A stretch of DNA of 64,000 nucleotides from Candidatus Lustribacter sp. Lineage in GTDB: Bacteria; Vulcanimicrobiota; Vulcanimicrobiia; Vulcanimicrobiales; Vulcanimicrobiaceae. The DNA lies in NCBI GenBank assembly GCA_965277805.1, contig OZ255842.1, positions 4,608,001 through 4,672,000 on the forward strand, read 5' to 3'. Below the pieces are notes generated by a model. The model was not told the origin of the DNA. It was given only the letters and a program-made list of their open reading frames with translations, and searched no databases. Both the position numbers and the translations under genes were made by a program. Positions 1-64,000 of the stretch are shown here, one piece after another (positions within the stretch are counted from its first letter, which is position 1; each line of letters opens with the position of its first letter).

Positions 1-732
1 TTCGACCGTCAACACGAACGTCTGCGCGCCGGTCGAGGTCACGACGATGTCCGCGCCGGCGATCGCGTCGACCACGCCGTGCATGTCCTTGCGGTTGAGC
101 ACCACGATCTCGCGGCAGCCTTCCGTCTTGAGGCGGCGCGCCACGAGCGAACCCATCTTGCCCGCGCCCACGACCACGACCGACGTCCCGCGCAGATCGC
201 CCACGTGCGCGCCGGCGAACGTGACCGCCGCCGTTGCGATCGACACCGACTGCCCGCCGATGTCGGTGTGCGTGCGCGCGGCCTTGCCGGCGTTGAGCGC
301 TTCGCGAAAGAGCGAGTGCAGCGTCTTGCCCAGCGATTGCGCGCGCTGGCCTTGAATGAATGCGTCCTTGACCTGCGCCAGAATCTCCGCTTCGCCGATC
401 AGCATCGAGTCGAGGCCCGTGCTCACGCGGAAGAGATGGTCGATCGCCTGATTCCCGAGCAGCGTGTACATGTAGGAATCCATGTCCTCGACGCCGCCGT
501 GGCGGAAGTTGCCGAGGAACTGGCGGATCTGGCTCACGCCCTCTTCGTAGTCGTCGAGTTCGGCGTAGATTTCGAGGCGGCCGCAGGTCTGCAGCATCAG
601 CGCCTCTTTGACCGCTTCGTAGTCGCGCAGCGCGATGAGGGCTTCGCCCATCTTGTGCGCCGGAAATGCGTGGCTCTCGCGGACGTCAACCGGCGCGGTA
701 TTGTGGGAGAGTCCCATGCATACGAGTGGCAC
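1..732 (-). CDS. hemA: Glutamyl-tRNA reductase, copy 1 (3' end runs off the window)
   Basis: Manual translation from GTG at 732: (M)PLVCMGLSHNTAPVDVRE...LQTCGRLEIY...GLDSMLIGEAEILAQVK...VVVVGAGKMG; downstream of hemL. Confidence 0.95.
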   Translation of the reverse strand, partial: MPLVCMGLSHNTAPVDVRESHAFPAHKMGEALIALRDYEAVKEALMLQTCGRLEIYAELDDYEEGVSQIRQFLGNFRHGGVEDMDSYMYTLLGNQAIDHLFRVSTGLDSMLIGEAEILAQVKDAFIQGQRAQSLGKTLHSLFREALNAGKAARTHTDIGGQSVSIATAAVTFAGAHVGDLRGTSVVVVGAGKMGSLVARRLKTEGCREIVVLNRKDMHGVVDAIAGADIVVTSTGAQTFVLTVE

Positions 733-735
733 GAG

Positions 736-2043
<1,308 letters not shown>

Positions 2044-2094
2044 GCTGCCCTTTTATGATTGCGAAAAAGCACTGTTTTTTGTTGGAACCAGCAC

Positions 2095-2235
2095 TGTCAT
2101 TCCGAGCGAAGCGCGAAGCGCGCAGACGAGGAACGAGAGAACATCTTCGCGGTCGCACTCGGTAGTAGAGATGGTGGCGCGTCCCTCGTCTACGCACCTG
2201 TGGTGCTCCGCTCGGGATGACATCTCGGGATGACA
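2095..2235. repeat. Palindromic REP/MITE-like element with TGTCATTCCGAGCG...CGCTCGGGATGACA ends; right end duplicated
   Basis: Terminal inverted repeats read directly; related copies at 8794, 45240 and 55621. Confidence 0.8.
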
Positions 2236-2248
2236 TGAAGTAAGCATT

Positions 2249-2854
2249 CTACGTGATGGCGCCGCTGATGGCTGCGTAATCGTCCGGTGTGTTTACGTTG
2301 GTGAAGATCCGGTCGTCGGCGTCGCCCATCTCGACGTAGCGCGTTTTTAGGCGCTCGATCACTGCGCGCGGCGAGCCGCGTCCGCCCAGCAGCACGGGTA
2401 GGCCTTCGCGCATGAAGGCTTCGCGGTTGTAGAGAGCGGCCAGCGGCTCGATTTGCGGTTCGCCCTCGTGCAGGCGGCGCGGCACGATGGCTTCGTCGCC
2501 GGGTTCGATGCAGGCTTCGAGCCGGTCGATCAGTGCGGCGTCGATGAACGGCGCGTCGCCGGCCGCCGCAAACACCCATGGCGTGCGCGCTTCGCCGATC
2601 GCCGAGAGCAGTCCCGAGAGCGGGCCGCGCATCGGCCAGCGGTCGACGACGGCCGGCGCATCGATCAGCAGGTCGATCTCATACGGTAGCGCGCCCTTGC
2701 ACGAGATCAGCGTCGCGCGGCCATCGCTCACGTTGCGGTATACGCGCACGATCAGCGGCAGGTCGCCGGCGTCTTTGAACAGTTTGCCCGGGAAACGCGT
2801 CGACTCGCCGCCGGCCAGCACGATCGCGGTGACCAGCGCGCTGCGTTCAGCCAT
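2249..2854 (-). CDS. mobA: Molybdenum cofactor guanylyltransferase
   Basis: AIVLAGGESTRF, GPLSGL, GDAPF, EPLAALY, FTNVNTPDDY; start refined to ATG 2854. Confidence 0.9.
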   Translation of the reverse strand: MAERSALVTAIVLAGGESTRFPGKLFKDAGDLPLIVRVYRNVSDGRATLISCKGALPYEIDLLIDAPAVVDRWPMRGPLSGLLSAIGEARTPWVFAAAGDAPFIDAALIDRLEACIEPGDEAIVPRRLHEGEPQIEPLAALYNREAFMREGLPVLLGGRGSPRAVIERLKTRYVEMGDADDRIFTNVNTPDDYAAISGAIT

Positions 2855-3836
2855 GACGCCGTAAGTAATCTTTGGCGAAGTACGTGATGATGATGTCGGC
2901 ACCGGCGCGCGCAAAACCGGTGAGCGTTTCGTCGACGACGCGGTCTTCATCGATCCAGCCGCGTTCGGCGGCGGCCTTCACCATCGCGTACTCGCCGCTG
3001 ACGTTGTACGTCGCCACCGGCACGTCGAAGCTGTCGCGCACCATCCGGATCAAATCCATGTAGGCGAGCGCGGGCTTCACCATGACGATGTCGGCGCCTT
3101 CGGCGATATCGAGCGCGACTTCACGCATTGCCTCGCGGCTGTTGGCCGGATCCATCTGATAGGTGCGGCGGTCGCCGAAGCTCGGCGTCGAGTCGGCCGC
3201 TTCGCGAAACGGTCCGTAGAAGCCCGACGCGTACTTCGCCGCATACGACATGATCGTGGTCTTGATGAAGCCTTCGGCATCGAGTCCTTCGCGAATCGCG
3301 CCGACGCGCCCGTCCATCATGTCCGAGGGCGCGACGCAATCGACGCCCGCGCGCGCGTACGTCAGCGCCGTCTTCACCAGCAGTTCGACAGACTGATCGT
3401 TGTCGACGTCGCCGTCGGAGCCGATGATGCCGCAGTGGCCGTGATCGGTGTATTCGCAGTTGCAGAGGTCGGCGATCACCAGCATCTGCGGCAACGCTTC
3501 TTTGATCGCGCTCGCGGCGCGCTGCACGACGCCGTTGGGATCGTAGTTGCTGCTCGCTACCGCGTCTTTGAAATCCGGAATGCCGAACAGCAGCACCGCT
3601 TTCACGCCCACCGCGTCGAGTTCGCGGCATTCGCGCACGGCCGCGTCGACCGAGAGCCGCGAAACGCCGGGCATCGAGCCGATCGGCTGCACGACGTTGG
3701 TGCCGTCGACGATGAACAGCGGCATCACGAGGCCGTCGTGATTGACGCGCGTTTCGCGCACCAGCCCGCGCATCGCCGAGCTCTGGCGCAAGCGGCGCGG
3801 GCGGTTCACTAAGCCGAGGCGTTCGGCGACGTTCAT
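2847..3836 (-). CDS. hemB: Porphobilinogen synthase (ALA dehydratase)
   Basis: RPRRLR, DLCNCEYTDHGHCG, APSDMMDGR, YAAKYASGFYGPFREA, MVKPA; start ATG 3836. Confidence 0.97.
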   Translation of the reverse strand: MNVAERLGLVNRPRRLRQSSAMRGLVRETRVNHDGLVMPLFIVDGTNVVQPIGSMPGVSRLSVDAAVRECRELDAVGVKAVLLFGIPDFKDAVASSNYDPNGVVQRAASAIKEALPQMLVIADLCNCEYTDHGHCGIIGSDGDVDNDQSVELLVKTALTYARAGVDCVAPSDMMDGRVGAIREGLDAEGFIKTTIMSYAAKYASGFYGPFREAADSTPSFGDRRTYQMDPANSREAMREVALDIAEGADIVMVKPALAYMDLIRMVRDSFDVPVATYNVSGEYAMVKAAAERGWIDEDRVVDETLTGFARAGADIIITYFAKDYLRRHG

Positions 3837-5764
3837 GTGGTGTGCTCCAGAACGAAATGCGTGACGGTGTGGACGAACGCTGGGATATCGGCGGCTGCGG
3901 CGACGAGATCGGGCGGCCAGCCGGCATCTTTCGCCGCGGTGGCAGTTTCGGGCCCCATCACCGCGACGATCGGCCGGGCACCGTGACGTTCGGCAAGGTA
4001 GGTCGCAATGGCTCGTACCGCGGCCGTCGAGGGAAAGAGAATCGCGTTCGGCGTGCGACCGCCCAGCGCCGCGAGGGCCGCCTGCCCGTCGACCGCTTCG
4101 ATGACTTCCGCGCCGCCTTCGCGCAGCGCCGCGGCGATGCGGCTGGGGCGTTCTTGGGTGCGCGGCAAGAGGAACAGCGTGCCGGCCAGCACGCCGGGCC
4201 GGCCTTCGTCGGTTGCGCCGAGCAGCACGGCACCGCCCTCGGCCAGCATCTGTTCGGCCAAGCTCACCGCCGCCGCTTCCATCTCCGCGATCGCGGTCGT
4301 CGTCACGCGCCGGTCGCCGCGCACCACGGTTGAACCATCGGCCGACGCGATCGCCGCATGCAGCAGCAGAAACTCGCCGTCGTAGGTGGCGTGCGCGCCG
4401 ACCGGCATCTGGCACCCGCCGCGCAGCGTGCGCAGAAACGCGCGCTCGGCAAACACGGCGATCTCCGTCTGCGGGTCGTTCAGTAGCGGCCGCACTTTCG
4501 GAATGCGCGCATCGCCGGCGCGCATCTCGACGGCGAGCGCGCCTTGGGCCACCGCGGGCACGAGCACGTCGAGCGGAAACGGGACCGTGTACGTGGCGGA
4601 GAGCTCGAGGCGTTTGAGGCCCGCGGCGGCAAGCACGATCGCGTCGTAATCGCCGTCGCGCAGCTTGCGCAGCCGCGTATCGATGTTGCCGCGAATATCG
4701 TGAAACGTCAGATCGGGCCGCAGCGCGCGCAACAGTGCGCGGCGGCGCGGGCTCGACGTGCCCACGCGCGCGCCGGCCGGCAGCGCATCGAACGTCGCGT
4801 AGTATTCGCTGCAGAAGACGTCCCGGGGATCCTCGCGCTTGCCGATCGCGGCCAGCACCATATCGCCGGGCAACGTGCTCTCGAGGTCCTTGCACGAGTG
4901 CACGGCGTAGTCGGCGCGCCCGTCGCGCAGCGCGGCTTCCAACTCTTTCACGAACACGCCGTTGCTGCCGATCGCGGCCAGCGGACGGTCTTGCACGGTA
5001 TCGCCTTTGGTCGTGATCGCGAGCACCGTCGACGGAATGCCGCCGCCGGCGAGCTGCGCCATCACCGACCGCGTTTGCCACATCGCAAGCGCGCTCGCGC
5101 GCGTCGCGCACACCAGCGTCGAGAGTTCGCTCGGCCGCACGCCGCCGAGGGTGTCGACCGCGCGCTCCACTTCGTGCTCCACCGCGCCCGGCGGCATCGA
5201 CGCCAGATCGTCGATGTCGCGTTCGGCGAAGTGACGCATGACGGCGGCACGGCGGTCGATCGGTACGACGGCGAGCACGCGCTCGCGCAACGCGCCGAGC
5301 GTCGCGGCCGCGCGCGCGTAGCGGGAGTCGAACTGCACCGCCAGCTCATCGCGGATCCGGGCGGTGAAGCTGGGCGCGAGGCCGCCCGAGTCGACCGTGA
5401 CGGTCAAGTTGCCCGAACGGTGCACGGCCGGGGTGATGAAGTCGCCGCGCGCCGCATCGCCGGTATCGTTGACCAGCACGCCGTGCTTGTGTGCATCGAC
5501 CACTACCGCGGCGTTGATCCCGGCATCGTCGGTCGCTGCGAAGGCAAGCAGCGCGCCCGCGCAGTCACCGAAGGCGAAGAGCCGGGCCGTCCATGCAATC
5601 TCACCCGCCTCAGCCCATTGGGCAAGTTGGCGCGTCAGGGACGGGCTGATGACGGTCACGCGGGCGCCGGCTTCGCGCAGGGCGCGGGTCCGGCGTTCGG
5701 CGACGGCGCCGCCGCCCACGACGACGACGCGCCGTTCGGCCAGCGTGAGGGAGATCGGGAACAC
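3833..5764 (-). CDS. hemC: Triple fusion: precorrin-2 dehydrogenase/ferrochelatase (CysG-N/SirC-like) + hydroxymethylbilane synthase (HemC) + HemD-like C-terminal domain
   Basis: N-term VVVGGGAVAERR...AATDD...DFITPA; middle ATRASALAMWQ, VHSCKD, GTSSPRR, IRGNIDTRL, GGCQMPVG; C-term FPSTAAV, VMGPETA. Confidence 0.9.
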   Translation of the reverse strand: MFPISLTLAERRVVVVGGGAVAERRTRALREAGARVTVISPSLTRQLAQWAEAGEIAWTARLFAFGDCAGALLAFAATDDAGINAAVVVDAHKHGVLVNDTGDAARGDFITPAVHRSGNLTVTVDSGGLAPSFTARIRDELAVQFDSRYARAAATLGALRERVLAVVPIDRRAAVMRHFAERDIDDLASMPPGAVEHEVERAVDTLGGVRPSELSTLVCATRASALAMWQTRSVMAQLAGGGIPSTVLAITTKGDTVQDRPLAAIGSNGVFVKELEAALRDGRADYAVHSCKDLESTLPGDMVLAAIGKREDPRDVFCSEYYATFDALPAGARVGTSSPRRRALLRALRPDLTFHDIRGNIDTRLRKLRDGDYDAIVLAAAGLKRLELSATYTVPFPLDVLVPAVAQGALAVEMRAGDARIPKVRPLLNDPQTEIAVFAERAFLRTLRGGCQMPVGAHATYDGEFLLLHAAIASADGSTVVRGDRRVTTTAIAEMEAAAVSLAEQMLAEGGAVLLGATDEGRPGVLAGTLFLLPRTQERPSRIAAALREGGAEVIEAVDGQAALAALGGRTPNAILFPSTAAVRAIATYLAERHGARPIVAVMGPETATAAKDAGWPPDLVAAAADIPAFVHTVTHFVLEHTT

Positions 5765-5784
5765 CTCGTCGTTCTTTCCTACAG

Positions 5785-7434
5785 ATGCGTTTCGTCCCCG
5801 TGCGCGCGGCCGTCCTCGGCGCGCTCTTTGCTGCGATCATTACGCTCCCGGGGCTCGGCAACGGCACGTTGTGGGACAATAGCGAGACCGTCTACGGCGA
5901 GGCCGCGCGCGAGGTGCTGCTGACCCACGATTGGGTCGTTATGCATGTCAACGGGGTGCCGTGGTTCGTCCAGCCTCCGCTGTTCTTCTGGATCGCGGCC
6001 TTGTGCGCCAAAGCGTTCGGGGTCACGGCCTTCGCGATGCGGCTGCCGGCGGCGCTGGCGACGATCGCGATGGGCGGGGCACTCGGCTATGCCACGGCCC
6101 GGGTCGCCGGAACGCGGGCCGGAACGGTCGCGGCGATCGTGCTCTCGACGAGCCTGATGCAAGCGATCGTCGGCCGTTTGTCGATCATGGATGCGCTGCT
6201 CGACCTCTGCGTCGTCATCGCGACGCTGTGCTGGTTTCGCGCCTTCGAACCGCACGATCATCGCAACGACGTGCGGCGCCGCACGATCGCATTCTTGAGC
6301 GGAACCGTGGCGCTCGCGCTGGGCACGCTCGCGAAGGGCCCGGTCGCGCCGGTGATCGTGGTGCTCGTACTCGCCGTGTGGCTCGTCTGGGAACGCCGCA
6401 GCGACGCGCCGATCGCGCTCCCGTCGTGGCGGACGTTCGTCGCCGCGGCCGGCGTGTTCGTGCTGATCGTCGCGCCGTGGTTCGTGCTCGAAGCCGTTCG
6501 CGTCGGACCCGACGCATTTCGCGAACTGATCGGGCACTACACGATCGGCCGCTACACGGGCGTCATCGAGAACCAGAGCGGACCGTGGTGGTACTACGTG
6601 CCGGTCCTCATTCTCGGTTTCTTTCCCTGGATCGCGTTCGTGCCGGTGGCGGCCGTGCACGCGATCGACAGCGCGCGCGCGCGGCCCGGTTCGTTCGAAC
6701 GGTTGGCGCTCACGTGGGCGGTCGTGCCGGTCGTGTTTTTCAGCTTTGCCGAGACGAAGCTGCCGAACTACGTCGCGTTGATGCTGCCCGCGCTCGCGAT
6801 CATCGTGGCGCTGTGGTTCGAGCGCCTCTCCGACGCCGTCGACCGGCGCGGCGCGATCGCATCCGCGCTCTCGATTCCGCTGCTGATCGGTGCGCTCGGC
6901 ATCGCGATCGTCGTGTTCATTCAGAACAATCACCTCGAGAGCACGACTGCGATCGTCGTGCCGCAAGCGGAGATTCTCGGCGCCGTGATGCTGATCGGAT
7001 CCCTTGCCACCGTTGCCGCCATCGCAACGCGCGACTGGAATTGGATCGCGCCCTACGTGCTCGGCGCAACGTCGGGCGCGCTCGTGCTGTTCATCGCGCT
7101 CGTCGCCGAACCGGCGGCCGAGACGTTCAAGCCGATTCCCGCTATTGCGCACGTCATCGAGGAGCAGCGTGCGCCGGGCGCGGTGGTTGCGATACGCGGC
7201 GTGGCGGGCAGCTACTCATTGATCTTCTATACCGAGCCGGGCGTTGTGTCGCTGGACGAAGCGCCGGCGGCCGATGCGGCAGCGATCTGCGCCGCGCGCG
7301 ATGAGTTTCTCGTCACGCGCGCGCGCGACGTGGACGAACTGACGCAAGTGGCCAAGGCTCGCGGCCGGAACGGGCTAGAACTCGGCCGCCTGAACGGTGT
7401 GGCCCTGCTCCATCTCACGGGGTCCGGCTGCTGA
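5785..7434 (+). CDS. ArnT/PMT-like membrane glycosyltransferase (GT39/GT83)
   Basis: LWDNSETVYGEAAREV, QPPLFFW, RLPAAL, TLAKGPVA, FFSFAETKLPNY; multiple TM segments. Confidence 0.85.
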   Translation: MRFVPVRAAVLGALFAAIITLPGLGNGTLWDNSETVYGEAAREVLLTHDWVVMHVNGVPWFVQPPLFFWIAALCAKAFGVTAFAMRLPAALATIAMGGALGYATARVAGTRAGTVAAIVLSTSLMQAIVGRLSIMDALLDLCVVIATLCWFRAFEPHDHRNDVRRRTIAFLSGTVALALGTLAKGPVAPVIVVLVLAVWLVWERRSDAPIALPSWRTFVAAAGVFVLIVAPWFVLEAVRVGPDAFRELIGHYTIGRYTGVIENQSGPWWYYVPVLILGFFPWIAFVPVAAVHAIDSARARPGSFERLALTWAVVPVVFFSFAETKLPNYVALMLPALAIIVALWFERLSDAVDRRGAIASALSIPLLIGALGIAIVVFIQNNHLESTTAIVVPQAEILGAVMLIGSLATVAAIATRDWNWIAPYVLGATSGALVLFIALVAEPAAETFKPIPAIAHVIEEQRAPGAVVAIRGVAGSYSLIFYTEPGVVSLDEAPAADAAAICAARDEFLVTRARDVDELTQVAKARGRNGLELGRLNGVALLHLTGSGC

Positions 7435-7468
7435 AGGTTCCGGCGGCTCGATGTCACACGATTCGAGC

Positions 7469-8041
7469 ATGGATACCTTAGAAGCGATTCGTACGCGCCG
7501 CACGGTCGGCAAGAGCACCGGCGACGTGCCGCGGGAGACGATCGCGGAGTTGATCGAAGCCGCCACGTGGGCGCCCAACCACAAGCTCACGCAGCCGTGG
7601 AAATTTACCGTGGTCGCGGGCGCCGCGCGCGAACGTTTGGGTGAGGTGTGGGCGCGCGAGGCCGTCGCCGACGCCGATCCCGCCAAGCGCGACGCGATCT
7701 TCGACGGCGAAAAGAAGAAGCCGCTGCGTTCGCCGGCGCTGATCATCGTCAGCGTGCGCACCGACAAAAATCCCGTCACGGCCGAAGAAGATCTCGTCGC
7801 GACGGCGGCCGCCACGCAAAACATTTTGCTGGCGGCGCACGCCAAAGGTCTGAGCGCCGCGTGGAAAACCGGCAAGATCGTCTCCAGCGCTGCGGTGAAG
7901 CGCTTCCTCGACGTCGACGCGAGCGATCGCATCATCGCGGTCATCTATCTCGGTGCGGTCGCGAAGGAAGAACCGAGCGCGCGCCCGCGCAACGTTGCGA
8001 GCACGATCAAGTGGCTCGATGAATCCGTGCTCACGGTCTAG
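7469..8041 (+). CDS. Nitroreductase family protein
   Basis: EAIRTRRTV, AATWAPNHKLTQPWKF, ATQNILLAAHAKGL; start could be 7451. Confidence 0.88.
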   Translation: MDTLEAIRTRRTVGKSTGDVPRETIAELIEAATWAPNHKLTQPWKFTVVAGAARERLGEVWAREAVADADPAKRDAIFDGEKKKPLRSPALIIVSVRTDKNPVTAEEDLVATAAATQNILLAAHAKGLSAAWKTGKIVSSAAVKRFLDVDASDRIIAVIYLGAVAKEEPSARPRNVASTIKWLDESVLTV

Positions 8042-8785
8042 GTGATAACAGTGGCCGAAGGCATCCTGACAGCGCCGCTCGGACGCGGCCTGCAAATCAC
8101 GCTCAACGAGCAGAAGGGCGTCTCCGACGCCGACGCGCTCGAACTGACGAACCTGCTGCTGCACGCGCACGAACGCGCCGCGTTCGTCGTGTTGCGGTCG
8201 ATCGGCCCGGACTTCATCACCGGCCGCAACAACCCGCGGCCGCCGGCGGGTGCGCCGGCCGCGGACGCGCTGGAGCGCCGGCGCTTCAGCGAGGTGATCT
8301 TCAACTGCTACGGCGCGTTTCGCGCGTGCTCGGTGCCGATCATCGGCGTCGTGAATGGACGGGCAATGGGCCTCGGCGTGTCGGTGGCCGCGTTATGTGA
8401 CATCACGTTTGCCGCCGATACGTCAACGTTTCAGATCAACGAGATGAACCACCGCATCTTGCCTACGATGGTAATGTCGTCGCTGGTCGATCGGGTGGCG
8501 AAGAAAGACTTGATGTATCTCGTCCTCTCTCGCGCGACGATCTCCGCCGCGCGCGCGCAAGCCGTGAACATCGTGACCGAAGTCGTACCGGCTGCGCAAC
8601 TCGATGCGAAGGTGGCCGAACTCGTGGCGATTTTCGAAGCGACGCCGTCGATCGCACTGGCGTCGGTGAAAGAGTACTGCAACGCAGCCTACGACATGCC
8701 GATCAAAGGCGCCGTCGACTTCGCCCGCAACCTCCACGCCACAATCAACGCCGCCCCCGAAATGCAAGCCACCCCGATCGTCTAG
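8042..8785 (+). CDS. Enoyl-CoA hydratase/isomerase family protein
   Basis: PIIGVVNGRAMGLGVSVAALCDI crotonase motif. Confidence 0.85.
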   Translation: MITVAEGILTAPLGRGLQITLNEQKGVSDADALELTNLLLHAHERAAFVVLRSIGPDFITGRNNPRPPAGAPAADALERRRFSEVIFNCYGAFRACSVPIIGVVNGRAMGLGVSVAALCDITFAADTSTFQINEMNHRILPTMVMSSLVDRVAKKDLMYLVLSRATISAARAQAVNIVTEVVPAAQLDAKVAELVAIFEATPSIALASVKEYCNAAYDMPIKGAVDFARNLHATINAAPEMQATPIV

Positions 8786-8793
8786 CAACCAAC

Positions 8794-8865
8794 GGTCGCA
8801 CTCTCAATGCCGAGATGATCTCCGGTTCCTCGTCGACGCGCCTTGCGGCGCTGCTCGGAATGACA
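8794..8865. repeat. 5'-truncated copy of the palindromic element
   Basis: GGTCGCACTC internal block and GGTTCCTCGTC...GCTCGGAATGACA end shared with the 2095 and 55621 copies. Confidence 0.7.
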
Positions 8866-8894
8866 TCGCTAAATGGCACATTTAAGTGGCAAAG

Positions 8895-10568
8895 TTAGCT
8901 GCAGCCGCCGAGAGGGTCGGGGGTGATTGTGCCGGCGAAGGTGCCGCCGGTTACGGTGGCGCTTAGGATCTGATTGTTTAGCGGGCCACCGGTCCAGTTT
9001 AGGGCCGGCGTGGTGCTGCCGGGAGCGGTGATTACGCCGTTTGCGAATGTGCTGTGACCGGAGCTGTCGGTCGTGGTTAAGGTGATCGTGAGCGGGTTGC
9101 CGTTCGCGTCGCTGTAGGTTCCCGGACCGATAATCGTGTTGCCCGACGCGTCGAGCGCCGCTACGTTCAGTTGCAGCGTGCCGGTTGAATTGCAGATCGC
9201 ACCCAAGATGCCGTTGCTCACCAGCACCGACTTCACGACGCCGTTGAGGACGAAGTTCACGGTCGTGGCCGTGTTCGCCACGATGGTGACGGGTGCGGTC
9301 TGGGTGGAGAGCACGTGACCGCTGCCGCCCGCGCCGCCGGTCGCGTCGTAGGCCGTGACGGTGACCGACGCGCTGCCGGCCGGCAGCGAGGCCGTTGCCG
9401 TGCACGACACGGGGAAGTTCATCCGCCCGATGATGTTGGCGTTCTGTTCGCTGAAATAGATGCCGTCGCTGCCCGCTGCGACGTCGTAGGGGCTGGTCGA
9501 GGCATGCGGGATCGTGTACTCGTTGAGGACGCCCGTCGTCGTCATGCGCGCGATCTTGTTCGCGTTGTATTCGGCAATCCAGAGCGCCCCGTCGGGCAGC
9601 GCATGGATCGCTACGCTCGCCCCGGGTGAAAGCGCGTAGGTGTTCGTGATCGTCCCGTTCGTCGTCATCCGGTAGACGTTGCCGCTTAAGTCGGTGATCC
9701 AGAGCGCGTTGTCCGGCCCGTTCGTGATCGCATACGGCTCGGTGGGCACCGGGAACTCGTTGGTCAGCGTCCACACGGAGCCGGACTTCGCAATGCGCGC
9801 GACCCAGCCGGCGGATACGCCGTTGTTTTCGGTGACGTAGATCGCACCGTCGGGACCGAGGGCGGGCATCGTCGTCGCGCCTTGCGTCGTGATCGTGTCC
9901 GTCGACAGCCACGTTCCGTCGGCGGCGATATGATACACCGTATTCTGCGGTGCTTGGGTGTACGCCGTTCCCCAAACGGTGCGGTCGGCCGCTACGGCGA
10001 GATACTGCATGTCGTGCGGAAAGCCGGTGAAGTAGCTGACGCCGCCGGACGTCGTGATGTCGCCGAGCAGGGTGTTGTAGGGACTGGTCGTCCACAGCGC
10101 GCCGTTGGGACCGACGATGATACCGTTCTGAAAATAACCGAAGTAGTGGTCGGTGTAGACGCCGCCGGGAGCGATCGTTCCGATCGAGTAGCCGGCGTCT
10201 TCGACGAACCAGATATTTCCGTCCGGCCCTTCCACCACGCCGCGCGGCTGGGCGTTCACCGGCGTCTCGACGATCGACGGCTGGCCGTAATTGGTCGCGC
10301 ACCCCGGCGATCCCGCGGTAACGTCGATGTTCGTCGTCGTTCCGGCAGCGGTCACCGCAATCGATTGCGTTGCCGGCGAGACGTACTGGGCTTTGCGGCT
10401 CTTGGCTTGCGCGCCGGCGGCCGGCACGTCGATCGCGAACTGAACGGTGCCGGAGCCCTTGCCCGTCGTTTGCGGCACGGACGGCACAGCGGCATGCGAA
10501 CCGCCGCCGCCTCCGCCACACCCGGCAAGCAACATCAATGCAAGCAACAGCGCGCCCGGACGCCTCAT
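8895..10568 (-). CDS. Secreted lipoprotein with Vgb/NHL-like beta-propeller repeats
   Basis: Lipobox LAGC; repeated GPDGNIWF/GPNGALW/GPDGAIY/GPDNALW units. Confidence 0.75.
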   Translation of the reverse strand: MRRPGALLLALMLLAGCGGGGGGSHAAVPSVPQTTGKGSGTVQFAIDVPAAGAQAKSRKAQYVSPATQSIAVTAAGTTTNIDVTAGSPGCATNYGQPSIVETPVNAQPRGVVEGPDGNIWFVEDAGYSIGTIAPGGVYTDHYFGYFQNGIIVGPNGALWTTSPYNTLLGDITTSGGVSYFTGFPHDMQYLAVAADRTVWGTAYTQAPQNTVYHIAADGTWLSTDTITTQGATTMPALGPDGAIYVTENNGVSAGWVARIAKSGSVWTLTNEFPVPTEPYAITNGPDNALWITDLSGNVYRMTTNGTITNTYALSPGASVAIHALPDGALWIAEYNANKIARMTTTGVLNEYTIPHASTSPYDVAAGSDGIYFSEQNANIIGRMNFPVSCTATASLPAGSASVTVTAYDATGGAGGSGHVLSTQTAPVTIVANTATTVNFVLNGVVKSVLVSNGILGAICNSTGTLQLNVAALDASGNTIIGPGTYSDANGNPLTITLTTTDSSGHSTFANGVITAPGSTTPALNWTGGPLNNQILSATVTGGTFAGTITPDPLGGCS

Positions 10569-10615
10569 GAGCGGCTGACTAATCCGCCTGCAGCCACCCT
10601 ACCTGCCGGTCGAGG

Positions 10616-12397
10616 TCACTGTTTGCGGGCGGCCTGCGAGAGCGTATGCAGTCGCACCGCCGCGTTGACGAGCGATGCGTGGGAGAGGGTCTGCGGCACG
10701 TTGCCGACCTGACGCTTGAGGTTCGGATCGTATTCCTCGGACAGCATCCCGACATCGTTGGCGACGCCGATCAGCTTCTCGAGTAACGCGCGCGCCTCAT
10801 CGAAGCGGCCTTGCAGCGAGTAGTTGTCGACGAGCCAGAAGTTCACGGCCAAGAATGCGCCTTCAGGTTCGGAGTGTGTGGCTTGCGTCTCCGGATCGGC
10901 GGTCGTGCGATAGAGGAAGCCGTCTTGCATCAGCGCGGCAACGAGCGCGTCGGTGGTGCCGCGCATGCGCGGGTCGTCCGCCGCGATGAAGCCGACCACG
11001 GGCATCATCAAGAGCGCCGCATCGAGCGCTTTCGAACCGTACGACTGCACGAACGTATTGCGCTTAGCGTCGAACCCCTTCGCAAGGACGTCGGCGCGGA
11101 TCTGGTCCGCCGCCGCTCTCCAGCGATCGCGCGGGCCCTTATAGCCGAAATCATCGAGCGCGCGCACAGCGAAGTTGAGCGCGGCCCACGCGAGAACTTT
11201 GGAATGCGTGTAGTGCAGCGGTTCGGCGCGCGATTCCCAGATGCCGGAGTCGGGCTTGTCCCACACGCGTTCGACGTGCTCGACTAATTCCGAAATCATC
11301 CCCCAGGCCGACTCGTCGATCTCCACGCCGCTCTGATGCGCGAAGTAGATCGCGCCCATCGTTTCGCCGTACACGCCGAGTTGGAATTGCTGATAGGCCG
11401 CGTTGCCGATGCGCACCGGTTTCGAGCCCTCGTAGCCCGCCAGCGCGCCGACCTCGAACTCATCGATGCGCCGCTCGCCGCCGATGCCGTACATGATCTG
11501 CAAGTTTTCCGGCCGGCCGGCCAACGCGCAGAGCACCCAGTCGCGCCACGCGCGCGCATCGTCGATCAGGCCGCCGCGCAGCAGCGCCGCGATCGTGTAG
11601 GCGGAGTCGCGTACCCACGAGTAGCGGTAGTCCCAATTCTTCGAGCCGCCGATGACCTCGGGCAGCGACGTGGTGACGGCGGCCACGCCGGCACCCGACG
11701 GCGCATACGTCAGCGCTTCGAGAAACAGCAGCGAACGGCGCACGATCACGGGATAGCCGGACTCGATCTTGATTTGCGATGACCACTCGGTCCAATACTC
11801 AACGGTCTTCTCGAACGCGGCCATCGGATCGAGCGCCGGAGGGACGTCGTGATGAGAGGGATACCATGAGAGCACGAACGCACGCCGCTCGCCGGGCCGC
11901 AGCGAGAACGCCGCGCGCGGATCGTGATCCTCGAACGTCAGCTCCACGTCGCAGCGCAGCGCGAGCGCATCGCCGACGGCCGTCATCGTGAGCGCGTCGC
12001 CGATTTGGCGCGTCCACGGCGGCAGATCGCCGTAACCGAAACGCGCGTTGAGCACCATCTCGACCGGCACCTCGCCCTCGACGCCTTCGACGATGCGCAC
12101 GATGTGCGGTCCCGGATCGCGAAACGCGTGCATGAAGTCCGTTACGCGAATCGTTCCGTCGTCCGTGACGTGAGTCGTTTCGAGGACTAGCGTCTCGCCG
12201 CGGTACTGCCGGGTAGAAGAACGCACCGCCCCTTTCGGAGCGATGCGCCAGGTACCGTTCGTTTGGTCGCCGAGCAGCGCGCAGAAGACCGCGTCGTTGT
12301 CAAAGCGCGGCAGGCAGAGCCAGTCGATCGACCCGTCGCGACCGACGAGCGCGGCCGTGCCGCGATCGCCGATCAGCGCGTAGTCTTCGATGCGCAG
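10616..12397 (-). CDS. Glycoside hydrolase family 15 (trehalase/glucoamylase-like); probable CTG start
   Basis: (L)RIEDYALIGD...GSIDWLCLPRFD in frame upstream of the ORF-track start; NWDYRYSWVRD, GIWESR, LSEEYD. Confidence 0.9.
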   Translation of the reverse strand: MRIEDYALIGDRGTAALVGRDGSIDWLCLPRFDNDAVFCALLGDQTNGTWRIAPKGAVRSSTRQYRGETLVLETTHVTDDGTIRVTDFMHAFRDPGPHIVRIVEGVEGEVPVEMVLNARFGYGDLPPWTRQIGDALTMTAVGDALALRCDVELTFEDHDPRAAFSLRPGERRAFVLSWYPSHHDVPPALDPMAAFEKTVEYWTEWSSQIKIESGYPVIVRRSLLFLEALTYAPSGAGVAAVTTSLPEVIGGSKNWDYRYSWVRDSAYTIAALLRGGLIDDARAWRDWVLCALAGRPENLQIMYGIGGERRIDEFEVGALAGYEGSKPVRIGNAAYQQFQLGVYGETMGAIYFAHQSGVEIDESAWGMISELVEHVERVWDKPDSGIWESRAEPLHYTHSKVLAWAALNFAVRALDDFGYKGPRDRWRAAADQIRADVLAKGFDAKRNTFVQSYGSKALDAALLMMPVVGFIAADDPRMRGTTDALVAALMQDGFLYRTTADPETQATHSEPEGAFLAVNFWLVDNYSLQGRFDEARALLEKLIGVANDVGMLSEEYDPNLKRQVGNVPQTLSHASLVNAAVRLHTLSQAARKQ

Positions 12398-12401
12398 GGA
12401 A

Positions 12402-13916
12402 CTACTTCGCCGCGGTTACCTGAGCCGTCGTTACCGGCCCCGCTTTGTTGCCCCATGCGCTGCGGATGTATGTAAGCACCTCGGCGATTTCCGCGTCCTT
12501 GAGGTTGCCCTTCCAGGCCGGCATCTGACCGCTGTAGTTCGCGCCGTTCACGGTGATCGGCGTCGAGAGACCGTGATCGACGATTGCGATCAGTTTGTCC
12601 GCGGGTCCGGTGACGACCGGATTGTTCGCCAGCGGCGGGAAGATGTTCGGCTGTCCTTGACCGTTTGCGCCGTGGCAGCCCGCGCAGTTGGCGGTGAACA
12701 CCGCTGCGCCCGCCGCGGCACCGCCGGCCGTCGTCGATCCGCCGGCTCCGCCGCCGGAGTTACCACCGGTGCTGGTGTCGACGGCGTACGTGCCGCCCGC
12801 GGTCGCGGTCGAAGCGCTGGCAACGTCAACGCCGTGCAAGTGCTGTTGATCCATGACGTGATACTGACCGTAGAAGCTCAGAATGATCGCGCCGCCCAGC
12901 ACGAGGCCCGTGCAGGTGAGCACGATCGGCCGGCGCGACGGACGCCGGCTCGGATTGCGATCGATGAACGGCAGCGCGATCAGCACGACGATGAGCAGCG
13001 TCGGGAAGACGATCGTGACGAAGAGACCGAGCAGGTTGATGATATCCGGCGGCGCGGGAATGCTGCCGACGACGTCGAGCAGCGAGAACAGCGCCATGAA
13101 ATACCAGGCCGGATACGGCACGAATTGCGTGTTGTTCGGATCGGCTTTGGCATCGAGCGGAGCCGGCGAGAACAACGCGAGTGCGAACACGATGACGAAC
13201 ATCGCGAACGACACGACCGTGTCCATGAACATCTGGTCGGGCCAGAAGCGGCCGGGTTTGAGCTTGGGCATCACGTCTTCCGGCGGACCGGCCGAGCCGT
13301 TCCAGCGGAAGATCATGAGATGCAAGCCGACCAGCAGCACGAGCACGGCGGGCGTCAGCCAGACGTGAATGCCGAAGAAGCGGTTGATCGTCAGCGTACC
13401 GATGCCCGAACCGTCTTGGAGGAAGAGCAGCACCAGTTTGCCGGCGATGGGCGCCGAGCCCGAAATTTGAATCGCGACTTTAGATGCGAGCAGCGCATTG
13501 AGATCCCACGGCAACAGGTAGCCGGTGAGTCCGAGCACGAGCGTCATGATGAAGAGGATGACGCCGACGATCCACTGCAGTTCGCGCGGCTTCTTGTAGG
13601 CGCCCCACAGCAGCACTTGCAGCATGTGCATCATCATGAACGCGATCATCGCGGTCGCGCCCCAATAGTGGAGCGAGAGCACGAGATGGCCCAGCGGAAC
13701 CTTCTCGATGATGTACTTGGTGGATTCCCACGCCGTCGCGGCCGACGGCGAGTAGTAGAACGTGAGGAAGATGCCGGTGGCGATCTGCAGGATCATCGCG
13801 AAGACGGTCGCGCTGCCGAAGGCGTACCAGTAACTCGCACCCCCCGGGACGTCCTCGGTGAGGAACTCCGTCGTCAGCGTGACGAGGCCGGTGCGCGAAT
13901 CGAGCCAATTTAACAT
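12402..13916 (-). CDS. Cytochrome b + subunit IV + C-terminal monohaem cytochrome c fusion (bc-type complex)
   Basis: LHYWGA, MHMLQV, TGYLLPWD, RFFGIHV, GLHL; YPAWYF Qo-like motif; C-term CAGCH...QMPAW. Confidence 0.92.
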   Translation of the reverse strand: MLNWLDSRTGLVTLTTEFLTEDVPGGASYWYAFGSATVFAMILQIATGIFLTFYYSPSAATAWESTKYIIEKVPLGHLVLSLHYWGATAMIAFMMMHMLQVLLWGAYKKPRELQWIVGVILFIMTLVLGLTGYLLPWDLNALLASKVAIQISGSAPIAGKLVLLFLQDGSGIGTLTINRFFGIHVWLTPAVLVLLVGLHLMIFRWNGSAGPPEDVMPKLKPGRFWPDQMFMDTVVSFAMFVIVFALALFSPAPLDAKADPNNTQFVPYPAWYFMALFSLLDVVGSIPAPPDIINLLGLFVTIVFPTLLIVVLIALPFIDRNPSRRPSRRPIVLTCTGLVLGGAIILSFYGQYHVMDQQHLHGVDVASASTATAGGTYAVDTSTGGNSGGGAGGSTTAGGAAAGAAVFTANCAGCHGANGQGQPNIFPPLANNPVVTGPADKLIAIVDHGLSTPITVNGANYSGQMPAWKGNLKDAEIAEVLTYIRSAWGNKAGPVTTAQVTAAK

Positions 13917-13935
13917 ACGGTTACAACTTCTCCGA

Positions 13936-14568
13936 TCAGCCGATGCGCAAGACGACGAGGTCGGGGGTGTTCTGTTTATATTCGATCCACGTCAGCTCGG
14001 CTTTGCCGTTCGACTCGCGGAGCGGCAGCGGATCGAGACCGCGCGGCGCCGGGCCGGCGAGATGTTCGCCGAGATTGGTGTACTCCGAACCGTGGCACGG
14101 GCAGATGAACTTGGTCTGCGCGTCGACCCACGAATAGCGGCAGCCGAGGTGCGGGCAAATCGGGCTGAAGATCGTGAAGCCCATGTACCCAACGGGATAC
14201 GGTAGATGGTCGCCGCCGGGGGCGAAGAGCTCCGGACGCTTGGCCTTGAACTCGGCCTCGCTCGCCTTCACGGCCCACACGAACTGCTCGGTGTCGGCCG
14301 GCGGCAGATAGCCGTCGACTTCGTGGAGGCTGAACGTCACTTTGATCGGCTTGTCGGTGGCCTTCTGGAGGTCGGCCCACTCTTGGGGCGTCAGCGGCGA
14401 CCATTCATTGCCCACGGCATCCGGCGAGGGAACGAGCGAGGTGATCAGCGGGACCGCGAGCCCTAGCCCGATGACCCCGCCCAAAGCCATCACCGCGTTG
14501 ACCATAAAGGTCCGCCGGCTTTGTTCCTCCGGGGTCCCCGGATCTACGTACGACTCAGCGTGTGCCAT
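13936..14568 (-). CDS. Rieske iron-sulfur subunit of bc-type complex
   Basis: Tat-like SRRTFM + TM; CPHLGC and CPCHGS boxes; GPAPRGL. Confidence 0.95.
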   Translation of the reverse strand: MAHAESYVDPGTPEEQSRRTFMVNAVMALGGVIGLGLAVPLITSLVPSPDAVGNEWSPLTPQEWADLQKATDKPIKVTFSLHEVDGYLPPADTEQFVWAVKASEAEFKAKRPELFAPGGDHLPYPVGYMGFTIFSPICPHLGCRYSWVDAQTKFICPCHGSEYTNLGEHLAGPAPRGLDPLPLRESNGKAELTWIEYKQNTPDLVVLRIG

Positions 14569-14698
14569 CATTCTCCTCAAGGTTCACGGCCGCGGGACCG
14601 CCTTCACCCATGAACTATAGGATGTCGGTCCGACAAACTCGCGTACTTTCGTAGCGCTCGTTCCGCTGTTCCTCTCCCGGAAAGACGCTCACTCCCTC

Positions 14699-16213
14699 CT
14701 ACGAGGAGCAGCTCACCACGATGGGAGGACGATCCGGCGGGGCAGGCCGGTCGTAAGCGGCCACCTCCGGGTCGTCGCTGTACGGCCGGCGCAGGGCGGC
14801 CAAAAGTCGCCGCACGGGTTCGTCGTCGCCGGCTTCGGACGCCGCGATCGCCTCCTGGGCCAAGTGATTGCGCAACACGATGCGCGGGTTGACGGCGTTC
14901 ATCGCCGCGATGCGTTCGGCGAGCGGCCGGGCTTCGCGCTCGAGACGGAGCTCGTACCGGCCGAGCCACTCCGCGGCGGCCGGCGTTCCGCCGAGTGCGA
15001 GCAGCAGCGCTTCCCGGTGCGCTTGCGCGAGCTCCGGGTTCGCGGCGGATTCGGCAGCCGTGCGGATGTCGGCGAGCATGCGGAACGTGCGCGTGAAATC
15101 GGACTTCGCCGCGGCCATCGCGGTGCGCAGATCCTGGCCGAGCTGATCGTCCTCGTCCTGTGCATTGGCAAGGCCGAGTTTGTTGCGCGTGTTGGTGAGA
15201 AACGCGTCGCGCAACTCCGGCACGTAGGTTTTGATCGCGGCTTCGAGTTGCGCCGGTTCGACGATCGATGCGAGTGCGTTCGCCAGCGCGTAGCAATTCC
15301 ACAAACCGATGCCGGGCTGCTGATCGAACGCGTAGCGTCCGCCTTGATCGGTGTGGTTGCAGATGGCGCCGGGCTCGTACCCTTCCATGAAGCCGTACGG
15401 ACCGTAATCGAGCGTGAGCCCGAGAATCGAGAAGTTGTCGGTGTTCATCACGCCGTGCATGAAGCCCACGCTTTGCCACGCGGCCATCAAGCGCGCCGTA
15501 CGTTTCACCACCGCTTCGAAAAAGCGCACGTAGCGATCCTCGCCGGTGCCGGATTCGGGATAGAAGCGCTCGATCACGTAATCGGCGAGTATGCGGATCG
15601 CGTCGGTTTCGCCGCGCGCCGCAAAGATTTCGAACGAGCCGAAACGCACGAACGATTGCGCGAGCCGCACGACGATCGCTGCGGTTTCGATGCTCTCGCG
15701 AATGACTTGCTCGTCGTTTGCGACCATGGCGAGGGCGCGCGTCGTCGGGATGCTGAGCGCATCCATCGCTTCGCTGGCGAGAAATTCGCGAATCGTCGAT
15801 CGCAGCACGGCACGTCCGTCGGCGAAACGCGAGTAGGCGGTTTGGCCTGCGCCCTTGAGCTGGATCTCCCAGGGTTCGCCGCGCCGGTTCGTGATTTCGC
15901 CGAGCGCGATCGCGCGGCCGTCGCCGAGTTGTCCCGCCCAGACGCCGAACTGATGTCCGCCGTAGAGCGCCGCGAACGGCTGCATGCCGCGCAGGATCGC
16001 GGTGCCGCTCGCGATGCGGATGAACTCATCGCGCGTCAGCTCGCTCGGGCGCAGATCGATGAGCGCTGCAGCGTCGGGACTGACCGCAACCAGACGCGCG
16101 CCTTCAAGACCGCTCGGCGTGCGCGACTCGTAGAATCGCTCGCCTAGGGCGGCAAAGGCATTAGTGAAGACCAGATCCTCGAGCGCGATGCCCGGGGTTA
16201 ACGCAACCGTCAT
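14699..16213 (-). CDS. selO: SelO/YdiU protein adenylyltransferase
   Basis: YGGHQFG, GQLGDGRA, QLKGAG, DGRAVLRS, GFMHGVMNTDN, C-terminal SCSS. Confidence 0.93.
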   Translation of the reverse strand: MTVALTPGIALEDLVFTNAFAALGERFYESRTPSGLEGARLVAVSPDAAALIDLRPSELTRDEFIRIASGTAILRGMQPFAALYGGHQFGVWAGQLGDGRAIALGEITNRRGEPWEIQLKGAGQTAYSRFADGRAVLRSTIREFLASEAMDALSIPTTRALAMVANDEQVIRESIETAAIVVRLAQSFVRFGSFEIFAARGETDAIRILADYVIERFYPESGTGEDRYVRFFEAVVKRTARLMAAWQSVGFMHGVMNTDNFSILGLTLDYGPYGFMEGYEPGAICNHTDQGGRYAFDQQPGIGLWNCYALANALASIVEPAQLEAAIKTYVPELRDAFLTNTRNKLGLANAQDEDDQLGQDLRTAMAAAKSDFTRTFRMLADIRTAAESAANPELAQAHREALLLALGGTPAAAEWLGRYELRLEREARPLAERIAAMNAVNPRIVLRNHLAQEAIAASEAGDDEPVRRLLAALRRPYSDDPEVAAYDRPAPPDRPPIVVSCSS

Positions 16214-16257
16214 TAAAGCTTCAAACTCCGAGGTTCGTCCGATCCGTTGCGGGTAGG

Positions 16258-16788
16258 ATGGCAGACATGCGAGCGTATCTTTGGGGAATTCTCACCGTGC
16301 TGGTCATCCTGATTGCGGGCGGCTTCGCGGTCTATTGGTTCGCCTTGGTCCCGATGGGGGCCGATGCGCCGTATTTCCCGATGGAAAAGAAGATGGCCAA
16401 CCACATGGTCGACGCGACGATCGATCGCGAGGCGCCTGCGGCACCGTACCCGTTCGGCCCACCCACCGATGCGACGATCCTGGCCGGGGCGAAACTCTAT
16501 ATGACCAACTGCGCGGTCTGCCACGGCAGCGCCGGCAGCGATCAGTCCAACATGTCCAAAGGCCAGTACGTGAAGGTGCCGCAGTTCACCAAACATGGCG
16601 TCGACGACGATCCGGAAGGCGAGACCTACTGGAAGATCGAGCACGGCTATCGCTTCACCGGAATGCCCGCGTTCAAGGGTAACCTGACCGAAGAGCAGAT
16701 CTGGCAGATCACGTACTTCCTCAAACGCGGCATGGATAAGTTACCGCCGGCGGCCGACAAGGTCTGGCATCAGCCTCACGCGGACTAG
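16258..16788 (+). CDS. Membrane-anchored monohaem cytochrome c
   Basis: N-terminal TM, CAVCHG, GMPAF. Confidence 0.88.
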   Translation: MADMRAYLWGILTVLVILIAGGFAVYWFALVPMGADAPYFPMEKKMANHMVDATIDREAPAAPYPFGPPTDATILAGAKLYMTNCAVCHGSAGSDQSNMSKGQYVKVPQFTKHGVDDDPEGETYWKIEHGYRFTGMPAFKGNLTEEQIWQITYFLKRGMDKLPPAADKVWHQPHAD

Positions 16789-16795
16789 CCTGCGG

Positions 16796-17713
16796 TTAGG
16801 TGCGGGGTAACGAGACTTCGCGCTGCCCTCTGAGGAGTTCGCCCGCGACCGCGACGCCGAGACGCTCGGCCTGCCCGAGGTCTTCGACCGGCGCTTCGCG
16901 TGCGAGACGGCGCACCCCGGTCCCATCGCCGGACGCAATCGCTACGGAAAGCCGCAGCATTCCATCGGAGCAACGTTTCGCGAAGCCCGCAACCGGTGCT
17001 CCGCAACCGGCTCGCATTTCGCGCAGGAACGCTCGTTCCGCGACGACTGCGCGCTCGGTCGGCGTGTCGCCGAGGAGTTCGTGCACGATCGCTGCGCGCT
17101 GATCATCGCTGCGCATCTGGATTCCAAGTGCGCCTTGTCCGACACACGGCGTTACTTCTTCCGGCGAAAATGCGGCCATGTAGGTAGCGCGCGTGCCGAG
17201 ACGGTTCAGACCGGCCATCGCCAGGACCAACGCATCGTAGCCGCCATCTAACAGCTTCCCGAGGCGGGTATCGATGTTGCCTCGAACATCGACATACACG
17301 AGATCGTCCCGCAGTTCTGCTAGCTGCGCACGCCGTCGTGGACTCGACGTCCCCACGCGCGAACCCGCCGGCAGCTCACCAAACGTCGCAAAGCGTTCGG
17401 AGACATAGACGTCGCGCGGATCCTCTCGACGCGTTATCGCCGCCAGCGTGATTCCGGGCGCGAACGAGGAGGGCAAGTCTTTGCACGAGTGCACGGCACA
17501 ATCCGCGCGCTTCTCTCGTAACGCGCGCTCGACTTCGGCCGCAAACACGTTTTCAGTCCCGATCTCCGCGATAGCGCGGTCGGTTACGCGATCGCCGACG
17601 GTGGAGACGATCTTCAGCGTCGTCTCAATCCCGGCTCCGGCGAGACGTCGTGCAACAGACCTCGCTTGCACGAGGGCAAGGCGGCTACCGCGAGTTGCGC
17701 AGACGAAGGGCAC
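16796..17713 (-). CDS. hemC: Hydroxymethylbilane synthase, stand-alone second copy
   Basis: ATRGSRLALVQ, VHSCKDLP, GTSSPRRRAQL, RGNIDTRL, AGCGAPV. Confidence 0.92.
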   Translation of the reverse strand: MPFVCATRGSRLALVQARSVARRLAGAGIETTLKIVSTVGDRVTDRAIAEIGTENVFAAEVERALREKRADCAVHSCKDLPSSFAPGITLAAITRREDPRDVYVSERFATFGELPAGSRVGTSSPRRRAQLAELRDDLVYVDVRGNIDTRLGKLLDGGYDALVLAMAGLNRLGTRATYMAAFSPEEVTPCVGQGALGIQMRSDDQRAAIVHELLGDTPTERAVVAERAFLREMRAGCGAPVAGFAKRCSDGMLRLSVAIASGDGTGVRRLAREAPVEDLGQAERLGVAVAGELLRGQREVSLPRT

Positions 17714-17764
17714 GAACGTAACGTTTCACGTTCGTTGAGTCTAGCGATCTGACCGCGCGCAGCG

Positions 17765-17780
17765 GGTGACTTCTATCACG
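17765..17780. promoter_or_regulatory. CRP-type box GGTGAC-TTCT-ATCACG; -10 TAGACT (minus, 17738-17743) for second hemC
   Basis: Palindrome centred 41.5 bp upstream of predicted TSS ~17731. Confidence 0.75.
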
Positions 17781-17803
17781 CCGTGCGCTGAGAGGTTTGG
17801 TGT

Positions 17804-18391
17804 ATGACTGATCGCGTGCCGTTGAAGGCGCTCGCAGTTGGTTTGTTTTGGATCAACGTCGTCGCGCTCGGGCTCGGTCTTTTCGGCATCCTCGTTGCGA
17901 TTCCGCATGCGGGACCTTGGAAACACCCGGGCGACCTTGCCTTCTTCGTTTGGGCTCTGCCGCGCGGCGGTTCGATGGGCATGGTAACGGGTGCGCTCGC
18001 GATGCTTGTGGGCGATGGCTGGCGCCGGACGCTATTATTCGCCGTCATCTCCTGTGTCATTTCGGCTGCCGCGGAACTCACCAAGCACGAAAACGGGTTG
18101 GCCGTTCGGCGGTTACGAGTACCTCGAGCTCTTGGGATGGAAGATCGCGGGCGCGTTCCGTACGGTGTACCGCTGTCGTGGTTCTACATGGGTTTTGCGG
18201 CATACGTTCTGGCCACATCGCTCGTGCCCGCATTTGTGTCCGGTCGCGTTTGGCTGCGCGTTCTGCTCGGAACGTGGCTGCTAACCGCATGGGACCTCGT
18301 GCTCGATCCTGCAACCGCTTTGGCCGCAATCGCCCTGAGTCTCGTGCCGGCAATGGCGGCCCTCCGGCGACCGAGTCCGCGCACGGCTTGA
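17804..18391 (+). pseudogene. cruF: CruF-like carotenoid biosynthesis membrane protein, frameshifted internally and C-terminally shortened
   Basis: Conserved TGWPFGGYEY..LGWKIAG block lies in the +1 frame (18084-18152); VPYGVPLSWFYM and LTAWDLVLDPA in the main frame. Confidence 0.65.
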
Positions 18392-18399
18392 CGCCGGCG

Positions 18400-18753
18400 T
18401 TACTGCGGCGGGTTGTCCGGCGGTTTGGTCAGGTTCGGGAAGACCCGCTGCAGCTGGCGCTCGTAGGACTTGAGATCGAAACGGATCAGTTCTTCCTCGA
18501 CGATGCCGCGGACCCAGCGCTCGACGCGGTCCTTGGCAATGAACCACAGGGCCATGAACGGGGCGAGAACGACATGGAAGCCGACGAACGCCGCAAAATA
18601 CCAAGCCATGCCGAGCCACATCGGCGCGCCCCAACCCATGCGAATTGCCACCGCGGCGCCGGTAACGGTTGCCGCCGAATGAATGGCAATTCGAGCGTGG
18701 ACGTGCCGTGGCACGAACACGAGTTGGAGGCCCCGCGAGCCGGTTCTTAGCAC
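18400..18753 (-). CDS. Small hypothetical membrane protein
   Basis: ORF with two hydrophobic stretches, co-directional downstream of hemA copy 2; no family recognised. Confidence 0.4.
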   Translation of the reverse strand: MLRTGSRGLQLVFVPRHVHARIAIHSAATVTGAAVAIRMGWGAPMWLGMAWYFAAFVGFHVVLAPFMALWFIAKDRVERWVRGIVEEELIRFDLKSYERQLQRVFPNLTKPPDNPPQ

Positions 18754-18920
18754 GATCTCCCTGTTGACGACCGGCGCTCGATCCGTTCGAGCGGGCGTCT
18801 TCTTGCGGCGGTCATTATTAAAGTAAACGCACCGTTCCCGCCCGGTGATTCCATCAAGCGGGGCGTTTCGATCACATTATCAGGCGCACCTTATCGCGCA
18901 TATGGCCCGAATTCCAACGC

Positions 18921-20210
18921 TTACGGCCTGTGCCGCTCGTCGTCGGCTAGGGCGGCTTGCGACAGAGCGAAGATCTCATCGAGGAGCCGTGCCCGGTCGA
19001 GGGAACCATCGCGCATGCTCGAGATCGCGGGATGGAGGAGCTTCGAGACGATGCGTAGCGCGAGGCCGGTCACGAGCGTACGCTGGCGCTTGTCGAGCTC
19101 GGGGCAGCGTGCGAAGAGCCGGTCGAGTTCGGCCTCGCGGAGGGCATCGGCCTTTCGCGTGAGTGATGCCACCACCGGTAACGTGCGGCACGCCCGGTAC
19201 CAATGTTCGAACTGCGTCACGTGCGCCTCGATGATCTGCTCGACGAGCGGAATCGCGGCCTGACGGTGTTCGAGTGTCACGTCGACGGTTTCTTTGAGCT
19301 TGTCGATGTCGGTGACGATCGTGCCCGGAATGTGCGCGACCGCCGGATCGACGTCGCGCGGCATTGCGATATCGATCAGAAACAACGGCCGCTCGCGCCG
19401 GTAGCGCATTGCCTCGCCGATCAGTTCTTGCGTCAAAACGAAATGCGCGGCACCGGTTGAAGAAATCACGATGTCGGCTCCGCGCAGCGCGTCGATGAGC
19501 GACGGAAGCCCGGCCGCCTCACCGATACCGAGATTTGCCACCAGTTCGCGCGCACGATCGAGGTTCCGGTTGACGATGACCAGGCCTTGCGCCCCCTCGA
19601 GCTTGAGCCTCTTCGCAGCGGTCCGTCCCATTTTGCCGGCGCCGACCAGCACGATGTTCTTTCCCTGCAGCGGCCCAACGTGTTGCTTGGCCAACGTCAC
19701 CGCAACGGTAGCGATGCTGACCGATTCATTGCCGATGCCGGTCGACGAACGCGCGTTCTTGCCGGCGTTGATCGCATCGCGAAAGAGACGGTGCAGGGTC
19801 TTCCCGAGCGACTGTGCGCGCTGCGCCTGGTGGTAGGCTTCCTTCACTTGGCCGAGGATCTCGGCTTCGCCGATCAGCATCGAGTCGAGCCCGGTTGCCA
19901 CGTGCATGAGATGATCGACGGCCGTGGTTTCGACGAGCGTGTAGAGATACGGCTCGAGATCGTAGGCCACGTCACTGTGGCGGAAGTTGACCAGAAATTC
20001 TTTGAGCTGGCGTATGCCGAGCTCAGCGTCGGTCAGGTTGGCATAGATCTCCAGCCGGTTGCACGTGGAGAGCATCGCGGCTTCGAGAACCGTGTCGTAG
20101 TCACGCAACGCGACCAGTGCCTCGGCCATGTGATCGGGAGGAAACGCGTGCCGCTCACGGACCTCGGCCGGCGCCTCGTGATGCGAGATCCCGAGACAAA
20201 CGAGCGGCAT
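18921..20210 (-). CDS. hemA: Glutamyl-tRNA reductase, copy 2
   Basis: LSTCNRLEIY, GLDSMLIGEAEILGQVK, VGAGKMG, IDIAMPRDVDP; abuts bchH. Confidence 0.96.
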   Translation of the reverse strand: MPLVCLGISHHEAPAEVRERHAFPPDHMAEALVALRDYDTVLEAAMLSTCNRLEIYANLTDAELGIRQLKEFLVNFRHSDVAYDLEPYLYTLVETTAVDHLMHVATGLDSMLIGEAEILGQVKEAYHQAQRAQSLGKTLHRLFRDAINAGKNARSSTGIGNESVSIATVAVTLAKQHVGPLQGKNIVLVGAGKMGRTAAKRLKLEGAQGLVIVNRNLDRARELVANLGIGEAAGLPSLIDALRGADIVISSTGAAHFVLTQELIGEAMRYRRERPLFLIDIAMPRDVDPAVAHIPGTIVTDIDKLKETVDVTLEHRQAAIPLVEQIIEAHVTQFEHWYRACRTLPVVASLTRKADALREAELDRLFARCPELDKRQRTLVTGLALRIVSKLLHPAISSMRDGSLDRARLLDEIFALSQAALADDERHRP

Positions 20211-23200
20211 CTACGCTTTCTCGGTGAGTTGGCGTTTGTAGGTGGCGAGCTCCACATCGGCGTCGAGATCGTTGAGACGGTCTTTGAGTGACTGCTCGAG
20301 TTCCGCATCCTCCCACATGCCGCGCCGGCGCGTATCGAGTAAGATCTCGCCGAGTTCGCGCGTCTTGTGGACGTTGGCGGCAGCGATCCGTTCCCACTCA
20401 TCGAGCGTTACCTCGACCGTTCGCTTCCAGAGTTCGGGCGAGATGGTGTCGCCTAATGCCGCTTCGGTCGAACGCATCGCCTTGAAGATGTCGCCGAACT
20501 CCATCACGCCCGAATAGCCATGCTCCATCATGCGGTCGCGCCACGGCTTTGAGTGAAAGCGCGTCAGCACGCCGTTGACTACGACCGAACGGAAGTCGCG
20601 CACCTTCGGTTCCCGCCGCGTGAGATCGGTGACCACGATCATCGTGTCGTCTTGCCCGATCGATCGTTTCGCCGCACCGAAGGCGGACGTAAACGAGGCG
20701 AACATGTCTTCTTTGACGGGACCGCCGGCGCCCATGGCGACGAGCGGCTGCTGGATCACCTCGACCCGTTCGACCAGAAAGCGCTGAACCGCCGGTGCTT
20801 GCTCGAGGTTGATCTGGTTGTAGCTCGGTATCATGGCAAAGGAATTGTCGCTGATCCACGCCGCACCGATATCGTTGTAATCGGTGAACGTGCCTTGATC
20901 GAGCATGGCGCCCACTTGGCCCATGAACGCATCGTCGCCCATCCCGAAGCAGCGCGCGACGGCGAGGCGCCGGTCGACGCCGCCGGCGGTGAGCTCGTCG
21001 ACGTGCTTCTTGACGAAGTTCATGTCGTGCGGTTCGTCGGCATCGGCAGCCAGGATGGCGGCGTCGTGGATCAGGCGGATGGCGCCCGGAAACGTGTTCT
21101 TGAAGACCGTCGACGTGTTCGCGAGGATGTCGACGCGCGGGCGTCCCAGTTCGGATAGCGGAATCAACTCGGCGCGCTCGGCGCGGCCGAACTGATCTTT
21201 CGCGACGCGCGCACCGATCAGGTCGAGCGCTTGCGCGATCCCGACGCCGTCGCTCTCGAGCATCTCGCTGCCCCAGAGCACCACGCCGACGCAGGCCGGC
21301 AGCGTGCCGCGTTTCGCGGCGGCGGCTGCGAGCAGTTGTTCGACCGTGCGTTTGCCCTTGCGCTGCGCGGAATCCCGCGGCAGCATCCGCACGTCGGTGG
21401 ATGCCATGTTGCGGCCCGTCGGCACGACGCTCCAGTCGCCGACGATCTCGCCGCCGAGCGACGGTTCGAGATAGCGGCCCGCGAGCGTCGTGAGCAAGCC
21501 CTCGCGTTCGGCGTCGCCGATGCGGCCGAGGCCTTCCCAGAGGTTGCGAGCGCGCGACAAGAACGTTTCAAGTTCGGCCAGGTCGAACGGGCTCTTGGTC
21601 AGCGTGTGGCCGCCGATCGATTGCGAGCGCAAGATGCCCACGACCGCGTCGCGCCCGGCTTTGCCGCCGGGGCGCAGTACTTCGCTCTCGATCAGCGCGC
21701 GCGATGCTTCGCGGAGTTCGTCGAGCGTTTCGTGGTTGAACGAGCCATCGCCGTTGCGGGCATCGGCCGTGCGCGCGAGCGCGTCGTAGTCGAGTCCATA
21801 GCAACCGGCCACGAGCCGATGGATGTCGACGTCGGCGAACTCGAGGCACGCGTGGAATGTGTCGAGGCGGTCCTCCGGCGAGAGATTACGCCCGAACACG
21901 TGCTGTCCGGCCGGCGCATACTCTCCTTCGAGGGAGACGATCTCGTCGTGCACGGCACCGATGAAATCACGTTCGGCGGCGGCAGCGGGGACGTCGATCT
22001 TGAACCCGATGCGGGCCACGACCTCAGCGACTTCGGCCGCCAGGTCGGCGCGTTTTTCTGCGTCGTCGCTGATGTTGTTGTAGTAGTCGTGCACGAGGCG
22101 GTGCAGGTTGCGCAGATCCACGCTGCCTTCGACGCTCTTCAACGGCGGGCAGAGGTGCGATAGGATCGTCGCGTATGAGCGGCGCCGCGCGATCGAGGCT
22201 TCGACCGGGTCGAGGACGTTGAAGACGTACGTGTGCGGAACGTTGTCGACGAGAAATTCCGGATAGTCCCCGGCGGCGGGCGACCATTCCTTACCACGCG
22301 ACCATTCCACCAATCCGTGGGTTCCCACGTGCACGATGGCGTCGGCATTGAAGCGGCGCGTCGCATAGCGATAGGAAGCCAAAAGCCACGGTGACGGCGG
22401 CGCCTTCTTATCGTGGATAATGGTGAGGTCTTCCATGCCGCGCATATCTTGCAAGAGCACGAGCACGTTGCCGTAGCGCAAGCCTTTGACCGGCAGCGTT
22501 TGGGGCGGCTGGCCCCAGGCTTCGTAGAACAGCGCTTCGTGCGCGGGCGGCAGGCCGCCGACCCAGTCGCGGATTTCGCCCGCGCTGACGACGCCGACGT
22601 GGTGCTCGCCCGCATACATCCCCTGCAGCTTGCGGCTCGTCTCGGCGTCGTCGGCATCGGGTTCACCGACCGTATACCCGTCAGCGCCGAGGGCCTCGAG
22701 CATCGAACGTACGGAGCCGGCCACGTCGAGGAAATATGCCGCGCCGACGTTACCGGGGCCGGGCGGAAAGTTATAGACAAACAGCGCGAGTTTTTTCTGC
22801 GCGTTCGCGAGATGGCTCAACCGCAGCCAGCGCGTCGTCAGGTCGGAAACGAGTTCGACGCGGTCGGGAATCGGCTCGAGCGCGCTGATCTCTTCGCCGC
22901 GTTCGCGCGAACAGATCGGCGGCAGCGGTTGAATGCCTTCGGTCTCGGGGGTCACGACGTTGCCGATATACTCGAGCATGGCCACGCCGTATTTCGAGTC
23001 GGCCAGATCGGCTCGCGAGAGCGCCGCGTTCACGGGTGACGTATACACCCGCGGGTTGCCGAGGTCGTGGATAAAATCGATCGTCGCTTCCGGTGCGCCG
23101 GCGAACATCGAACCGGCCAGATACAACGGCACGTTGTGGTAGACGGCCTTGACCAGCGGCTTCTTCGTTTTCGGCTCGAGCAAATGTCCGCGTGAGACGA

Positions 23201-24101
23201 TGTGCGCGTTGAACACCGCGGTCATCGAACAGATCACCCCCACGCCGCGCTTTTCCCAGCCGGCGATGGCGGCGTCCAAGACCGGATGGTTCCATTCCGG
23301 CAAAAAGAGGTCGTGCGTGATGAAGCCGATGCGATCCCACATCGGCCGGCCGTACGTCGCCTCGAACCACGGGTCGTACCACTTCAAGTAGTCGGCCGGA
23401 CCGTCGAAGAGGCCCTCGTGTGCGTAGTGATAGATGCCTTCGTTCGCGACTTTTTCCGGCATCGGCGCTTCACCCGCGTAGCCGCAGTCCATGAAGTGCT
23501 TCATCAGGTAGAGGAACATGTTCCCGACGTTATCGACGCTGCGGTTGTACCAGTAGCCGGTGAGCACGAGCGTTTTGAAGATCGGGCTCTTGGTGAACTT
23601 CGTCATGAGCGGCGCCGACTTGACCATCTTCTGCATCGTCAGGAAGCCCTGACGCGCTTCCCAGAACTTGTCGGTCTTCTCGTTCCGGCGATCTGCGAAA
23701 AACTTTTGGATCTTCATCGTGATCTTACGGCCCGGACTCGGCGTCATGTGGTCGTACTCGAAGCCGAGCGTTTTGAACATCAACTCGCCGAGCCGTTTGT
23801 CGGGAATGTCGTACCAGAGAAACTTCAGCCGTCCGAGTTGGCCCTTAGCGTCCATATCGGTCAGCAGCGTCTTGAGCCGCTCGACCGTGTCGATCGACAT
23901 CGACTGCCAGCCGATCAGGATGTCGGCTTCGCGAATCGCTTGCCGGAAGCGCGCGAGCGTGCCGGGATCGTTGAAGTCGGAGGCGCCATAGTGGTCGAGC
24001 GTCCACTCTTGTCCTGTCTTCTCGCGCAGGGCGGGAAAAGCAAGACGAATCGCGTTAGCGCGTTCGTCGGGAGCCCATGAGGAATACCCAACGACTTTCA
24101 T
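20211..24101 (-). CDS. bchH: Magnesium chelatase large subunit (BchH/CobN family, divergent)
   Basis: HVGTHGLVEW, ARRRSYATILSHLCPPL, PTGRNM, LIPLSELGRPRVD, MMEHGYSG; neighbours bchM/acsF. Confidence 0.85.
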   Translation of the reverse strand: MKVVGYSSWAPDERANAIRLAFPALREKTGQEWTLDHYGASDFNDPGTLARFRQAIREADILIGWQSMSIDTVERLKTLLTDMDAKGQLGRLKFLWYDIPDKRLGELMFKTLGFEYDHMTPSPGRKITMKIQKFFADRRNEKTDKFWEARQGFLTMQKMVKSAPLMTKFTKSPIFKTLVLTGYWYNRSVDNVGNMFLYLMKHFMDCGYAGEAPMPEKVANEGIYHYAHEGLFDGPADYLKWYDPWFEATYGRPMWDRIGFITHDLFLPEWNHPVLDAAIAGWEKRGVGVICSMTAVFNAHIVSRGHLLEPKTKKPLVKAVYHNVPLYLAGSMFAGAPEATIDFIHDLGNPRVYTSPVNAALSRADLADSKYGVAMLEYIGNVVTPETEGIQPLPPICSRERGEEISALEPIPDRVELVSDLTTRWLRLSHLANAQKKLALFVYNFPPGPGNVGAAYFLDVAGSVRSMLEALGADGYTVGEPDADDAETSRKLQGMYAGEHHVGVVSAGEIRDWVGGLPPAHEALFYEAWGQPPQTLPVKGLRYGNVLVLLQDMRGMEDLTIIHDKKAPPSPWLLASYRYATRRFNADAIVHVGTHGLVEWSRGKEWSPAAGDYPEFLVDNVPHTYVFNVLDPVEASIARRRSYATILSHLCPPLKSVEGSVDLRNLHRLVHDYYNNISDDAEKRADLAAEVAEVVARIGFKIDVPAAAAERDFIGAVHDEIVSLEGEYAPAGQHVFGRNLSPEDRLDTFHACLEFADVDIHRLVAGCYGLDYDALARTADARNGDGSFNHETLDELREASRALIESEVLRPGGKAGRDAVVGILRSQSIGGHTLTKSPFDLAELETFLSRARNLWEGLGRIGDAEREGLLTTLAGRYLEPSLGGEIVGDWSVVPTGRNMASTDVRMLPRDSAQRKGKRTVEQLLAAAAAKRGTLPACVGVVLWGSEMLESDGVGIAQALDLIGARVAKDQFGRAERAELIPLSELGRPRVDILANTSTVFKNTFPGAIRLIHDAAILAADADEPHDMNFVKKHVDELTAGGVDRRLAVARCFGMGDDAFMGQVGAMLDQGTFTDYNDIGAAWISDNSFAMIPSYNQINLEQAPAVQRFLVERVEVIQQPLVAMGAGGPVKEDMFASFTSAFGAAKRSIGQDDTMIVVTDLTRREPKVRDFRSVVVNGVLTRFHSKPWRDRMMEHGYSGVMEFGDIFKAMRSTEAALGDTISPELWKRTVEVTLDEWERIAAANVHKTRELGEILLDTRRRGMWEDAELEQSLKDRLNDLDADVELATYKRQLTEKA

Positions 24102-24134
24102 ATGCCGACGCTACGCCGTCCGGCTCTAGCCGAC

Positions 24135-24150
24135 GGTGACGATAATCACG
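24135..24150. promoter_or_regulatory. CRP-type box GGTGAC-GATA-ATCACG; -10 TAGCGT (minus, 24108-24113); probable leaderless bchH promoter
   Basis: Centre 24142.5 is 41.5 bp from the bchH ATG (24101); -10 at -12..-7. Confidence 0.8.
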
Positions 24151-24168
24151 CGCGAGGAATGCCCTTTG

Positions 24169-26049
24169 TCAGCCGATCCGCGCGACGATATCGCTCAGAG
24201 CGAAGTAACGCCCGCGCGCGAGCTGCGCGAGCTCGCGCATCAATCCCGAGCTCTCCAAATCGTCCAGATTGATGAACGTCGTGCTCGCCCGTCCGGCCAG
24301 TCGCGCCGCCAGCGTGCGGCACTGTTCGGCGGCCGTCGCGGCGAGCGCGCGGACATCGCCGCCGCCCTCCAGCACCCGCGTCAGTTCGGCCTCGCCGCCA
24401 AGCGGGACGTTCGCGCGGCCGTCGCTGAACACGGCGATATCCACCTCGGCGCTTGGGTTCGCGCGGCGGAATCGTTCGGCGATGCGGCGCGCCCGCTCCA
24501 GCGCGTCGGGCAGCGGTGTGAGGGCGCGCGTTTCGCCCGGATCGAGTTCGGTAAGCCGCGCGGCCACGAGTTCCACGTTGCGGCCGGCGTGCTCGTCGAC
24601 GACCACATCGGCCGCCGGTCCCCAGCATGAAATGAGCGCGGCGCGTTCGCGCTCCGTGTAGATCGGCCGCAGCAGTTCGCGCGTTGCGGCCGCGACCGCA
24701 GCCGCGCTTTTCATCGTCGACTGCGAGGCGTCGACGATGAAGAGCGTCAAACGCAGTGGGAACGCAGCGTCGATGCTTTCCTTCGGTACGGCGGGCACGC
24801 CGGAACGGATCGCGATGCCGGCATCGAGGATCGTCGCCGTCGCGTCGAGCCGGCCGCCGGCGAACGGCCGCACCGCGATCGGCTGACCCTCGCGCTGCTG
24901 CTGAGCCTTGGCGCGGCCGGGCGCGCGTTCGGTGAGTTGCGGCGAGACGATCATTTCATCGCGCGGCCGCGCGCTTTGCGCGCCGGCGGCCGGTTCGGGT
25001 TCTTCTTGGGCGGCCGCATCGAGCGCGGCTTCGATCGTCGTGTTTTCGGCGTGATATTCGGTCAGCGCTTGGACGCGCAGCCGGCTGCCGCGGAGACGCG
25101 CGGCCATCGGGAGCACGCGGCGCACGTCGGCTGCGCTCGCGCTGCGCCGGCCTTCGAATGCGGCCAACGCGCATGCGGCTTCGAGCGCGACGAACTCCGT
25201 GCGATGGGATTCGATGCCGAGTTTCGTGACGGCATCGATCGCCAAGTCGATCGCCGGCCCCTCCGGCGTGACCGCCGGCAAGAGCGCGATCGCCCGGGCG
25301 ACGCGGCTGCGGAGCGCGCGCGTACGGCCGAGGTATTCGGCCGCGAAGGCTTTGGGATCGCGTGCGAAGGCGGCGTTACGCCGGTAGATCTCGGCGCGTT
25401 CCTCATGACCGGGTGCGGGCGCGATAAAGACGCGCAGGCCGATGCGGTCGGTGATTTGCGGGCGCAACTCGCCCTCTTCCGGATTCATCGTTCCGATCAG
25501 CGTGAAGCGCGACGGATACTCGATGACTTGCTGGCCGCGCTTGACGCGCACGATGCCTTGTGCGGCCGCGTCCAGCAGCACGTCGACGATCGCGTCACCG
25601 AGGAGATTGATCTCATCGATGTAGAGGATGGTGCGATTCGCGGAGGCGAGCAGGCCCGGGCGGAAGGCGATCTTCCCCGCTTCGAGTGCCGCGCGCAGGT
25701 CGACGGTGCCGACGACGTCGTCGATCTGCGCACTGGCCGGCAGCTCGACGATACCGGCCCGAACGCGCCGGGCCGAGTTGCGCGCATGAACGCCGGTCGC
25801 ACACTCTTCGCACAACGCCGAGCCGGTGGGGTCGCAACCGTAGGCGCAGCGGGCGCGCAGAACGACCGGCAGCAATTCGCCTGCACCGCGCACGATCGAG
25901 GTCTTGCCGATCCCTTTGGGGCCGGAGAGCAGCACGCCGCCGATGCGCGGATTGATCGCGGCCAAGAGTACCGCAAGCTTCGGCTCGTCCTGCCCGACGA
26001 TTGCCGCGAACGGGTAAGCAATGGAAACGGCACGCTGCGAAAGCGGCAT
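24169..26049 (-). CDS. bchD: Magnesium chelatase ATPase subunit, BchI-like AAA + vWA (BchD-like)
   Basis: YPFAAIVGQDE, GPKGIGKT, LYIDEINLL, GTMNPEEGELRPQ; C-term FIVDASQST, FSDGRANV; start ATG 26049. Confidence 0.85.
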   Translation of the reverse strand: MPLSQRAVSIAYPFAAIVGQDEPKLAVLLAAINPRIGGVLLSGPKGIGKTSIVRGAGELLPVVLRARCAYGCDPTGSALCEECATGVHARNSARRVRAGIVELPASAQIDDVVGTVDLRAALEAGKIAFRPGLLASANRTILYIDEINLLGDAIVDVLLDAAAQGIVRVKRGQQVIEYPSRFTLIGTMNPEEGELRPQITDRIGLRVFIAPAPGHEERAEIYRRNAAFARDPKAFAAEYLGRTRALRSRVARAIALLPAVTPEGPAIDLAIDAVTKLGIESHRTEFVALEAACALAAFEGRRSASAADVRRVLPMAARLRGSRLRVQALTEYHAENTTIEAALDAAAQEEPEPAAGAQSARPRDEMIVSPQLTERAPGRAKAQQQREGQPIAVRPFAGGRLDATATILDAGIAIRSGVPAVPKESIDAAFPLRLTLFIVDASQSTMKSAAAVAAATRELLRPIYTERERAALISCWGPAADVVVDEHAGRNVELVAARLTELDPGETRALTPLPDALERARRIAERFRRANPSAEVDIAVFSDGRANVPLGGEAELTRVLEGGGDVRALAATAAEQCRTLAARLAGRASTTFINLDDLESSGLMRELAQLARGRYFALSDIVARIG

Positions 26050-26059
26050 CACGACCGCT

Positions 26060-27178
26060 TCAGGCGACGCCTGCTTGCGGCCTGGTCGCTTGCGGGCGTT
26101 TGTGCAAGCGAACCGGCGGCACGAGCGTCGATTCAATTGTCGGATGCGCGGCCGGCATCGGGCACGCTTCGGTCCACTGCGCACGTTCCGGGGGCGCGAC
26201 GTCGTCATGCGGCTGGAACATAAGCTTTGCGAACTCGAATAGATTCGCGCCGTAGCGCAAAAAGCGCAGGGGCACCGCGACCGCGTTCCGCAATCCGCCG
26301 GCCGCCCGGCCCCGCTTATTGGCGGCATTGTTGCGTGCCATGCCGCGCAGGCAGGCGAGAAAGTACGCCGAGTCCGTGCGGATGCCGAGGCCCCAGACTT
26401 CGCGCGCCGCCCGTTCGGTTTCGTCGATCACCTTGCGATCGAACTTTTCCCAATCGATCCCGAGCCGCGCGTAGACGCTCGATTCGGAGTCGCGCAGGTA
26501 CATCGTCACGTAAACTGCCAGCGTGAAGAACTTGATCGCGAGTCGATTGCGTGTGCCGCGCATGTAGTGCGGCTGACTGCGCAGCATCAGCGAGAAGAAG
26601 CGGCTGTGGCGCCGTTCGTCGCGGCACCAGTTGTCGAAATACCGGAATATCGGATGAAACTGGTATTCCGGATGACGCTTGAGGTGATCGGCGATGTTCT
26701 GGTAGCGGTAAAAGCCGACGATCTCCGAGAGGTACGTCGTCACGAAGATCCACTTGGGATGCATGTACTGCAAGCCCTTGACCTTCGGCAGCTTGGCGAG
26801 ATCGAAGCGGCGGCCCATCTGGCGCATCACATAGTTGAGGAATGATGAGTGGCGCGCTTCGTCCCGCGACATGCAGCGATAAATCGTTTTCAGCGTCGCG
26901 TCATCGAGATGCTTGTGGACTTCGCTGTAGAGCAGGCAGCCGGAGAACTCGCCGATCGCGGAGCGGTTGAGAAATTCATAGAACTCGCTCCATAACGGGT
27001 CGTAATCGAGATCGAGCGCGTCGTCTTCCCAGCGGAAATGCGCGCGATTGTGGTCTGCTTCGAAATCGGCGCGGAGCGCTTCGAATTCCTCGCGCAGCCA
27101 GTCGATCGAGAGCGAGTTGAGGATGCCGATATCGGTGCGGTAGAGCCGCGGCGCGAGCAGTTGCGGAGCTTGGGACAC
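26060..27178 (-). CDS. acsF: Aerobic Mg-protoporphyrin IX monomethyl ester cyclase
   Basis: LLAPRLYRTD, EFSGCLLYSE, MSRDEARH, YLSEIVGFYRY, WCRDERRH di-iron motifs. Confidence 0.95.
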   Translation of the reverse strand: MSQAPQLLAPRLYRTDIGILNSLSIDWLREEFEALRADFEADHNRAHFRWEDDALDLDYDPLWSEFYEFLNRSAIGEFSGCLLYSEVHKHLDDATLKTIYRCMSRDEARHSSFLNYVMRQMGRRFDLAKLPKVKGLQYMHPKWIFVTTYLSEIVGFYRYQNIADHLKRHPEYQFHPIFRYFDNWCRDERRHSRFFSLMLRSQPHYMRGTRNRLAIKFFTLAVYVTMYLRDSESSVYARLGIDWEKFDRKVIDETERAAREVWGLGIRTDSAYFLACLRGMARNNAANKRGRAAGGLRNAVAVPLRFLRYGANLFEFAKLMFQPHDDVAPPERAQWTEACPMPAAHPTIESTLVPPVRLHKRPQATRPQAGVA

Positions 27179-27927
27179 TACCGGCGTACGGCCTCAAACA
27201 GATAGGAGTCGTAGAAGAACTTCTTCACGCGATGCGTTCGCATCATCGTTAGCCCGGCGCGGTACAACACTTGTTCGACCTGGTCGTAGGTCATCAGGTG
27301 CAGGTTGGTCATGCGGTTTTTCTGGTGGAAATAGCGCTTGCCGATTTCCATCCAAAACGAATTGAACGGCGTCGCGAGCGCGAACGAGCCGATGATCTTG
27401 TAAGCGCTGAGGTTCGCAAGCTTGGTCAGCATCTCGGCGCACTCGGCGTAGGGGTAGTGGAAGAGGACGTCGAGACAGCACACCAGATCGTAGGACTGCG
27501 AGGGCGCGTCGAGAGCGGCGATGTCGCCGACGAAAAACTGCGGCGGAATGCCGCGTCCGCGGTCCTTCGTGTTGTACTCGGCGAACGAAACCATGGGCGC
27601 CGAAACGTCGAACCCGTGCACGCGGTAGCCGCAATCGGAGAGACGCATCGAGAGCACGCCGGTTCCGCAGCCGGCATCGAGTGCAGTGCGGCTGCCGTCG
27701 TCCTGGATCCAGTCGATGACGCAGTCGGTCGCGAGGTCGTGGCCGTCGCGGATCACCCGCCAGATGGGCGGGATGCCGCCCTGACCGTAGATCGCCGTCC
27801 AGCGCGAAAAACCCGAGGTCTCGAAGTAGCGGCAGACGTTCTTGCTCGTCTCCGACGGATCGTGCCGGCTGAAGAGTTTGCCGGGCGCGAGTTCGGCCGG
27901 TAACGCGCCGATGTCAACCTGCTGCAT
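27178..27927 (-). CDS. bchM: Mg-protoporphyrin IX methyltransferase
   Basis: YFETSGFSRWTAIYG, IRDGH, LDAGCGTG, CLDVLFHYP. Confidence 0.93.
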   Translation of the reverse strand: MQQVDIGALPAELAPGKLFSRHDPSETSKNVCRYFETSGFSRWTAIYGQGGIPPIWRVIRDGHDLATDCVIDWIQDDGSRTALDAGCGTGVLSMRLSDCGYRVHGFDVSAPMVSFAEYNTKDRGRGIPPQFFVGDIAALDAPSQSYDLVCCLDVLFHYPYAECAEMLTKLANLSAYKIIGSFALATPFNSFWMEIGKRYFHQKNRMTNLHLMTYDQVEQVLYRAGLTMMRTHRVKKFFYDSYLFEAVRR

Positions 27928-27989
27928 GGGGTTTTGACCTCACGGATGATGAAGTGCGATCAGCGTAACGCGCGAGCTGAGCGGACCTC

Positions 27990-28005
27990 GGTGATAGCCG
28001 TCACC
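27990..28005. promoter_or_regulatory. CRP-type box GGTGAT-AGCC-GTCACC; -10 TACGCT (minus, 27962-27967) for bchM-acsF-bchD
   Basis: 16-mer identical to the 51201 box; centred ~42.5 bp upstream of predicted TSS. Confidence 0.8.
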
Positions 28006-28038
28006 GTCAGCGGCGCCGCAGGTGTGGCTTGCTGGTAC

Positions 28039-28536
28039 ATGGGCCAATCCGGCTGGACCAATTCGGTGAGCATGCTGGTTGCCGCCGAGCGCGCCGTGTT
28101 CTCGTTCGTCGGCGTGCTGTTCTTCATCGCGGCGTTCGCGCTTGCGGTTCGCGCAACCGGCGATCTTTGGACGCTGATCGCCGGCCCTCACGCAACGATC
28201 ATGGTTGCCGGCACCGCCTTTCTCGATGTGATGCTGCTCGTGCTCATGATGGTCGAGCTGGCATATACGGTGACGGTTTCGTTGCGCGGCACGGTGCTGG
28301 CAGCCGAACCGTTTCTGATCGTGGGCTTGATTGCCGTCATCCGGCGCATGCTCGTCATCACGATCGGCGACGTGAGCCCGGGCACGACGGCGGCCGCCGG
28401 ATCGGGATACCTCGGCTCGCAGCCCGGCGAACTTGGGGTTCTCACCGGGGTCGTGCTGGTGCTCGTCGTGTCGATCGTGCTGTTGCGCTTGCGGCCCCGC
28501 TTGCGCGACGAGCACGACCCGGCCGGTCCCGACTAG
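28039..28536 (+). CDS. Phosphate-starvation-inducible PsiE-like membrane protein
   Basis: LLVLMMVELAYTV, EPFLIVGLIAVIRRML; start uncertain. Confidence 0.7.
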   Translation: MGQSGWTNSVSMLVAAERAVFSFVGVLFFIAAFALAVRATGDLWTLIAGPHATIMVAGTAFLDVMLLVLMMVELAYTVTVSLRGTVLAAEPFLIVGLIAVIRRMLVITIGDVSPGTTAAAGSGYLGSQPGELGVLTGVVLVLVVSIVLLRLRPRLRDEHDPAGPD

Positions 28537-29609
28537 CGCATTGCCCGTACCGCGCCGGCAGCGCTCGGCGTGAAGAGCGCTCCCAGTGCGGCGTCGCGGT
28601 CGAGACGGTGCCGGGCCGCGGTGCGTTCGGCTTCAGCGATTCGGGCACAGCGCGCCGCCTCGGTAGCGCTTCGTGCGCCGAGCGCGTCAAGGGCGGCGAC
28701 GATCGCCGCGACGTCGTTTGCATCGAGTGCCTGCGTCCGCGCATAGCGTAGTGCGATCGCCTCCCGCGCGGCCGATGGCGGCCCCGCGAGCGCCCAAACG
28801 ATCGGAAACGACCACTTGCGACGGCCGATATCGCTCCCGCGCGGCTTGCCGGTCTCTTCGCGCGTGCCCCACGTGCCGAGCAGGTCGTCGTGAATCTGAA
28901 AAGCGCGGCCGTACGCACGGCCCAGTTCGCCATATGCCTGCGCGCGTGCGGCGTCGGCACCGGCCGAGAGCGCGCCGAGCTCGCACGCCGCGCCGAAGAG
29001 CACGGCCGTTTTCCCGTCGATCATCGCGAGGTAGGCATCCATGCTAACGGCTTCCGCCGACTCGAATCCGATATCGTACGCTTGTCCGGCGCACATGGCG
29101 AGGTTGGCACAATGCAAGACGCGCGTCATCGTGGCGACGCGTTCGACCGGCGCCGCGCAGCTATTGCGCAGCAGCGTAAGATACGAGACCGCGCACATCG
29201 AGTCGCCGGCGTTGATGCCGTTGGCCGCCCCAAAACGCGACCACACCGTCTGCCGCCCGTGACGCAAGTCGTCGCCGTCTTCGATGTCGTCATGCACGAG
29301 CGAATAGTTGTGCAGCAGCTCGACCGCGAGGGCGGCGTCGAGCGCGTCCTCGTAGGTGCCGCCTTCGGCGCGGGCGATCAGGAAAAGCAATTGCGGGCGC
29401 AAACGCTTGCCGTGCCGCGCACCCCGCGCACTGCCGATGCCGAAATGCCAGCAGACTTGTTCGACGATCGGCGAGTTGCCGGCCGGCGCCAACGCGCGCA
29501 ACACAACGTCTTCGAGCGCGCGTTCGAAGCGTTCGCGCAGCCACGCATCACTTGCCGTGGGAGCGGCAATCGTGAAATCGTTCGGCGGAAGTAAACGCGC
29601 AGCGTTCAT
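28533..29609 (-). CDS. crtE: Polyprenyl (probable GGPP) synthase
   Basis: GKRLRP, LVHDDIEDGDDLRHG, DGKTA, FQIHDD; photosynthesis cluster context. Confidence 0.8.
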   Translation of the reverse strand: MNAARLLPPNDFTIAAPTASDAWLRERFERALEDVVLRALAPAGNSPIVEQVCWHFGIGSARGARHGKRLRPQLLFLIARAEGGTYEDALDAALAVELLHNYSLVHDDIEDGDDLRHGRQTVWSRFGAANGINAGDSMCAVSYLTLLRNSCAAPVERVATMTRVLHCANLAMCAGQAYDIGFESAEAVSMDAYLAMIDGKTAVLFGAACELGALSAGADAARAQAYGELGRAYGRAFQIHDDLLGTWGTREETGKPRGSDIGRRKWSFPIVWALAGPPSAAREAIALRYARTQALDANDVAAIVAALDALGARSATEAARCARIAEAERTAARHRLDRDAALGALFTPSAAGAVRAMR

Positions 29610-29626
29610 GGAGCGTACGACCGACT

Positions 29627-30559
29627 ATGACGCATACCGGACAACGAACGCGTGACGACGGTCACCGGAGCGGGAACTTCCCGGGCATCGCGAAGCGACG
29701 GCTCGTGCTGGATGTCGACCGGTCGTTTCGAGCGCTTGCTTCGGGTGGCGCGTTACACGTCGAAGGTTCGCCGCGCGGATCCGGCCTGTTGTTTTTGCAC
29801 GGCGTCGGCGGCGGCGCGTGGTCGTGGCGGTCGCAGTGCGACGCGTTCGCGGCGACGCATCGGCTCTTCGTGTGGGAAGCGCGCGGACATGGGGCGGCCG
29901 CGCGGATCGAAGATGCCGGACTCGCCGACTATTACACCGATGCGCAGGAAGCGCTGGCGGCAGCGGTTGACGAAGCGCGCGGCCCGGTCACCGTGGCCGC
30001 GCACTCGATGGGCGGTCTGCTCGCGTTCGCCTTGGCAACGCGCTACCCGGCCTCGGTAAAAGCGTTGTTTCTGGTCGACCCGGTGTATGCGACGGGTGAC
30101 GAAGCGTACGGCCACTTTTCGCCGCAGGCCGGCGCGATCGCGCGCGCGCTTTGTACGCCGTTGCTGCGCTCGTTCGCACGCGACGGCTTTTTGAGCCGGC
30201 TCGTTGCGCGCTGGGTGTTCGCGCGAGCGTTCGAAGATCGCGCGCGGATGGAGGCCGCGTGGCAACAGCAGCGACGCCAGATTCCGTTCGAGTATCCCCG
30301 CATGCTCGACGAGTCGTTCGGCCGGCCGGAGGGCTTCGAGCTGCGCGATTTCGCTCGCGAGATCAGCATTCCGACTGCGCTGATCGAAGGCTCGCCGGTA
30401 GCGGGGCGGATGCGTTTTCCGGCGCTGGTTCGCACGCTCGGCGAGCGCTTGGGGTCAAATTTCCGCCACGAGATCGTTGCCGGCGGTCACTACCTGCAGC
30501 TCGACCGGCCGGACGAAGTGAACGCGTTGCTGGCCCAGTTTCTCGAACGCTACGGCTGA
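29627..30559 (+). CDS. Alpha/beta hydrolase
   Basis: FLHGVGG, AHSMGG nucleophile elbow, GGHYLQLDRP; true start may lie further downstream. Confidence 0.85.
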   Translation: MTHTGQRTRDDGHRSGNFPGIAKRRLVLDVDRSFRALASGGALHVEGSPRGSGLLFLHGVGGGAWSWRSQCDAFAATHRLFVWEARGHGAAARIEDAGLADYYTDAQEALAAAVDEARGPVTVAAHSMGGLLAFALATRYPASVKALFLVDPVYATGDEAYGHFSPQAGAIARALCTPLLRSFARDGFLSRLVARWVFARAFEDRARMEAAWQQQRRQIPFEYPRMLDESFGRPEGFELRDFAREISIPTALIEGSPVAGRMRFPALVRTLGERLGSNFRHEIVAGGHYLQLDRPDEVNALLAQFLERYG

Positions 30560-31545
30560 CGTTTTTCCGGTACGCGAATGCGGCCCGCTACGATGGCCGC
30601 ACGGATGCGCTCGACGCGCGCGATGGTCGTGCTGCCGATGGTTCCGCGCGTGTAGGTGAAACCGGTCAGACCGATGCCGTCCTCGGCGAGGCCTAGCACG
30701 CGATGGCCGCTCTCTGATTTTCCGCCCGCGCTTTCGACGCACGCTCGCAGCGCCGCGTTGCCGGCGCGCTTCACGACGCTCGTCAACACCTTTCCCGGCG
30801 CCAAACCGTCTTGGTCGGTATCGGCGCCGATGGCATACGCGCGCGCATGGTGTGCAACGGTATCGATCGCCGCCAGGCCCGCGGGCCCGGCGACGACGAA
30901 CACGATGTCGGCACCGTCGGCCAGCGCAGTTCGCGCGGCGCCTGCGGCCGGGGCGGAATCGGTGAAGGACGTCAAGTAGCGCACGGTCGTGCGCACGGAC
31001 GGATCGGCGTAGCGCGCACCGGCAACGAATCCCGCTTCGGAACGCTGCAGCAACGGCACGTCGGCGCCGCCGATGAACGCAACGTGGTGCGTCTTCGAGA
31101 CGTACGCTGCCAGCGCGCCGGCGAGAAACGCGCCTTGCGCCTCGTCGAACGTAATCGACTGGACGTTCGGTAGATCCACCACGGCATCGATCAGCGCGAA
31201 ATGCGTGCCTTCGAAGCGGCGTGCTACGGTGGCCAACGCCGGGGCCTCGCCGTAGCCGACGCCGATAACGGTGTCGTATTTCTCGGTGGCATAGAGCACG
31301 AGCTTGGGCTCGATGTCGGCATCGCTCGCCGGCACCGCCGTGGCGACCGCGGCTTCCGTCTGTTTGGCACATGTCGTGAGCGCCGAACGGACGGCGTCGT
31401 TGAAGCCGTGGTCGCCAAAGCCTCCGGCGCCCGCGATAAATGCGATCTGCGGTCGCGGCGGCGCCGCCGCTTTCGCGCTGCAGCCTGCAGCGAGGACCGC
31501 CGCAACGCCGAGCGCGCTGCAGAACCGGGGAATGCGGGCGAACAT
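30550..31545 (-). CDS. BMP-family ABC substrate-binding lipoprotein
   Basis: Lipobox AAGC, GDHGFND, QGAFLAG, GADIVF, IGADTDQ, LTSVVK. Confidence 0.88.
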   Translation of the reverse strand: MFARIPRFCSALGVAAVLAAGCSAKAAAPPRPQIAFIAGAGGFGDHGFNDAVRSALTTCAKQTEAAVATAVPASDADIEPKLVLYATEKYDTVIGVGYGEAPALATVARRFEGTHFALIDAVVDLPNVQSITFDEAQGAFLAGALAAYVSKTHHVAFIGGADVPLLQRSEAGFVAGARYADPSVRTTVRYLTSFTDSAPAAGAARTALADGADIVFVVAGPAGLAAIDTVAHHARAYAIGADTDQDGLAPGKVLTSVVKRAGNAALRACVESAGGKSESGHRVLGLAEDGIGLTGFTYTRGTIGSTTIARVERIRAAIVAGRIRVPEKRQP

Positions 31546-31689
31546 GGGCGCTGCATGTACGCCTCCGCCCGTCGAGGACCTTCGGGCGTACCCAAGTCAC
31601 AGAACCGCCGTTCGTTCGGCGTTATCGTAAGCGTGGTGCTTGGGGTGAACATCGCCCGCGCCGGTCGTTGGAAGAGGGGGCCATACAGC

Positions 31690-32166
31690 ATGGGAGCATT
31701 TGCTACGGTGACGATGGCGGTCGATCTCACGCGGCGCCACAACGCCGCAGAAGCAGTGCAGTCGATCGTCGCGGGCTTTCCCGGCACGCGCAGCGTAGCG
31801 CTCGACGAGACCGCCGGTACGGTTACCTTCGATCTGCACTTTCCGGGAAACCTCAGCGGTTTGGTCCGCCGGCTATTCGACGGTTTGATCCCGGTGGGCG
31901 AGCAAGCACGAGTGTCGTTGCCGGTACAGAGCCTAGCGCCCGAGCTGATCGCCGGCGGTCCGGATATCGTCGCCGCGCGCGTCGTCGAAGGCGCGCACGT
32001 GTGGGACGTGGCGTTTGCCCGGGGCATGTACGTCGAGTCGGCCCGGCTCGATGGCGGACGCCTCGAAGCATCGATCGTCCCGCATTCGAACGCGATGCAC
32101 CAGATCTACGATTCGCTGCTAACGCTCGGTCTCGTCGTCAACGATCCGGCGGGGTCGCTCGTCTGA
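31690..32166 (+). CDS. Hypothetical protein upstream of crtB
   Basis: ATG 31690 after GAGGGGG; stop overlaps the crtB start. Confidence 0.65.
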   Translation: MGAFATVTMAVDLTRRHNAAEAVQSIVAGFPGTRSVALDETAGTVTFDLHFPGNLSGLVRRLFDGLIPVGEQARVSLPVQSLAPELIAGGPDIVAARVVEGAHVWDVAFARGMYVESARLDGGRLEASIVPHSNAMHQIYDSLLTLGLVVNDPAGSLV

Positions 32167-33053
32167 CCGCAAGCGCAGCCCTGGCCGCAGCGACCGTTCG
32201 CGCCCTCGAGCTCCCCGATGTCGACGCCAGCTACGCGCTGTGCCGCGACATTGCCAAGGAACACTCGAAGACGTTCTATTTTGCGTCGCTCTTTCTCACG
32301 CCCGAGAAGCGCCGCGCCGTGTGGGCGATCTACGCCTTCTGCCGTTCCGCGGACGACGTTGCCGACTCGTCCCAACCGGCCGCGCAGCGGCTTGCCGCAA
32401 TCGACGATTGGCAGGGCCGTCTCGTGGCGGCCTACGATGGGCGCCCCGACCACCCGTTGATGGTGGCGTTGGCCGACGCGGTCAAGCAGTTCCACATTCC
32501 GATCGAACCGGCGTTGCAGCTGCTCTCCGGCGCGCGCCAAGACGTGGTGGTGCGCCGCTACGAAACCTACGAAGAGCTGCGCCGCTACTGCTATCTCGTT
32601 GCCTCGACCGTGGGGCTGCTCGTATGCCCACTGCTCGGGTACGAATCGGGCGCACTCGGATACGGGATCGAGCTCGGGCGGGCAATGCAGATGACGAACA
32701 TCCTGCGTGACGTCGGCGAAGACAGCCGCCTCGGGCGCATCTATCTGCCGGCCGAAGATCTGCGGCGCTTCAACTACACCGAAGCGCGGCTGCTGGCGGG
32801 CACCGTCGACCGCGACTTCATCGCGCTGATGCGGTTCCAAATCGCGCGAGTGCGCGCCATGTACGAAGAGGCGGCTCCGGGGATCGAGTTGCTGGCGCCG
32901 GGCAGCCGCTACACGGTGCGCCTCGCACTCTCGTTATATCGCCGGATCCTCGCGGAGATCGAACGCAACGGATACGACGTTTTCACCCGCCGGGCGCACG
33001 TTCCGGCGCGCGCAAAACTCGTCACGGCCATGACGACCGCTTTGATCCGTTAA
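32163..33053 (+). CDS. crtB: Phytoene synthase; probable CTG start
   Basis: HSKTFYFAS, IYAFCRSADD, YCYLVASTVG, QMTNILRDVGED, GRIYLP. Confidence 0.93.
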   Translation: MTASAALAAATVRALELPDVDASYALCRDIAKEHSKTFYFASLFLTPEKRRAVWAIYAFCRSADDVADSSQPAAQRLAAIDDWQGRLVAAYDGRPDHPLMVALADAVKQFHIPIEPALQLLSGARQDVVVRRYETYEELRRYCYLVASTVGLLVCPLLGYESGALGYGIELGRAMQMTNILRDVGEDSRLGRIYLPAEDLRRFNYTEARLLAGTVDRDFIALMRFQIARVRAMYEEAAPGIELLAPGSRYTVRLALSLYRRILAEIERNGYDVFTRRAHVPARAKLVTAMTTALIR

Positions 33054-33054
33054 C

Positions 33055-34131
33055 GTGTCCAGTCAGCTCGCCACCCTGTTGCGTAAGGGCGCCCCGGTCT
33101 ACCGCGATCTGTGGATCGCGCAGTCGCGCGAAGGCTTCGGCACCGAACCCAAAGCGGAAGTCGTGCACCAGCACCTCGGCTATTGGGATGCGATCGCTAA
33201 GGCCGTCGAGGACAACGAGTTCTCCGAGCTGATGAAGCTCTCGCGGGAAGCGGGGCAGTACCAGTTCTCGATGAGCATCGATCTCTCCGAAGCGGTGCGG
33301 CGCACCGTCGAAGCGACGAACATGATCGAGATTGCGCTGCTCGAGGTCAACGACGAGGCTCCCTCGATCGAGATCATCAGCGAGATTGCCGAACTGCGCT
33401 CGATGATCGTGATGGCGGTCGTCGCGGGCTACAATGGCGCCTTCAGCGCGATGGAGAAGCGCCCGACGGCAAGCGATCCGTTACGTGTGGCCCTGATGCG
33501 GTCGCCGAAGAAATACTCGGCGGTCAATCTAAAGACGCGCGACGAGATTGCCCCGCTCTACGATGAGGAGATGCGTTTTTACGCCGTCGAGAGCGGCAAG
33601 GTACGCCTGTACAACCTCTTGCCGAACGGCCGCGCGATCACGCTCTCGATCCTGAGCGAAGGCGACGTGTTCTTCCAATGGCGCACGCAAACCGGCAGCT
33701 TGTCGTGCATCTGCGCTGAGGCAATGGCGCCCTCGCGCGTCATCGGGGTTTCCGAGAAGGATCTGATCGAGCTGCTCGGAGCGCAGCCTGCGGCCGCCGT
33801 CGACGTGATCGGCAACTTCGCGCGCCGCCTGACCGAGAGCCAAGTGCTGATCGAAGATCTCATGAACAACAGCATCAACCTGCGCCTGTATCGCACGTTA
33901 CTCGAACTCGCACGCGAGTTCGGGCGCAAGCCGGCGGCCGCCAATTCCGTGATCATCGACATGCCGCTCACGCATCAGCGCCTGGCCGATATGATTGGGA
34001 GCAACCGGGTCACGGTCACGCGGAAGTTGCTCGAGCTGCAAAAGCGCGGCGTGATCGCCGCACGCGGCAGCGGCTCGATCGAGATCCTCGATCTAGATGC
34101 GTTGAACCGCTTGACCGTCCACGACGACTGA
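33055..34131 (+). CDS. Crp/Fnr-family regulator with ~140 aa extra N-terminal domain; NtcA-like recognition helix
   Basis: VESGKVRL cNMP-like barrel; PLTHQRLADMIGSNRVTVTRKL HTH. Confidence 0.9.
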   Translation: MSSQLATLLRKGAPVYRDLWIAQSREGFGTEPKAEVVHQHLGYWDAIAKAVEDNEFSELMKLSREAGQYQFSMSIDLSEAVRRTVEATNMIEIALLEVNDEAPSIEIISEIAELRSMIVMAVVAGYNGAFSAMEKRPTASDPLRVALMRSPKKYSAVNLKTRDEIAPLYDEEMRFYAVESGKVRLYNLLPNGRAITLSILSEGDVFFQWRTQTGSLSCICAEAMAPSRVIGVSEKDLIELLGAQPAAAVDVIGNFARRLTESQVLIEDLMNNSINLRLYRTLLELAREFGRKPAAANSVIIDMPLTHQRLADMIGSNRVTVTRKLLELQKRGVIAARGSGSIEILDLDALNRLTVHDD

Positions 34132-34758
34132 GGCCCGCGGCACCATTGTCGCGACGCGCGCGGCGGGCACCGGCGGATTGCGGAGCGTGGGTTCGGTGCC
34201 TTCGCTCAGGCGCGCATAGCTATTGCGGAAGCGGCTCGCGACGAGCAGCAGCATCGCGACGCCCGCGAACGCGGCCGGGGCACCCGCAAAGAACCAGAGC
34301 GAAACGACCGTGATCGCTGCCGCCGTGAGCGAACCCGCGACGGCGTAGTTGCTGCCGGCCGCGACCGTAACCCAAACCCCGAAATAGACGATCGCGGCCG
34401 GCCAGCACACGCCGATCAGCGCGCCGAACTCGGCCGCAACGCCGGTGCCGCCGTCGAAGCGGCGCCACGGACAGTAGGTGTGTCCGGCTACCACGGCAAC
34501 GGCGGCGAGCAAGCCGACGTCGAGGCCGCCACCGTGGGTGGCGATCGCAACCGGGATTGCGGCCTTGACGGTGTTCATGGCCGGCGCGAGGGCGACCGCG
34601 GTACGGGCGATCCGCGCGTCCAAACCGGCGAAGAGCCAATGCATGATCGGCGTGACCGGGATCGAGCCCATCAGCACGGCAAAAACGACGGCGGCCAGCT
34701 CCCGGATGTAGAGATTGCCGTAGAACCAATTATGGAGCAGGGCCTCGTTGACGACCAT
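34093..34758 (-). CDS. plsY: Glycerol-3-phosphate acyltransferase PlsY-like
   Basis: LMGSIP, VVAGHTYCPW..FDGGTGVA; motif 1 (GSGNxGATN) appears missing. Confidence 0.7.
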   Translation of the reverse strand: MVVNEALLHNWFYGNLYIRELAAVVFAVLMGSIPVTPIMHWLFAGLDARIARTAVALAPAMNTVKAAIPVAIATHGGGLDVGLLAAVAVVAGHTYCPWRRFDGGTGVAAEFGALIGVCWPAAIVYFGVWVTVAAGSNYAVAGSLTAAAITVVSLWFFAGAPAAFAGVAMLLLVASRFRNSYARLSEGTEPTLRNPPVPAARVATMVPRASVVVDGQAVQRI

Positions 34759-34780
34759 CAGCTGCCTTTATCCGCTCGGG

Positions 34781-34796
34781 TGTGCCGACCGCTACA
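34781..34796. promoter_or_regulatory. Degenerate NtcA-type box TGTGCC-GACC-GCTACA; -10 TAGTAT 34819-34824
   Basis: Right half identical to the 35866 box; same ~-42.5 geometry. Confidence 0.55.
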
Positions 34797-34891
34797 ACGT
34801 GCGTGATGCATCGGGCGTTAGTATCATTTCACCACTCGAATGCCGTCCCTACTTTTTCGGGACTCATTGTGTGCTGGAGGAGAAAGCGTAC

Positions 34892-35086
34892 ATGCAAGCG
34901 ATTCGTCGCACCTTGCTGGCCCTCGCAGCAGTCGTGGCCGGCACGGCGCCTGCGGCTGCCCAAACGGCTGCAGCCACGACCGATACCGGACCAAGTCTGT
35001 TGTGGGTTTGGGTCTGGATTCTCGTCGCGGGCATCATCATCATGATCGTCGGCACCAGCCTCGGCGTCAACTCGAACCGCCGTTAA
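34892..35086 (+). CDS. Small protein: signal peptide + single TM helix (64 aa)
   Basis: GGAGGAG RBS; MQAIRRTLLALAAVVAGTAPAAAQ...LLWVWVWILVAGIIIMIVG. Confidence 0.75.
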   Translation: MQAIRRTLLALAAVVAGTAPAAAQTAAATTDTGPSLLWVWVWILVAGIIIMIVGTSLGVNSNRR

Positions 35087-35089
35087 CCG

Positions 35090-35176
35090 GTGTTCTGGAT
35101 TGTCATGGTGATCTTCGTGGCGGGAATTCTCGTCGCTCCGGTCATCGCGATACTCGCCGGCCGCCGAACGGGATAA
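35090..35176 (+). CDS. 28-aa single-TM peptide MFWIVMVIFVAGILVAPVIAILAGRRTG
   Basis: GTG 3 nt after the upstream stop; GC-rich third positions; TM followed by basic tail; below ORF-track cutoff. Confidence 0.55.
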   Translation: MFWIVMVIFVAGILVAPVIAILAGRRTG

Positions 35177-35200
35177 GTCGCTAAACGGACGGACCGGGCG

Positions 35201-35911
35201 ATGATGACCGTGCTCCACGTGTTCTTCGGGACGCTGGCACTCATCGTCGCGCCGGTAGCGTTCTGCGTGCGCAAGGGCGGCGCTTGGCATCGCCGGCTGG
35301 GCTTCGCGTTCATACTGGCCATGGCGATCGTGCTCTTCAGTGCCGGGTTTCTGTGGCAAGCCAAAGGTCATATTTTTCTGTTGCCGCTGGCCGCCGTCAG
35401 CGGCTATTTGATCTTCAACGGGTACCGCGCGGTCGTGCGGCATCGGCGGCCCGTTGCCGACCCATTTGAAGATCGCGTCGACATGCTCGCCGCCGGCATC
35501 GCGTTGCTGGCGGCGTCCGGCATCGTCTACCTGGCGGCGACCGCAGCCGGCCCGTTGATGCTGAGCATCCGCCCGGCGCTCGTGGGCATCGGCGCGATCG
35601 CCGTCGCCTTTGCGTCCAACGAGGTGCTGGGATTCTTCGGCCCGCGCATGCGGCTCGGTTGGCTCCTTTCACATTTTGCCGGCATGATTGCCGCCTACAT
35701 CTCCGCCGTCACCGCGTTCGCCGTGATCAACGCGCACGACGTCCCGATGATGGTGCGCTGGATCGTGCCGAGCACGATCGGCGCCTCCCTGATCGTGGGC
35801 CTCACGCTGCGTTACCTCCGGCGCGAGCGGCCGGTGGGGGTGGCCGGATCGAATTGCGGCGAGCCGGTAGCAACGGCTACAGCGCCCGGTCACCGTTTCG
35901 TACTACATTAG
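35201..35911 (+). CDS. Polytopic membrane protein (DUF2306-like)
   Basis: LHVFFG...RKGGAWHRRLG, WLLSHFAGMIAAYISAVTAF. Confidence 0.7.
   Translation: MMTVLHVFFGTLALIVAPVAFCVRKGGAWHRRLGFAFILAMAIVLFSAGFLWQAKGHIFLLPLAAVSGYLIFNGYRAVVRHRRPVADPFEDRVDMLAAGIALLAASGIVYLAATAAGPLMLSIRPALVGIGAIAVAFASNEVLGFFGPRMRLGWLLSHFAGMIAAYISAVTAFAVINAHDVPMMVRWIVPSTIGASLIVGLTLRYLRRERPVGVAGSNCGEPVATATAPGHRFVLH
35866..35881. promoter_or_regulatory. NtcA-type box GGTAGC-AACG-GCTACA (GTA-N8-TAC); -10 TACATT 35904-35909; puf promoter
   Basis: GTAGC/GCTAC palindrome centred ~42.5 bp upstream of predicted TSS ~35916. Confidence 0.75.
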
Positions 35912-35965
35912 CCGCACGTCGTTGCTAGAGGGCCGGTCGCCGGCTCTCAGGAGGGCACACTTTCC

Positions 35966-36139
35966 ATGACTCAAGCGGTGGTACTGGAGGTCGGGAACGA
36001 CCGCGTTCCCGACGTGTATCGCGACTTTTTCAACAACGCCGACTGGACGCTGCACAAGTTCGTCGTCGCAGGCTCCTGGTCGTTTTTCATCGTCGCAGTC
36101 GTCGCCCACATTTTCGTGTGGCTGTGGCGGCCGTGGTAG
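35966..36139 (+). CDS. pufB: Light-harvesting antenna beta subunit (57 aa)
   Basis: MTQAVVLEVGNDRVPDVYRDFFNNADWTLHKFVVAGSWSFFIVAVVAHIFVWLWRPW; AH..W.WRPW motif; AGGAGG RBS; absent from ORF track. Confidence 0.95.
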   Translation: MTQAVVLEVGNDRVPDVYRDFFNNADWTLHKFVVAGSWSFFIVAVVAHIFVWLWRPW

Positions 36140-36157
36140 GGAGTTGAGAAAAGCAGC

Positions 36158-36340
36158 ATGACCGTTCGTACAGGCTACAATTTCCGCGCGGTTCTCGGCG
36201 CCTACATCCTCGCCGGCGTCGTCGTCGCGTTCCTCATCCACTTCATCGTCCTCAGCTCGCCGCGCTACAACTGGATCTTTCCGGTAAACAGCACGACGAT
36301 GACGACGACGACCGTCAATCCAGCACCTGGGGCTAAATAG
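36158..36340 (+). CDS. pufA: Light-harvesting antenna alpha subunit
   Basis: AFLIHFIVLSSPRYNW motif. Confidence 0.95.
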   Translation: MTVRTGYNFRAVLGAYILAGVVVAFLIHFIVLSSPRYNWIFPVNSTTMTTTTVNPAPGAK

Positions 36341-36352
36341 GAGCGGAGCGCC

Positions 36353-37171
36353 GTGGCTGATCTCGAGTTTCTCGAGTTTGAGAGCGCCTATCGCAAGCCC
36401 GGCAACACGCTCTTCTCGTTGATCCTGGGCGACGACCCGTTCGATTTCTGGGTCGGCCGCTATTACGTCGGGTTCTTCGGAGTGATCGCGCTGGTCGCGA
36501 TCGCGATGGGGGTAACGATCCTCTTCGTCGCCGTCGGTCAGTACGGGGATTGGGATTTGTTACGTGCGGTGGTACCTTCACCGGACCGGTCGGTCGGTCT
36601 CGGCTGGGCGCCGTTCCTCCATGGCGGTGCGTGGCAAGCCGTGATCATCCTGGCGACGGTGTCGTTCGTCGCGTGGGGACTGCGCGAGGTCGATATCTGC
36701 CGCAAGCTTCAGATGGGCTTCCATATCCCGGCGATGTTCAGCTTGGCGATCTCCGCCTGGGTGGTGCTGCAGATCCTGCGGCCCCTGCTCATGGGCTGCT
36801 GGTGCGAGGGCTTCGATCTCGGCTTCACCGGTCACCTGACGTGGGTTTCCAACACCGGTTTCAAGTACCTGAATTTTTACGACAACCCGTTCCACGCATA
36901 CGCCGTCCTGGGGTTCTTCCTTACGGCGATGGTGCTCGCGATGCACGGCTCAGCGATTCTCGGCACGTACAACACCGATAAAGACCCCAACGTCGAAATG
37001 CGGCGCGAAGACTCGTTCTGGCGCGACTACGTCGGGTACTCGATCGGCGAGTACGGCATCCACCGCCTAGGCTTCTATCTCGCCGTCTACACGCTCGTCA
37101 TGTCGGATCTGTGCATCCTGACGAGCGGGACGCTGGTACAAGACTGGGTCGACTTTTGGCATCCATTCTGA
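36353..37171 (+). CDS. pufL: Type II reaction centre L subunit
   Basis: DPFDFWVGRYYVGFFG, REVDICRKL, GHLTWVSN, NPFH, AMHG, GYSIGEYGIHRLG. Confidence 0.98.
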   Translation: MADLEFLEFESAYRKPGNTLFSLILGDDPFDFWVGRYYVGFFGVIALVAIAMGVTILFVAVGQYGDWDLLRAVVPSPDRSVGLGWAPFLHGGAWQAVIILATVSFVAWGLREVDICRKLQMGFHIPAMFSLAISAWVVLQILRPLLMGCWCEGFDLGFTGHLTWVSNTGFKYLNFYDNPFHAYAVLGFFLTAMVLAMHGSAILGTYNTDKDPNVEMRREDSFWRDYVGYSIGEYGIHRLGFYLAVYTLVMSDLCILTSGTLVQDWVDFWHPF

Positions 37172-38178
37172 TGGCAACGATTCTTCCGCGCCCGATCGAG
37201 CCGCTCGAAGAGGCCGAACCCAGTTCGTTTGATCACGCGGATCCGCTCGGTATTCGCGCCGGCACGCCGACGCGCATCGATCGCTTACGACACATGATGG
37301 TCGATACGCAGGTCGGGACGATCTGGCTCGGTACCTGGGGCGTCTTTTCCGCGATGCTCTTCCTGGCCGGCACCGGCGTGGTCTTTCTGGCGGCGATGGA
37401 CCAAGTCGGCGGCAGTCCGTGGCTGGTGGTCAAGTACTTCGCGAACCTGAACCTCGCGCCGCCCGACGGGTTGGGTTTGGCCCACTCGCTTCGCAACGGC
37501 GGCTACTGGCAGATCACGCTTACATTATGGGCCGGCTCGACGATCTTTTGGGCGGCCCGCTGCTTCGAACGGCTCGCGCGTCACAAGTGGCGCCCGTTCT
37601 TGCTGTTCGCGTGGCTCTCGGCGATTTTTTTGACCGCGTGCATCTGGGTGTTCCATCCGCTGATCGTCGGCTCGTGGGCCGATGCGCCGGCGCTCGGCCT
37701 GAACTCCGATTTGCAATGGGCGCAGAACTTCAGCGTGCTGTGGGGTAACCTGTACTACAACCCCTTCCATCAGCTCGCGATTTTCTTCTTACTCGGCAGT
37801 ACGATGCTCTGGGGGATGCACGGCGCAACGATCCTCGCGACCGGCAGCGAGAGCAGCCATCACGAGGATGCCGAGATCAAGAACATGAGCTCGGGCTCCC
37901 AGAAAGCCGCGCTGTTCTGGAAATGGACCATGGGCTTCAACGCCTTTCCGAAGTCGATCCACGACTATCTGTGGTGGTTTGCGGTGGGAACGGTGTTGGC
38001 TTCGGGTATCGGCATCCTTACCACCGGCGTTATAACGCGGGACTGGTACGTTTGGGGCGTCGATCACGGTACCGTTTCGCAGTACGGTCCGATAACACGT
38101 GAGGCGATCAACGAGTATCCTCGGCCGATGCCTCCCATGCCGGCTCCGGGCGGCTACATGCCGGCTCCGGCCAGATAA
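37171..38178 (+). CDS. pufM: Type II reaction centre M subunit
   Basis: QVGTIWLG, GGYWQ, GNLYYNPFH, MHGATILA, ALFWKWTMGFNA, SIH; ATG overlaps pufL TGA. Confidence 0.98.
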   Translation: MATILPRPIEPLEEAEPSSFDHADPLGIRAGTPTRIDRLRHMMVDTQVGTIWLGTWGVFSAMLFLAGTGVVFLAAMDQVGGSPWLVVKYFANLNLAPPDGLGLAHSLRNGGYWQITLTLWAGSTIFWAARCFERLARHKWRPFLLFAWLSAIFLTACIWVFHPLIVGSWADAPALGLNSDLQWAQNFSVLWGNLYYNPFHQLAIFFLLGSTMLWGMHGATILATGSESSHHEDAEIKNMSSGSQKAALFWKWTMGFNAFPKSIHDYLWWFAVGTVLASGIGILTTGVITRDWYVWGVDHGTVSQYGPITREAINEYPRPMPPMPAPGGYMPAPAR

Positions 38179-38190
38179 GGCGCAACAGCG

Positions 38191-39102
38191 ATGCGGCGGA
38201 CTTGGCTTGGCGTTTTCACGATCGTGTTCGGTCTCACGTTCGGCGGCCTGATACAGCCGCTCGTCGAACGCACCCATGCCGCGACGATCGTTACCGGCGA
38301 AGACAACGGTGGAACGATCGGGACGGGCGTGGAGACTCCGCCGCACGCGCCGCGTTACGGTCCCGTGGATCAGAAGGCGCCGTTGGACTTCAAGACGCAG
38401 CCGGCGGGCGTTCCGCACGCCTATGCCGCCGGTCGCCTATACAACGTGCAAGTCCTCAAAGGCGGCTATGGCGACGTCGTCGCGCAGATGACGGATTACA
38501 CGCAAGCGCTGGGGGTCGGCTGCGAGTACTGCCACAACACGAGCAATTTTGCGTACGACACGCCGACGAAGCAAATCGCGCGCACGATGATCAAGATGGT
38601 CGGAAGCATTCAGACCGACTGGGTCGGGCCCGTTCATAAGGATTTTCCCAACTTTGCCGTCACCGGCGCCGTCGGGTGCATCACGTGTCATCGCGGTTCG
38701 CCGCTGCACCCGGTGGCCTACAACATCGTGCCCGTCCAGTATCTGGACTGGCCGGCGAAATCCAGCCGTCAGGCCGGCTTCGTCGTCAACTCGATGTACT
38801 CGGTGTCAAAATCGCTGGGCGTGAACTGCCTGTTCTGCCACAACTCGGCCGACTTCGTGACGCTCCAGTCGTATCCGACCAATCGGATCGCTCACCGGAT
38901 GTGGCAAATGGTCGACACGATCAATCACAAATATTTGCCCCCGAACATTGAAGCCGTTACGTGCTACACGTGCCATCACGGCGCAAAGTGGCCGACCGAA
39001 CTTGTTGCCGGAGGAGAAGATCAGTCTCCGGCAAAAGCGCGAGCCCTGCGCCCCGAAGTCCACCTCAATCCGGGAGCGCACACGGCCTCGGGAGTTCAGT
39101 GA
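38191..39102 (+). CDS. pufC: RC-bound tetrahaem cytochrome c
   Basis: Four CxxCH (CEYCH, CITCH, CLFCH, CYTCH); YNVQVL, ALGVGC, IARTMIKMV. Confidence 0.95.
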   Translation: MRRTWLGVFTIVFGLTFGGLIQPLVERTHAATIVTGEDNGGTIGTGVETPPHAPRYGPVDQKAPLDFKTQPAGVPHAYAAGRLYNVQVLKGGYGDVVAQMTDYTQALGVGCEYCHNTSNFAYDTPTKQIARTMIKMVGSIQTDWVGPVHKDFPNFAVTGAVGCITCHRGSPLHPVAYNIVPVQYLDWPAKSSRQAGFVVNSMYSVSKSLGVNCLFCHNSADFVTLQSYPTNRIAHRMWQMVDTINHKYLPPNIEAVTCYTCHHGAKWPTELVAGGEDQSPAKARALRPEVHLNPGAHTASGVQ

Positions 39103-39779
39103 TGGATTTCTTTTGGAGTCTGCCTAAAGCCAGCATCGCCGGTCTAAACGATCCGCTCAACGAGCTTTTTGCGACCGTCCAGCCGCGCCGATACGACGAG
39201 CGAACGATCATCAGCGATCCCGACAACGGACCGGAGCGCGCGTTCCTATGTACGAGCGGAACGCTGAAGGTTACGAAGCTGCTCTCCAACGGGCGCGAGA
39301 TCCTAATCACGATCCTCGAATCGGGTTCGATTTGGAGCGATCGTTCCTTGCTCAAGGGCTATTGGCGCGAGGTCTACATCGAGACGATGTCGGCCGTGAA
39401 TATGGTCTCGATCGAAAAAGAGGCGTTCGAACGGTACGTCTGTAGCGACTCGGAGCGCCTGACGCAGTTCATGATGCGGATCTCGGAACAGATGAGCGAT
39501 GCGCTCACGCTGCTCGAGGATTTCCGCGGGCGTGACGTCGCCTCGCGCCTAGCTTCCGTGCTCGTGCGCTTTTCCAAACAGTACGGCGTAGAGAAAGAAA
39601 GTTCGGTCGTCATCGACCTGCCGTTTACGCATCAAGACCTCGCCAACATGATCGGCACGGCTCGCGAAACCGTCAGCCGCAACATGGCCCGCTTCCGCGC
39701 CGAGGGCTACCTCCGGGGCGGCCAGATGGCTACTCTCGAGATCCTCAACCTCAATTCGCTCGAGGCCCTCATCGTCTAG
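39102..39779 (+). CDS. Crp/Fnr-family regulator, CRP-like recognition helix, translationally coupled to pufC
   Basis: SGTLKV..NGREI; PFTHQDLANMIGTARETVSR; TGATG overlap with pufC. Confidence 0.92.
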   Translation: MDFFWSLPKASIAGLNDPLNELFATVQPRRYDERTIISDPDNGPERAFLCTSGTLKVTKLLSNGREILITILESGSIWSDRSLLKGYWREVYIETMSAVNMVSIEKEAFERYVCSDSERLTQFMMRISEQMSDALTLLEDFRGRDVASRLASVLVRFSKQYGVEKESSVVIDLPFTHQDLANMIGTARETVSRNMARFRAEGYLRGGQMATLEILNLNSLEALIV

Positions 39780-39781
39780 AC

Positions 39782-39839
39782 GTCACCCCGGGGAGCAAAA
39801 CGGTACTCTCCCTCCCGCCGCCTGGCTCCTCGGGGTGAT
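39782..39839 (+). other. Stem-loop (GTCACCCCGGGGAGC / GCTCCTCGGGGTGAT) after the puf operon
   Basis: 15-bp inverted repeat with G-U pairs; no U-tract. Confidence 0.55.
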
Positions 39840-39849
39840 GGCTATCACC
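39834..39849. promoter_or_regulatory. CRP-type box GGTGAT-GGCT-ATCACC; -10 TACGAT 39871-39876 for bchFCXYZ
   Basis: Perfect 6-bp arms; centre 41.5 bp upstream of predicted TSS 39883; GGAGG RBS follows. Confidence 0.85.
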
Positions 39850-39898
39850 GCAGGCGGACGCCCCTGACCGTACGATAGCTGCGGAGGGCACCCCCCGA

Positions 39899-40381
39899 TT
39901 GCTATCTTTCACGTCGGTCCAAGAGCGGCGAGACGCAAGCAAATGGACGCGGATTCATCCGATTTTCGCCATTGGCCAGTTGGGCGTGTTCCTGGTCAGC
40001 GTCGTCCTGCTCGCGCTCTATGCCGCGCACCTGGTCCCGTTTGCCGCCGTCTACTTGAGTGTACTGCTCAAGATTGTCTTGATGGCCGGCGCGGTCGTAA
40101 CCGGCTCGCTCTGGGAGCACGACGTCTTCGGCGAGTGGTGGTTTGCCGAAGAGTTCTTCGTCGAGGACGTCATGACGTTGAACGTGTTTCTGCTGCACAT
40201 TGCGGTCGTCGTGATGTACTTCACCATGCCGCACCAGCTCGGCGCCGTCGCGGGACTCTTGGTCTTCGCATACGTGATCTACGCGATCAACGTCGCACAG
40301 TACATCACGCAGCACGCGAGCGCGCGCGCTCCGGCCGTCGCATCCGGTGAAGCCGTGAAGAAGACGGACGTCGCCGCGTGA
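39899..40381 (+). CDS. bchF: 3-vinyl bacteriochlorophyllide hydratase
   Basis: RRDASKWT, VTGSLWEHDVFG..FAEEFFVED, YAINVAQY. Confidence 0.93.
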   Translation: MLSFTSVQERRDASKWTRIHPIFAIGQLGVFLVSVVLLALYAAHLVPFAAVYLSVLLKIVLMAGAVVTGSLWEHDVFGEWWFAEEFFVEDVMTLNVFLLHIAVVVMYFTMPHQLGAVAGLLVFAYVIYAINVAQYITQHASARAPAVASGEAVKKTDVAA

Positions 40382-41328
40382 ACGCACGTGCCGTGGTCTT
40401 CGAAGAAGCCGGACGCGTCGATCTGCGTTCGGTCGAACTGCGTGCCGCTCAGCCCGACGAGATCGTCGTCGACACATCGTTTTCTTCAATTTCGAGTGGC
40501 ACGGAGCGGCTGCTGTTTGCGGGCAAGCTGCCGGGTATGCCGCAGATCCGATATCCGCTGGTTCCGGGGTACGAAGCCGCCGGAACGGTCACCGGCGTGG
40601 GTGAAGACGTGCGCGGTTTCGCGCTCGGCGACGCCGTGTTCGTCGGTGGCAGCATGTGTTATGCAGACGTCGCGGCAGCGTTCGGGGGGCAGTCGTCGCG
40701 CACGATCAAACGCGCGACGCAGGCCGTCCCGCTCAACGGCATCGAGCCCGCCCAGGCGCCGCTGCTCGCGCTGGCGGCGACGGCTTTGCACGGCGTACGG
40801 CGACTGGGCGATGTCGGCGGGTTGCGCGTTGCGGTGCTCGGGATGGGCGCGGTCGGACAGCTGGCCGCGAGCTTTCTTACGGCCGCCGGTGCCGAGGTCG
40901 TCGCGGTCGACCGTTCGGCCGAGCGTCTCGCGACCGCGAGCGCAGCCGAGAAGATCGACGTCAGCGGCGCGACGTTGGAAGAACAGCTTTCGGCGCCGGT
41001 GCAGCATGCAATCGAGGCCACCGGAATCTCGAGCGAGATCGCGCGTTGCGCGCGCGCGATGCAACTCGGGGGCAAGATCGTACTGCTCTCTTACTACGAC
41101 GAGGTCATGACGCCGTTCGTCGACTTGTTCGTCAAAGAGGCGACGCTGCTGGTGAGCCGCGAGTGGGCCTTTGACGATTTGCTCGCTGCGCGCGACGCAG
41201 TGGCCGGCGGAGCCGTCAAACTCGGGGCGCTCGCCAGCCACGTCATCCCGATCGAACGCTATAAGTCGGCCTACGAGACCGCGTTCAACGACCCGTCGAT
41301 CCTCAAGGTGGTGCTCCAATGGGCGTAA
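40378..41328 (+). CDS. bchC: Bacteriochlorophyllide a dehydrogenase
   Basis: SSISSGTERL, YPLVPGYE, LLALAATALHG, SREW. Confidence 0.93.
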   Translation: MNARAVVFEEAGRVDLRSVELRAAQPDEIVVDTSFSSISSGTERLLFAGKLPGMPQIRYPLVPGYEAAGTVTGVGEDVRGFALGDAVFVGGSMCYADVAAAFGGQSSRTIKRATQAVPLNGIEPAQAPLLALAATALHGVRRLGDVGGLRVAVLGMGAVGQLAASFLTAAGAEVVAVDRSAERLATASAAEKIDVSGATLEEQLSAPVQHAIEATGISSEIARCARAMQLGGKIVLLSYYDEVMTPFVDLFVKEATLLVSREWAFDDLLAARDAVAGGAVKLGALASHVIPIERYKSAYETAFNDPSILKVVLQWA

Positions 41329-42323
41329 GCAAAAACCTCACGGTCGCGATCTACGGCAAGGGCGGTGCGGGGAAGTCGTTTCTCACCAGCATGATCGCCA
41401 AAGCGCTGACCGCGCGCCGGAAGCGCGTGCTGCAAATGGGTTGCGACCCAAAACACGACAGCGTCGTGACGCATTTCGGCGGCGCGTTAATTCCTACGGT
41501 GCTCGGAACGTGGGCGAAGTTCGACGCCGAGGGCCGCGCCGACGATCTCGCGCCGGAAGACGTTATGTTCAAAGGCGACGGCGTCTATTGCATGGAGCTG
41601 GGAGGACCGGAATCGGCTCGCGGCTGCGGGGGCCGGGGCATCACGTTCGGATTCCAGATGCTGGAAAAGTGGGGCCTCTCGGAGTGGAATTTCCACTACA
41701 TGCTGCTCGATTTTCTGGGCGACGTCGTTTGCGGCGGCTTTGGTACGCCGATCGCGCGCTCGATGGCCGACAAACTGATCATCGTTTGCAGCAATGAAGC
41801 CCAGTCGATGTACGCGGCCAACAACATCGCCTCCGCCGCGCGCTATTTCGCCAATAACGGCGGCCGCACGAAATGTCTGGGCCTCTTCGTCAACAAGGAC
41901 GATGGCTCGGGCAAAGCCGATCGCATGGCGGACGCGCTCGGCATTCCGGTGCTCGCGAAGCTGCCGCTGCTGCCGCAGGACGAGGTCCTGGTCGACGGCG
42001 TCCCGCACCCGTTGATCGCGGCCGCGGTGGAGCGCGTGATCGCGGCGATCGATACCGTGGATGCGGTCGTTCCCGATGCGGTCGACTTCGTCGAGTTCAT
42101 GATGTCGCTGCACGGCAACGCCTCGAAGATGGATGGAACGGCAGTGACCTCCGATGAGCTGTGGACGCTCGGCGACAACGACGATCTGCTCGCCGGTGTT
42201 CCCAACGGCGGCCGGCCCGATCACCGGTATCTCGAGAGCGAAGACGACGCGGACCGTGCGTTCGGCCCGACGATCATCTCGGTCGGCGGCGGCGCAGTTC
42301 CCGCCGGCGCCTGGGAGCGCTAG
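41319..42323 (+). CDS. bchX: Chlorophyllide a reductase iron protein
   Basis: [47 protein letters not shown]. Confidence 0.93.
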   Translation: MGVSKNLTVAIYGKGGAGKSFLTSMIAKALTARRKRVLQMGCDPKHDSVVTHFGGALIPTVLGTWAKFDAEGRADDLAPEDVMFKGDGVYCMELGGPESARGCGGRGITFGFQMLEKWGLSEWNFHYMLLDFLGDVVCGGFGTPIARSMADKLIIVCSNEAQSMYAANNIASAARYFANNGGRTKCLGLFVNKDDGSGKADRMADALGIPVLAKLPLLPQDEVLVDGVPHPLIAAAVERVIAAIDTVDAVVPDAVDFVEFMMSLHGNASKMDGTAVTSDELWTLGDNDDLLAGVPNGGRPDHRYLESEDDADRAFGPTIISVGGGAVPAGAWER

Positions 42324-42332
42324 GGCAAGTAC

Positions 42333-43637
42333 ATGAGTAAACAGCCGTCGTCGATGTGTCCGGCGTTCGGTGCCGTGCGCAATCTGCTGCGCATGGAAGA
42401 TGCCATGCCGATCGTCATTTCGTCCGGTGACGGCTGCCTCTACGGCCACACGTTCGTCGCGCACTTCTACGTGGCCAACCGGCCGATCTATTCGCCCGGC
42501 GTCTCCTCGGAGATCTGGGCCAAGGGCAGCGCGTTCGACGAACTGCGCGCGATGGTCGTGCGGATGGCAGAAGAGCACCAGCCGGCGCTCATCCCGATCT
42601 GTTCGCTGTGCGTCTCGGACACCGTCGGCTTGCCGTTCGATCTGCTGCCCAAGCAGATCGGCAACACCGAAGTGGTCTACGTTCCGTTACCGGCGTACAG
42701 CGTGCACACGCACGCGCGGGCGAAAGACATCGTCGTCGATTCGCTGGTGTGGCGTCTGCCGCCGCAGCGGAAGGCGCGAGCCGGCGTCAACTTGATCGGC
42801 GAGATTTTTCCGTCGGATCCGATCAAGATCGACGAAGTCTTGCGCGCGATCGGGACGCACGTCAACACGCACGTGCCGGGCCCGCGCTGGGCAGATTACG
42901 TTGCAATGGTCGACGGCGCGCTTAACGCCCCGCTGCATCCGTTTTATAGCGAGAGCGTGAAGCGGATGAAGATGAAGCAGGGCTTGCCGTTCGTGGAGGG
43001 TGCGCCGGTCGGCATCGACGGCACCTATCGCTGGATCACGTCGGTCGGCACGGCGCTCGGGCTCGACCGGGCGACCGTCGAACGTGTCGCGAGCGACGAG
43101 CGCGAGCGCGTGCGGCTGGCGATTGCCGATTATCCGCTCAACGGATTGACCTTCATCGTGGCCGGCTACGAAGGGCACGAGTTTTTACTGGTGCGGCTCC
43201 TGATCGAAGCCGGCGCGAACGTCCCCTATCTCTCGACCGCAGTGAACGCGAACCCGCTGGCGCGCGAAGAAGCGGCCTGGCTCGAGGCGCACGGCTGCAG
43301 AGTGCTCTACGGCGCGAACTTCGAAGACGAGATCCGGGCGCTGACGGATCGCCCCTACGACTGCGTGATCGGCACGACGCCGCTCTGCGCCCACGCCAAA
43401 GAACTGGGCATTCCCTCGATCTACTATACGAACGCCATCGCGACGCGGTCGCTGATGCTCGCCTCGGGGGCGGCCGAGGTGCTGGGTCTGGTCGCGCAAA
43501 CCGTGCGCGCCAAGCCGCGCTACGACCGCATCGCGCGCTTCTTCGCCGCTGACGGCGCGAAGCTCGAGCGCTCGTACACGTCGTGGGCGCCGAAGATCGA
43601 TATCACGGCGCAGCTGATCGCCAACCGCGCGCTCTGA
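42333..43637 (+). CDS. bchY: Chlorophyllide a reductase subunit Y
   Basis: SMCPAFG, GCLYG, SLCV, LIGEIFPSDP, GAPVG, IGTTP. Confidence 0.92.
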   Translation: MSKQPSSMCPAFGAVRNLLRMEDAMPIVISSGDGCLYGHTFVAHFYVANRPIYSPGVSSEIWAKGSAFDELRAMVVRMAEEHQPALIPICSLCVSDTVGLPFDLLPKQIGNTEVVYVPLPAYSVHTHARAKDIVVDSLVWRLPPQRKARAGVNLIGEIFPSDPIKIDEVLRAIGTHVNTHVPGPRWADYVAMVDGALNAPLHPFYSESVKRMKMKQGLPFVEGAPVGIDGTYRWITSVGTALGLDRATVERVASDERERVRLAIADYPLNGLTFIVAGYEGHEFLLVRLLIEAGANVPYLSTAVNANPLAREEAAWLEAHGCRVLYGANFEDEIRALTDRPYDCVIGTTPLCAHAKELGIPSIYYTNAIATRSLMLASGAAEVLGLVAQTVRAKPRYDRIARFFAADGAKLERSYTSWAPKIDITAQLIANRAL

Positions 43638-45223
43638 TGGCTCAGATTCGCGAGAACATCGCCGAGAGCGAGCTGGTATCGGACGTCGTCAATACGCCGA
43701 TTCGCAAGCAGGTCACCGATCTCGATCATGCGGGCGGCGACACGGGCGCGATGCAGGTCTTTGCATCGCTGCGCGACGCGAACGTCGTGCTCGACGGGCC
43801 GGTGGGCTGTCATGTGATGCCGGCGGTGGCCGTCATCAACTACACCGATTCGGTTCCCTACTTGCAGAACGTCACGTGTTCGGAGCTCTCCGAGACCGAG
43901 GTAACGCTGGCCGGCACGCTCGGTGCCCTCAAGGCGAAGGTCGCGCAAGCGGAGGCCGACGGTCGCCAAGTGTTCATCGTCTCGACGCCGGTCTCCGAGT
44001 TGATCGGCGCGGCATGGACGACCGAACGCGCGCACGAGCCGCGCTCCGCGCTCTTCTTCGATTCGCATTCGCTCGACGACGACGAGTGGAAGTCGCGCGA
44101 TCGTGCGCTGCTCTTTCTCTGGCAGAATCGCGCACACTTCGCCGCCCCCGAGGGCACTCAGGCGGTGCCCGTTCCGGCGCGGCCGTCGGTGAACATCATC
44201 GGGCCGACGTACGGCAACTTCAACTCTTATAGCGATCTGGCGGAGATCAAGCGGCTCGTCGAGGGCATCGGCGCCGCCGTCAATCTGGTCTACCCGTTCG
44301 AAGCGAACTCGTACGACACGGCGCGTTTGGCGGACGCCGGTGCGACGATCGTGATGTATGCGGAGTACGGGCGCTCGCTGGCTCGCGAACTCGGTCTGCC
44401 GGCGTTCGCGGCCCCGATCGGTCTCGAACCGACGACGGAGTTTCTACGGGGACTCGGCGCCGCGCTCGGCTTGGAAGCGCAAGCCGAGGCGTTCATCCGG
44501 CTCGAAAAAAAGACCACCTTGAATGCATGGCACGACATCTGGCGCTCGACGCACAGCGACTTCTTCGCTAACGCACCGATCGCGGTGGTCGCGCCACCGA
44601 CCTACAAGGATGGACTGACGTATTACCTGGGCGAGGAGCTGGGGCTGCCGATCGCGTTTTCCGCCTACCGTACGGGGCCGGAAAGCGCGCCGAGCGAGGA
44701 CGTCCGGCACGCGCTGCGGGATCTCAGCCCCTCGCCGATGATCGTGTTCGGCTCGATCAACGAGCGCATGATCGTGGCGCAAGAGAAACTGCCGTCGCTG
44801 TTCTTGCAGTGTTCGTTCCCGGGCGCCGTCGTGCGCCGCGCGACCGGTACGCCCTTCGTCGGCTACGCGGGCGCCGTGTGGCTCTTGCAGTGCGTGTGCG
44901 AGGCGCTTTTCGACGTGCTCTTCGCGAACTTGCCCACGTCCGCGGCGCCGCCCGAGAAGGCCCTCGTCCCCACGCGTGAACTGATGCGCGACGCCGGCGA
45001 AGCCGTCGCCGCGTTGGGTAAGGGGCAGAACAGCGTGATCGCGTGGACCGCCGATGCGAAAGCGCTGGCTGAAGTCACGCTCAAGCGCGTGCCGTTCTTC
45101 GTCCGCGTGTCGGTGAACAAAAAACTCCGCTCCGAAGCGGAGAAGCTCGCGCGCGAACGTACCGGTACCGTCGACGCCGAGATCATCCGCGAGCTCACTG
45201 CCCGCTACGCTCCCGGCCGCTAA
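43637..45223 (+). CDS. bchZ: Chlorophyllide a reductase subunit Z
   Basis: DLDHAGG, DGPVGC, NYTD, GPTYGNFN..DLAEIKRL, RRATGTPFVGYAGA. Confidence 0.93.
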   Translation: MAQIRENIAESELVSDVVNTPIRKQVTDLDHAGGDTGAMQVFASLRDANVVLDGPVGCHVMPAVAVINYTDSVPYLQNVTCSELSETEVTLAGTLGALKAKVAQAEADGRQVFIVSTPVSELIGAAWTTERAHEPRSALFFDSHSLDDDEWKSRDRALLFLWQNRAHFAAPEGTQAVPVPARPSVNIIGPTYGNFNSYSDLAEIKRLVEGIGAAVNLVYPFEANSYDTARLADAGATIVMYAEYGRSLARELGLPAFAAPIGLEPTTEFLRGLGAALGLEAQAEAFIRLEKKTTLNAWHDIWRSTHSDFFANAPIAVVAPPTYKDGLTYYLGEELGLPIAFSAYRTGPESAPSEDVRHALRDLSPSPMIVFGSINERMIVAQEKLPSLFLQCSFPGAVVRRATGTPFVGYAGAVWLLQCVCEALFDVLFANLPTSAAPPEKALVPTRELMRDAGEAVAALGKGQNSVIAWTADAKALAEVTLKRVPFFVRVSVNKKLRSEAEKLARERTGTVDAEIIRELTARYAPGR

Positions 45224-45229
45224 GGAAGA

Positions 45230-46540
45230 CTACTGGCTGTCCCTCGACAAGCTCGGGATGACAGTAGCGGGCACGCCGGCAGCGATAGCGCGCCGGGTAG
45301 CGATAACGGCTTCTTTGGCGGTGATGGAGGGGGGCGCCGTGTTGAGCGGCGCGCGCGGGGCGAGCCACCAGTTGGTGACGGCGCCGATCGCACCTTCGAA
45401 CATCAGGTTGAGGTGGTCGAGCGGCCGGACCGTTGCGAGATCCTTGAAGAGATAGCTGTCGAACGTCAGCTTCTGCACCGTATCGACGCGGCACATGTCG
45501 GTGAACCACTCGCGTTTGAAGTGCCCGGTGTACGAGATGCCTTCGAGAAACTCGAGGAAGTCGAACATCGCCCCGTATTTCTTCTGCCAGTTCTTCTCGT
45601 AGGTTTCGAGTTTGCCGGCGTAGCCGAAGAAGCCGGTGAGCGCGGTCGCGGCCATGCGGCCCGCGGCCATCGAGAAGTAGATGCCCTCGCCGGACGTGTG
45701 CGCGACCATGCCGGCGGCGTCCCCGACGAGCAGCGTGCGGCCGAAGACGAGCTTCTTGTTGCGCTTCATCGGCAGCGGGTGGCCTTCGAGCAGAATGCGC
45801 TTCGCGCCGCGCAGCTTCGCGCCGGCACGGGCTTTGACGCCTTCCAAGAACGCGTACGAGGCGTTTGCGTGTTCGGGACGGCAACCCGTGCCGACCGCCA
45901 CGTGATCGCTTTTCGGAAACACCCAGCCGTAGAAATCGGGCGAAATGTCATCGCCGAGGTAGAGCTCGGCCCGGTTTTCGTAGTACGCCATCGCGTCGGG
46001 CGGCAGTTCGAGACGCTCCTGGATCGCCGAAGCGTAGCGCACCGCGGGGCGGCCGACCGATTTGGCAACCGCGGAGCCGGCACCGTCGGCGCCGACGACG
46101 GCGTCACAATTGAGATATTCCTCGCGTTCGTCGCGGTATCGCACCCGGACGCGCAGCGTGCCGTCGGGCTGCGCCTCTTGCGAGACGAAGGCGGCCTCGC
46201 GGAGTTCGGCACCGGCCTGCTGCGCCTTCTCGCGCAGCGTGCGGTCGAGCACCTCGCGCGTGAGCATGATGATGTAGTCATCATCGCGCGCAACCGTGCC
46301 GCGTACGTCCATCTCGACCGTCGCGCCGCTCGGCGCGATGACCGTGGCGTGCGTGACCTTACGCTCGATGATCGAACGCGGGATGCCGAACTCGCTCATC
46401 GCCTTGGGCGGGATCGCGCCGCCGCAGGGTTTCTTGCGCTTGAGATCGCGCTCGAGCAGGATGACGTCCGCGCCCGTTGCGGCCAAGTCTCCCGCCGCGA
46501 CGCTTCCGCCGCAATTCGCTCCGACGACCACGACCTTCAT
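45230..46540 (-). CDS. bchP: Geranylgeranyl reductase
   Basis: KPCGGAIP, SPDFYGWVFPK, VGDAAG..SGEGIYF, VQKLTFDSYL. Confidence 0.95.
   Translation of the reverse strand: MKVVVVGANCGGSVAAGDLAATGADVILLERDLKRKKPCGGAIPPKAMSEFGIPRSIIERKVTHATVIAPSGATVEMDVRGTVARDDDYIIMLTREVLDRTLREKAQQAGAELREAAFVSQEAQPDGTLRVRVRYRDEREEYLNCDAVVGADGAGSAVAKSVGRPAVRYASAIQERLELPPDAMAYYENRAELYLGDDISPDFYGWVFPKSDHVAVGTGCRPEHANASYAFLEGVKARAGAKLRGAKRILLEGHPLPMKRNKKLVFGRTLLVGDAAGMVAHTSGEGIYFSMAAGRMAATALTGFFGYAGKLETYEKNWQKKYGAMFDFLEFLEGISYTGHFKREWFTDMCRVDTVQKLTFDSYLFKDLATVRPLDHLNLMFEGAIGAVTNWWLAPRAPLNTAPPSITAKEAVIATRRAIAAGVPATVIPSLSRDSQ
45240..45263. repeat. Terminal fragment of the palindromic element inside the bchP 3' end
   Basis: TCCCTCGACAAGCTCGGGATGACA shares the GCTCGGGATGACA terminus. 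Confidence 0.65.
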
Positions 46541-47518
46541 CTAGAAGCCTCCGAATCGCAATGCCAGCGCGCCGGCCAGCATCGACCAGCAAAAGAGCGG
46601 GATCGCGCTCGCGCAATACCACGGCGCGAGGCGCTTTGGATCGGTCGAGAGTTTGCCTTGCATCGGCAACTGCGCGATCAGCAGCACGTTCATCACGAGC
46701 GCCTCGATCCAGCCTTTGTTCGCGAGTACATATGCCAGCGCGATGGCCTGGAACAGGTTGATAAACGTGACCGCTTGCAGCAGCGCGCGCTTCTCGCCGA
46801 GCATCACCGGAATCGAACGCAGACCGAGCTGCCGGTCACCTTCCACGCTTTTGAAGTCGTTGAGCGTCATCAGGCCATGCGCGCCGAATGAGAAGAGCAC
46901 GGCGAGGACGATCGTGCCGAACGTGATCGCGCCGAACGCCGCCGAGCCGGCTAACCATGCGAAGCCTTCGTATGAGAGCGCGCAGGCCGTATTGGCCAGC
47001 CAGCCGTTGCGCGCTTTGAGGCGCACCGGCGGCGTGCTGTACGCGAGTGCCAAAAGCATACCCGCTAGCGCCAGATAGCCGACCGTCCGCCCGAGCCCGA
47101 ATGCGAACGCGAGCGCGAGCGCGCCGAGCCCGAGCGCCACGAGGACGATCGTGCGCGTGCTCAGGATGTTGGCGGCGGTCGGGCGATTGGGTTCGTTGAT
47201 GCGGTCGACGTCGCGGTCGAAGTAGTCGTTCACGACTTGCGAAAACGCGCACAGCAACGGTCCGGCCATGAACATCGCGATGATGATGCGTGCGACGGTC
47301 GGGATGTCCCAGTGGCTGCCGGATGAGCCGACGGCGCCCACCATGATCGCCCACATCGGCGCAAACCACGTACCGGGTTTGGCAAAGCTTCCGAGCGAGG
47401 CGTTGATCTTCGCTGCGCCGCGCTCTTTGTCGGTGAACGGCAAGAGCATCGCGCCGAATTCGCGCACGGTGCTGACGGTCGATTGGGCCGACTCGGCCAG
47501 CACGTCGCGCTTAGCCAC
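46541..47518 (-). CDS. bchG: Bacteriochlorophyll synthase
   Basis: KPGTWFAPMWA, SQVVNDYFDRDVDRINEPNRP, YSTPPVRLK, LNDFKSVEGDR; start refined to GTG 47518. Confidence 0.95.
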   Translation of the reverse strand: MAKRDVLAESAQSTVSTVREFGAMLLPFTDKERGAAKINASLGSFAKPGTWFAPMWAIMVGAVGSSGSHWDIPTVARIIIAMFMAGPLLCAFSQVVNDYFDRDVDRINEPNRPTAANILSTRTIVLVALGLGALALAFAFGLGRTVGYLALAGMLLALAYSTPPVRLKARNGWLANTACALSYEGFAWLAGSAAFGAITFGTIVLAVLFSFGAHGLMTLNDFKSVEGDRQLGLRSIPVMLGEKRALLQAVTFINLFQAIALAYVLANKGWIEALVMNVLLIAQLPMQGKLSTDPKRLAPWYCASAIPLFCWSMLAGALALRFGGF

Positions 47519-49019
47519 CGACGTGTTCGCGTGCCGCCAGGACGGCCGACTCGTCGATGCGCGCGATCCCATGCTCGCGTGCGTACAGCTCGATATTCGA
47601 GCGCGCTTTCTTGCGCACGAAGAACGGAATGCGCCCGATGAGCTTCAGTGCGCCATCGTCCCAGATCAGCTCGCCGCTCGTCGGCGCGCTCCGCTCTTCG
47701 AGCCCTTCTGGAGCCGCTTCGGCGAAGCGGCCTTGCCCGCGCGGTCCAAACGTCTCGATCAGATGATGCTCGAGGCCCAGGACCTGCGTCTGGTTGACGA
47801 GGTCGCCGATGTGGTTGGCGCCGTCATAGCCCAAGAACGGCGCATAACCGAGCGGGAAGTTCAGCACGTGCGCGGGCGGCGAGATGACGGCGCACGGCAC
47901 GCCGAAACGGCTGGCGGAGTGCCGCTCCATCTGCGTTCCGAACACGATGTCGGGCCGGGTCAAGTCGATCAGGGCGGCGATCTGGCGGTAATTATCGGTG
48001 ACGACGATGTCTTTGGCGATGGTTCCGATCCGCTCGCGTAAGGCGCGCTCGTGCGGCAGCACGTACGTGCCGGCCCACTCGACGTCCATGTCGAGCTCGT
48101 CATGCAGTACCCGCGCGATACCGGCCGCGGCGGACGGGGTACCGAACACGCCGACCCGTTTCCCCGAGAGCGCGTGGGCGTCGACCGTGCGCGCGTACCA
48201 TGCGAGCTTCGCCCCGCGCGCGGCATGTGTCACGCGAGCGCGGGGAATCTCGAGCATCAGCGCGATCTCGGCAAGCAGCCGTGTCGTGCCGGCTTCGCCG
48301 TAGGGCGCCTCCGTCACGTACGGCATTCCGAAGCGGTCGCGCAAGAATTCCATCGTGGGCAAGGCGAGTTCGGGCGCCGTCGGCACGTTGAGCCACGCAC
48401 GCGTGATCGAGCGCAGGTCGTCGGGAGTCGCCCCGAGCGGCAGAACGGCGTTGACGCTCACGCCGAGGTCGGCGAACATGCGCCGCAGTGATTCGATGTT
48501 GGCGTGGTCGTGGAAGCCGAGCAGCGATGGGCCGATCAGGTTGATCGACGGGCGGGGCGTGCGGTCGTGGCCGTCTTGCGCGAAGTGTTCCACGATCTGC
48601 GCGACGGTCTTCGCAAACGCACTATACTCGGTGTCGCGCACGGGGTGCGTAGCGGCTTGCAGAATTTCTGCTCGCACCGAGCCGCGCGGGATCATCGCGA
48701 TCTCGCCATCGAGCGGTTCTTGGAGCACCGCGGCGGTCGCGCTGCGCGTGACGACGATCAGCTCCGGCGCGACGCGCTGGTCGACCTCGAGGACCGCGCG
48801 CCCGATATCGGCCGGTGCGCCGGCCAGCGTGGCTTCGGATACGGCCGAGATCGTGAGCGGCGGCATGACGCCGAGCCGTTCGAACATCGCCAGCATGATC
48901 GTGCCGTAGCCGTCGCCCTTCGGCGCGCGCAGGATCGTGTGCACGCCGCTAAACGACGACGCTGCCTTGCTGACGCCGACGTGCGCGGGTGCCTCGTACG
49001 ACCAAACCGCGAGCTTCAC
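47511..49019 (-). CDS. bchB: Dark-operative protochlorophyllide reductase subunit B
   Basis: MKLAVWSYEAPAHVG, APKGDGY, FGTQMERH, VISPPAH, LGLEHHL. Confidence 0.96.
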   Translation of the reverse strand: MKLAVWSYEAPAHVGVSKAASSFSGVHTILRAPKGDGYGTIMLAMFERLGVMPPLTISAVSEATLAGAPADIGRAVLEVDQRVAPELIVVTRSATAAVLQEPLDGEIAMIPRGSVRAEILQAATHPVRDTEYSAFAKTVAQIVEHFAQDGHDRTPRPSINLIGPSLLGFHDHANIESLRRMFADLGVSVNAVLPLGATPDDLRSITRAWLNVPTAPELALPTMEFLRDRFGMPYVTEAPYGEAGTTRLLAEIALMLEIPRARVTHAARGAKLAWYARTVDAHALSGKRVGVFGTPSAAAGIARVLHDELDMDVEWAGTYVLPHERALRERIGTIAKDIVVTDNYRQIAALIDLTRPDIVFGTQMERHSASRFGVPCAVISPPAHVLNFPLGYAPFLGYDGANHIGDLVNQTQVLGLEHHLIETFGPRGQGRFAEAAPEGLEERSAPTSGELIWDDGALKLIGRIPFFVRKKARSNIELYAREHGIARIDESAVLAAREHVGG

Positions 49020-50299
49020 GCTTGCGGTACCGACGCCGGAACCGAACGAAAGAAGTTCAGGTCGATCGGATGTTCGGGCGAGCCGGCGATGGCGCGCGTC
49101 TCGGCCAGCGCGTCATGACGGCGGCGAGCCATCGCGAACATCCGGAAGAGCGCCGGCGCGCCGGAAAAACCGCGGATCGGCTGAAACGTGAGCTCCGTCG
49201 ACCACTTCACGTTGAAGCCCATGCCTTCGAGTGCGTTCGCGACGTTGAGGTTGGCGACGACGAGATCGGGACGATGGTGCGAAAGCTGTCTGAAGGCCGC
49301 AAAGCGATCCGGTGCTTCGAGGATCTCGACACCCGCGAGCCGGTTCGACTCGGCGGCGTGAAACTTGCGGTACACCTTGGGCGTGGAGACGAACGGAACG
49401 TTGGCGCCGGCCGCGCGCAACGAGCGCGCCAGCGGCAACTCGAGCAAGGCATCGGAGTAAAACGCGATCGACAAGCCGCGCAGCGGGGCGATCTCGCGCT
49501 CACAGGCCGCCCATGCTTGCGCTTCGCGCGCTTCATAGGAGACCGTGCGCCCGAACGCGGCGGCGAGTCCCTCGTAGAACGCGCGGGCGCCGTCGGGGCC
49601 ATACGGGAATGGGAGCGCCGGTACCGTGCACTTGCGTTCGCGAACCGCGGCTGCGCACGAGCCGTACAGATACGGATGCACCGGCGCCAGAATCGTATTC
49701 TTTCCAATGGGCGGAACGTCGAGCGCGCTCTCGCCCGGCAAGAACCAAGGACTCGGCAACCCCATCGCTTTGCATTCGATGGTGATTTCGGCTTCTTCGA
49801 GCGCGGAGAGACAGCCGAGGATGACGAGGTTCGCTTCATCCGTCTGCGCCGCACGCGCGATCATTGCGGTCAGCACGTGATCTTCGCCCTCGGTGTAAGC
49901 GGCATCGAAGCCGTCCATGCGGGCCGGGTACACGCGCACGCCCGTTTCCTTTTCCAGCGGCGCGGCGCAGCCCGCGACGTTCATCTTGAGAATTTCCGGC
50001 GTACAGGTCGAGCCGAGGAAGATCGCTTTCGGAGCGTGTTCTTCCACCACGGTGCGTACCAGCGGCAGCAGTGCCGTCAGCGCGTCGCGTCCGGCGAGAT
50101 CATCTTCGTCGAGCAGCGCCGTGGCGAAGCGCGGCTGCGCGAAGATCATGACGCCGAGCGCCGTCTGCAAAAAGCCCTGGCACGACCCGGTTCCGACCAC
50201 CAGGAAAAAGCTGTCCTGCATCTTGTGATGCAGCCAGCCGATCGGCGCGAGCGAACAGAAGTCGTCGCGCTCTAAGACGTCCGCGGCCCCTTCGATCAT
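49016..50299 (-). CDS. bchN: Dark-operative protochlorophyllide reductase subunit N
   Basis: FCSL..WLHHKMQDSFFLVVG, GSTCTPEIL, TEGED, PYGPDG, KWSTELTF. Confidence 0.96.
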   Translation of the reverse strand: MIEGAADVLERDDFCSLAPIGWLHHKMQDSFFLVVGTGSCQGFLQTALGVMIFAQPRFATALLDEDDLAGRDALTALLPLVRTVVEEHAPKAIFLGSTCTPEILKMNVAGCAAPLEKETGVRVYPARMDGFDAAYTEGEDHVLTAMIARAAQTDEANLVILGCLSALEEAEITIECKAMGLPSPWFLPGESALDVPPIGKNTILAPVHPYLYGSCAAAVRERKCTVPALPFPYGPDGARAFYEGLAAAFGRTVSYEAREAQAWAACEREIAPLRGLSIAFYSDALLELPLARSLRAAGANVPFVSTPKVYRKFHAAESNRLAGVEILEAPDRFAAFRQLSHHRPDLVVANLNVANALEGMGFNVKWSTELTFQPIRGFSGAPALFRMFAMARRRHDALAETRAIAGSPEHPIDLNFFRSVPASVPQA

Positions 50300-50311
50300 C
50301 GGACGCCGGGG

Positions 50312-51145
50312 TTAGATCGCAGCGGCCAACGCGGGTTCTCCGGCATGGACGAAGTCGCCGCCGAGCAAACCGAAGAGTTCGCGCTCGGGGATCGGCGTCG
50401 GAATCGAACACGGCACGCCGTCGAGCATGCGTTGCGCGAGGTCCATCCAGGGTGCGCCGAGTTCGCCGCTCGGATCGATGTCGAAGACCGTGCGTGCGGT
50501 GAGGCGGCTGCGGCGGACGCCGTCGTGCTCGGGTATCGCGGCCAGCACGACCGTACCAATGCGCTCCGCAAACGGCCCGACGAGGGCGGTATCGCTCGCG
50601 CGGTTGGCGACGATCCCGGCCAGCATCCCCCCGCCGCTCTTCTGCTTGATCCCGATCGCGGTCGCAATGCGGTTGGCGGCGAAGATCGAATCGAAGTCGT
50701 TGGTCGCCACGATGATCACTTGCTCGCTGTGCTGCAGCGGCGCCGAGAAACCGCCGCACACCACGTCGCCGAGGACGTCGAAGACCTGGATCTCGTAGTC
50801 TTGGTAGACGCCGAACTTCTCCAGCAGCTTGACCGTTTCGCCGACGACGTATCCGCCGCACCCGGCGCCCGCGGGCGGGCCGCCCGACTCGACGCAATCG
50901 ACGCCGAACTTGCCGGGGAAGATGATCTCCTCGCGCTCGATCTCTTCGGCCTTGAATTTGTAGGACGAGAGGACCTCGACGACCGTTGGGATCAACGAGC
51001 CCGTAAGCGTAAACGTCGAATCGTGCTTGGGATCGCAGCCGACCTGAATCGTCTTCTTGCCGAGACGCCCGAATGCAGCCGAGAGGTTCGACGAGAACGT
51101 GCTTTTTCCGATGCCGCCCTTGCCATAGACTGCGATTTTGAGCAT
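50312..51145 (-). CDS. bchL: Dark-operative protochlorophyllide reductase iron protein
   Basis: [51 protein letters not shown]. Confidence 0.97.
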
Positions 51146-51200
51146 AGAGTCCCCCCGTAAGCCGTCCTCATCAACGTTACTGCCGGGTGCGGGGAGGGGC

Positions 51201-51216
51201 GGTGATAGCCGTCACC
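51201..51216. promoter_or_regulatory. CRP-type box GGTGAT-AGCC-GTCACC between divergent bchL and hemE
   Basis: -10 TAACGT (minus, 51174-51179) and TAGGGT (plus, 51239-51244) both at class II spacing. Confidence 0.85.
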
Positions 51217-51250
51217 CGCTCGCCCCAGAGAAGTGCGCTAGGGTGGGACG

Positions 51251-52255
51251 TTGAGTTTCTTAGAAGCCGCTCGCGGCGTCTCGGAGGAGCGGGCGCCGAT
51301 CTGGCTCATGCGTCAGGCCGGGCGGTATCTGCCCGAGTACCTGGCGGTGAAAGCCAAGTCGTCGTTCCTCGAGATGACACGCACGCCGGCGATCGCGGCC
51401 GAGATCACGCTGCAGCCGCTGCGGCGCTTTCCGCTCGACGCCGCGATCATCTTCAGCGACATCATGACGCCGCTCGAAGCCCTCGGCATCGACATCACCT
51501 TCAACCCCGGTCCCTCGATCGCAAAGCCGCTCCGTTCGGCGGCCGCGATCGAAGCGCTCGCGCTGCGCGACGAGGTCGCTCCTTTCGTCGGCGATGCGCT
51601 GCGGATCGTGCGGGCGGAACTCGCCCCCGAGGTCGCACTCATCGGCTTCGGCGGCACGCCGCTCACCCTCGCGACCTACCTGGTCGAGGGCGGCGGCAGC
51701 AAGGAGTACGCGCACTTCCGGCAGTTCTTGCGCCGCGAGCCGGCCGCGTTGCATCTCTTGCTGGACAAACTCACTGAACTCTCGATCGTCTATCTGCGCA
51801 TGCAAATCGCGGCCGGGGCCGATGCGATCCAGCTCTTCGACAGCTGGGCCGGCCTGCACGATGAGGACGTGTATCGCGAGTTCGGTCTGCCCTACTGCAA
51901 GCGCATCATGGACGCGTTGGCCGATACCGGTGCGGTGCGCATGTTCTTCGCGCTCGGCGCGGCACACCTGATGGACGCGGTGGCCGAAGTTCCGGCCGAA
52001 GTCGTGAGCGTCGATTGGCGCACCGACCTGCGCACGGCCCGCGCGCGAATGCCCGGGCGCACGCTGCAAGGCAATCTCGATCCGGCGATGCTCTACGCGG
52101 ACCGCGCGACGCTCGCGGCCGAGGCGCAGCGGATCCTGCGTTCCGGACTCGGCGGCGCGCACATCTTCAATCTCGGCCACGGAATCTGGCCGGACACGCC
52201 GATCGACGCGGTGGCGCACCTGATCGACACCGTGCACGCCTTCAAGCGCGAATGA
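51251..52255 (+). CDS. hemE: Uroporphyrinogen decarboxylase
   Basis: PIWLMRQAGRYLPEY, AIIFSDI, QLFDSW, QGNLDP, FNLGHG. Confidence 0.97.
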   Translation: MSFLEAARGVSEERAPIWLMRQAGRYLPEYLAVKAKSSFLEMTRTPAIAAEITLQPLRRFPLDAAIIFSDIMTPLEALGIDITFNPGPSIAKPLRSAAAIEALALRDEVAPFVGDALRIVRAELAPEVALIGFGGTPLTLATYLVEGGGSKEYAHFRQFLRREPAALHLLLDKLTELSIVYLRMQIAAGADAIQLFDSWAGLHDEDVYREFGLPYCKRIMDALADTGAVRMFFALGAAHLMDAVAEVPAEVVSVDWRTDLRTARARMPGRTLQGNLDPAMLYADRATLAAEAQRILRSGLGGAHIFNLGHGIWPDTPIDAVAHLIDTVHAFKRE

Positions 52256-53271
52256 GCGGGGATTCGGAGGCCGTGCGCTCGCGCGTCACGGCGTTGGTGA
52301 CCGAACTGCAAGAGGCGATTTGCGCGCGCGTCGTCGCGCTGGAGCACGCTCAGGGGGGCGCGCGGGCACCGGGTGCGTTTTTCGTCGACGCATGGGAGAG
52401 TTCGGCCGATCCCGACCGCATCAGCGGCGGCGGTTCGACGCGCGTCATCGCGGACGGCGCGGTCTTCGAAAAAGGCGGCGTCAACACGTCGGTCGTCACG
52501 GGAACGCGACTGCCGCCGAGCGTGACCGCCCAACGTCCCGAACTCGACGGTCACGGTTTTTTCGCGGCCGGCGTCAGCGTTGTGCTGCATCCGTGGAATC
52601 CGTACGCTCCGACCGCACACTGCAACTTCCGCTACTTCGAAACGCAGGCACCCGACGGATCGCGCGGCGCGTGGTGGTTCGGCGGCGGCGCCGATCTGAC
52701 ACCGTACTATCCCGATCTCGCGGACGTGCGGCACTTTCACGGCACGCTGCGCGCCGCGTGCGACCGTCACGACGCGCTGTTCTATCCGGCCTTCAAAGCG
52801 TGGTGCGACCGCTACTTCTACCTCAAGCATCGCGCGGAGACGCGCGGCGTCGGCGGGATCTTCTACGACTACCTCGATGCGGCGGGCTTCGGCGAGTGGG
52901 GCGAACGGACGCCCTTCGCGCAACCGCGCTCGTTCGATGCGCTGCTCGCCTTCATGCACGATGCCGGCAGCGCGTTTGCCGATGCGTACGCGCCGCTCGT
53001 CGAACGGCACGCTGCCGATGCGTATAGCGAACGCGAGCGCGCCTTTCAGTTGCTGCGCCGCGGCCGCTACGTCGAGTTCAATCTCGTCTACGACCGCGGC
53101 ACGCATTTCGGTTTGCAGAGCGGCGGCCGCACCGAATCGATTCTGATGTCGTTGCCGCCCCTGGTGCGCTGGGCGTACGACGAACAACCCGCACCCGGCG
53201 GCGCGGAGGCGGCGCTCGCGGCGTACTTGCGGCCGCGCGACTGGTTCGCCGAGGATCCGTTCTCGTCATGA
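52252..53271 (+). CDS. hemF: Oxygen-dependent coproporphyrinogen III oxidase
   Basis: FEKGGVN, HPWNPYAPTAHCNFRYF, WWFGGGADLTP, RRGRYVEFNLVYDRGT. Confidence 0.97.
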   Translation: MSGDSEAVRSRVTALVTELQEAICARVVALEHAQGGARAPGAFFVDAWESSADPDRISGGGSTRVIADGAVFEKGGVNTSVVTGTRLPPSVTAQRPELDGHGFFAAGVSVVLHPWNPYAPTAHCNFRYFETQAPDGSRGAWWFGGGADLTPYYPDLADVRHFHGTLRAACDRHDALFYPAFKAWCDRYFYLKHRAETRGVGGIFYDYLDAAGFGEWGERTPFAQPRSFDALLAFMHDAGSAFADAYAPLVERHAADAYSERERAFQLLRRGRYVEFNLVYDRGTHFGLQSGGRTESILMSLPPLVRWAYDEQPAPGGAEAALAAYLRPRDWFAEDPFSS

Positions 53272-54290
53272 CGCGTCAAGCGATCCTGCTCGTCAATCTG
53301 GGTTCGCCGGCGTCGCCGAGTCCGGAAGACGTGAAGCCGTATCTCGATGAGTTTTTGATGGATCCCTACGTGCTCGACATCCCCACGCCGTTGCGCGCGT
53401 TGCTGGTGCGCGGGCTGATCCTCAACACGCGTCCGCGCGCGACCGGCGCTGCGTATGCAAAGATTTGGACGAGCGAAGGATCGCCGCTGATCGTGATGTC
53501 GCGGCACGCGCAACGCGCGCTCGAGGTTGAGCTCCATCTGCCGGTGGGACTTGCGATGCGCTACGGCGCACCATCGATTGCGCAAGGCCTCGCGGAACTA
53601 CGGCAACGCGCAGGTGAGATCGACGACCTGATCGTGGTGCCGATGTACCCGCACTACGCGATGGCCTCGACGAAGACCGTCGAGGTTGCGGTTGAGGCGG
53701 CCCTCGCGGGGAGCGGTCTGCCGCACCGCTTCGTCGGACCGTTCTTCGACGATCCGGCGTATTTGGAAGCGCTGGCCGCGAAGGCACGCGCGAGGATCCC
53801 GGCCGGCACGCAATACGTGCTCTTCAGCTATCACGGCATCCCGCAGCGTCATCTGCGCAAGGTCGATCCGAGCGGCTCGCACTGTCTCGCAACGATCGAT
53901 TGCTGTGAGCGGCCCTCGATCGCGCATGCGACGTGCTACAGGCATCAGATCATCGGCACGACGGAAGGCGTTGCGCGGCGACTCGGGCTGCAGCGCAATG
54001 AGTACGGGTTCGCGTTTCAGTCGCGCCTCGGCGGTGGCTGGCTCGAACCGTTCACGGATAAGGAACTGCTCGCCTATCCGGCCCGCGGCATCACGCGCTT
54101 GGCCGTGATCTGTCCGTCGTTCGTTGCGGATTGTCTCGAGACGCTCGAGGAAATCGCAATCCGCGGACGCACGTCCTTCCTCGCGGCGGGCGGTGAAGCG
54201 TTCACCTACGTGCCGTGCTTGAACGACGATCCGGCCTGGATCGCGGCGCTGGCCGCGTTGTGCCGCAAGACGGCGACCGTGGCTGCGTGA
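53268..54290 (+). CDS. hemH: Ferrochelatase
   Basis: LLVNLGSP, AMRYG, LFSYHGIP, FQSRLG, FVADCLETLEEI. Confidence 0.96.
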   Translation: MTRQAILLVNLGSPASPSPEDVKPYLDEFLMDPYVLDIPTPLRALLVRGLILNTRPRATGAAYAKIWTSEGSPLIVMSRHAQRALEVELHLPVGLAMRYGAPSIAQGLAELRQRAGEIDDLIVVPMYPHYAMASTKTVEVAVEAALAGSGLPHRFVGPFFDDPAYLEALAAKARARIPAGTQYVLFSYHGIPQRHLRKVDPSGSHCLATIDCCERPSIAHATCYRHQIIGTTEGVARRLGLQRNEYGFAFQSRLGGGWLEPFTDKELLAYPARGITRLAVICPSFVADCLETLEEIAIRGRTSFLAAGGEAFTYVPCLNDDPAWIAALAALCRKTATVAA

Positions 54291-55612
54291 GCACGATCGC
54301 GATCGTCGGCGGCGGTATTGCCGGTTTGACGGCGGCGTTCACTTTGAGCTCCGAACACGACGTTGTCGTTTTCGAGTCCGAGGCCGTGGCCGGCGGCAAG
54401 ATCCGTTCGCAACAACTGGACGGATTTCTCTTCGAATGGGGTCCGAGCGGCTTTCTTTCGAACGCTCAAGAGCTGAGTGCGCTGGCGGCCGAACTCGAAT
54501 TAACCGGCGCCGTCGTCGACGCGCGTCCCGAAGCGAAGAGCCGTTTCATCTATTGGGACGGCAAGCTGCACAAACTCCCGACGAAGCCACCCGAGATCTT
54601 TTCGATGTCGTTGTTGTCGGGGGGCGGAAAGCTGCGCGCGATCCGCGAGTTGTTCGTTCCGCGCCGCGCCGCATCCGACACCGATGATGAGAGCGTCTAT
54701 GCGTTCATGGCGCGGCGCTTCGGCAACGAAGTCGCCGAGCGCATCGCCACACCGGCACTTCTCGGCGTGAGCGGTGGCAATGCGGCAAGCACGAGCCTAG
54801 CGGCGGTCTTCCCGCGCTTGCCGGAACTCGAACGCGAACGCGGATCCGTGATTCGCGGTATGGTGCGCGGGAGCCGAACAGGATCGCAGATGCGCAGCTT
54901 CGCCGGCAGCGGCATGCAGCGTCTGACCGATCGGCTGGCGGAACACTTGGGCGATCGCGTGCAACTCGGCACGGCGGTCACGCGGATCGAACCCGACGGC
55001 GCCGGCTGGCGCATCGTTCACGAACGCGGCGAAGCCGTGGCCGACCGCGTCGTCGTCGCGGTGCCGGCGTACGCTGCAGCCGGAATGGTCGCCGGCTTCG
55101 ATGCGGAGCTCGCCGGAGGGTTGGGCGAGATCGCCTACGCTCCGATGCGCGTCATCGGCGTGGGCTTTCGCCGCGACGACGTCTCCGAACCGCTCGACGG
55201 ATTCGGATTTCTGGCCGCACGTGGCTGCGGCGTGCGCATCCTCGGCGCAACCTACACCTCGTCGATGCTGCCCGAACAAGCCCCGCCGGACACCGTTTAC
55301 ATCCGCATCTTCATGGGCGGCGCCGCCGACCCCACCGCCGCGCTACTCGACGCCGAAATGGCGCGAACCATCGCGCTCGCGGATCTCGCCACGACCCTCG
55401 GCATCACCGCCGTCCCAACCGCCTACCACGAAACCATCTGGCAAAACGCGATCCCGCAATACGCACTCGGCCACCGCCAACGTATCCAAACAATCGAACA
55501 ACGCACGCTCGCGCATTCAGGCCTCGGACTCACCGGCAATGCCTACCACGGCCTCGGCGTAAACGACACCATCCGCGACGCCCGCACCGTCGCCCAAAGA
55601 ATCGGAACCTGA
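54287..55612 (+). CDS. hemY: Protoporphyrinogen oxidase (HemY/FAD type)
   Basis: IVGGGIAGL, GGKIRS, FEWGP, GFGFL, AIPQYALGH, GNAYHGLGVND. Confidence 0.92.
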   Translation: MSTIAIVGGGIAGLTAAFTLSSEHDVVVFESEAVAGGKIRSQQLDGFLFEWGPSGFLSNAQELSALAAELELTGAVVDARPEAKSRFIYWDGKLHKLPTKPPEIFSMSLLSGGGKLRAIRELFVPRRAASDTDDESVYAFMARRFGNEVAERIATPALLGVSGGNAASTSLAAVFPRLPELERERGSVIRGMVRGSRTGSQMRSFAGSGMQRLTDRLAEHLGDRVQLGTAVTRIEPDGAGWRIVHERGEAVADRVVVAVPAYAAAGMVAGFDAELAGGLGEIAYAPMRVIGVGFRRDDVSEPLDGFGFLAARGCGVRILGATYTSSMLPEQAPPDTVYIRIFMGGAADPTAALLDAEMARTIALADLATTLGITAVPTAYHETIWQNAIPQYALGHRQRIQTIEQRTLAHSGLGLTGNAYHGLGVNDTIRDARTVAQRIGT

Positions 55613-55620
55613 CTCGTCGT

Positions 55621-55764
55621 TGTCATTCCGAAGGGAGCGCCGAACCCGGGAGTGCGCTGACCATCGTGATAGCTCTGCCACGTTAGGGCGTTGCCCTGGC
55701 ATCTGCAAAGGATGGTGGCGGGTTCCTCGTCTCCGCGCCATTCGGCGCTTCGCTCGGGATGACA
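55621..55764. repeat. Palindromic REP/MITE-like element between convergent hemY and ccsA
   Basis: TGTCATTCCGA...TCGGGATGACA termini; shares TCCTCGTCT/CCCTCGTCT and ATGGTGGCG blocks with the 2095 copy. Confidence 0.8.
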
Positions 55765-55768
55765 AAAG

Positions 55769-56758
55769 TTACATTTTGTAGCTGTGGAGGCCGCTGATCC
55801 AGATGTTGACGCCGAGATAGCAGAACATGATCGAGGCGAAGCCGATGATGCTGATCCAGGCGCTGCGCTCGCCGCGCCACGCGTTGCGCGTGTGCAAGTG
55901 CGCGAAGGATGCGTAGATGATCCACGAGAGCAGCGCGGCGGTTTCTTTCGGATCCCACGACCAGTAAGCGCCCCAGGCTTCGTTCGCCCACATGGCGCCC
56001 GTGATGATGCCGACGCTGAGCAGTACGAGGCCGATTGTGATGATGCGATAAGTGAGCATGTCGAGGCGCGCGAGTGACGGCAATCCGGCCAGCCACACCG
56101 CGAACGGATCCCCGGCGGCGGCTGCTGCGGTAACCGCCGGTGTCCCGGTGTGCGCTTCGCTTGCCTGCAGCGTCTCCACCGGCGGTGCGGCGACCGACAT
56201 GCTCACGGTTCCCGCGCCCGCGGCGTTCGCGCGGATCACGCGCGTGCCCGATGAGAAACGGCGTTCGCCGTAGGCTTTGAGCAAGTAGAGGCACGAGACC
56301 ACGAAGGCGACCATGAACGAGGCGTAGGACGTCACGACGATCGGCACGTGGACTTTGATCCAATACGACTGCAGCGCGGGCACCGCGGGCATGTAGCCCT
56401 CGTTCCAGGTGGTCGCGTAGCCGAACGCGATCGCGCTGATGCCGAGCACGCCGCCGCCGATCAGCCACAGGTCGTACTTCTTCGCGAAAATGATGTAGAT
56501 CAGCACGCCGAGGCCGCTGAAGAGCGAGAGCGATCCGTAGAGGTTGGTCAGCGGCCACACGCCGGTCATGTTCCAGCGCGTGCCGAGCTCGGCGAACTGC
56601 GCGAGGCATGCGAGGCATGCCAACACGGCACCGACCCGTTGGAGCAGCGGCGTGCGGAGCAAGAAGTAGGCCATCAAGACGAGCGTTCCGACCACGTAGG
56701 CCGCGAGCGTGAACACGACCAGATCGTGGTCGATGGCAACCTTAAGCGGATCGAGCAT
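55769..56758 (-). CDS. ccsA: System II cytochrome c biogenesis haem lyase (CcsA/ResC)
   Basis: PALQSYWIKVHV, GAMWANEAWGAYWSWDPKET WWD domain, GLHSY. Confidence 0.95.
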   Translation of the reverse strand: MLDPLKVAIDHDLVVFTLAAYVVGTLVLMAYFLLRTPLLQRVGAVLACLACLAQFAELGTRWNMTGVWPLTNLYGSLSLFSGLGVLIYIIFAKKYDLWLIGGGVLGISAIAFGYATTWNEGYMPAVPALQSYWIKVHVPIVVTSYASFMVAFVVSCLYLLKAYGERRFSSGTRVIRANAAGAGTVSMSVAAPPVETLQASEAHTGTPAVTAAAAAGDPFAVWLAGLPSLARLDMLTYRIITIGLVLLSVGIITGAMWANEAWGAYWSWDPKETAALLSWIIYASFAHLHTRNAWRGERSAWISIIGFASIMFCYLGVNIWISGLHSYKM

Positions 56759-56767
56759 GCTGGTGTC

Positions 56768-58153
56768 CTAACTGGCCTGAGGCGTGCGACGCAGGGCTTC
56801 GACGATCTCGCGGAAGCTGTCCTCGAAGATATCGTAGCCTTTTACGGTAGTGGCGGCAATGCCGACGGTCCAGGAGCGGGCCGCACCGGTCACCACCACG
56901 TAAAGCCGGGCGGGCGTGAAATAAAACGAGATGCACAGCCCCAGCACCAAGACGATCGAACCGATGAGTACCAGCGGAATGCCAGGGTCGTAACGGTACT
57001 GGAATCCGGAATACAACGTATATTTCTGGGGCGTCAGCGCGTAGCCGGCACCGAGATCGAACGGTTTTCCAAGCGGAACCAGGACGCTGCCGAGGGCGGT
57101 GTCGCTGTCGAATGCCTCGAGCACGACGCCCGGATTGTTCGGCCGCGGATCGGGCCCGGCCTGACCCGTAGCGGGATCGATCGTGCCGACGAACGAGCGG
57201 TACTGGATCGCGCGCGTCGTGCCGGGAATCTCGAACGCCTCGCCCTCTTTGATCGGGGTGTCGGGAGGTCCGGCCGTGACGCGGCCGTCTTTCGTGAGCA
57301 CGAACGTGATTGCGAAACCGTACGTGGCTTGATAGATCTTGACGCCGTCTTCATCGTAGGGCAGGTTGACGCGGATCACCGCATCGCGCGGGACGCCGTC
57401 TTTGCCGGTGACGATCGCGTGCGAGACGTAGTCGATCGGCTGATAGACGGTGCCGCTCTTCGTCGCGACGGGCTGGATCTGATAGCCGAACTGTTTGAGC
57501 GCGACGGTCGCGCCGGTTTGCGGGATCGTGCCCTTGGTGCCCGAGAGCACGGCGAACGTTCCCATGTAGCCGCTCGCCCAGTAGATCGTCGTGCCCGCGG
57601 CGATGATCACGAAGCCCACGTGCGCGACGAGCACGCCGCGGCGCGCCCAGTTGTGCTTGTCGATGAACGACCACTCTTCGCCGCCGAATTCGCGCTTGCG
57701 AATCTGCCAGCCGCGTTCGCTGAAGAACTTCTGCACGCGCGCGCGCACGTCGCTTTCCTCGCCTTCGACGCTGACGTTCGCGTTCAAAGCGATCTTGTCG
57801 ATCTTCACCGGGCGCAACGCGGGCAAGCGCGCGGGAATGACGCGGCGGAAGGTGGCGACCGTCATCGAGATCAGGATCAAGCCGATGATCCCGATGTAGG
57901 CCGGCGAGTGGTAGATGTTGTCCATGTGCAGGCGCAGGACGACGCGCGCCAGCAGCGGCGAGTAGTTTTGCCAGTAGAAATCGTTGCCTTTGCCCTGGTC
58001 GACCACGACGCCGATCAGCGTCAGCACGCCCCACACGGCGAACAGCGACACCGCGAAGAGTATGTTCGCGAAGAGAATCAGGAACTCGTTGACGAGCTCC
58101 TTGATCCCCGCAACGGCGCGATCGGCTAAGGCGTTAGGGCGGAGCGCTTCCAC
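56768..58153 (-). CDS. resB: System II cytochrome c biogenesis protein (ResB/Ccs1)
   Basis: NIYHSP, LVAHVGF, IRVNLP..DGVKIYQATYG, YSGFQYRYDPGIPLV; start uncertain. Confidence 0.9.
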   Translation of the reverse strand: MEALRPNALADRAVAGIKELVNEFLILFANILFAVSLFAVWGVLTLIGVVVDQGKGNDFYWQNYSPLLARVVLRLHMDNIYHSPAYIGIIGLILISMTVATFRRVIPARLPALRPVKIDKIALNANVSVEGEESDVRARVQKFFSERGWQIRKREFGGEEWSFIDKHNWARRGVLVAHVGFVIIAAGTTIYWASGYMGTFAVLSGTKGTIPQTGATVALKQFGYQIQPVATKSGTVYQPIDYVSHAIVTGKDGVPRDAVIRVNLPYDEDGVKIYQATYGFAITFVLTKDGRVTAGPPDTPIKEGEAFEIPGTTRAIQYRSFVGTIDPATGQAGPDPRPNNPGVVLEAFDSDTALGSVLVPLGKPFDLGAGYALTPQKYTLYSGFQYRYDPGIPLVLIGSIVLVLGLCISFYFTPARLYVVVTGAARSWTVGIAATTVKGYDIFEDSFREIVEALRRTPQAS

Positions 58154-58863
58154 GATTTCTCCAACAGAACGATGATCCAAATCGAGCTCTCGAAGAGTAC
58201 GTACATCGGTCCGGCGAGCAGCATCATCGTGATTGGGCTGCCGTCGGGAGCGAGGACGGCGCCGACGACGAGCATGCCGAAGCCGATGTACTTACGGTAC
58301 GTGCGCAGCATCGTCGAGTTGATAAGACCGATGCGCGCGAGCAAGACCATGATGACCGGCGTTTGGAAGATCAGCGCGAAGGCGAGAAACAGTAAGAGGA
58401 CGAGATTGATCGTCGATTCGATGCCGAACGTGGCCTGCGCGATCGTACCCGTGATGAACAGCAAGCCCCCGATGACGCGCTTGATCACGATGAAGTGCGC
58501 GAACGCGATGCCGGCGGCGGCTAAGAGAATCGACGGCGCGACGTAGATGTAGACGGCTTGGCGCGTTTTCGGATGGATCGCCGGGACGACGAACATCCAC
58601 ACCTGATAGAGGATGACCGGCAAGCCGATCACGATCGCGATGTAAATCGCAAACTTGAAGATCGCCCAGACCGCATCCGCCGGCCCGAACGCGTTGAGCG
58701 TCGTCCCCGGGAAATAGGTGCGCGCGATGATCGGGATCAGTTGCTGCGCGGGCCACAGCGCGAGGATCCCGATGCCGAAGACCGTGCCCACGCAAATGAA
58801 CAGCCGTTGCCGGAGCTCCCGAAGGTGCTCCGTGAACGGCATTTCCTTTTGGTCCCATTCCAC
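58126..58863 (-). CDS. tatC: Tat translocase subunit C
   Basis: MPFTEHLRELRQRL, YQVWMFVVPA, FQTPV, LAPDG. Confidence 0.95.
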   Translation of the reverse strand: MEWDQKEMPFTEHLRELRQRLFICVGTVFGIGILALWPAQQLIPIIARTYFPGTTLNAFGPADAVWAIFKFAIYIAIVIGLPVILYQVWMFVVPAIHPKTRQAVYIYVAPSILLAAAGIAFAHFIVIKRVIGGLLFITGTIAQATFGIESTINLVLLLFLAFALIFQTPVIMVLLARIGLINSTMLRTYRKYIGFGMLVVGAVLAPDGSPITMMLLAGPMYVLFESSIWIIVLLEKSWKRSALTP

Positions 58864-58920
58864 TTCGTCCGGCCCACCGGGGGTGGGCGGAGTGCTCGCC
58901 AGCGTGCTCGCGGGAGACTC

Positions 58921-59190
58921 CTAGCCTGCGTGCGGTGGTTCGGCGGCCGTGGTTCCGGCCGGCGCAGCACCGCTCGGAGCGGTCGTCGTGGCTGCCGCCT
59001 CGACGTTGGCCGTGGCCGCCTTGCGGGCTTCCTCGCGCGCCTTCTCGGCGGCGACGTCGGCCTCGGCCTGTCCGATCATGAACTCTTTTTTCGCCTGTCC
59101 GGCGCTCTTGGCCAATTTCGGCAGCTTGTCGGCTCCGAAGATCAGGATGGCCACGCCGACGACGGCGGCGATCTCCATGGGTGAGAACAT
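58921..59190 (-). CDS. tatA: Tat translocase subunit A
   Basis: ILIFGADKLPKLAKSAGQAKKEF. Confidence 0.93.
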   Translation of the reverse strand: MFSPMEIAAVVGVAILIFGADKLPKLAKSAGQAKKEFMIGQAEADVAAEKAREEARKAATANVEAAATTTAPSGAAPAGTTAAEPPHAG

Positions 59191-59201
59191 ATTGGGTACT
59201 C

Positions 59202-60167
59202 CTAGCCTACCAGTAGCGCGTCCGCCACTGCCACAAATTCTGCGCGCGCCGGCGCGTTTCCGATGGGAGCGAGCGAGGCCTTGGCTCGTTCGAGATACTC
59301 GGCGATGAGCGCCTTCGTCTTCTCGAAGCCCCCTTGCCTCGCTATTCCGGCGATCACGCCGGCAATCCGTGCTGGTGTCGTATCGTCGCCGTCGTAGAAA
59401 CGTTCCACGTCGGCGCGAAATTTCTCGTCCCGGCCCGCGAGCGCCAGGATCATCGGGATCGTGACCTTCTTCTCGGTGAGGTCGTTCCCGACGGGTTTAC
59501 CCAGCGCGCTCTCGGTCGAGGTCATGTCGAGCAGATCGTCTTGCATCTGGAACGCGATGCCATAGGCCTGCCCGAACTCGCGCAGCGCGGCGATCTTCAG
59601 CGGCGTGCCGCCGGCCGCATAAGCACCGCACTCGGCCGAACTCGCGAAGAGGCGCGCGGTCTTCTTGGCCGCGATCTCGACGTACTCTGCGACCGTGAGA
59701 TCGAGGTTGCCGAGCGAACGCAGCTGCAGCACCTCGCCGTCGGTGATGTCGGCGAGCGTGGCGCTGAGGATGTGCGGGATCGGATGCGCGTACGTTGCGG
59801 TAACGTTCTTGAAGATCCACGCGAAGAGATAATCGCCGGCCAGCACGCTGACGCGATTGCCGAAGTCGACGGCCGTTGCGTTGACGCCGCGGCGCGTGTC
59901 GGCGTTGTCGACGACGTCGTCGTGTATGAGCGTGGCGACGTGAATGAGTTCCATGTACGCCGCCAGCGCCAAGAAGTCGCGCACTTCAACCGCGCCGCTC
60001 GCCGATGCGCCGAGCAGCGTGAAGCGCGGGCGCAATCGTTTGCCGCCCGCATCGAGCATGCGGCGAACGGCTTCGGTAATCAGCGCGTTGTCGGTTGAAA
60101 ACGAATTGCTGAAGAAATCTTCGACGAGCCCGTACAGATCGGGTTCGGAGGCGATCGGTTCGAGCAC
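59202..60167 (-). CDS. Long-chain polyprenyl diphosphate synthase (quinone side chain)
   Basis: GGKRLRP, LIHDDVVD..RRG, VLAGDYL, FQMQDD, GKPVGNDL; adjacent to menG. Confidence 0.9.
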   Translation of the reverse strand: MLEPIASEPDLYGLVEDFFSNSFSTDNALITEAVRRMLDAGGKRLRPRFTLLGASASGAVEVRDFLALAAYMELIHVATLIHDDVVDNADTRRGVNATAVDFGNRVSVLAGDYLFAWIFKNVTATYAHPIPHILSATLADITDGEVLQLRSLGNLDLTVAEYVEIAAKKTARLFASSAECGAYAAGGTPLKIAALREFGQAYGIAFQMQDDLLDMTSTESALGKPVGNDLTEKKVTIPMILALAGRDEKFRADVERFYDGDDTTPARIAGVIAGIARQGGFEKTKALIAEYLERAKASLAPIGNAPARAEFVAVADALLVG

Positions 60168-60862
60168 TACGCCACTCCCACGTGCGCCGCGATCGCGCCG
60201 CCGCCGAGCCGCACGTAGCGCACGTCGGAAAATCCGGCGCTGCGAAAGCGCGCGGCGAGCTCGTCGGCGTCGGGATAATTCGTCAGCGAGTTCGGCAGAT
60301 ACGTGTACGCGGTTTTCGAACCGCCGACGAGCCCGCCGACCAGCGGCACGAGCCGGTAGAAGTAGAGGTTGAAGAGCCGCCGGAAGAGCGGGTTGGGTGC
60401 TTTCGACACATCGAGGTTCACGAAGCGCGCGCCCGGTTTAAGCACGCGGCGCGCTTCCTTTAAGGTCGCGACGATGTCGACGACGTTGCGCATTGAGAAG
60501 CCCATCGTCGCGCCGTCGAACGTGGCGTCGGGGAAGGGCAGCGCCATCACGTCGGCTTCGATGAAGTTCGTGCGGCCGGCGCGATCCTCGCGCGGTGCAC
60601 GGGCCCGCGCGCCGTCGAGCATCGGGCCGCAGAAATCGGCGCCGGTCACTTCGAGGCTCGGATCGGTGCGCACCAGGTGAAACGCCAGATCGCCGGTGCC
60701 GCAGCACAGGTCCAGAACGCGGCCGCCGTGGGGCGCCGCGAGCTCCGCCACGGCACGCTTGCGCCAGGCCTCGTCCGCGCCCGCGGTGAGGATTTTGTTG
60801 GTCGCGTCGTAGCGCGGTGCGATTTCCGCAAACATTTCGCGGACGTAAACAGCCTTATCCAT
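60167..60862 (-). CDS. menG: Demethylmenaquinone methyltransferase (UbiE/MenG)
   Basis: VREMFAEIAPRYD, LDLCCGTGD, RNV..RVLKPG, AYTYLPNS; start ATG 60862. Confidence 0.92.
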   Translation of the reverse strand: MDKAVYVREMFAEIAPRYDATNKILTAGADEAWRKRAVAELAAPHGGRVLDLCCGTGDLAFHLVRTDPSLEVTGADFCGPMLDGARARAPREDRAGRTNFIEADVMALPFPDATFDGATMGFSMRNVVDIVATLKEARRVLKPGARFVNLDVSKAPNPLFRRLFNLYFYRLVPLVGGLVGGSKTAYTYLPNSLTNYPDADELAARFRSAGFSDVRYVRLGGGAIAAHVGVA

Positions 60863-60944
60863 TCGTGCCGACCCGTTGGGTTCGCCGCAGCCAAGGTTCT
60901 TCACTTTGGCCTTGCCGCTGCTCGGTTGTGCGTGACTGTCGAGC

Positions 60945-61823
60945 GTGATTGCCCTCGATTCTGCCACCGGCTTCATCAATACGCTCGCAAGCGCGCAGCG
61001 GATTCACTTGACCGCCTACATCCTCCAACGGGGCAAGGTGCTCGACGCGCTGGTCGCGGCGGCCCGCCGTGGGGCCGAGGTCGAAGTCCGGCTGGAGCGC
61101 GATCCCCTCGACGGTCCCGCGGGCGAGCTCCATCGCGTCAACGCCGACGCCTTGACCAAGCTGAAGGCGGCCGGAGCCAGCGCCGAGGCAACCAAGCCGG
61201 GTGAACCGATGCTTCATTTGAAGGCGGCGGTGGTCGACGGCGTCGCCTGGCTCGACGACCGCAACTGGGCCGCCGGCGGAGCCGGGCGCCTCATCCGCGA
61301 CACCGACCCAGCGGACGTGGCCGCTGTGGACTCAGCCGTCAGCGGCGGACCCGGCGCCGACCAGCAGCTGGCCACGACCAAGGCCGGCGCGCAACAGTTG
61401 GAGGCCGATGTGATCGTCCGCGCCGGAGCCGATCCGCTGGACGTGGAGAGCGAGTCGTTCGGCAGCGGGGCGATCTACAATGCGCTGCTCCACCGGGCTG
61501 AGTCGCATTTGCCGACCCGCCTGATCGTCGCGGGCCGCGAGGCGGCGCAGGCGACCGGCGGTCTCGAGCGCGCGCATCTGAAGCATTTGGCCGCCCTCGG
61601 AGTCGAGGTGCGGCTCGGTAATCCCAAGCACGGCGATCTGAACGAAAAGCTCGCCGTCGCCGGCGGTTCGGCCTGGGTCGGCTCGACCAATGCCACCTAC
61701 GCGCGCGGTCCCGCTGGAGAACAGCGCGACTGGGGCCTCAGGACGCAAGAGGCGCCGGTCGTCGACGGGCTACGCGCGGCGTTCGAACGCAATTGGTCGG
61801 CGGCGAGCCCGCTCGCTCCATAA
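60945..61823 (+). CDS. Phospholipase D-like domain protein
   Basis: AARRGAEV, HLKAAVVDG, second degenerate NEKLAVAG..WVGSTN; start uncertain. Confidence 0.7.
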   Translation: MIALDSATGFINTLASAQRIHLTAYILQRGKVLDALVAAARRGAEVEVRLERDPLDGPAGELHRVNADALTKLKAAGASAEATKPGEPMLHLKAAVVDGVAWLDDRNWAAGGAGRLIRDTDPADVAAVDSAVSGGPGADQQLATTKAGAQQLEADVIVRAGADPLDVESESFGSGAIYNALLHRAESHLPTRLIVAGREAAQATGGLERAHLKHLAALGVEVRLGNPKHGDLNEKLAVAGGSAWVGSTNATYARGPAGEQRDWGLRTQEAPVVDGLRAAFERNWSAASPLAP

Positions 61824-61845
61824 GGACCTGGCGGTCCGAGCGAGT

Positions 61846-63480
61846 ATGGGTTCGGCCGTGGCTGTTTCAAACAAGTACGACTACGTCATCGTCGGCGCCG
61901 GTTCGGCCGGGTGCGTGCTCGCGCGCCGGCTGACGGAAGATCCGTCGATTCGCGTGTTGTTGCTCGAAGCGGGCGGCGACGATTCGCATCCCTATTTGCG
62001 CGTACCGATCGGCGTCGCGAAACTGCACCAGCACCGCATGTTCGATTGGGGCTACAATACGGTCGTCGAAGAAGGAATGGCCGGTCGCGAACTGATGACG
62101 CTGCGCGGCAAAGTGCTGGGCGGCTCGTCGTCGATCAACATGATGGCGTTGACGCGCGGCTCGAGCGGCGACTTCGAACGCTGGGAACGCGGCGGTGCGA
62201 CCGGCTGGGGCTGGAACGACGTGCTGCCGTACTTCAAGCGCTTCGAAACGTGGGAAGGCGGCGAGACGCCGTTGCGCGGCGGCAGCGGCCCGCTGACCGT
62301 CGAGTTTGCAAAGACCGACGATCCGATCGAAGAGGCGATGTACGAGGCCGCCGTGTCGCTCGGGTATCCGCGCACGCCGGACTACAATTCTGAAAGCGTC
62401 GGCTTCGGACGCACGCAGTTCAGCATCAGCAAAGGCCGCCGCCATTCGGCGGCGCGTGCGTTCTTGCGCGATATCATGAAGCGTCCAAATCTCACGGTGC
62501 TCACGCACGCGACCGCGCGGCGGGTGTTGCTCGACGGCACGAAAGCCTACGGCGTTGCGTACGGTCACAAGGGCGTCATCACGACCGCCGAAGCGCAGCG
62601 CGAAGTGATCCTGAGCGGCGGCGCGTTCAACACCCCGCAATTGCTGATGCTCTCGGGCATCGGGCCGGCCGATCACTTGCGGGAACACGGCATCGACGTC
62701 GTCGCCGCGTTGCCGGTGGGCGATAACTTACAGGATCACCTGAAGGGCGTGCTGTTGTGGAAGCGCCGGCTGCCTGAAGGGCCGCTGCACCGCTTCCTGC
62801 GCTTCGATCGCGTCGCGCTCGCGTTTGCGCAAGCCTATCTCTTCGGTACGGGACCCGCGTCGAAGATGCCGCTCGGCATTCAAGCCTTCATCAAGACGAG
62901 TCCCGAACTCGACGTGCCGGACATCGAGTTCATGCTGCGCACCGCGCCGGTCACGGCTGCGCCGTATTTCCCCGGCGTGCTTCCCGGCTATGACGATGCG
63001 TTCGGCATCGATCCGGTGATCTTGCATCCGGAGAGTCGCGGAACGGTTCGCCTGCAGTCGGCCGATCCGCTTGCGCCGGTGCGCATTCAGTACAATTACC
63101 TGAGCGCGCCGGCTGATATCGCGAAGTTCCGGCAAGGCTTCCGGCTGGCGCGCGAGATCGGCAACCAGGCCGCGCTCGATGCATACCGCGACGTGGAACT
63201 CGTCCCGGGCCCGGACGTGACCAGCGACGCCGACATCGACGCGCATCTGCGCCGCACCTCAACGACCGTGAGCCATCCCGTGAGCACGTGTCGCATGGGC
63301 ACCGGCGAGAACTGCGTGCTCGATCCCGATCTACGCGTGCGCGGCATCGAGAATTTGCGCGTGGCCGACGCGTCGGCATTCCCCGAACTCGTCTCGGCGC
63401 ACACGAATGCCGCGGTGTTCATGCTCGCCGAGAAAGCGTCCGACATCGTCCGCGGCCGCGAGCTTGCGGTGGCCAAATGA
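61846..63480 (+). CDS. GMC oxidoreductase (choline dehydrogenase-like)
   Basis: DYVIVGAGSAGCVLA, RGKVLGGSSSIN, PQLLMLSGIGP, NLQDH, LRVADAS. Confidence 0.93.
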   Translation: MGSAVAVSNKYDYVIVGAGSAGCVLARRLTEDPSIRVLLLEAGGDDSHPYLRVPIGVAKLHQHRMFDWGYNTVVEEGMAGRELMTLRGKVLGGSSSINMMALTRGSSGDFERWERGGATGWGWNDVLPYFKRFETWEGGETPLRGGSGPLTVEFAKTDDPIEEAMYEAAVSLGYPRTPDYNSESVGFGRTQFSISKGRRHSAARAFLRDIMKRPNLTVLTHATARRVLLDGTKAYGVAYGHKGVITTAEAQREVILSGGAFNTPQLLMLSGIGPADHLREHGIDVVAALPVGDNLQDHLKGVLLWKRRLPEGPLHRFLRFDRVALAFAQAYLFGTGPASKMPLGIQAFIKTSPELDVPDIEFMLRTAPVTAAPYFPGVLPGYDDAFGIDPVILHPESRGTVRLQSADPLAPVRIQYNYLSAPADIAKFRQGFRLAREIGNQAALDAYRDVELVPGPDVTSDADIDAHLRRTSTTVSHPVSTCRMGTGENCVLDPDLRVRGIENLRVADASAFPELVSAHTNAAVFMLAEKASDIVRGRELAVAK

Positions 63481-63851
63481 GCAACGCCGGCGAAGCGGCG
63501 CAATTGCTCAGCGGTTCGGTGCGGCTGAAGCTGTTCGTGATGCTTAGGCGGACGCTGGAGCCGGCGCTGTTGCGCGAGCATCTCGCCTCGCACCTGCGCT
63601 GGATGATCGATGCGGAAAAGCGCGGGGCGATCTTTCTTTCGGGGCCGATCGCGAAGCGCGAAGGTGGCACGCACCTCGATGGTTTGACGATCGTCCACAC
63701 GGCGAGTCTGGCCGAAGCCGAGGCTGTCGCGGCCGAGGACCCGCTGGTGAAGATCGGCGCGGTTGCGTTCGAAATGCGCGAATGGACGGCGAACGAAGGC
63801 GCGATCAACGTGACCGTGACGCTGTCCGACAGCGCGGCTCGATTCCAATAA
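63477..63851 (+). CDS. YciI-like protein
   Basis: HLASHLRW, IFLSGP, AEDPLV. Confidence 0.75.
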   Translation: MSNAGEAAQLLSGSVRLKLFVMLRRTLEPALLREHLASHLRWMIDAEKRGAIFLSGPIAKREGGTHLDGLTIVHTASLAEAEAVAAEDPLVKIGAVAFEMREWTANEGAINVTVTLSDSAARFQ

Positions 63852-63858
63852 TCGGGCC

Positions 63859-64000
63859 TTAGCTCAAGCCGAAAAAGCTCTTCGCAGTCGCCGTCGTCGT
63901 TGCATTGACCTCGGCGAGGTCGACGTTGAGGATCTTCGCCACCATGGCGGCGCTCTCGGTCACGAACGCGGGTTCGTTGCGTTTGCCGCGGTACGGTACG
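63859..64000 (-). CDS. TatD-family hydrolase, C-terminal fragment
   Basis: Manual translation VPYRGKRNEPAFV...TAKSFFGLS*. Confidence 0.85.
   Translation of the reverse strand, partial: VPYRGKRNEPAFVTESAAMVAKILNVDLAEVNATTTATAKSFFGLS

Follow-up and report, generated by a model that had tools for sequence, protein, structure and literature searches.

Several described regulators are close to the system considered here. Escherichia coli CRP acts at class II promoters from a site centred at -41.5, where its helix RETVGR reads TGTGA-N6-TCACA. NtcA of cyanobacteria, likewise a class II-type activator, responds to 2-oxoglutarate and not to cAMP, and its helix RVTVTR reads GTA-N8-TAC. PpsR/CrtJ, a repressor of the PAS-HTH type, recognizes TGT-N12-ACA. 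In Thermus thermophilus, TTHB099/TT_P0055 (LdrP, TAP) and SdrP are small Crp-family activators that work without cAMP (excerpted text of PMC7662524). The Rhodobacter sphaeroides paralogs FnrL and CrpK reach part of the pigment genes only, within a large regulon, and PpsR and PrrA do most of the control of the photosynthesis cluster (excerpted text of PMC4263372). A full-text search of the published literature found nothing on phototrophy regulators in Eremiobacterota, and the terms regulator, promoter, FNR, and PpsR occur zero times in the main papers on phototrophs of this group.

We analyzed a 64-kb stretch of DNA, referred to here as the window, from a genome of 5.53 Mb. A sequence-only reading had placed five GGTGA-N6-TCAC 16-mers ahead of the bch operons and two hem units, and we found all five at the positions and with the letters that it gave. 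The motif GGTGANNNNNNTCAC has 10 strand matches at seven places in the window, compared to a mean of 0.37 (largest value 4) in 100 dinucleotide-preserving shuffles, none of which reached 10. The looser core GTGA-N6-TCAC occurs at seven places against 0.79 expected, while spacings of N4, N5, N7, or N8 and the inverted half-site order gave just 0 to 1 match in the window. Genome-wide, the window holds 7 of 67 GTGA-N6-TCAC, 3 of 11 GGTGA-N6-TCACC, and 3 of 4 GGTGAT-N4-RTCAC matches. All five named boxes are intergenic (Table 1); the box at 27990 falls within the longest open reading frame of a PsiE-like gene but lies upstream of its Pfam match. Two GTGA-N6-TCAC places go beyond the five boxes. 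The one at 29652 is a candidate sixth box whose sole -10 is a weak CATAGT 21 nt away towards crtE, and the one at 40211, inside bchF and with no -10, is probably due to chance. Apart from this weak sixth candidate we found no box at the crt units, and none at the puf operon of the window.

Table 1. Boxes, -10 hexamers, regulators, and target units in the 64-kb window
Feature	Position	Strand	Remark
hemC2, stand-alone hydroxymethylbilane synthase, second copy	16796..17713	-	TIGR00212, 292.8 bits
-10 TAGACT, hemC2 promoter	17738..17743	-	predicted start near 17731
Box 1, GGTGACTTCTATCACG	17765..17780	.	serves hemC2 (minus strand)
bchH-hemA2 operon (Mg-chelatase H, second glutamyl-tRNA reductase)	18921..24101	-	
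-10 TAGCGT, bchH promoter	24108..24113	-	ATG at 24101 after 6 nt
Box 2, GGTGACGATAATCACG	24135..24150	.	between bchI-D stop and bchH start
bchM-acsF-bchI/D-fusion operon	24169..27927	-	
-10 TACGCT, bchM promoter	27962..27967	-	predicted start near 27955
Box 3, GGTGATAGCCGTCACC	27990..28005	.	upstream of bchM
Candidate sixth box, CGTGACGACGGTCACC	29651..29666	.	crtE/alpha-beta-hydrolase divergent junction
Crp2, Crp paralog, 358 aa as longest ORF	33055..34131	+	helix RVTVTR
CrpP, Crp-family regulator, 225 aa	39102..39779	+	helix RETVSR; PF00027, PF13545, PF00325
Box 4, GGTGATGGCTATCACC	39834..39849	.	upstream of bchFCXYZ, just downstream of crpP
-10 TACGAT, bchF promoter	39871..39876	+	predicted start near 39883
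bchFCXYZ operon	39899..45223	+	
bchLNBGP operon	45230..51145	-	
-10 TAACGT, bchL promoter	51174..51179	-	predicted start near 51167
Box 5, GGTGATAGCCGTCACC	51201..51216	.	common to divergent bchL and hemE promoters
-10 TAGGGT, hemE promoter	51239..51244	+	predicted start at or next to TTG 51251
hemE-hemF-hemH-hemY operon	51251..55612	+	each gene the sole copy in the genome

Each of the six TANNNT hexamers that had been proposed as partners of the boxes was found, at a distance of 21 or 22 nt from its 16-mer. Box 1 has its hexamer 21 nt off on the hemC2 side; a role for this box at the cruF-like gene on the plus strand was rejected, as no NANNNT stands at 21 or 22 nt on that side. Box 5 carries the box and -10 composite in both the bchL and the hemE direction. 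The genome-wide scan for an exact core followed by TANNNT 21 to 22 nt past the 16-mer returned seven matches, six of which are these promoters; the composite is almost unique to them in this genome. One-mismatch composites number 28 elsewhere in the genome; 12 of the 13 intergenic ones, as set by crude gene calls, lie outside the window, and none adjoins a recognised pigment gene.

This spacing recurs across 65 promoter-oriented boxes, which were chosen without using the -10 hexamer. TANNNT stands at 21 or 22 nt in 53 of them (37 at 21 nt, 16 at 22 nt) and at no other offset in the range 2 to 24. With the looser NANNNT, which is all that the bchN promoters and one bchL promoter have, the count is 64 of 65; on the distal side of the boxes it is 0 of 58. 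Counted from the first base of TANNNT, the box centre is 29.5 or 30.5 bp upstream and hence, presuming a -10 that spans -12 to -7, at a predicted -41.5 or -42.5. This agrees with the sequence-only reading and would be class II Crp/Fnr geometry, in which the box overlaps the -35 place. That place holds no TTGACA-like hexamer (alignment positions 15 to 20 read C, C/G, G, N, N, N), and none of these promoters has an extended -10 TG. The label -35-less is a weak one, as a genome-wide survey of start spacing gave only a faint signal for a normal -35 in this phylum.

The ATG of bchH comes 6 nt past its -10, from which we predict a leaderless bchH mRNA. It lies 41.5 to 43.5 bp from the box centre in 13 of 13 genomes, and bchH is probably leaderless in all of them. 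TANNNT-N6-start peaks genome-wide, with 78 cases compared to roughly 8 to 38 at other spacings.

We next compared a sample of 12 further genomes of phototrophic Eremiobacterota, which represent 10 genera and in which gene order is rearranged, accepting boxes with at most two mismatches and none in GTGA or TCAC. A box lies upstream of bchH, bchM, bchL, and bchF/C in 12 of 12 relatives each, and upstream of bchN in 10 of the 11 that could be assessed; the relatives are kin, so box counts overstate independence. Spacer letters and flanks differ among the genomes, and the bchM box is 59.5 to 90.5 bp from the bchM start in all 12. The boxes track the starts of bch operons in these genomes, and the regulon proposal held up in each computational test applied to it. 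The hem part of that proposal stands in this genome, where hemC2 (54% identical to the hemC part of a cysG-hemC fusion at 3833-5764) and hemE have boxes, and does not extend to the relatives, which hold just the fused form of hemC with no stand-alone hemC2, and in which the queries used detected no URO-D gene.

The raw number of motifs was dropped as an argument since GGTGAY-N4-RTCAC has 4 to 12 strand matches per genome in phototrophs and 6 to 10 in five relatives without the regulator, and so does not separate them. What does tell them apart is where a box lies, whether it is fully palindromic, and whether it has a -10 partner. Among non-bch boxes in the relatives, we checked 10 boxes at nine loci; nine have no -10 at 21 or 22 nt, and the remaining one, which precedes hemB in genome G156, has GAGAAT at 21 nt. 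The puf operon was rejected as a consistent target, with a box at just 2 of 15 puf loci; both loci are second puf copies (in G045 and in G126), where the box is about 850 to 875 bp ahead of pufL and has CATGCT at 22 nt.

The protein starting at 39102 does carry the RETVSR helix ascribed to it. The crpP ATG overlaps the pufC stop, and the gene ends the puf operon. CrpP combines an N-terminal domain of the cNMP-binding type (PF00027, 35.0 bits against a cut-off of 27.5, residues 29-112) with a C-terminal Crp-type helix-turn-helix (PF13545, 69.7 bits; PF00325, 36.6 bits), and its structure model has a beta-roll that leads into a long helix (mean pLDDT 70.5, with the DNA-binding domain scored low). 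The helix has the CRP-type residues: it opens with Arg-Glu, and its sixth residue is Arg. The stretch THQDLANMIGTARETVSR, which includes it, is invariant in 16 orthologs, and 23 further homologs all keep R188, E189, and R193. We take this R-E-x-x-x-R to be the E. coli CRP pattern (R180, E181, R185) that reads GTGA. Of 201 genomes of the phylum, 13 encode CrpP orthologs (E<=1e-85), and exactly these 13 hold bchL; all 12 sampled phototrophic relatives are among them. Furthermore, an exact-core box lies beside crpP, ahead of bchF, at 14 of 15 ortholog loci compared to 0 of 17 paralog loci. CrpP is the most likely binder of the boxes, proposed by helix logic only.

We also asked which known regulators CrpP resembles. 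At the cAMP-pocket position it has SIWSDRSLLKGYWREV, invariant in orthologs and, judged by eye, different from CRP. CrpP and its orthologs show no N-terminal cysteine cluster of the Fnr type; the sole widely conserved cysteine is C50, missing in 1 of 16 orthologs. An Fnr/FnrL oxygen sensor, which would have such a cluster for a [4Fe-4S] centre and a helix Glu-x-x-Ser-Arg with no Arg before it, was therefore rejected, the helix of CrpP also having the CRP-type Arg. CrpP was likewise rejected as an NtcA, since RETVSR aligns to RVTVTR and GTA-N8-TAC is not enriched. CrpP fits the cAMP-pocket motif poorly. Control by a different ligand or by its own abundance, through co-expression with the reaction-centre genes, is plausible.

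A second Crp paralog, Crp2, might bind the boxes, alone or together with CrpP, competing or cooperating at the same sites. Crp2 orthologs (51 to 76% identity, helix GSNRVT(V/I)TR) are found in 12 of 12 relatives and in L001-L003. Crp2 is as closely tied to the gene cluster in all 12 relatives as CrpP is, and in most relatives the gene directly adjoins the bchM box; in the window, crp2 adjoins no box. Its N-terminal extension matches no Pfam family and gave no usable Atlas match. A motif of its own was looked for and rejected: GTA-N8-TAC has three matches in the window against 1.7 expected, palindromes shared upstream of pufL sit in pufBA coding sequence, and no conserved non-coding palindrome was found upstream of puf. 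The failure to find one fits a Crp2 that uses the same boxes, as does the sharing of sites by FnrL and CrpK in R. sphaeroides (excerpted text of PMC4263372). However, the Crp2 helix RVTVTR is that of NtcA in the alignment, and the third core base is G in 65 of 65 boxes, which suits the Glu at the second helix position of CrpP and not Val. We consider binding by Crp2 unlikely.

Less likely still, in our judgment, is that the binder represses by occluding the -35 region, as the aerobic repressor PpsR/CrtJ of purple bacteria does. Since the box overlaps the -35 position, a protein on it could stand in the way of RNA polymerase, and in Proteobacteria photosynthesis clusters have repressors as their master regulators (excerpted text of PMC5362033). 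However, occlusion has no need of a box to -10 spacing held to 1 bp in 64 of 65 cases, which is expected for contact with the polymerase, and a promoter that lacks both a TTGACA-like hexamer and an extended -10 TG speaks against it as well. Crp-family sites at -41.5 activate in studied cases. That the boxes are no transcription-factor sites at all is very improbable. Chance is excluded by the shuffles. A -10 partner at fixed distance would also suit the two-block promoter of an alternative sigma factor, with the box as its -35 part, but GTGA and TCAC are both invariant in 65 of 65 boxes and the half-sites are equally conserved, which fits a dimer and not a sigma -35 element. We rejected the sigma reading on this ground; the distal GGTGA, 45 to 49 bp upstream of the start, completes a perfect inverted repeat, and the box at 51201 serves both directions.

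We therefore favor the reading that a dimeric Crp-family activator, most likely CrpP, uses the boxes as operators in a class II bacteriochlorophyll regulon, and hold it to be probable; binder identity, activation, and start sites we infer from sequence. A Crp dimer at -41.5 or -42.5, in the -35 place, would contact RNA polymerase directly and switch on bchH-hemA2, bchM-acsF-bchID, bchFCXYZ, and bchLNBGP together. The activator's targets in this genome would also include recruited genes of the haem trunk, hemC2 and hemEFHY, and several target mRNAs would be leaderless. Against this reading stands that hemEFHY are sole copies: an obligatory photosynthesis-specific activator would gate respiratory haem as well, so basal activity or a broader role would be needed. 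In the cultured relative Vulcanimicrobium alpinum, qRT-PCR showed bchM to be 2.9-fold up in light (excerpted text of PMC9758169), so bch transcription is regulated.

A bolder version, which we regard as doubtful, is a self-contained single-switch module. Here a cAMP-independent Crp from the puf operon would be the obligatory activator of the -35-less, partly leaderless promoters of every bch operon. If so, synthesis of reaction-centre protein would feed forward into pigment synthesis. The switch would have captured the sole hemE, hemF, hemH, and hemY together with an extra hemA and hemC, wiring respiratory haem to a 'photosynthesis' regulator. With its unassigned sensor domain, Crp2 may bring in another signal, possibly light, at these or nearby promoters.

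As far as the literature search shows, this is the first regulatory circuit proposed for phototrophy in Eremiobacterota. It is concrete and testable, as it consists of a single regulator and a single 16-bp site at five to six promoters, with starts predicted to the base. A cultured relative with light-responsive bchM exists. The fixed box to -10 spacing and the predicted leaderless starts give a first picture of promoter architecture in the phylum.

Among known systems, the boxes resemble E. coli CRP sites in being 16-bp inverted repeats around GTGA-N6-TCAC (GTGAY-N4-RTCAC in extended form, in line with the CRP consensus), and the two systems have in common a centre 29.5 or 30.5 bp before the -10, the helix pattern R-E-x-x-x-R, and the Crp domain architecture of the regulator. 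They differ in the outer base, here G and not T (GGTGA). Unlike the global CRP regulon, the one proposed here is small and dedicated, with many targets predicted to be leaderless, and belongs to another phylum; the cAMP-pocket motif is not evident in CrpP, and its similarity to CRP chains is distant (E ~1e-7). The best solved-structure match of CrpP by sequence is NtcA (E 3e-17), although the NtcA-type helix belongs to Crp2.

FnrL and CrpK of R. sphaeroides bind directly upstream of bchEJGP, hemA, hemN, and hemZ and activate bchE, two paralogs with related sites; their consensus, unlike the boxes here, is the Fnr-type TGA-N6-TCA, and the O2 sensing of FnrL relies on an Fe-S cysteine cluster at its N terminus, which CrpP lacks (excerpted text of PMC4263372). 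The gene for Thermus LdrP, which has served as a model of class II activation, lies in a pigment cluster (crtB) under light control. The TTHB099 motif, TGT(A/g)-N8-(T/c)ACA, is unlike the boxes (excerpted text of PMC7662524). The helix of SdrP (PDB 2zcw), RETVTK, aligns to RETVSR of CrpP. Unlike in the Thermus LdrP system, no LitR/CarH partner was seen in the window, and the targets are bch genes in place of carotenoid genes.

As with PpsR/CrtJ in purple bacteria and Gemmatimonadota, one regulator would act through palindromes at most promoters of a photosynthesis cluster, but PpsR/CrtJ is of another family, has another site, and has the opposite sign of effect. The proposed logic, activation at promoters without a -35 element in place of repression, could keep the gene cluster off unless it is activated and let it move together with its own activator. 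On the best reading, the Crp-type class II regulator is of a known kind, to which this bacteriochlorophyll regulon adds a member.

We found all five of the 16-mers of the GGTGA-N6-TCAC type (here called boxes) that the sequence-only reading had placed at 17765, 24135, 27990, 39834 and 51201, and the box finding is real. GGTGANNNNNNTCAC has 10 strand matches in the window where 0.37 are expected (at least 10 in 0 of 100 shuffles), and the core GTGA-N6-TCAC occupies 7 places against an expected 0.79. The whole genome has 67 cores, and the window, 1.2% of the DNA, accounts for 7; 3 of the 11 genome copies of the full palindrome GGTGA-N6-TCACC lie there as well. With a spacing of N4, N5, N7 or N8, or with the half-sites inverted, only 0-1 matches turned up in the window. 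By crude gene calls, most of the 60 cores outside the window fall within coding sequence. Two window cores are absent from the original list: one, at 29652, lies where crtE and the hydrolase gene meet and has no more than a weak -10 toward crtE (CATAGT); the other, at 40211, is inside bchF and has no -10.

Raw counts of GGTGAY-N4-RTCAC were 4-12 strand matches in phototrophic genomes and 6-10, scattered, in five relatives without the proposed regulator, so count enrichment alone fails at genome scale. What marks the boxes is where they lie, their full palindromic form and the -10 that accompanies them. When the whole genome was scanned for a composite of the exact core and a TANNNT starting 21 or 22 nt past the 16-mer, 7 matches were returned, of which six are promoters in the window (the five boxes, with 51201 counted in both directions) and the seventh is within a coding region.

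The genome is a single contig of 5.53 Mb with a G+C content of 64%, the window being G000:C1:4608001-4672000, and the regulator's closest named records are metagenome-assembled genomes labelled Eremiobacteraeota or Vulcanimicrobiota. The proposed regulator, CrpP, is a 225-aa Crp protein. Its ATG and the stop codon of pufC share one base (window 39100-39104), which suggests translational coupling of CrpP to the reaction-centre operon. The pufLMC-crpP adjacency also occurs in G145 and G011 (G-numbers denote genomes of the phylum sample, G000 being this one), and pufC-crpP adjacency in G039, G156, G018 and G138.

Map of the photosynthesis gene cluster from NCBIfam and Pfam scans of the window
Feature	Window position	Strand
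hemC2 (second, stand-alone hemC)	16796-17713	-
CruF-like ORF	from 17804	+
hemA2-bchH	18921-24101	-
bchI/D fusion, acsF, bchM	24169-27927	-
PsiE-like gene	after bchM	+
crtE	after PsiE-like gene	-
alpha/beta hydrolase	after crtE	+
crtB, then Crp2 (358-aa Crp paralog)	Crp2 33055-34131	+
pufBALMC	35967-39102	+
CrpP (225-aa Crp)	39102-39779	+
bchFCXYZ	39899-45223	+
bchPGBNL	45230-51145	-
hemEFHY	51251-55612	+

The only BchI-like gene of the genome is a BchI-BchD fusion (24169-26328, minus strand), matching the BchID fusion reported for Vulcanimicrobium alpinum (PMC9758169); neither a separate bchI nor puhA was found in G000. The CruF-like ORF (17804-18750, plus strand) encodes 195 aa and aligns to just positions 12-185 of a CruF profile that is 310 positions long; extended to 18750, its reading meets 3 stops. 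This gene may be truncated or frameshifted, and another CruF-like copy is present elsewhere in the genome.

We asked whether boxes are kept in 12 other phototrophic Eremiobacterota genomes with a CrpP ortholog (the relatives), taking from each the DNA upstream of bchH, bchM, bchL, bchN, bchC and pufL and recording the best GGTGAYNNNNRTCACC match with at most 2 mismatches. Boxes were found in 12/12 genomes at bchH, bchM and bchL, with centres 41.5-43.5, 59.5-90.5 and 41.5-86.5 bp from the start codon, respectively, and in 12/12 at bchF/bchC, 74.5-657.5 bp from the bchC start with bchF between in most; kinship inflates these counts and those of the promoter geometry, the genomes representing 10 genera of one family. 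At bchN, 10 of 11 assessable genomes carry a box 42.5-70.5 bp from the start codon, one genome having been left out for a cut contig; bchN directly follows bchL in G130. Gene order varies among the genomes (in most, bchL and bchN are apart; in some, the puf genes lie elsewhere), and despite this rearrangement the box stays with operon starts. No consistent box was found at pufL (2 of 15 loci only, far upstream). G045, G126 and G139 each hold two pufL copies of equal score, 26-37 kb apart, and a box lies approximately 850-875 bp upstream of the second copy in G045 and G126.

For promoter geometry, 65 promoter-oriented boxes (58 from the relatives and 7 from the window) were aligned on the 16-mer. 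GTGA and TCAC show 0 mismatches in all 65; the flanks are variable, as are the four bases at the centre. TANNNT starts 21 nt past the 16-mer in 37 cases and 22 nt past it in 16, and at no other offset from 2 to 24; relaxed to NANNNT, 64/65 boxes match at 21/22 nt. Taking the -10 to span -12 to -7, the box centre in these 64 would lie at -41.5 or -42.5, as had been proposed. In the window this predicts transcription starts near 17731, 24101, 27955, 39883, 51167 and 51251, 41-43 bp past the box centres. The sole miss is box 17765 in the cruF direction, and this box therefore serves hemC2, in agreement with its original assignment. On the distal side of the relatives' 58 boxes there were 0 -10 matches at 21/22 nt. 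The -35 place reads C, C/G, G, N, N, N, and no TG precedes the -10 in the alignment. In 13/13 genomes the bchH ATG lies 6-7 nt past the -10, so that the predicted mRNA start is at or next to the ATG; this spacing is an independent anchor for the predicted geometry. Among the relatives, the leaderless-type arrangement recurs at bchL in three cases and at bchN in another three. With longest-ORF starts in G000, TANNNT-N6-start codon occurs 78 times vs about 8-38 at other spacings, a sign of common leaderless mRNAs in this organism.

CrpP carries the Crp domain set in a Pfam scan, and its orthologs (62-68% identity, E<=1e-85) occur in 12/200 other phylum genomes sampled, the remaining matches being paralogs with <=32% identity. 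bchL is found in exactly the 13/201 genomes with a CrpP ortholog. An exact-core box lies beside the regulator gene at 14/15 ortholog loci vs 0/17 paralog loci. Among proteins of solved structure its best matches are NtcA (E 3e-17), mycobacterial and corynebacterial CRP/GlxR (about 1e-15), CooA and SdrP. In the alignments, the CrpP helix RETVSR is paired with RVTVTR in NtcA and with RETVTK in SdrP. THQDLANMIGTARETVSR is unchanged across 16 CrpP orthologs, and R188, E189 and R193 across 23 metagenomic homologs. Arg-Glu-x-x-x-Arg is the pattern with which E. coli CRP reads GTGA, and in agreement with its prediction core positions 1 and 3 are G in 65/65 boxes. CrpP and its orthologs have no Fnr-type cysteine cluster; Cys50 is widely conserved. 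Close homologs in metagenomes form more than 120 clusters, every one named merely 'CRP/FNR family'.

The main uncertainty is whether Crp2, rather than CrpP, binds the boxes. Crp2 has orthologs in L109-L119, L006 and L001-L003 and is kept in 12/12 related phototrophs, mostly adjoining bchM and its box; it thus shares the phyletic pattern and cluster neighbourhood of CrpP, and neither property can separate the two. As the longest ORF it has 358 aa, including an N-terminal extension of approximately 140-170 aa for which Pfam has no matching family, and it carries a helix of the NtcA type, RVTVTR. No separate binding motif was found for Crp2, and it is helix logic only that tells it apart from CrpP.

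Haem genes specific to this genome were also considered. No hemC2 counterpart was found in the relatives, which hold the fused cysG-hemC form only. The URO-D family (hemE) is single-copy in G000 (51251-52255), within the photosynthesis cluster and beside box 51201. Searches of the whole genomes of G130, G045 and G011, near-complete single-contig phototrophic relatives, did not find it, and in G145 the sole match was weak and partial (35.6 bits). hemF, hemH and hemY are likewise single-copy in G000. The hemC2 and hemE boxes, present in this genome only, fit the spacing rule exactly. G156 has a box, CGTGATAGCTATCACC, at 1501-1516 of locus L054 (G156:C4:20277-23291), followed by GAGAAT at 21 nt; it falls within the 3' end of cysG-hemC, approximately 100 bp ahead of hemB (ALAD; PF00490, E 4.6e-147), which suggests that haem-trunk genes were recruited repeatedly. 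In the window, a hemB-sized candidate stretch missed by the crude gene calls (2847-3833, minus strand) lies 3' of cysG-hemC1 and is in frame with the ORF at 2847-5111.

Conservation, spacing and the composite scan back the regulon reading, and these comparisons give good support to the prediction of a Crp-type activator regulon of class II that is dedicated to bacteriochlorophyll synthesis. A full-text literature search turned up no paper about phototrophy regulators in Eremiobacterota; within the searchable literature, this is the first regulation of phototrophy proposed for the phylum. PMC9758169 gives bchM as 2.9-fold and pufL as 1.86-fold up in a cultured relative in light, and neither that paper nor PMC6664022 uses the words regulator, promoter, FNR or PpsR. 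Among known systems, the R. sphaeroides proteins FnrL and CrpK have the consensus TGA-N6-TCA and bind at bchEJGP, hemA, hemN and hemZ (PMC4263372). Thermus TTHB099/LdrP is cAMP-independent, recognizes TGT(A/g)-N8-(T/c)ACA and is encoded next to litR and crtB (PMC7662524).

Follow-up and report, generated by a model that had tools for sequence, protein, structure and literature searches.

Genes of the locus

The 64,000-nt stretch of DNA analyzed here (the window; GCA_965277805.1 OZ255842.1:4608001-4672000, "Candidatus Lustribacter" sp.) is a photosynthesis gene cluster of a phototrophic member of the Eremiobacterota (WPS-2) from a little-studied group of light-harvesting soil bacteria. It encodes two regulators of the Crp/Fnr family, referred to below as Reg1 and Reg2, which flank the puf genes:

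33055-34131, plus strand, Reg1, a 358-aa Crp/Fnr regulator with a predicted N-terminal globin-fold domain (residues 1-135), a cNMP-like beta-roll, and an HTH whose recognition helix reads RVTVTR (34006-34023)
35966-39102, plus strand, pufB, pufA, pufL, pufM, and pufC, coding for the light-harvesting alpha and beta proteins, reaction-center L and M, and the tetraheme cytochrome
39102-39779, plus strand, Reg2, a 225-aa Crp/Fnr regulator with the recognition helix RETVSR (39663-39680)

The puf genes were assigned from their open reading frames, a CytoC_RC match, and synteny. Both regulators exceed the Pfam cutoffs for HTH_Crp_2 (E values of 8.9e-19 and 2.1e-19, respectively), cNMP_binding, and Crp, and have the beta-roll and C-terminal helix-turn-helix of the Crp/Fnr family. 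The best match of Reg1 among solved structures is the cyanobacterial nitrogen regulator NtcA (E value of 8.9e-17), which reads IGSTRVTVTR where Reg1 reads IGSNRVTVTR. In NtcA, only Arg186, Val187, Thr190, and Arg191 touch bases, and the V187E replacement abolishes binding (PMC11850224); Reg1 carries all four of these residues. In an alignment of the Reg1 family, Arg318, Val319, Thr320, Thr322, and Arg323 are invariant, and the RVTVTR helix is found in 7 of 8 Reg1 orthologs (the eighth has RVTITR) and in both paralogs. Reg2 carries the CRP-type Glu within an R-E-x-x-x-R helix; RETVSR is found in 7 of 7 Reg2 orthologs, and Arg188, Glu189, Thr190, Val191, Ser192, and Arg193 are invariant in 14 of 14 aligned orthologs. 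The stop codon of pufC and the start codon of reg2 overlap as TGATG.

Promoter elements

Two classes of palindromic elements, referred to as box A (GTGA-N6-TCAC) and box B (GTAGC-N4-GCTAC), were found upstream of the photosynthesis genes, in most cases followed by a −10-like hexamer of the form TAnnnT:

17738-17779, minus strand, hemC promoter: box A (17766-17779, between hemC and a carotenoid gene), 22 nt, then TAGACT
24108-24149, minus strand, bchH-hemA promoter: box A (24136-24149), 22 nt, TAGCGT (24113-24108), 6 nt, then the bchH ATG (24101), an arrangement that predicts a leaderless mRNA
27962-28004, minus strand, bchM-acsF-bchD promoter: box A (27991-28004), 23 nt, then TACGCT
29652-29665, no strand assigned, box A between crtE (minus strand) and a hydrolase gene, with no TAnnnT at 22 to 23 nt on either side
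31587-31627, plus strand, promoter-like element before orfX (31690-32166)-crtB-reg1: only the promoter-proximal half of box A (CGTACCCAAGTCAC), 22 nt, then TATCGT
34782-34824, plus strand, promoter of a small-ORF unit: variant box GTGCCGACCGCTAC, with GTG in place of GTA, 23 nt, then TAGTAT, before a 64-aa ORF with a signal peptide and a transmembrane segment (34892-35086) and a DUF2306-like gene (35201-35911)
35867-35909, plus strand, puf promoter: box B GTAGCAACGGCTAC (35867-35880), 23 nt, then TACATT (35904-35909); the box lies in the last 45 nt of the DUF2306-like ORF, about 86 nt before pufB
39835-39876, plus strand, bchFCXYZ promoter: box A GTGATGGCTATCAC, 22 nt, then TACGAT
51174-51244, divergent promoters sharing one box A (51202-51215): leftward, 22 nt and TAACGT, leading to bchLNBGP; rightward, 23 nt and TAGGGT, leading to hemE-orf-hemH-hemY

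The window contains 7 GTGA-N6-TCAC palindromes against 0.79 expected, a number reached in 0 of 100 shuffled sequences; 6 of these lie in promoter regions, and the seventh (40211) is inside bchF. By contrast, GTA-N8-TAC shows no enrichment in the window alone (3 found against 1.70 expected, with 21 of 100 shuffles reaching 3), and two of the three sites are inside genes, leaving the site before pufB. Five of the six promoter-region A boxes and both B boxes are followed after 22 to 23 nt by TAnnnT, against a background chance of 0.005 per direction. If TAnnnT is the −10 element, this spacing places the box centers at about −41.5 to −42.5, a placement supported by the predicted leaderless arrangement of bchH. 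Only 2 sigma-70 consensus promoters were found in positions 31000 to 46000, against 2.3 expected, and both are intragenic.

Conservation and distribution

Box A is specific to the cluster. The 5.53-Mb genome contains 67 GTGA-N6-TCAC palindromes, and the 64-kb window with its 7 is the densest bin, against a mean of 0.77. When N22-23 and TAnnnT are added to the pattern, 7 oriented matches remain genome-wide, 6 of them in the window, and the only match outside the cluster is inside a gene. Five phototrophic genomes contain 7, 4, 4, 4, and 3 such composite matches, against 1, 2, 0, 0, and 1 for the reversed control pattern, whereas five nonphototrophic relatives contain 0, 0, 0, 1, and 0. Box A precedes bchF in 7 of 7 genomes and in 49 of 50 metagenomic loci, bchM in 5 of 5 regions that contain it, bchH in 3 of 3, and bchL in 3 of 3, including the genomes of the relatives designated G005 and G011. 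In both of these genomes, the bchH ATG likewise sits 6 nt after the hexamer, so that this arrangement is conserved in three genera. Boxes also lie near crtE or the hydrolase gene in two other relatives, designated L022 and L023.

Box B precedes pufB in 8 of 8 genomic and 33 of 33 metagenomic puf operons, and the variant box of the small-ORF unit is conserved in L023 and in 6 of 11 metagenomic loci. The metagenomic loci include near-duplicates, so that these counts overstate the number of independent cases. In both classes of boxes, the half-sites stay fixed while the central bases vary. However, generic GTA-N8-TAC composites are not enriched genome-wide, with 8 found against 18 for the reversed control in genome G000.

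The regulators travel with phototrophy. Of the 41 genomes examined, pufM is present in 4; Reg2 orthologs (64 to 67% identity) are found in the same 4 and Reg1 orthologs in those 4 plus one more (G024), which contains bchM-acsF. Reg2 lies directly behind pufC in 5 of 7 genomes and in 45 of 49 metagenomic loci; in G011, in the genome of another relative (G021), and in the remaining 4 metagenomic loci, it does not, and its promoter there shows neither box.

A possible regulatory cascade

The earlier note observed that the puf operon is flanked by two Crp/Fnr genes with NtcA-like and CRP-like recognition helices and that the two corresponding motif classes divide between puf and the small-ORF unit on the one hand and bch and hem units on the other. 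This observation is confirmed and is strengthened by comparison with relatives, where the boxes could have proved not to be conserved, an outcome the note had named as contrary to its proposal. The note further inferred that the first regulator switches on pufBALMC together with the second, which then switches on pigment synthesis; the data support this interpretation only in part.

In the explanation favored here (with a rough probability of 0.55), the photosynthesis gene cluster of phototrophic Eremiobacterota would be driven by two classes of activator-dependent promoters that lack a −35 element, each with a 14-bp palindrome centered about 41.5 nt before the predicted start site. Reg1 would bind box B and switch on pufBALMC and the small membrane-protein unit, with its globin-fold domain serving as a putative sensor. 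Since reg2 is the last gene of the puf operon in most genomes, Reg2 would be made together with the reaction center, bind box A, and switch on six operons (bchFCXYZ, bchH-hemA, bchM-acsF-bchD, bchLNBGP, hemE-hemH-hemY, and hemC), thereby coupling pigment supply to apoprotein supply. The analysis establishes the genes, the boxes, their conservation and spacing, and their co-occurrence with phototrophy; binding itself, the assignment of each protein to its box, activation as opposed to repression, the order of the tiers, and the signals sensed are inferred from sequence alone, and no RNA run was found to contain this stretch. The assignment of helices to boxes agrees with the published work on the NtcA structure (PMC11850224), and the layout of the elements is similar to that of NtcA-activated promoters, which carry GTAN8TAC centered near −41.5 (PMC3898017).

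Some observations do not fit a strict hierarchy or a clean functional split. The half-site before orfX-crtB-reg1, which is also found in L023 (spacer of 22 nt) and L022 (spacer of 21 nt), suggests a feedback loop. In the relatives, B-like boxes precede the carotenoid operons orfX-crtI-crtB (in G005 and G011) and crtI-crtB (in G021), as well as a second bchF-like gene, and one A box lies 164 nt before the B box of one puf copy in G011. Also against the favored explanation, in a cultured member of the phylum, light against dark changed bchM only 2.9-fold and pufL 1.9-fold (PMC9758169).

Alternative explanations

The strongest alternative, which is possible but less likely, is that both boxes and both regulators are as described but do not form a linear cascade. 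Reg1 and Reg2 could be parallel sensors of different signals or could form a mutual positive-feedback loop, with box B driving puf-reg2 and the box A half-site driving orfX-crtB-reg1. In addition to the half-sites in the window, L022, and L023, this view is consistent with the separate intergenic region of reg2 in G011 and G021 and with the presence of a separate predicted sensor domain in Reg1 and of a cNMP-like domain in Reg2. Against it stand the position of reg2 directly behind pufC in most loci and the finding that five of six reg1 upstream regions in more distant relatives show no half-site of either box.

A more doubtful possibility is that box A is read by a different Crp paralog or that the assignment is swapped, in which case Reg2 would have another role. 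This genome encodes two paralogs with RETVNR helices and one with RETVSL, and R-E...R helices in general read GTGA half-sites. However, those paralogs (about 30% identical to Reg2) are also present in nonphototrophic relatives, where the composite box is nearly absent, and the loss of NtcA binding to GTA boxes upon replacement of Val187 by Glu (PMC11850224) argues against a swap. It is unlikely that the palindromes are operators for repression, as with PpsR/CrtJ in purple bacteria: although the start sites are only predicted and some boxes lie only 41 to 43 nt from annotated start codons (bchH and hemE), the fixed spacing to a −10-like hexamer without a −35 element is that of class II activators, the promoter-proximal half-site is the better conserved half in B-like boxes, and the short distances are explained by the predicted leaderless starts conserved in three genera.

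Comparison with characterized systems

No published description of this arrangement was found. The principle is not new, since in the ANR-DNR cascade of Pseudomonas and the FixK2-NnrR cascade of Bradyrhizobium one Crp/Fnr regulator switches on a second one, which then switches on the pathway genes. Those cascades control denitrification and microoxic respiration, and their two tiers read similar FNR-type boxes, whereas here the two boxes differ and the second regulator is predicted to be cotranscribed with structural genes.

In Rhodobacter sphaeroides, two Crp/Fnr-family proteins, FnrL and CrpK, directly control photosynthesis genes such as bchE and hemA (PMC4263372). However, they share nearly the same motif, have overlapping regulons, are global (only about 6% and 10% of their operons are photosynthetic), and act alongside PrrA and PpsR; FnrL has an iron-sulfur cluster, and neither is encoded in the puf operon. 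Neither Reg1 nor Reg2 carries the N-terminal Cys cluster that holds the [4Fe-4S] center of FNR-type oxygen sensors; the conserved Cys218 and Cys220 of Reg1 lie in the beta-roll.

The earlier note also pointed to the absence of ppsR, aerR, and regAB from the window as a difference from purple bacterial control, which is supported here for PpsR. PpsR/CrtJ, which acts with AerR or AppA in purple bacteria, is a repressor that binds TGT-N12-ACA. A profile search (TIGR02040) of five phototrophic Eremiobacterota genomes gave a best score of 32.3 bits against a cutoff of 275.4, although none of the 14 control genomes is a purple bacterium and the search therefore had no positive control. The TGT-N12-ACA palindrome occurs 4 times in the window against 4.56 expected, in each case inside a gene.

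Reg1 shares with NtcA the base-contacting residues R-V-x-x-T-R, and the element before pufB has the layout of the NtcA target, GTA-N8-TAC centered near −41.5 with a TAN3T −10 box (PMC3898017, PMC11850224). It differs in its extra 135-residue domain (NtcA has about 222 aa and no extra domains), in its host, and in its proposed targets, which are reaction-center genes rather than nitrogen assimilation. The NtcA segment SDRF aligns to a gap in Reg1; this segment holds a 2-oxoglutarate-binding arginine. Reg2 resembles CRP/GlxR-type class II activators in its R-E-x-x-x-R helix and in its proposed site, GTGA-N6-TCAC centered at about −41.5, but its putative regulon appears confined to the photosynthesis cluster, its gene sits inside the puf operon, and the base before GTGA is usually G or C, not T.

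The N-terminal domain of Reg1 resembles those of globin-coupled sensors and nonheme sensor globins (BpeGReg, HemAT, the RsbR N-domain, and pXO1-118), although its output is a Crp/Fnr module. In a structural comparison of its predicted model (pLDDT of 88), all 50 top matches were globin-fold or phycobiliprotein-fold chains, with Z scores from 7.8 to 11.3 and about 125 aligned residues; Z scores below about 13 are not decisive for helical folds. The best Foldseek hit had an E value of 0.048 and a probability of 0.99 to 1.0. In a 27-sequence alignment, no His residue is invariant within residues 1 to 135, and His40 is nearly so.

Gene content of the photosynthesis gene cluster

Pfam scans of the GC3-supported ORFs identify the window as a photosynthesis gene cluster, whose closest named relatives are metagenome-assembled genomes labeled Eremiobacteraeota or Vulcanimicrobiota. 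The following genes were assigned.

16796-17713, minus strand: hemC
18921-20210, minus strand: hemA
20211-24101, minus strand: bchH
to 27927, minus strand: bchD, acsF, and bchM (27927 being the limit of bchM)
28533-29609, minus strand: crtE
45230-51145, minus strand: bchPGBNL
31690-32166, plus strand: orfX, coding for a conserved 158-aa protein without a Pfam match
to 33053, plus strand: crtB
33055-34131, plus strand: Reg1, a Crp/Fnr family regulator
34093-34758, minus strand: a PlsY-like gene
34892-35086, plus strand: a small ORF
35201-35911, plus strand: a DUF2306-like gene
35966-39102, plus strand: pufBALMC
39102-39779, plus strand: Reg2, a Crp/Fnr family regulator
39899-45223, plus strand: bchFCXYZ
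from 51251, plus strand: hemE-orf-hemH-hemY

The window carries two porphobilinogen deaminase genes: one (3833-5764) is fused to siroheme-synthase-like and HemD-like domains, and the other is the stand-alone hemC at 16796-17713, whose position behind a box A (see below) suggests a copy dedicated to photosynthesis. The observation made in the earlier note, namely, that two Crp/Fnr genes flank the puf operon and that two classes of palindromes lie before the photosynthesis genes, holds, with the qualification given below for GTA-N8-TAC. The recognition region of Reg1 reads IGSNRVTVTRKL and that of Reg2 reads IGTARETVSRNM; the best solved-structure match of both proteins is NtcA, whose helix is IGSTRVTVTRLL. 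The stop codon of pufC and the ATG of Reg2 overlap as TGATG.

Box A, a promoter element specific to the cluster

The palindrome GTGA-N6-TCAC (box A) occurs 7 times in the window against 0.79 expected, and none of 100 shuffles reaches 7. Six of these sites lie in promoter regions and one lies inside bchF. The 5.53-Mb genome holds 67 such palindromes, and the window is its densest 64-kb bin, with 7 against a mean of 0.77. Five of the six promoter-region boxes are followed after exactly 22 or 23 nt by TAnnnT, a hexamer whose background chance at that spacing is 0.005 per direction; the box at 51202 has it on both sides, serving bchL and hemE. The composite pattern (box A, 22-23 nt, TAnnnT) has 7 oriented matches in the whole genome, of which 6 are in the window and the seventh is inside a gene. 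Five genomes with photosynthesis genes hold 7, 4, 4, 4, and 3 matches, against 1, 2, 0, 0, and 1 for the reversed control pattern, whereas five nonphototrophic relatives hold 0, 0, 0, 1, and 0.

In the regions of relatives that were compared, the composite box precedes bchF (7 of 7 genomes), bchM (5 of 5), bchH (3 of 3), and bchL (3 of 3), while bchN in two relatives (genomes G005 and G011) has the box without the hexamer. Of the 80 metagenomic loci returned, 68 were analyzed, the other 12 having 22-29% identity and not being orthologs. In these 68, the composite box precedes bchF in 49 of the 50 loci that include bchF, and the last locus has the box alone; there are 28 distinct 14-mers, with fixed half-sites and varying centers.

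Among other strict A boxes of the genome, three lie in repeats in gene-free stretches: near-identical copies of GTGATCC(T/C)C(A/G)TCACGCAA (two identical, the third differing at two bases) are found at genome positions 2484808, 4852057, and 5085495 in long stretches without protein-coding signal, and are probably repeated RNA operons or repeats that are unrelated to the regulon. One box (GTGACCGATATCAC, genome position 4985763) lies 36 nt before a gene for cytochrome c oxidase subunit II with a fused cytochrome c domain, and one precedes an ORF of 121 aa with no known identity; neither has TAnnnT at 22-23 nt. The former could link respiration to the same regulator or be due to chance.

Box B and related palindromes

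In contrast to box A, the generic pattern GTA-N8-TAC occurs only 3 times in the window against 1.70 expected, which is not significant, and only the site at 35867 is in a promoter position. However, all 8 puf operons of the seven genomes carry GTA(G/A)C-N4-(G/A)CTAC before pufB, followed by 22-23 nt and TAnnnT (box B), as do 33 of 33 metagenomic loci with enough upstream sequence. The small-ORF unit of the window has the variant GTGCCGACCGCTAC, followed by 23 nt and TAGTAT; the same variant occurs in L023, a locus of a relative, and in 6 of 11 metagenomic loci. In relatives, B-like boxes with a conserved promoter-proximal GCTAC(A) also precede pairs of small membrane-protein genes, orfX-crtI-crtB in G005 and G011, crtI-crtB in G021 (a further relative), and a second bchF-like gene that lies next to a Reg1 paralog. 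A one-mismatch match to box B at 31693, GGAGCATTTGCTAC, proved to be the first codons of orfX (MGAFAT) and was discarded.

Generic GTA-N8-TAC composites are not enriched genome-wide. Many of them belong to a third palindrome, GTAAG-N4-CTTAC, followed by 22-23 nt and TAnnnT, that occurs in phototrophs and nonphototrophs alike (positions 906995 and 5120846 of this genome, and relatives G006, G007, and G020). One site is identical in this genome and G006. This motif probably marks the regulon of another Crp-like protein.

Promoter architecture

If TAnnnT is the -10 element, the centers of the boxes lie at about -41.5 to -42.5, which is the layout of NtcA-activated promoters (PMC3898017). Independent support comes from bchH: in the window (24099-24113) and in the bchH promoters of G005 and G011 (loci L046 and L049), representing three genera, the conserved ATG (MK[VI]VGYSSWAPDE) sits exactly 6 nt after the hexamer (TAGCGT), as expected for a leaderless mRNA, so that a leaderless bchH-hemA transcript is predicted. 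The same distance is seen for bchL of G005 and for hemE of the window, which has a TTG start. Consensus sigma-70 promoters are not enriched in 31000-46000, with 2 found against 2.3 expected, both of them intragenic.

Distribution of the regulators

The genome set comprises 41 genomes, that of the window and 40 relatives, one of which (G036) is unpublished and counts only as a negative. In this set, pufM was found in 4 genomes, and Reg2 orthologs with 64-67% identity were found in the same 4, all other hits being paralogs with 24-32% identity. Reg1 orthologs were found in those 4 genomes and in G024, a relative whose genome is 80% complete and holds bchM-acsF next to Reg1. Reg2 always lies just before bchF or bchC, whereas Reg1 lies after crtB in the window's type and before bchM-acsF in G005, G011, G021, and G024. 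The recognition helices are conserved: RVTVTR occurs in 7 of 8 Reg1 orthologs (the eighth has RVTITR) and in 2 of 2 paralogs, and RETVSR occurs in 7 of 7 Reg2 orthologs; wider alignments agree.

Predicted sensor domain of Reg1

Residues 1-135 of Reg1 occur only in Crp/Fnr proteins of about 355-385 aa (73 clusters), and neither Pfam nor the ESM Atlas gave a match for this domain. A structure search with the whole Reg1 model returned only Crp-family cores, and the N-terminal domain was therefore folded alone, with a pLDDT of 88 and a pTM of 0.77. The resulting model matches globin-coupled sensors and a sensor-globin sporulation inhibitor (Foldseek E value of 0.05, probability of about 1). In a search that does not rely on Foldseek, all 50 listed chains have globin or phycobiliprotein folds, including the RsbR N-domains, with Z scores of up to 11.3, although for helical folds such values are suggestive and not decisive. 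No histidine is invariant in the alignment, although His40 is nearly so, and Cys218 and Cys220 in the beta-roll are conserved. A globin-fold sensor joined to a Crp/Fnr DNA-binding module would add an output type to globin-coupled signaling.

Assignment of the regulators and the inferred cascade

In NtcA, only Arg186, Val187, Thr190, and Arg191 touch bases, and changing Val187 to the Glu of CRP abolishes binding to the NtcA box (PMC11850224). Reg1 has all four of these residues and Reg2 has the Glu, so that Reg1 should read GTA...TAC and Reg2 should read GTGA...TCAC. Two further paralogs have RETVNR helices, but they also occur in relatives that lack the composite box and are therefore less likely to be its readers.

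The Reg2 gene is the last gene of the puf operon in 5 of 7 genomes, and pufC lies directly before it in 45 of the 49 metagenomic loci with at least 700 nt of upstream sequence; in the other four, it is preceded once by crtB and three times by other genes. In this view, the production of Reg2 should depend on the box-B promoter. Two findings argue against a strict hierarchy. In G011 (locus L029) and G021 (contig 5, locus L030), where Reg2 is not behind pufC, it has its own upstream region that shows no half-site of either box; these two regions share a short conserved stretch (GCAGGGCTCT...CGGTCCAAGCG). In addition, orfX-crtB-Reg1 in the window and in L022 and L023, two loci of relatives, has the promoter-proximal half of box A at the right spacing, which would close a loop. 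On the other hand, five of six Reg1 upstream regions in more distant relatives show no half-site, which fits Reg1 being the top sensor. No RNA data set covering 33000-40500 was found.

The interpretation offered in the earlier note, that the two boxes are split by function between two regulators acting in a two-tier cascade, is thus supported in part. The cis-elements and their split are established by comparative evidence; the pairing of each protein with its box, including the binding itself, is inferred from sequence but likely, and the cascade is likewise an inference that is plausible on present evidence.

One possibility, tentative and somewhat less likely than not, is that phototrophic Eremiobacterota run their whole photosystem from a self-contained two-protein circuit not seen in other phototrophs. 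A globin-coupled, NtcA-type activator would sense oxygen, redox state, or a tetrapyrrole and fire the reaction-center operon, the last gene of which encodes a CRP-type activator that would in turn fire every step of tetrapyrrole and bacteriochlorophyll synthesis, from hemA to bchG and bchP. Pigment would then be made only when apoprotein is being made, and the circuit would do the job that PpsR/AerR and RegBA do in purple bacteria.

Comparison with described systems

PpsR was not found in five phototrophic genomes, and its palindrome, with a 12-nt spacer, is not in excess in the window. If the proposed circuit is correct, the problem of matching bacteriochlorophyll synthesis to apoprotein synthesis, and so of avoiding free phototoxic pigment, is solved here by activators and not by the PpsR repressor. 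The closest experimental system is that of FnrL and CrpK in Rhodobacter sphaeroides (PMC4263372). Crp/Fnr cascades such as ANR-DNR are known, so that the principle of the cascade is not new. Term searches showed that the two genome papers on phototrophic Eremiobacterota do not mention Fnr, PpsR, or any photosynthesis regulator in their main text (PMC9758169 and PMC6664022), although the gene tables in the supplements of PMC9758169 may list these regulators, and a 2025 review does not mention Crp or Fnr (PMC12654162). Full-text searches for Crp/Fnr together with the phylum or with photosynthesis gene clusters found no description, and a search pairing globin-coupled sensors with Crp returned no paper holding both among those listed. 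Nothing on how phototrophic Eremiobacterota control their photosynthesis genes appears in the literature that could be searched. The present analysis provides a testable wiring diagram with two regulators, two boxes, about eight promoters, and start sites predicted about 7 nt after each TAnnnT, including that of leaderless bchH, and a cultured phototroph of the phylum exists. The two boxes can also be used to spot photosynthesis operons, and unannotated small subunits, in metagenomes.

Additional genes associated with the boxes

Small proteins with a signal peptide and one membrane helix are encoded behind B-type boxes next to puf, in the window (34892-35086) as well as in G011 (loci L027 and L028) and G021 (locus L042). 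They carry the motif LLWVWVWIL in the window and PYYYGGYPGPP(A/T)WFWIL in relatives, have no Pfam match, and may be unrecognized reaction-center or antenna subunits. The orfX product heads the carotenoid operon, which is orfX-crtB-Reg1 in the window and orfX-crtI-crtB in G005 and G011. In G011 (L027) and G021 (contig 14, loci L043 and L044), a Reg1 paralog (31-37% identity, same RVTVTR helix) lies next to bchH-like and bchD-like genes (27-28% identity) and a second bchF-like gene that carries a B-type box. This could be a second, separately controlled chelatase module, and it is absent from the window. In G011 (L027 and L028), the puf operon with its promoter is present twice, about 28.5 kb apart, with identical tblastn scores.

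Follow-up and report, generated by a model that had tools for sequence, protein, structure and literature searches.

How an anoxygenic phototroph switches on its puf operon is the question raised by the 64,000-nucleotide stretch analysed here (referred to as the window), in which the genes for LH1 and the reaction centre are accompanied by two genes for Crp-family regulators, designated reg1 and reg2. To our knowledge, little has been established about the control of photosynthesis genes outside Proteobacteria and cyanobacteria. In Proteobacteria the puf, bch and crt promoters are repressed by PpsR/CrtJ, whose operator has the form TGT-N12-ACA. The first-pass annotation of the window had proposed two NtcA-type boxes, one at the puf promoter, hidden in the tail of the preceding gene, and the other at the promoter of a small ORF, each followed by a -10 element. 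The term NtcA-type is used below as a label for the site and the recognition helix and not for orthology.

The features of the locus are collected in Table 1. A crude GC3 gene caller missed several genes and was used as a guide only. The run search yielded three RNA runs with 5-12 % of words, and four runs (X4-X7, one sample) gave low-depth contigs from which neither strand nor transcript start could be read.

Table 1. Coordinates of the genes and of the putative regulatory elements within the window
Feature	Position	Strand	Remarks
GTGA-N6-TCAC box	17766..17779	-	before hemC
GTGA-N6-TCAC box	24136..24149	-	before bchH-hemA
GTGA-N6-TCAC box	27991..28004	-	before bchM-acsF-bchD/I
reg1, Crp-family, 358 aa	33055..34131	+	globin-like N-domain, effector domain, HTH with RVTVTR; proposed GTA-box binder
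second box TGTGCCGACCGCTACA	34781..34796	+	distal GTG half, proximal TAC half; weak hybrid
predicted -10 TAGTAT of small-ORF promoter	34819..34824	+	22 nt after the 16-mer
small ORF, 64 aa	34892..35086	+	signal-like N-terminus and one membrane helix; subclade-conserved
tiny ORF, 28 aa	35090..35176	+	one hydrophobic helix; 3 nt past small-ORF stop; absent from family libraries
membrane protein, weak DUF2306 match	35201..35911	+	non-conserved C-terminal tail covers puf box and -10
puf activator box (putative) GGTAGCAACGGCTACA	35866..35881	+	core GTA-N8-TAC at 35867-35880
predicted -10 TACATT (TAN3T)	35904..35909	+	proposed function
predicted puf leader	35914..35965	+	9-bp hairpin, -24 kcal/mol, z -2.94; proposed start ~35916
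pufB, pufA, pufL, pufM, pufC	35966..39102	+	LH1 and reaction-centre genes, target operon; Pfam LHC, Photo_RC, CytoC_RC
reg2, Crp-family	39102..39779	+	helix RETVSR; start overlaps pufC stop
GTGA-N6-TCAC box	39835..39848	+	22 nt, then TACGAT; before bchF-bchC-bchXYZ
GTGA-N6-TCAC box	51202..51215		lies between the divergent genes bchL (-) and hemE (+); TAN3T 22/23 nt away on either side

The box at the puf promoter

Both boxes were found where the first-pass annotation had placed them, with 22 nt between each 16-mer and its -10 element. The box in front of puf is real as an observation: it is a canonical GTA-N8-TAC palindrome, from which TACATT is separated by 22 nt when counted from the 16-mer and by 23 nt when counted from the core. 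A consensus scan of the puf promoter revealed no sigma-70-type -35/-10 pair. The same arrangement is typical of NtcA promoters, in which GTA-N8-TAC is followed after 22-23 nt by TAN3T and a -35 motif is lacking; excerpts of PMC11850224 and PMC3898017 describe NtcA-type activation sites of class II geometry as centred near -41.5. Both features of such promoters, TAN3T approximately 22 nt downstream and the absence of the -35 consensus, are present at the puf box. The box occupies the codons P-V-A-T-A-T of the ORF 35201-35911, and the TAG stop codon of this ORF (35909-35911) begins at the final T of TACATT.

By motif counts alone, in the window or in the genome, the boxes do not stand out from chance. 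GTAN8TAC occurs three times in the window versus 1.70 expected, a number reached in 21 of 100 shuffles, and TGTN10ACA occurs twice versus 4.69 expected. The whole genome contains 232 GTAN8TAC cores and eight composites of the form GTAN8TAC-N22/23-TAN3T, with approximately 5.3 expected. Since the exact composite is not enriched genome-wide, the regulon in this organism may consist of one or two promoters; the puf box is the only strong GTA site in the genome. All eight composites lie on the plus strand. The 'MGAFAT' gene, whose orthologues are preceded by a box in four relatives, has no convincing box in its upstream region (31546-31689) in the window. A match with three mismatches at 31692 was rejected as a box of this gene because it corresponds to the start of the coding sequence.

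Conservation of the puf box in relatives

The comparison with the sequences of relatives far exceeds chance for the puf box. Thirty puf loci from 29 genomes were examined, of which two were cut by contig ends, leaving 28 assessable. GTA-N8-TAC was found approximately 100-130 nt 5' of pufB in all 28 (in 7/7 loci of the first sample), a count that does not represent independent events since the genomes are kin, all 29 pufL-bearing genomes belonging to one family. The palindrome, whose lack of conservation had been named in advance as an argument against the promoter, is thus kept at every locus that could be assessed. TAN3T follows the box after 22-23 nt in 27/28 loci, the exception being locus L072, which is without TAN3T at the expected position. 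The NtcA-type assignment of the puf box, canonical palindrome and -10 spacing alike, is supported across the sampled phototrophic clade.

Among 22 distinct puf boxes GTA and CTAC are invariant, the next A is present in 21, and the central four nucleotides and the flanks vary. The half-sites extend to GTAGC/GCTAC and give the consensus TGTAGC-N4-GCTACA. When a scoring matrix was built from the relatives only, with the own box left out, the own puf box ranked first among 11,066,528 genome positions, with 21.0 bits versus 17.1 bits for the next best. As the background, 10 other boxes were counted in 110,052 bases of the same puf loci, and additional boxes of the GTA type precede other cluster genes in the relatives.

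The gene that covers the puf box

The similarity of the membrane protein to its homologue in the relative G031 stops near residue 207, and the tails of the membrane proteins in loci L067, L069 and L070 differ in length and sequence. In L068 the box is intergenic, 292 nt beyond the end of the ORF, and some loci keep it downstream of an unrelated gene whose end lies well before it; the neighbouring upstream gene varies between lineages. The box is kept as DNA and the tail is not kept as protein, and the first-pass annotation was right in describing the box as hidden in a gene tail. As a lesson for annotation, the end of a preceding gene, where the protein is not conserved, can house a promoter. 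The unpublished genome G036 gave a single weak hit for the membrane protein.

reg1 and its recognition helix

The best solved relatives of reg1 are NtcA chains (E 9e-17 to 1.3e-16), aligned to residues 171-336 only. The reg1 segment GSNRVTVTRK aligns to GSTRVTVTRL of NtcA, and the recognition helix RVTVTR is identical. This helix is unchanged in the aligned reg1 orthologues, bar a conservative V-to-I replacement in reg1_G021b (RVTITR), and nearly invariant across 40 members of the reg1 family. Only reg1 carries RVTVTR among the six Crp-type proteins detected in the genome by tblastn, which replaced a strict regular expression for Crp helices that had returned only the two cluster regulators.

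According to excerpts of PMC11850224, the NtcA box is read by Arg186, Val187, Thr190 and Arg191, and Val187, which is Glu in CRP, acts as the discriminator, the Val-to-Glu change abolishing binding to the NtcA box. All four box-reading residues (Arg, Val, Thr, Arg) are present in reg1. Its score against the NtcA equivalog TIGR03697 was 67.3 bits with a cut-off of 244.95, although this was still the top-scoring NCBIfam family; judged by this score, reg1 is not an NtcA orthologue. reg1 is the most likely binder of the puf box, a link drawn solely by analogy with NtcA.

The distribution of reg1 follows that of the photosynthesis genes: it was detected in 27/29 pufL-bearing genomes versus 1/372 genomes without pufL, and it adjoins puf in G307, G382, G290 and G311, as it does here. 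No reg1-type protein was detected in G284 (91 % complete) or in G298 (92 % complete), although the puf locus of the latter (L076) carries the box. The 400 nt in front of 15 genes for the two regulators showed no autoregulatory box, except for a GTA box without a -10 element in G029.

The N-terminal domain of reg1

NtcA has approximately 220 residues in two domains, whereas reg1, with 358 aa, carries an added N-terminal domain. The extension relative to NtcA amounts to approximately 135-150 residues, and a separate helical domain is predicted for residues 1-134. The N-terminal part of about 130 residues was modelled with a pLDDT of 87.1, and the predicted fold is globin-like. The top Foldseek matches, 6m9a, 4uiq and 3pmd, had a probability of 0.99-1.00, TM of 0.46-0.58 and E of 0.06-0.12, and the top rows were sensor globins and neuroglobins (E 0.06-0.7). 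VIA-align gave Z of 8-11 for 40-odd globin-fold chains (11.1 for cytoglobin, 10.3 for the AfGcHK sensor, 9.6 for stressosome 3zta and 8.2 for RsbR), values that helical folds can reach merely through a similar arrangement of helices; all of the 50 matches listed were globin-fold or globin-like proteins (globins, sensor globins, RsbR-type N-domains and phycobiliproteins). The model thus points to a globin fold for the N-domain, with a match of moderate strength.

At the sequence level no Pfam match was obtained for this domain. The sole His among its conserved residues is H40, which is nearly invariant. reg1 also has a conserved CxC motif. The domain is shared by 73 public proteins, for which the naming sources give generic names only. 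The predicted fold is the same as in globin-coupled and non-haem sensor globins (BpeGReg, AfGcHK, RsbR, pXO1-118), but, unlike in those sensor globins, the globin-like domain of reg1 is joined to an effector domain of Crp type and an HTH. No published description of a globin-like domain joined to a Crp-type regulator was found in the literature searched.

reg2 and the GTGA boxes

reg2 is present in the same 29/401 genomes as pufL, mostly directly 3' of pufC and approximately 2.7 kb downstream of pufL. Since the start of reg2 overlaps the stop of pufC in the window, puf and reg2 probably share a transcript. Among solved structures, NtcA chains are the closest to reg2 as well, and NtcA is still its best-scoring family, with 71.3 bits against TIGR03697 (cut-off 244.95). 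The helix RETVSR differs from that of NtcA in having Glu at the Val position. CRP has the helix pattern Arg-Glu...Arg, and reg2 keeps this pattern.

Six of the seven GTGA composite sites in the genome fall in the window, and the box in front of bchF is conserved in G005, G031 and G011. The bchF, bchM, bchL/hemE, bchH and hemC boxes have the CRP-type GTGA...TCAC, whereas the puf box has GTAG...CTAC, without the CRP-type G; its score with the GTG-type matrix is -7.4 bits. The GTGA boxes fit the RETVSR helix of reg2, which, to judge from this fit, probably drives the bch/hem operons.

Proposed control of puf and its alternatives

The box is conserved and matched by the helix of the neighbouring regulator, and hence the group seems to use a cyanobacterial-style activator site for its photosynthesis genes. 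It is fairly likely, on the sequence evidence, that a dimeric activator of the Crp family binds the puf box and that the puf promoter, of class II type, depends on such an activator, with reg1 as the likeliest binder. The palindrome would be centred approximately 41.5-42.5 nt before the predicted start at ~35916, where it would replace the -35 motif and be followed by the TAN3T -10 element. reg1 would bind the box as a dimer and recruit RNA polymerase to pufBALMC, and the signal may reach it via the globin-like N-domain and/or the effector domain. Points against this reading are the lack of genome-wide enrichment of the composite, the variable set of boxed genes (as with 'MGAFAT'), the missing autoregulatory boxes, the two pufL genomes in which reg1 was not detected, and the exception at L072.

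The binder of the GTA box could instead be reg2, with reg1 acting elsewhere. The linkage of reg2 to puf is the tighter of the two, since it co-occurs exactly with pufL (29/29), mostly lies right after pufC and overlaps it here; its solved relatives are also NtcA chains, and, as its gene is within the puf operon, binding to the GTA box would amount to positive autoregulation. We nevertheless consider this improbable, in view of the Glu at the position of the NtcA Val, the very change that abolishes NtcA-box binding in excerpts of PMC11850224, of the separate GTGA-N6-TCAC type concentrated in the cluster, which fits the CRP-like R-E-x-x-x-R helix, and of the poor score of the puf box under the GTGA-box matrix.

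Occupation of the -35 region could also keep RNA polymerase out, and the palindrome might then be the operator of a repressor or of an unlinked factor, puf being transcribed mainly by read-through from the small ORF or from an unrecognised promoter. Between the small ORF and pufB there are only two terminator-like sites, inside the membrane-protein gene; no other such site precedes pufB, so read-through is possible. The fixed distance of 22-23 nt to TAN3T, which is class II activation geometry, and the retention of the box at loci with an unrelated preceding gene that stops well short of it make such an operator quite unlikely. The operator of PpsR/CrtJ is also a TGT...ACA palindrome at photosynthesis promoters, but control of this type was rejected: the boxes are of the form TGT/GGT-N10-ACA, with half-sites 10 nt apart and not 12, and have activator geometry, and the best match to PpsR/CrtJ (TIGR02040) in the genome reached 29.2 bits versus a cut-off of 275.4. 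Retention of a functionless puf box merely through close kinship of the loci is very improbable. The 29 genomes do form one family, and several congeners have identical boxes (L076/L077, L080/L081), but pufB identity falls to 46 % among the relatives, the sequence flanking the box is unalignable, the neighbouring gene differs between lineages, and across 22 distinct versions GTA and CTAC never change, in contrast to the centre and the flanks.

With reg1 as the activator of puf, the position of the reg2 gene after pufC means that puf activation would also raise reg2, and raised reg2 would drive the bch/hem operons through the GTGA-N6-TCAC boxes. Such a two-tier cascade, in which the Val-helix reg1 acts on GTA boxes (pufBALMC and reg2) and the Glu-helix reg2 on GTGA boxes (bacteriochlorophyll/haem operons), is put forward tentatively, as an arrangement suggested by the helices and the boxes that we would not yet favour. 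If it were true, one signal would order the supply of apoprotein and pigment, the regulons of sister regulators differing by one helix residue would be held apart by one A/G base pair in each half-site, and a photosynthesis control system would be at hand for a phylum without PpsR. The circuit is testable, as it specifies a single conserved site, a candidate binder whose reading code is known, a second type of site marking the pigment operons, and the precise bases and residues that could be exchanged.

Comparison with known systems

Cyanobacterial NtcA is activated by 2-oxoglutarate and serves nitrogen assimilation, whereas the target here is an anoxygenic phototroph's puf operon; if the proposed role of the box is true, the DNA-reading code of NtcA is not confined to cyanobacterial nitrogen control. 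PipX (PF12058) gave no match in the genome (95 % complete), with a positive control in Synechococcus elongatus. Class II promoters of CRP resemble the arrangement proposed for puf in that a dimeric Crp-family protein binds a palindrome over the -35 position. Their form TGTGA-N6-TCACA is matched by the GTGA-N6-TCAC boxes of the cluster with TAN3T at 22-23 nt, and CRP sites have G where the puf box has A. Unlike CRP, reg1 and reg2 are nearly confined to phototrophic genomes, the single genome without pufL being the exception for reg1.

Excerpts of PMC4263372 describe the Crp/Fnr-family proteins FnrL and CrpK as directly controlling photosynthesis operons in Rhodobacter sphaeroides. FnrL and CrpK are global regulators encoded outside the cluster, whereas reg1 and reg2 are dedicated ones, encoded within or close to it, and the associated boxes are of the GTA and GTGA types. 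FnrL has an Fe-S sensor and a TTGAT-type box, and neither of the two boxes has the FNR/FixK-type TTGAT form. The words 'Crp', 'promoter' and 'regulator' were not found in the main texts of PMC9758169 and PMC6664022.

The second box and the small ORF

The second box had been claimed to share the GCTACA half-site with the puf box, and this is correct for the proximal half only; the distal half is GTG, so the site is GTG-N8-TAC, one mismatch from GTA-N8-TAC. It would be a weaker counterpart of the puf box, serving the unit of the small ORF and the membrane protein, whose transcription may read through into puf. That it is a chance resemblance, with the small-ORF promoter outside this control, is nearly an even possibility. 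The scores are low, 5.6 bits under the GTA matrix (rank 1029 of 11,066,528) and -0.4 bits under the GTG matrix, and the composite GTGN8TAC-N22/23-TAN3T occurs eight times genome-wide and once in the window; in G290 the box is absent before the small ORF, and G311 has a half-site only. On the other side, the second box and TAGTAT are kept in G307 despite a diverged 20-nt spacer, and in G382 a perfect GTA-N8-TAC is followed after 23 nt by TATACT at the corresponding position ahead of this small ORF. The proposed small-ORF promoter is kept in these closest relatives. Strong boxes also precede similar small proteins in G011 and G021, and sites in which the distal half is degenerate and the proximal GCTACA is perfect recur before orthologous genes in relatives.

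The small ORF shows 53-79 % identity to its counterparts in G307, G382 and G290, and a loose alignment was obtained with small proteins of the 'PGPPxWFWIL' kind from G011 and G021. For the tiny ORF that follows it, similar frames were seen by eye in G307, G382 and G290, and a looser one in G311.

Conservation of the puf box

The first-pass annotation had placed NtcA-type boxes at the puf and small-ORF promoters, and both boxes and both -10 hexamers were found at the positions claimed, with a spacing of 22 nt when the boxes are taken as 16-mers. The puf box matches GTA-N8-TAC perfectly. The window, a photosynthesis gene cluster from a 5.53-Mb single-contig genome, contains 3 GTAN8TAC cores against 1.70 expected and 2 TGTN10ACA against 4.69 expected; the whole genome holds 232 GTAN8TAC cores, eight of them followed by TAN3T at 22-23 nt (about 5.3 expected). 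With such unremarkable counts the sequence alone could not show that the boxes exceed chance. All eight composites lie on the plus strand and none on the minus strand, a bias that may be accidental. A promoter scan found no sigma-70-type -35/-10 pair at the puf box site.

Features of the photosynthesis gene cluster (window coordinates)
Feature	Position	Remarks
GTGA-N6-TCAC box	17766-17779	before hemC
GTGA-N6-TCAC box	24136-24149	before bchH-hemA
GTGA-N6-TCAC box	27991-28004	before bchM-acsF-bchD/I
~150-residue protein	31690-32166	begins MGAFAT/MAVFAE
crtB	ends 33053	
reg1	33055-34131	Crp-family regulator, 358 aa
reg1 N-terminal domain	33055-33460	residues 1-135
PlsY-like gene	34093-34758	minus strand
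Second box	34781-34796	predicted -10 TAGTAT, 34819-34824
Small ORF	34892-35086	64 aa
Tiny ORF	35090-35176	28 codons; starts 3 nt past small ORF stop
Membrane-protein gene	35201-35911	
puf box	35866-35881	predicted -10 TACATT, 35904-35909
Predicted leader hairpin	35928-35948	9 bp, GC-rich
pufB, pufA, pufL, pufM, pufC	35966-39102	
reg2	39102-39779	second Crp-family regulator; start overlaps pufC stop
bchF, bchC, bchX, bchY, bchZ		next in order past reg2
GTGA-N6-TCAC box	39835-39848	before bchFCXYZ
GTGA-N6-TCAC box	51202-51215	between bchL and hemE

Of 61 related genomes, 6 carry pufL; across the phylum the gene turned up in 29 of 401 genomes, which belong to a single family. Thirty puf loci were fetched, of which L082 and L084 end at a contig edge before the promoter. 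Each of the 28 assessable loci retains the proposed palindrome as a GTA-N8-TAC located approximately 98-130 nt upstream of the pufB start (in L074 after allowing two N in its record), and TAN3T follows 22 or 23 nt past the box in 27; L072 is the exception, with two boxes and, at 23 nt, the hexamer CATCAT. Ten other such cores occur across the same loci (110,052 bases). Among the 22 distinct versions of the box GTA and CTAC are invariant, the A after CTAC is kept in 21, and bases 4 and 5 are mostly G and C, while the four bases at the centre and the sequence on either side are free to vary. A matrix made from the relatives' boxes only, leaving out that of the window, ranked the window's puf box first among 11,066,528 positions of its own genome, at 21.0 bits versus 17.1 for the runner-up. 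The genomes sampled are kin, so the box counts are not independent trials; despite this kinship, pufB is in places as little as 46% identical and the DNA around the box is unalignable, an indication that the box itself is under constraint.

The puf box was also said to be hidden in a gene tail, and it does lie inside the end of the membrane-protein ORF. This gene occurs upstream of pufB only in a subclade (genomes G307, G382, G290 and G311), the only further homologue detected among the 61 genomes being located far from the cluster in G031. Similarity to the G031 protein stops near residue 207 of 236, and beyond this point the tails vary in length and sequence among relatives. The box is found within the ORF in L001, L067 and L069; in L070 it straddles the stop codon, and in L068 it stands 292 nt beyond the ORF end. 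Judged from these variable tails and differing positions, it is as DNA that the box is conserved, the reading frame merely running on into the promoter.

The predicted puf leader would fold into the GC-rich hairpin and then a second stem that takes in the ribosome-binding site, with a predicted energy of -24 kcal/mol (z -2.94); GC-rich inverted repeats were seen by eye in comparable positions in L003, L005 and L006.

Candidate regulators

NtcA is the best solved relative of both reg1 and reg2, which share 24% identity, and also their best NCBIfam family. The scores of 67.3 bits (reg1) and 71.3 bits (reg2) are far below the cut-off of 244.95, and membership of the NtcA family was rejected for both. 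Neither PipX nor a PpsR/CrtJ protein over the cut-off was found in the window's own genome. According to PMC11850224, NtcA reads its box via Arg186, Val187, Thr190 and Arg191, the discriminator being Val187 (Glu in CRP), whose change to Glu abolishes binding, and NtcA-type sites sit near -41.5. The recognition helix of reg1, RVTVTR, is letter-for-letter that of NtcA and that of reg2 is RETVSR; both are unchanged across the aligned orthologues except for one V-to-I in the reg1 orthologue reg1_G021b.

The choice of the 33055 protein, reg1, as the candidate binder was supported by this NtcA-identical helix, by its being the only Val helix among the six Crp-type proteins detected in the genome, and by its travelling with pufL: of the 29 genomes with pufL 27 have reg1, against 1 of the 372 without, G024 (80% complete). 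These data support the view that the puf promoter would work like an NtcA-activated promoter, although its presumed regulator stands outside the NtcA family. The genomes with reg2 are the same 29 that have pufL, and in most of them the reg2 gene stands directly past pufC. In the window the pufC stop and reg2 start overlap as TGATG (39100-39104), so the puf mRNA probably also serves for reg2 translation. Two or more puf operon copies, each with its own box, are present in G011 (L005 and L007), G168, G177 and G171, and these genomes also carry extra Val-helix regulator paralogues.

The first 160 residues of reg1 matched no Pfam family. Public data contain 73 relatives of the N-domain. All for which a domain is recorded have a Crp-type HTH, most of the few others are truncated fragments, and such names as they have been given are generic. 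Two methods matched a structure model built from 40 sequences (pLDDT 87.1) to globins and sensor globins, with moderate scores, and a globin-like fold is predicted for the N-terminal domain. The 40-sequence comparison also revealed a nearly invariant CxC motif in the effector domain. In the open literature searched, no paper was found to describe the puf box, reg1 and reg2, or a photosynthesis cluster with a globin-Crp fusion, and a term search through PMC9758169 and PMC6664022 (main texts) returned nothing on the box or the regulators.

GTGA boxes at bch and hem promoters

A check of the other cluster promoters found a second box type, GTGA-N6-TCAC with TAN3T 22-23 nt further. Six of the seven such composites in the 5.5-Mb genome fall in this 64-kb window, and a matrix built on six sites from relatives gave the top three ranks genome-wide to the bchL, bchM and bchF sites, in that order; the box before bchF is found again in G005, G031 and G011. 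In comparison with the puf box these have G in place of A, the difference expected of a Glu versus a Val helix, and we infer that GTA boxes would be read by reg1 and GTGA boxes by reg2. The location of reg2 within the puf operon suggests a cascade, in which reg1 would act on the GTA box at puf and reg2, produced from the puf operon, on the GTGA boxes.

The second box and other small proteins

The second box reads GTG-N8-TAC. In the closest relatives the genes around it are arranged alike: reg1, (PlsY-like), small ORF, membrane protein and pufB. Ahead of the small ORF, G307 keeps TGTGCCG..CGCTACA and TAGTAT with a diverged spacer, G382 has a perfect GTA-N8-TAC 23 nt ahead of TATACT, and G311 has the half-site alone left; G290 has no box there and GTA-N8-CAC ahead of the tiny ORF. 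Further support comes from more distant relatives, where strong boxes stand before small membrane proteins of a similar kind, before a 39-residue peptide and a conserved protein of ~150 residues and, in two genomes, before bchF; at several of these sites the distal half is degenerate and the proximal GCTACA perfect, as in the second box. For the second box the original reading was about half supported: the G307 and G382 counterparts favour it, whereas the scores are poor (5.6 bits, rank 1029, under the GTA matrix and -0.4 bits under a GTG-type matrix) and G290 lacks a box. A weak site is probable, with the chances close to evenly balanced.

The tiny ORF would encode one hydrophobic helix, perhaps a membrane peptide of the photosynthetic apparatus that has escaped annotation; similar frames are legible by eye in G307, G382, G290 and, more loosely, G311.

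The ~150-residue MGAFAT/MAVFAE protein has no Pfam or NCBIfam match. No box was found upstream of the window's own copy, and in the G005, G031, G011 and G021 clusters (segments L008-L023) the protein is conserved with a GTA-type box ahead. The G011 and G021 segments (L016-L023) also encode tandem pairs of 84-94-residue proteins sharing YYYGGYPGPPxWFWIL and a 39-residue peptide ending IPWPWIDPEDA, both preceded by strong GTA boxes; these are possibly unknown antenna or reaction-centre accessory subunits.
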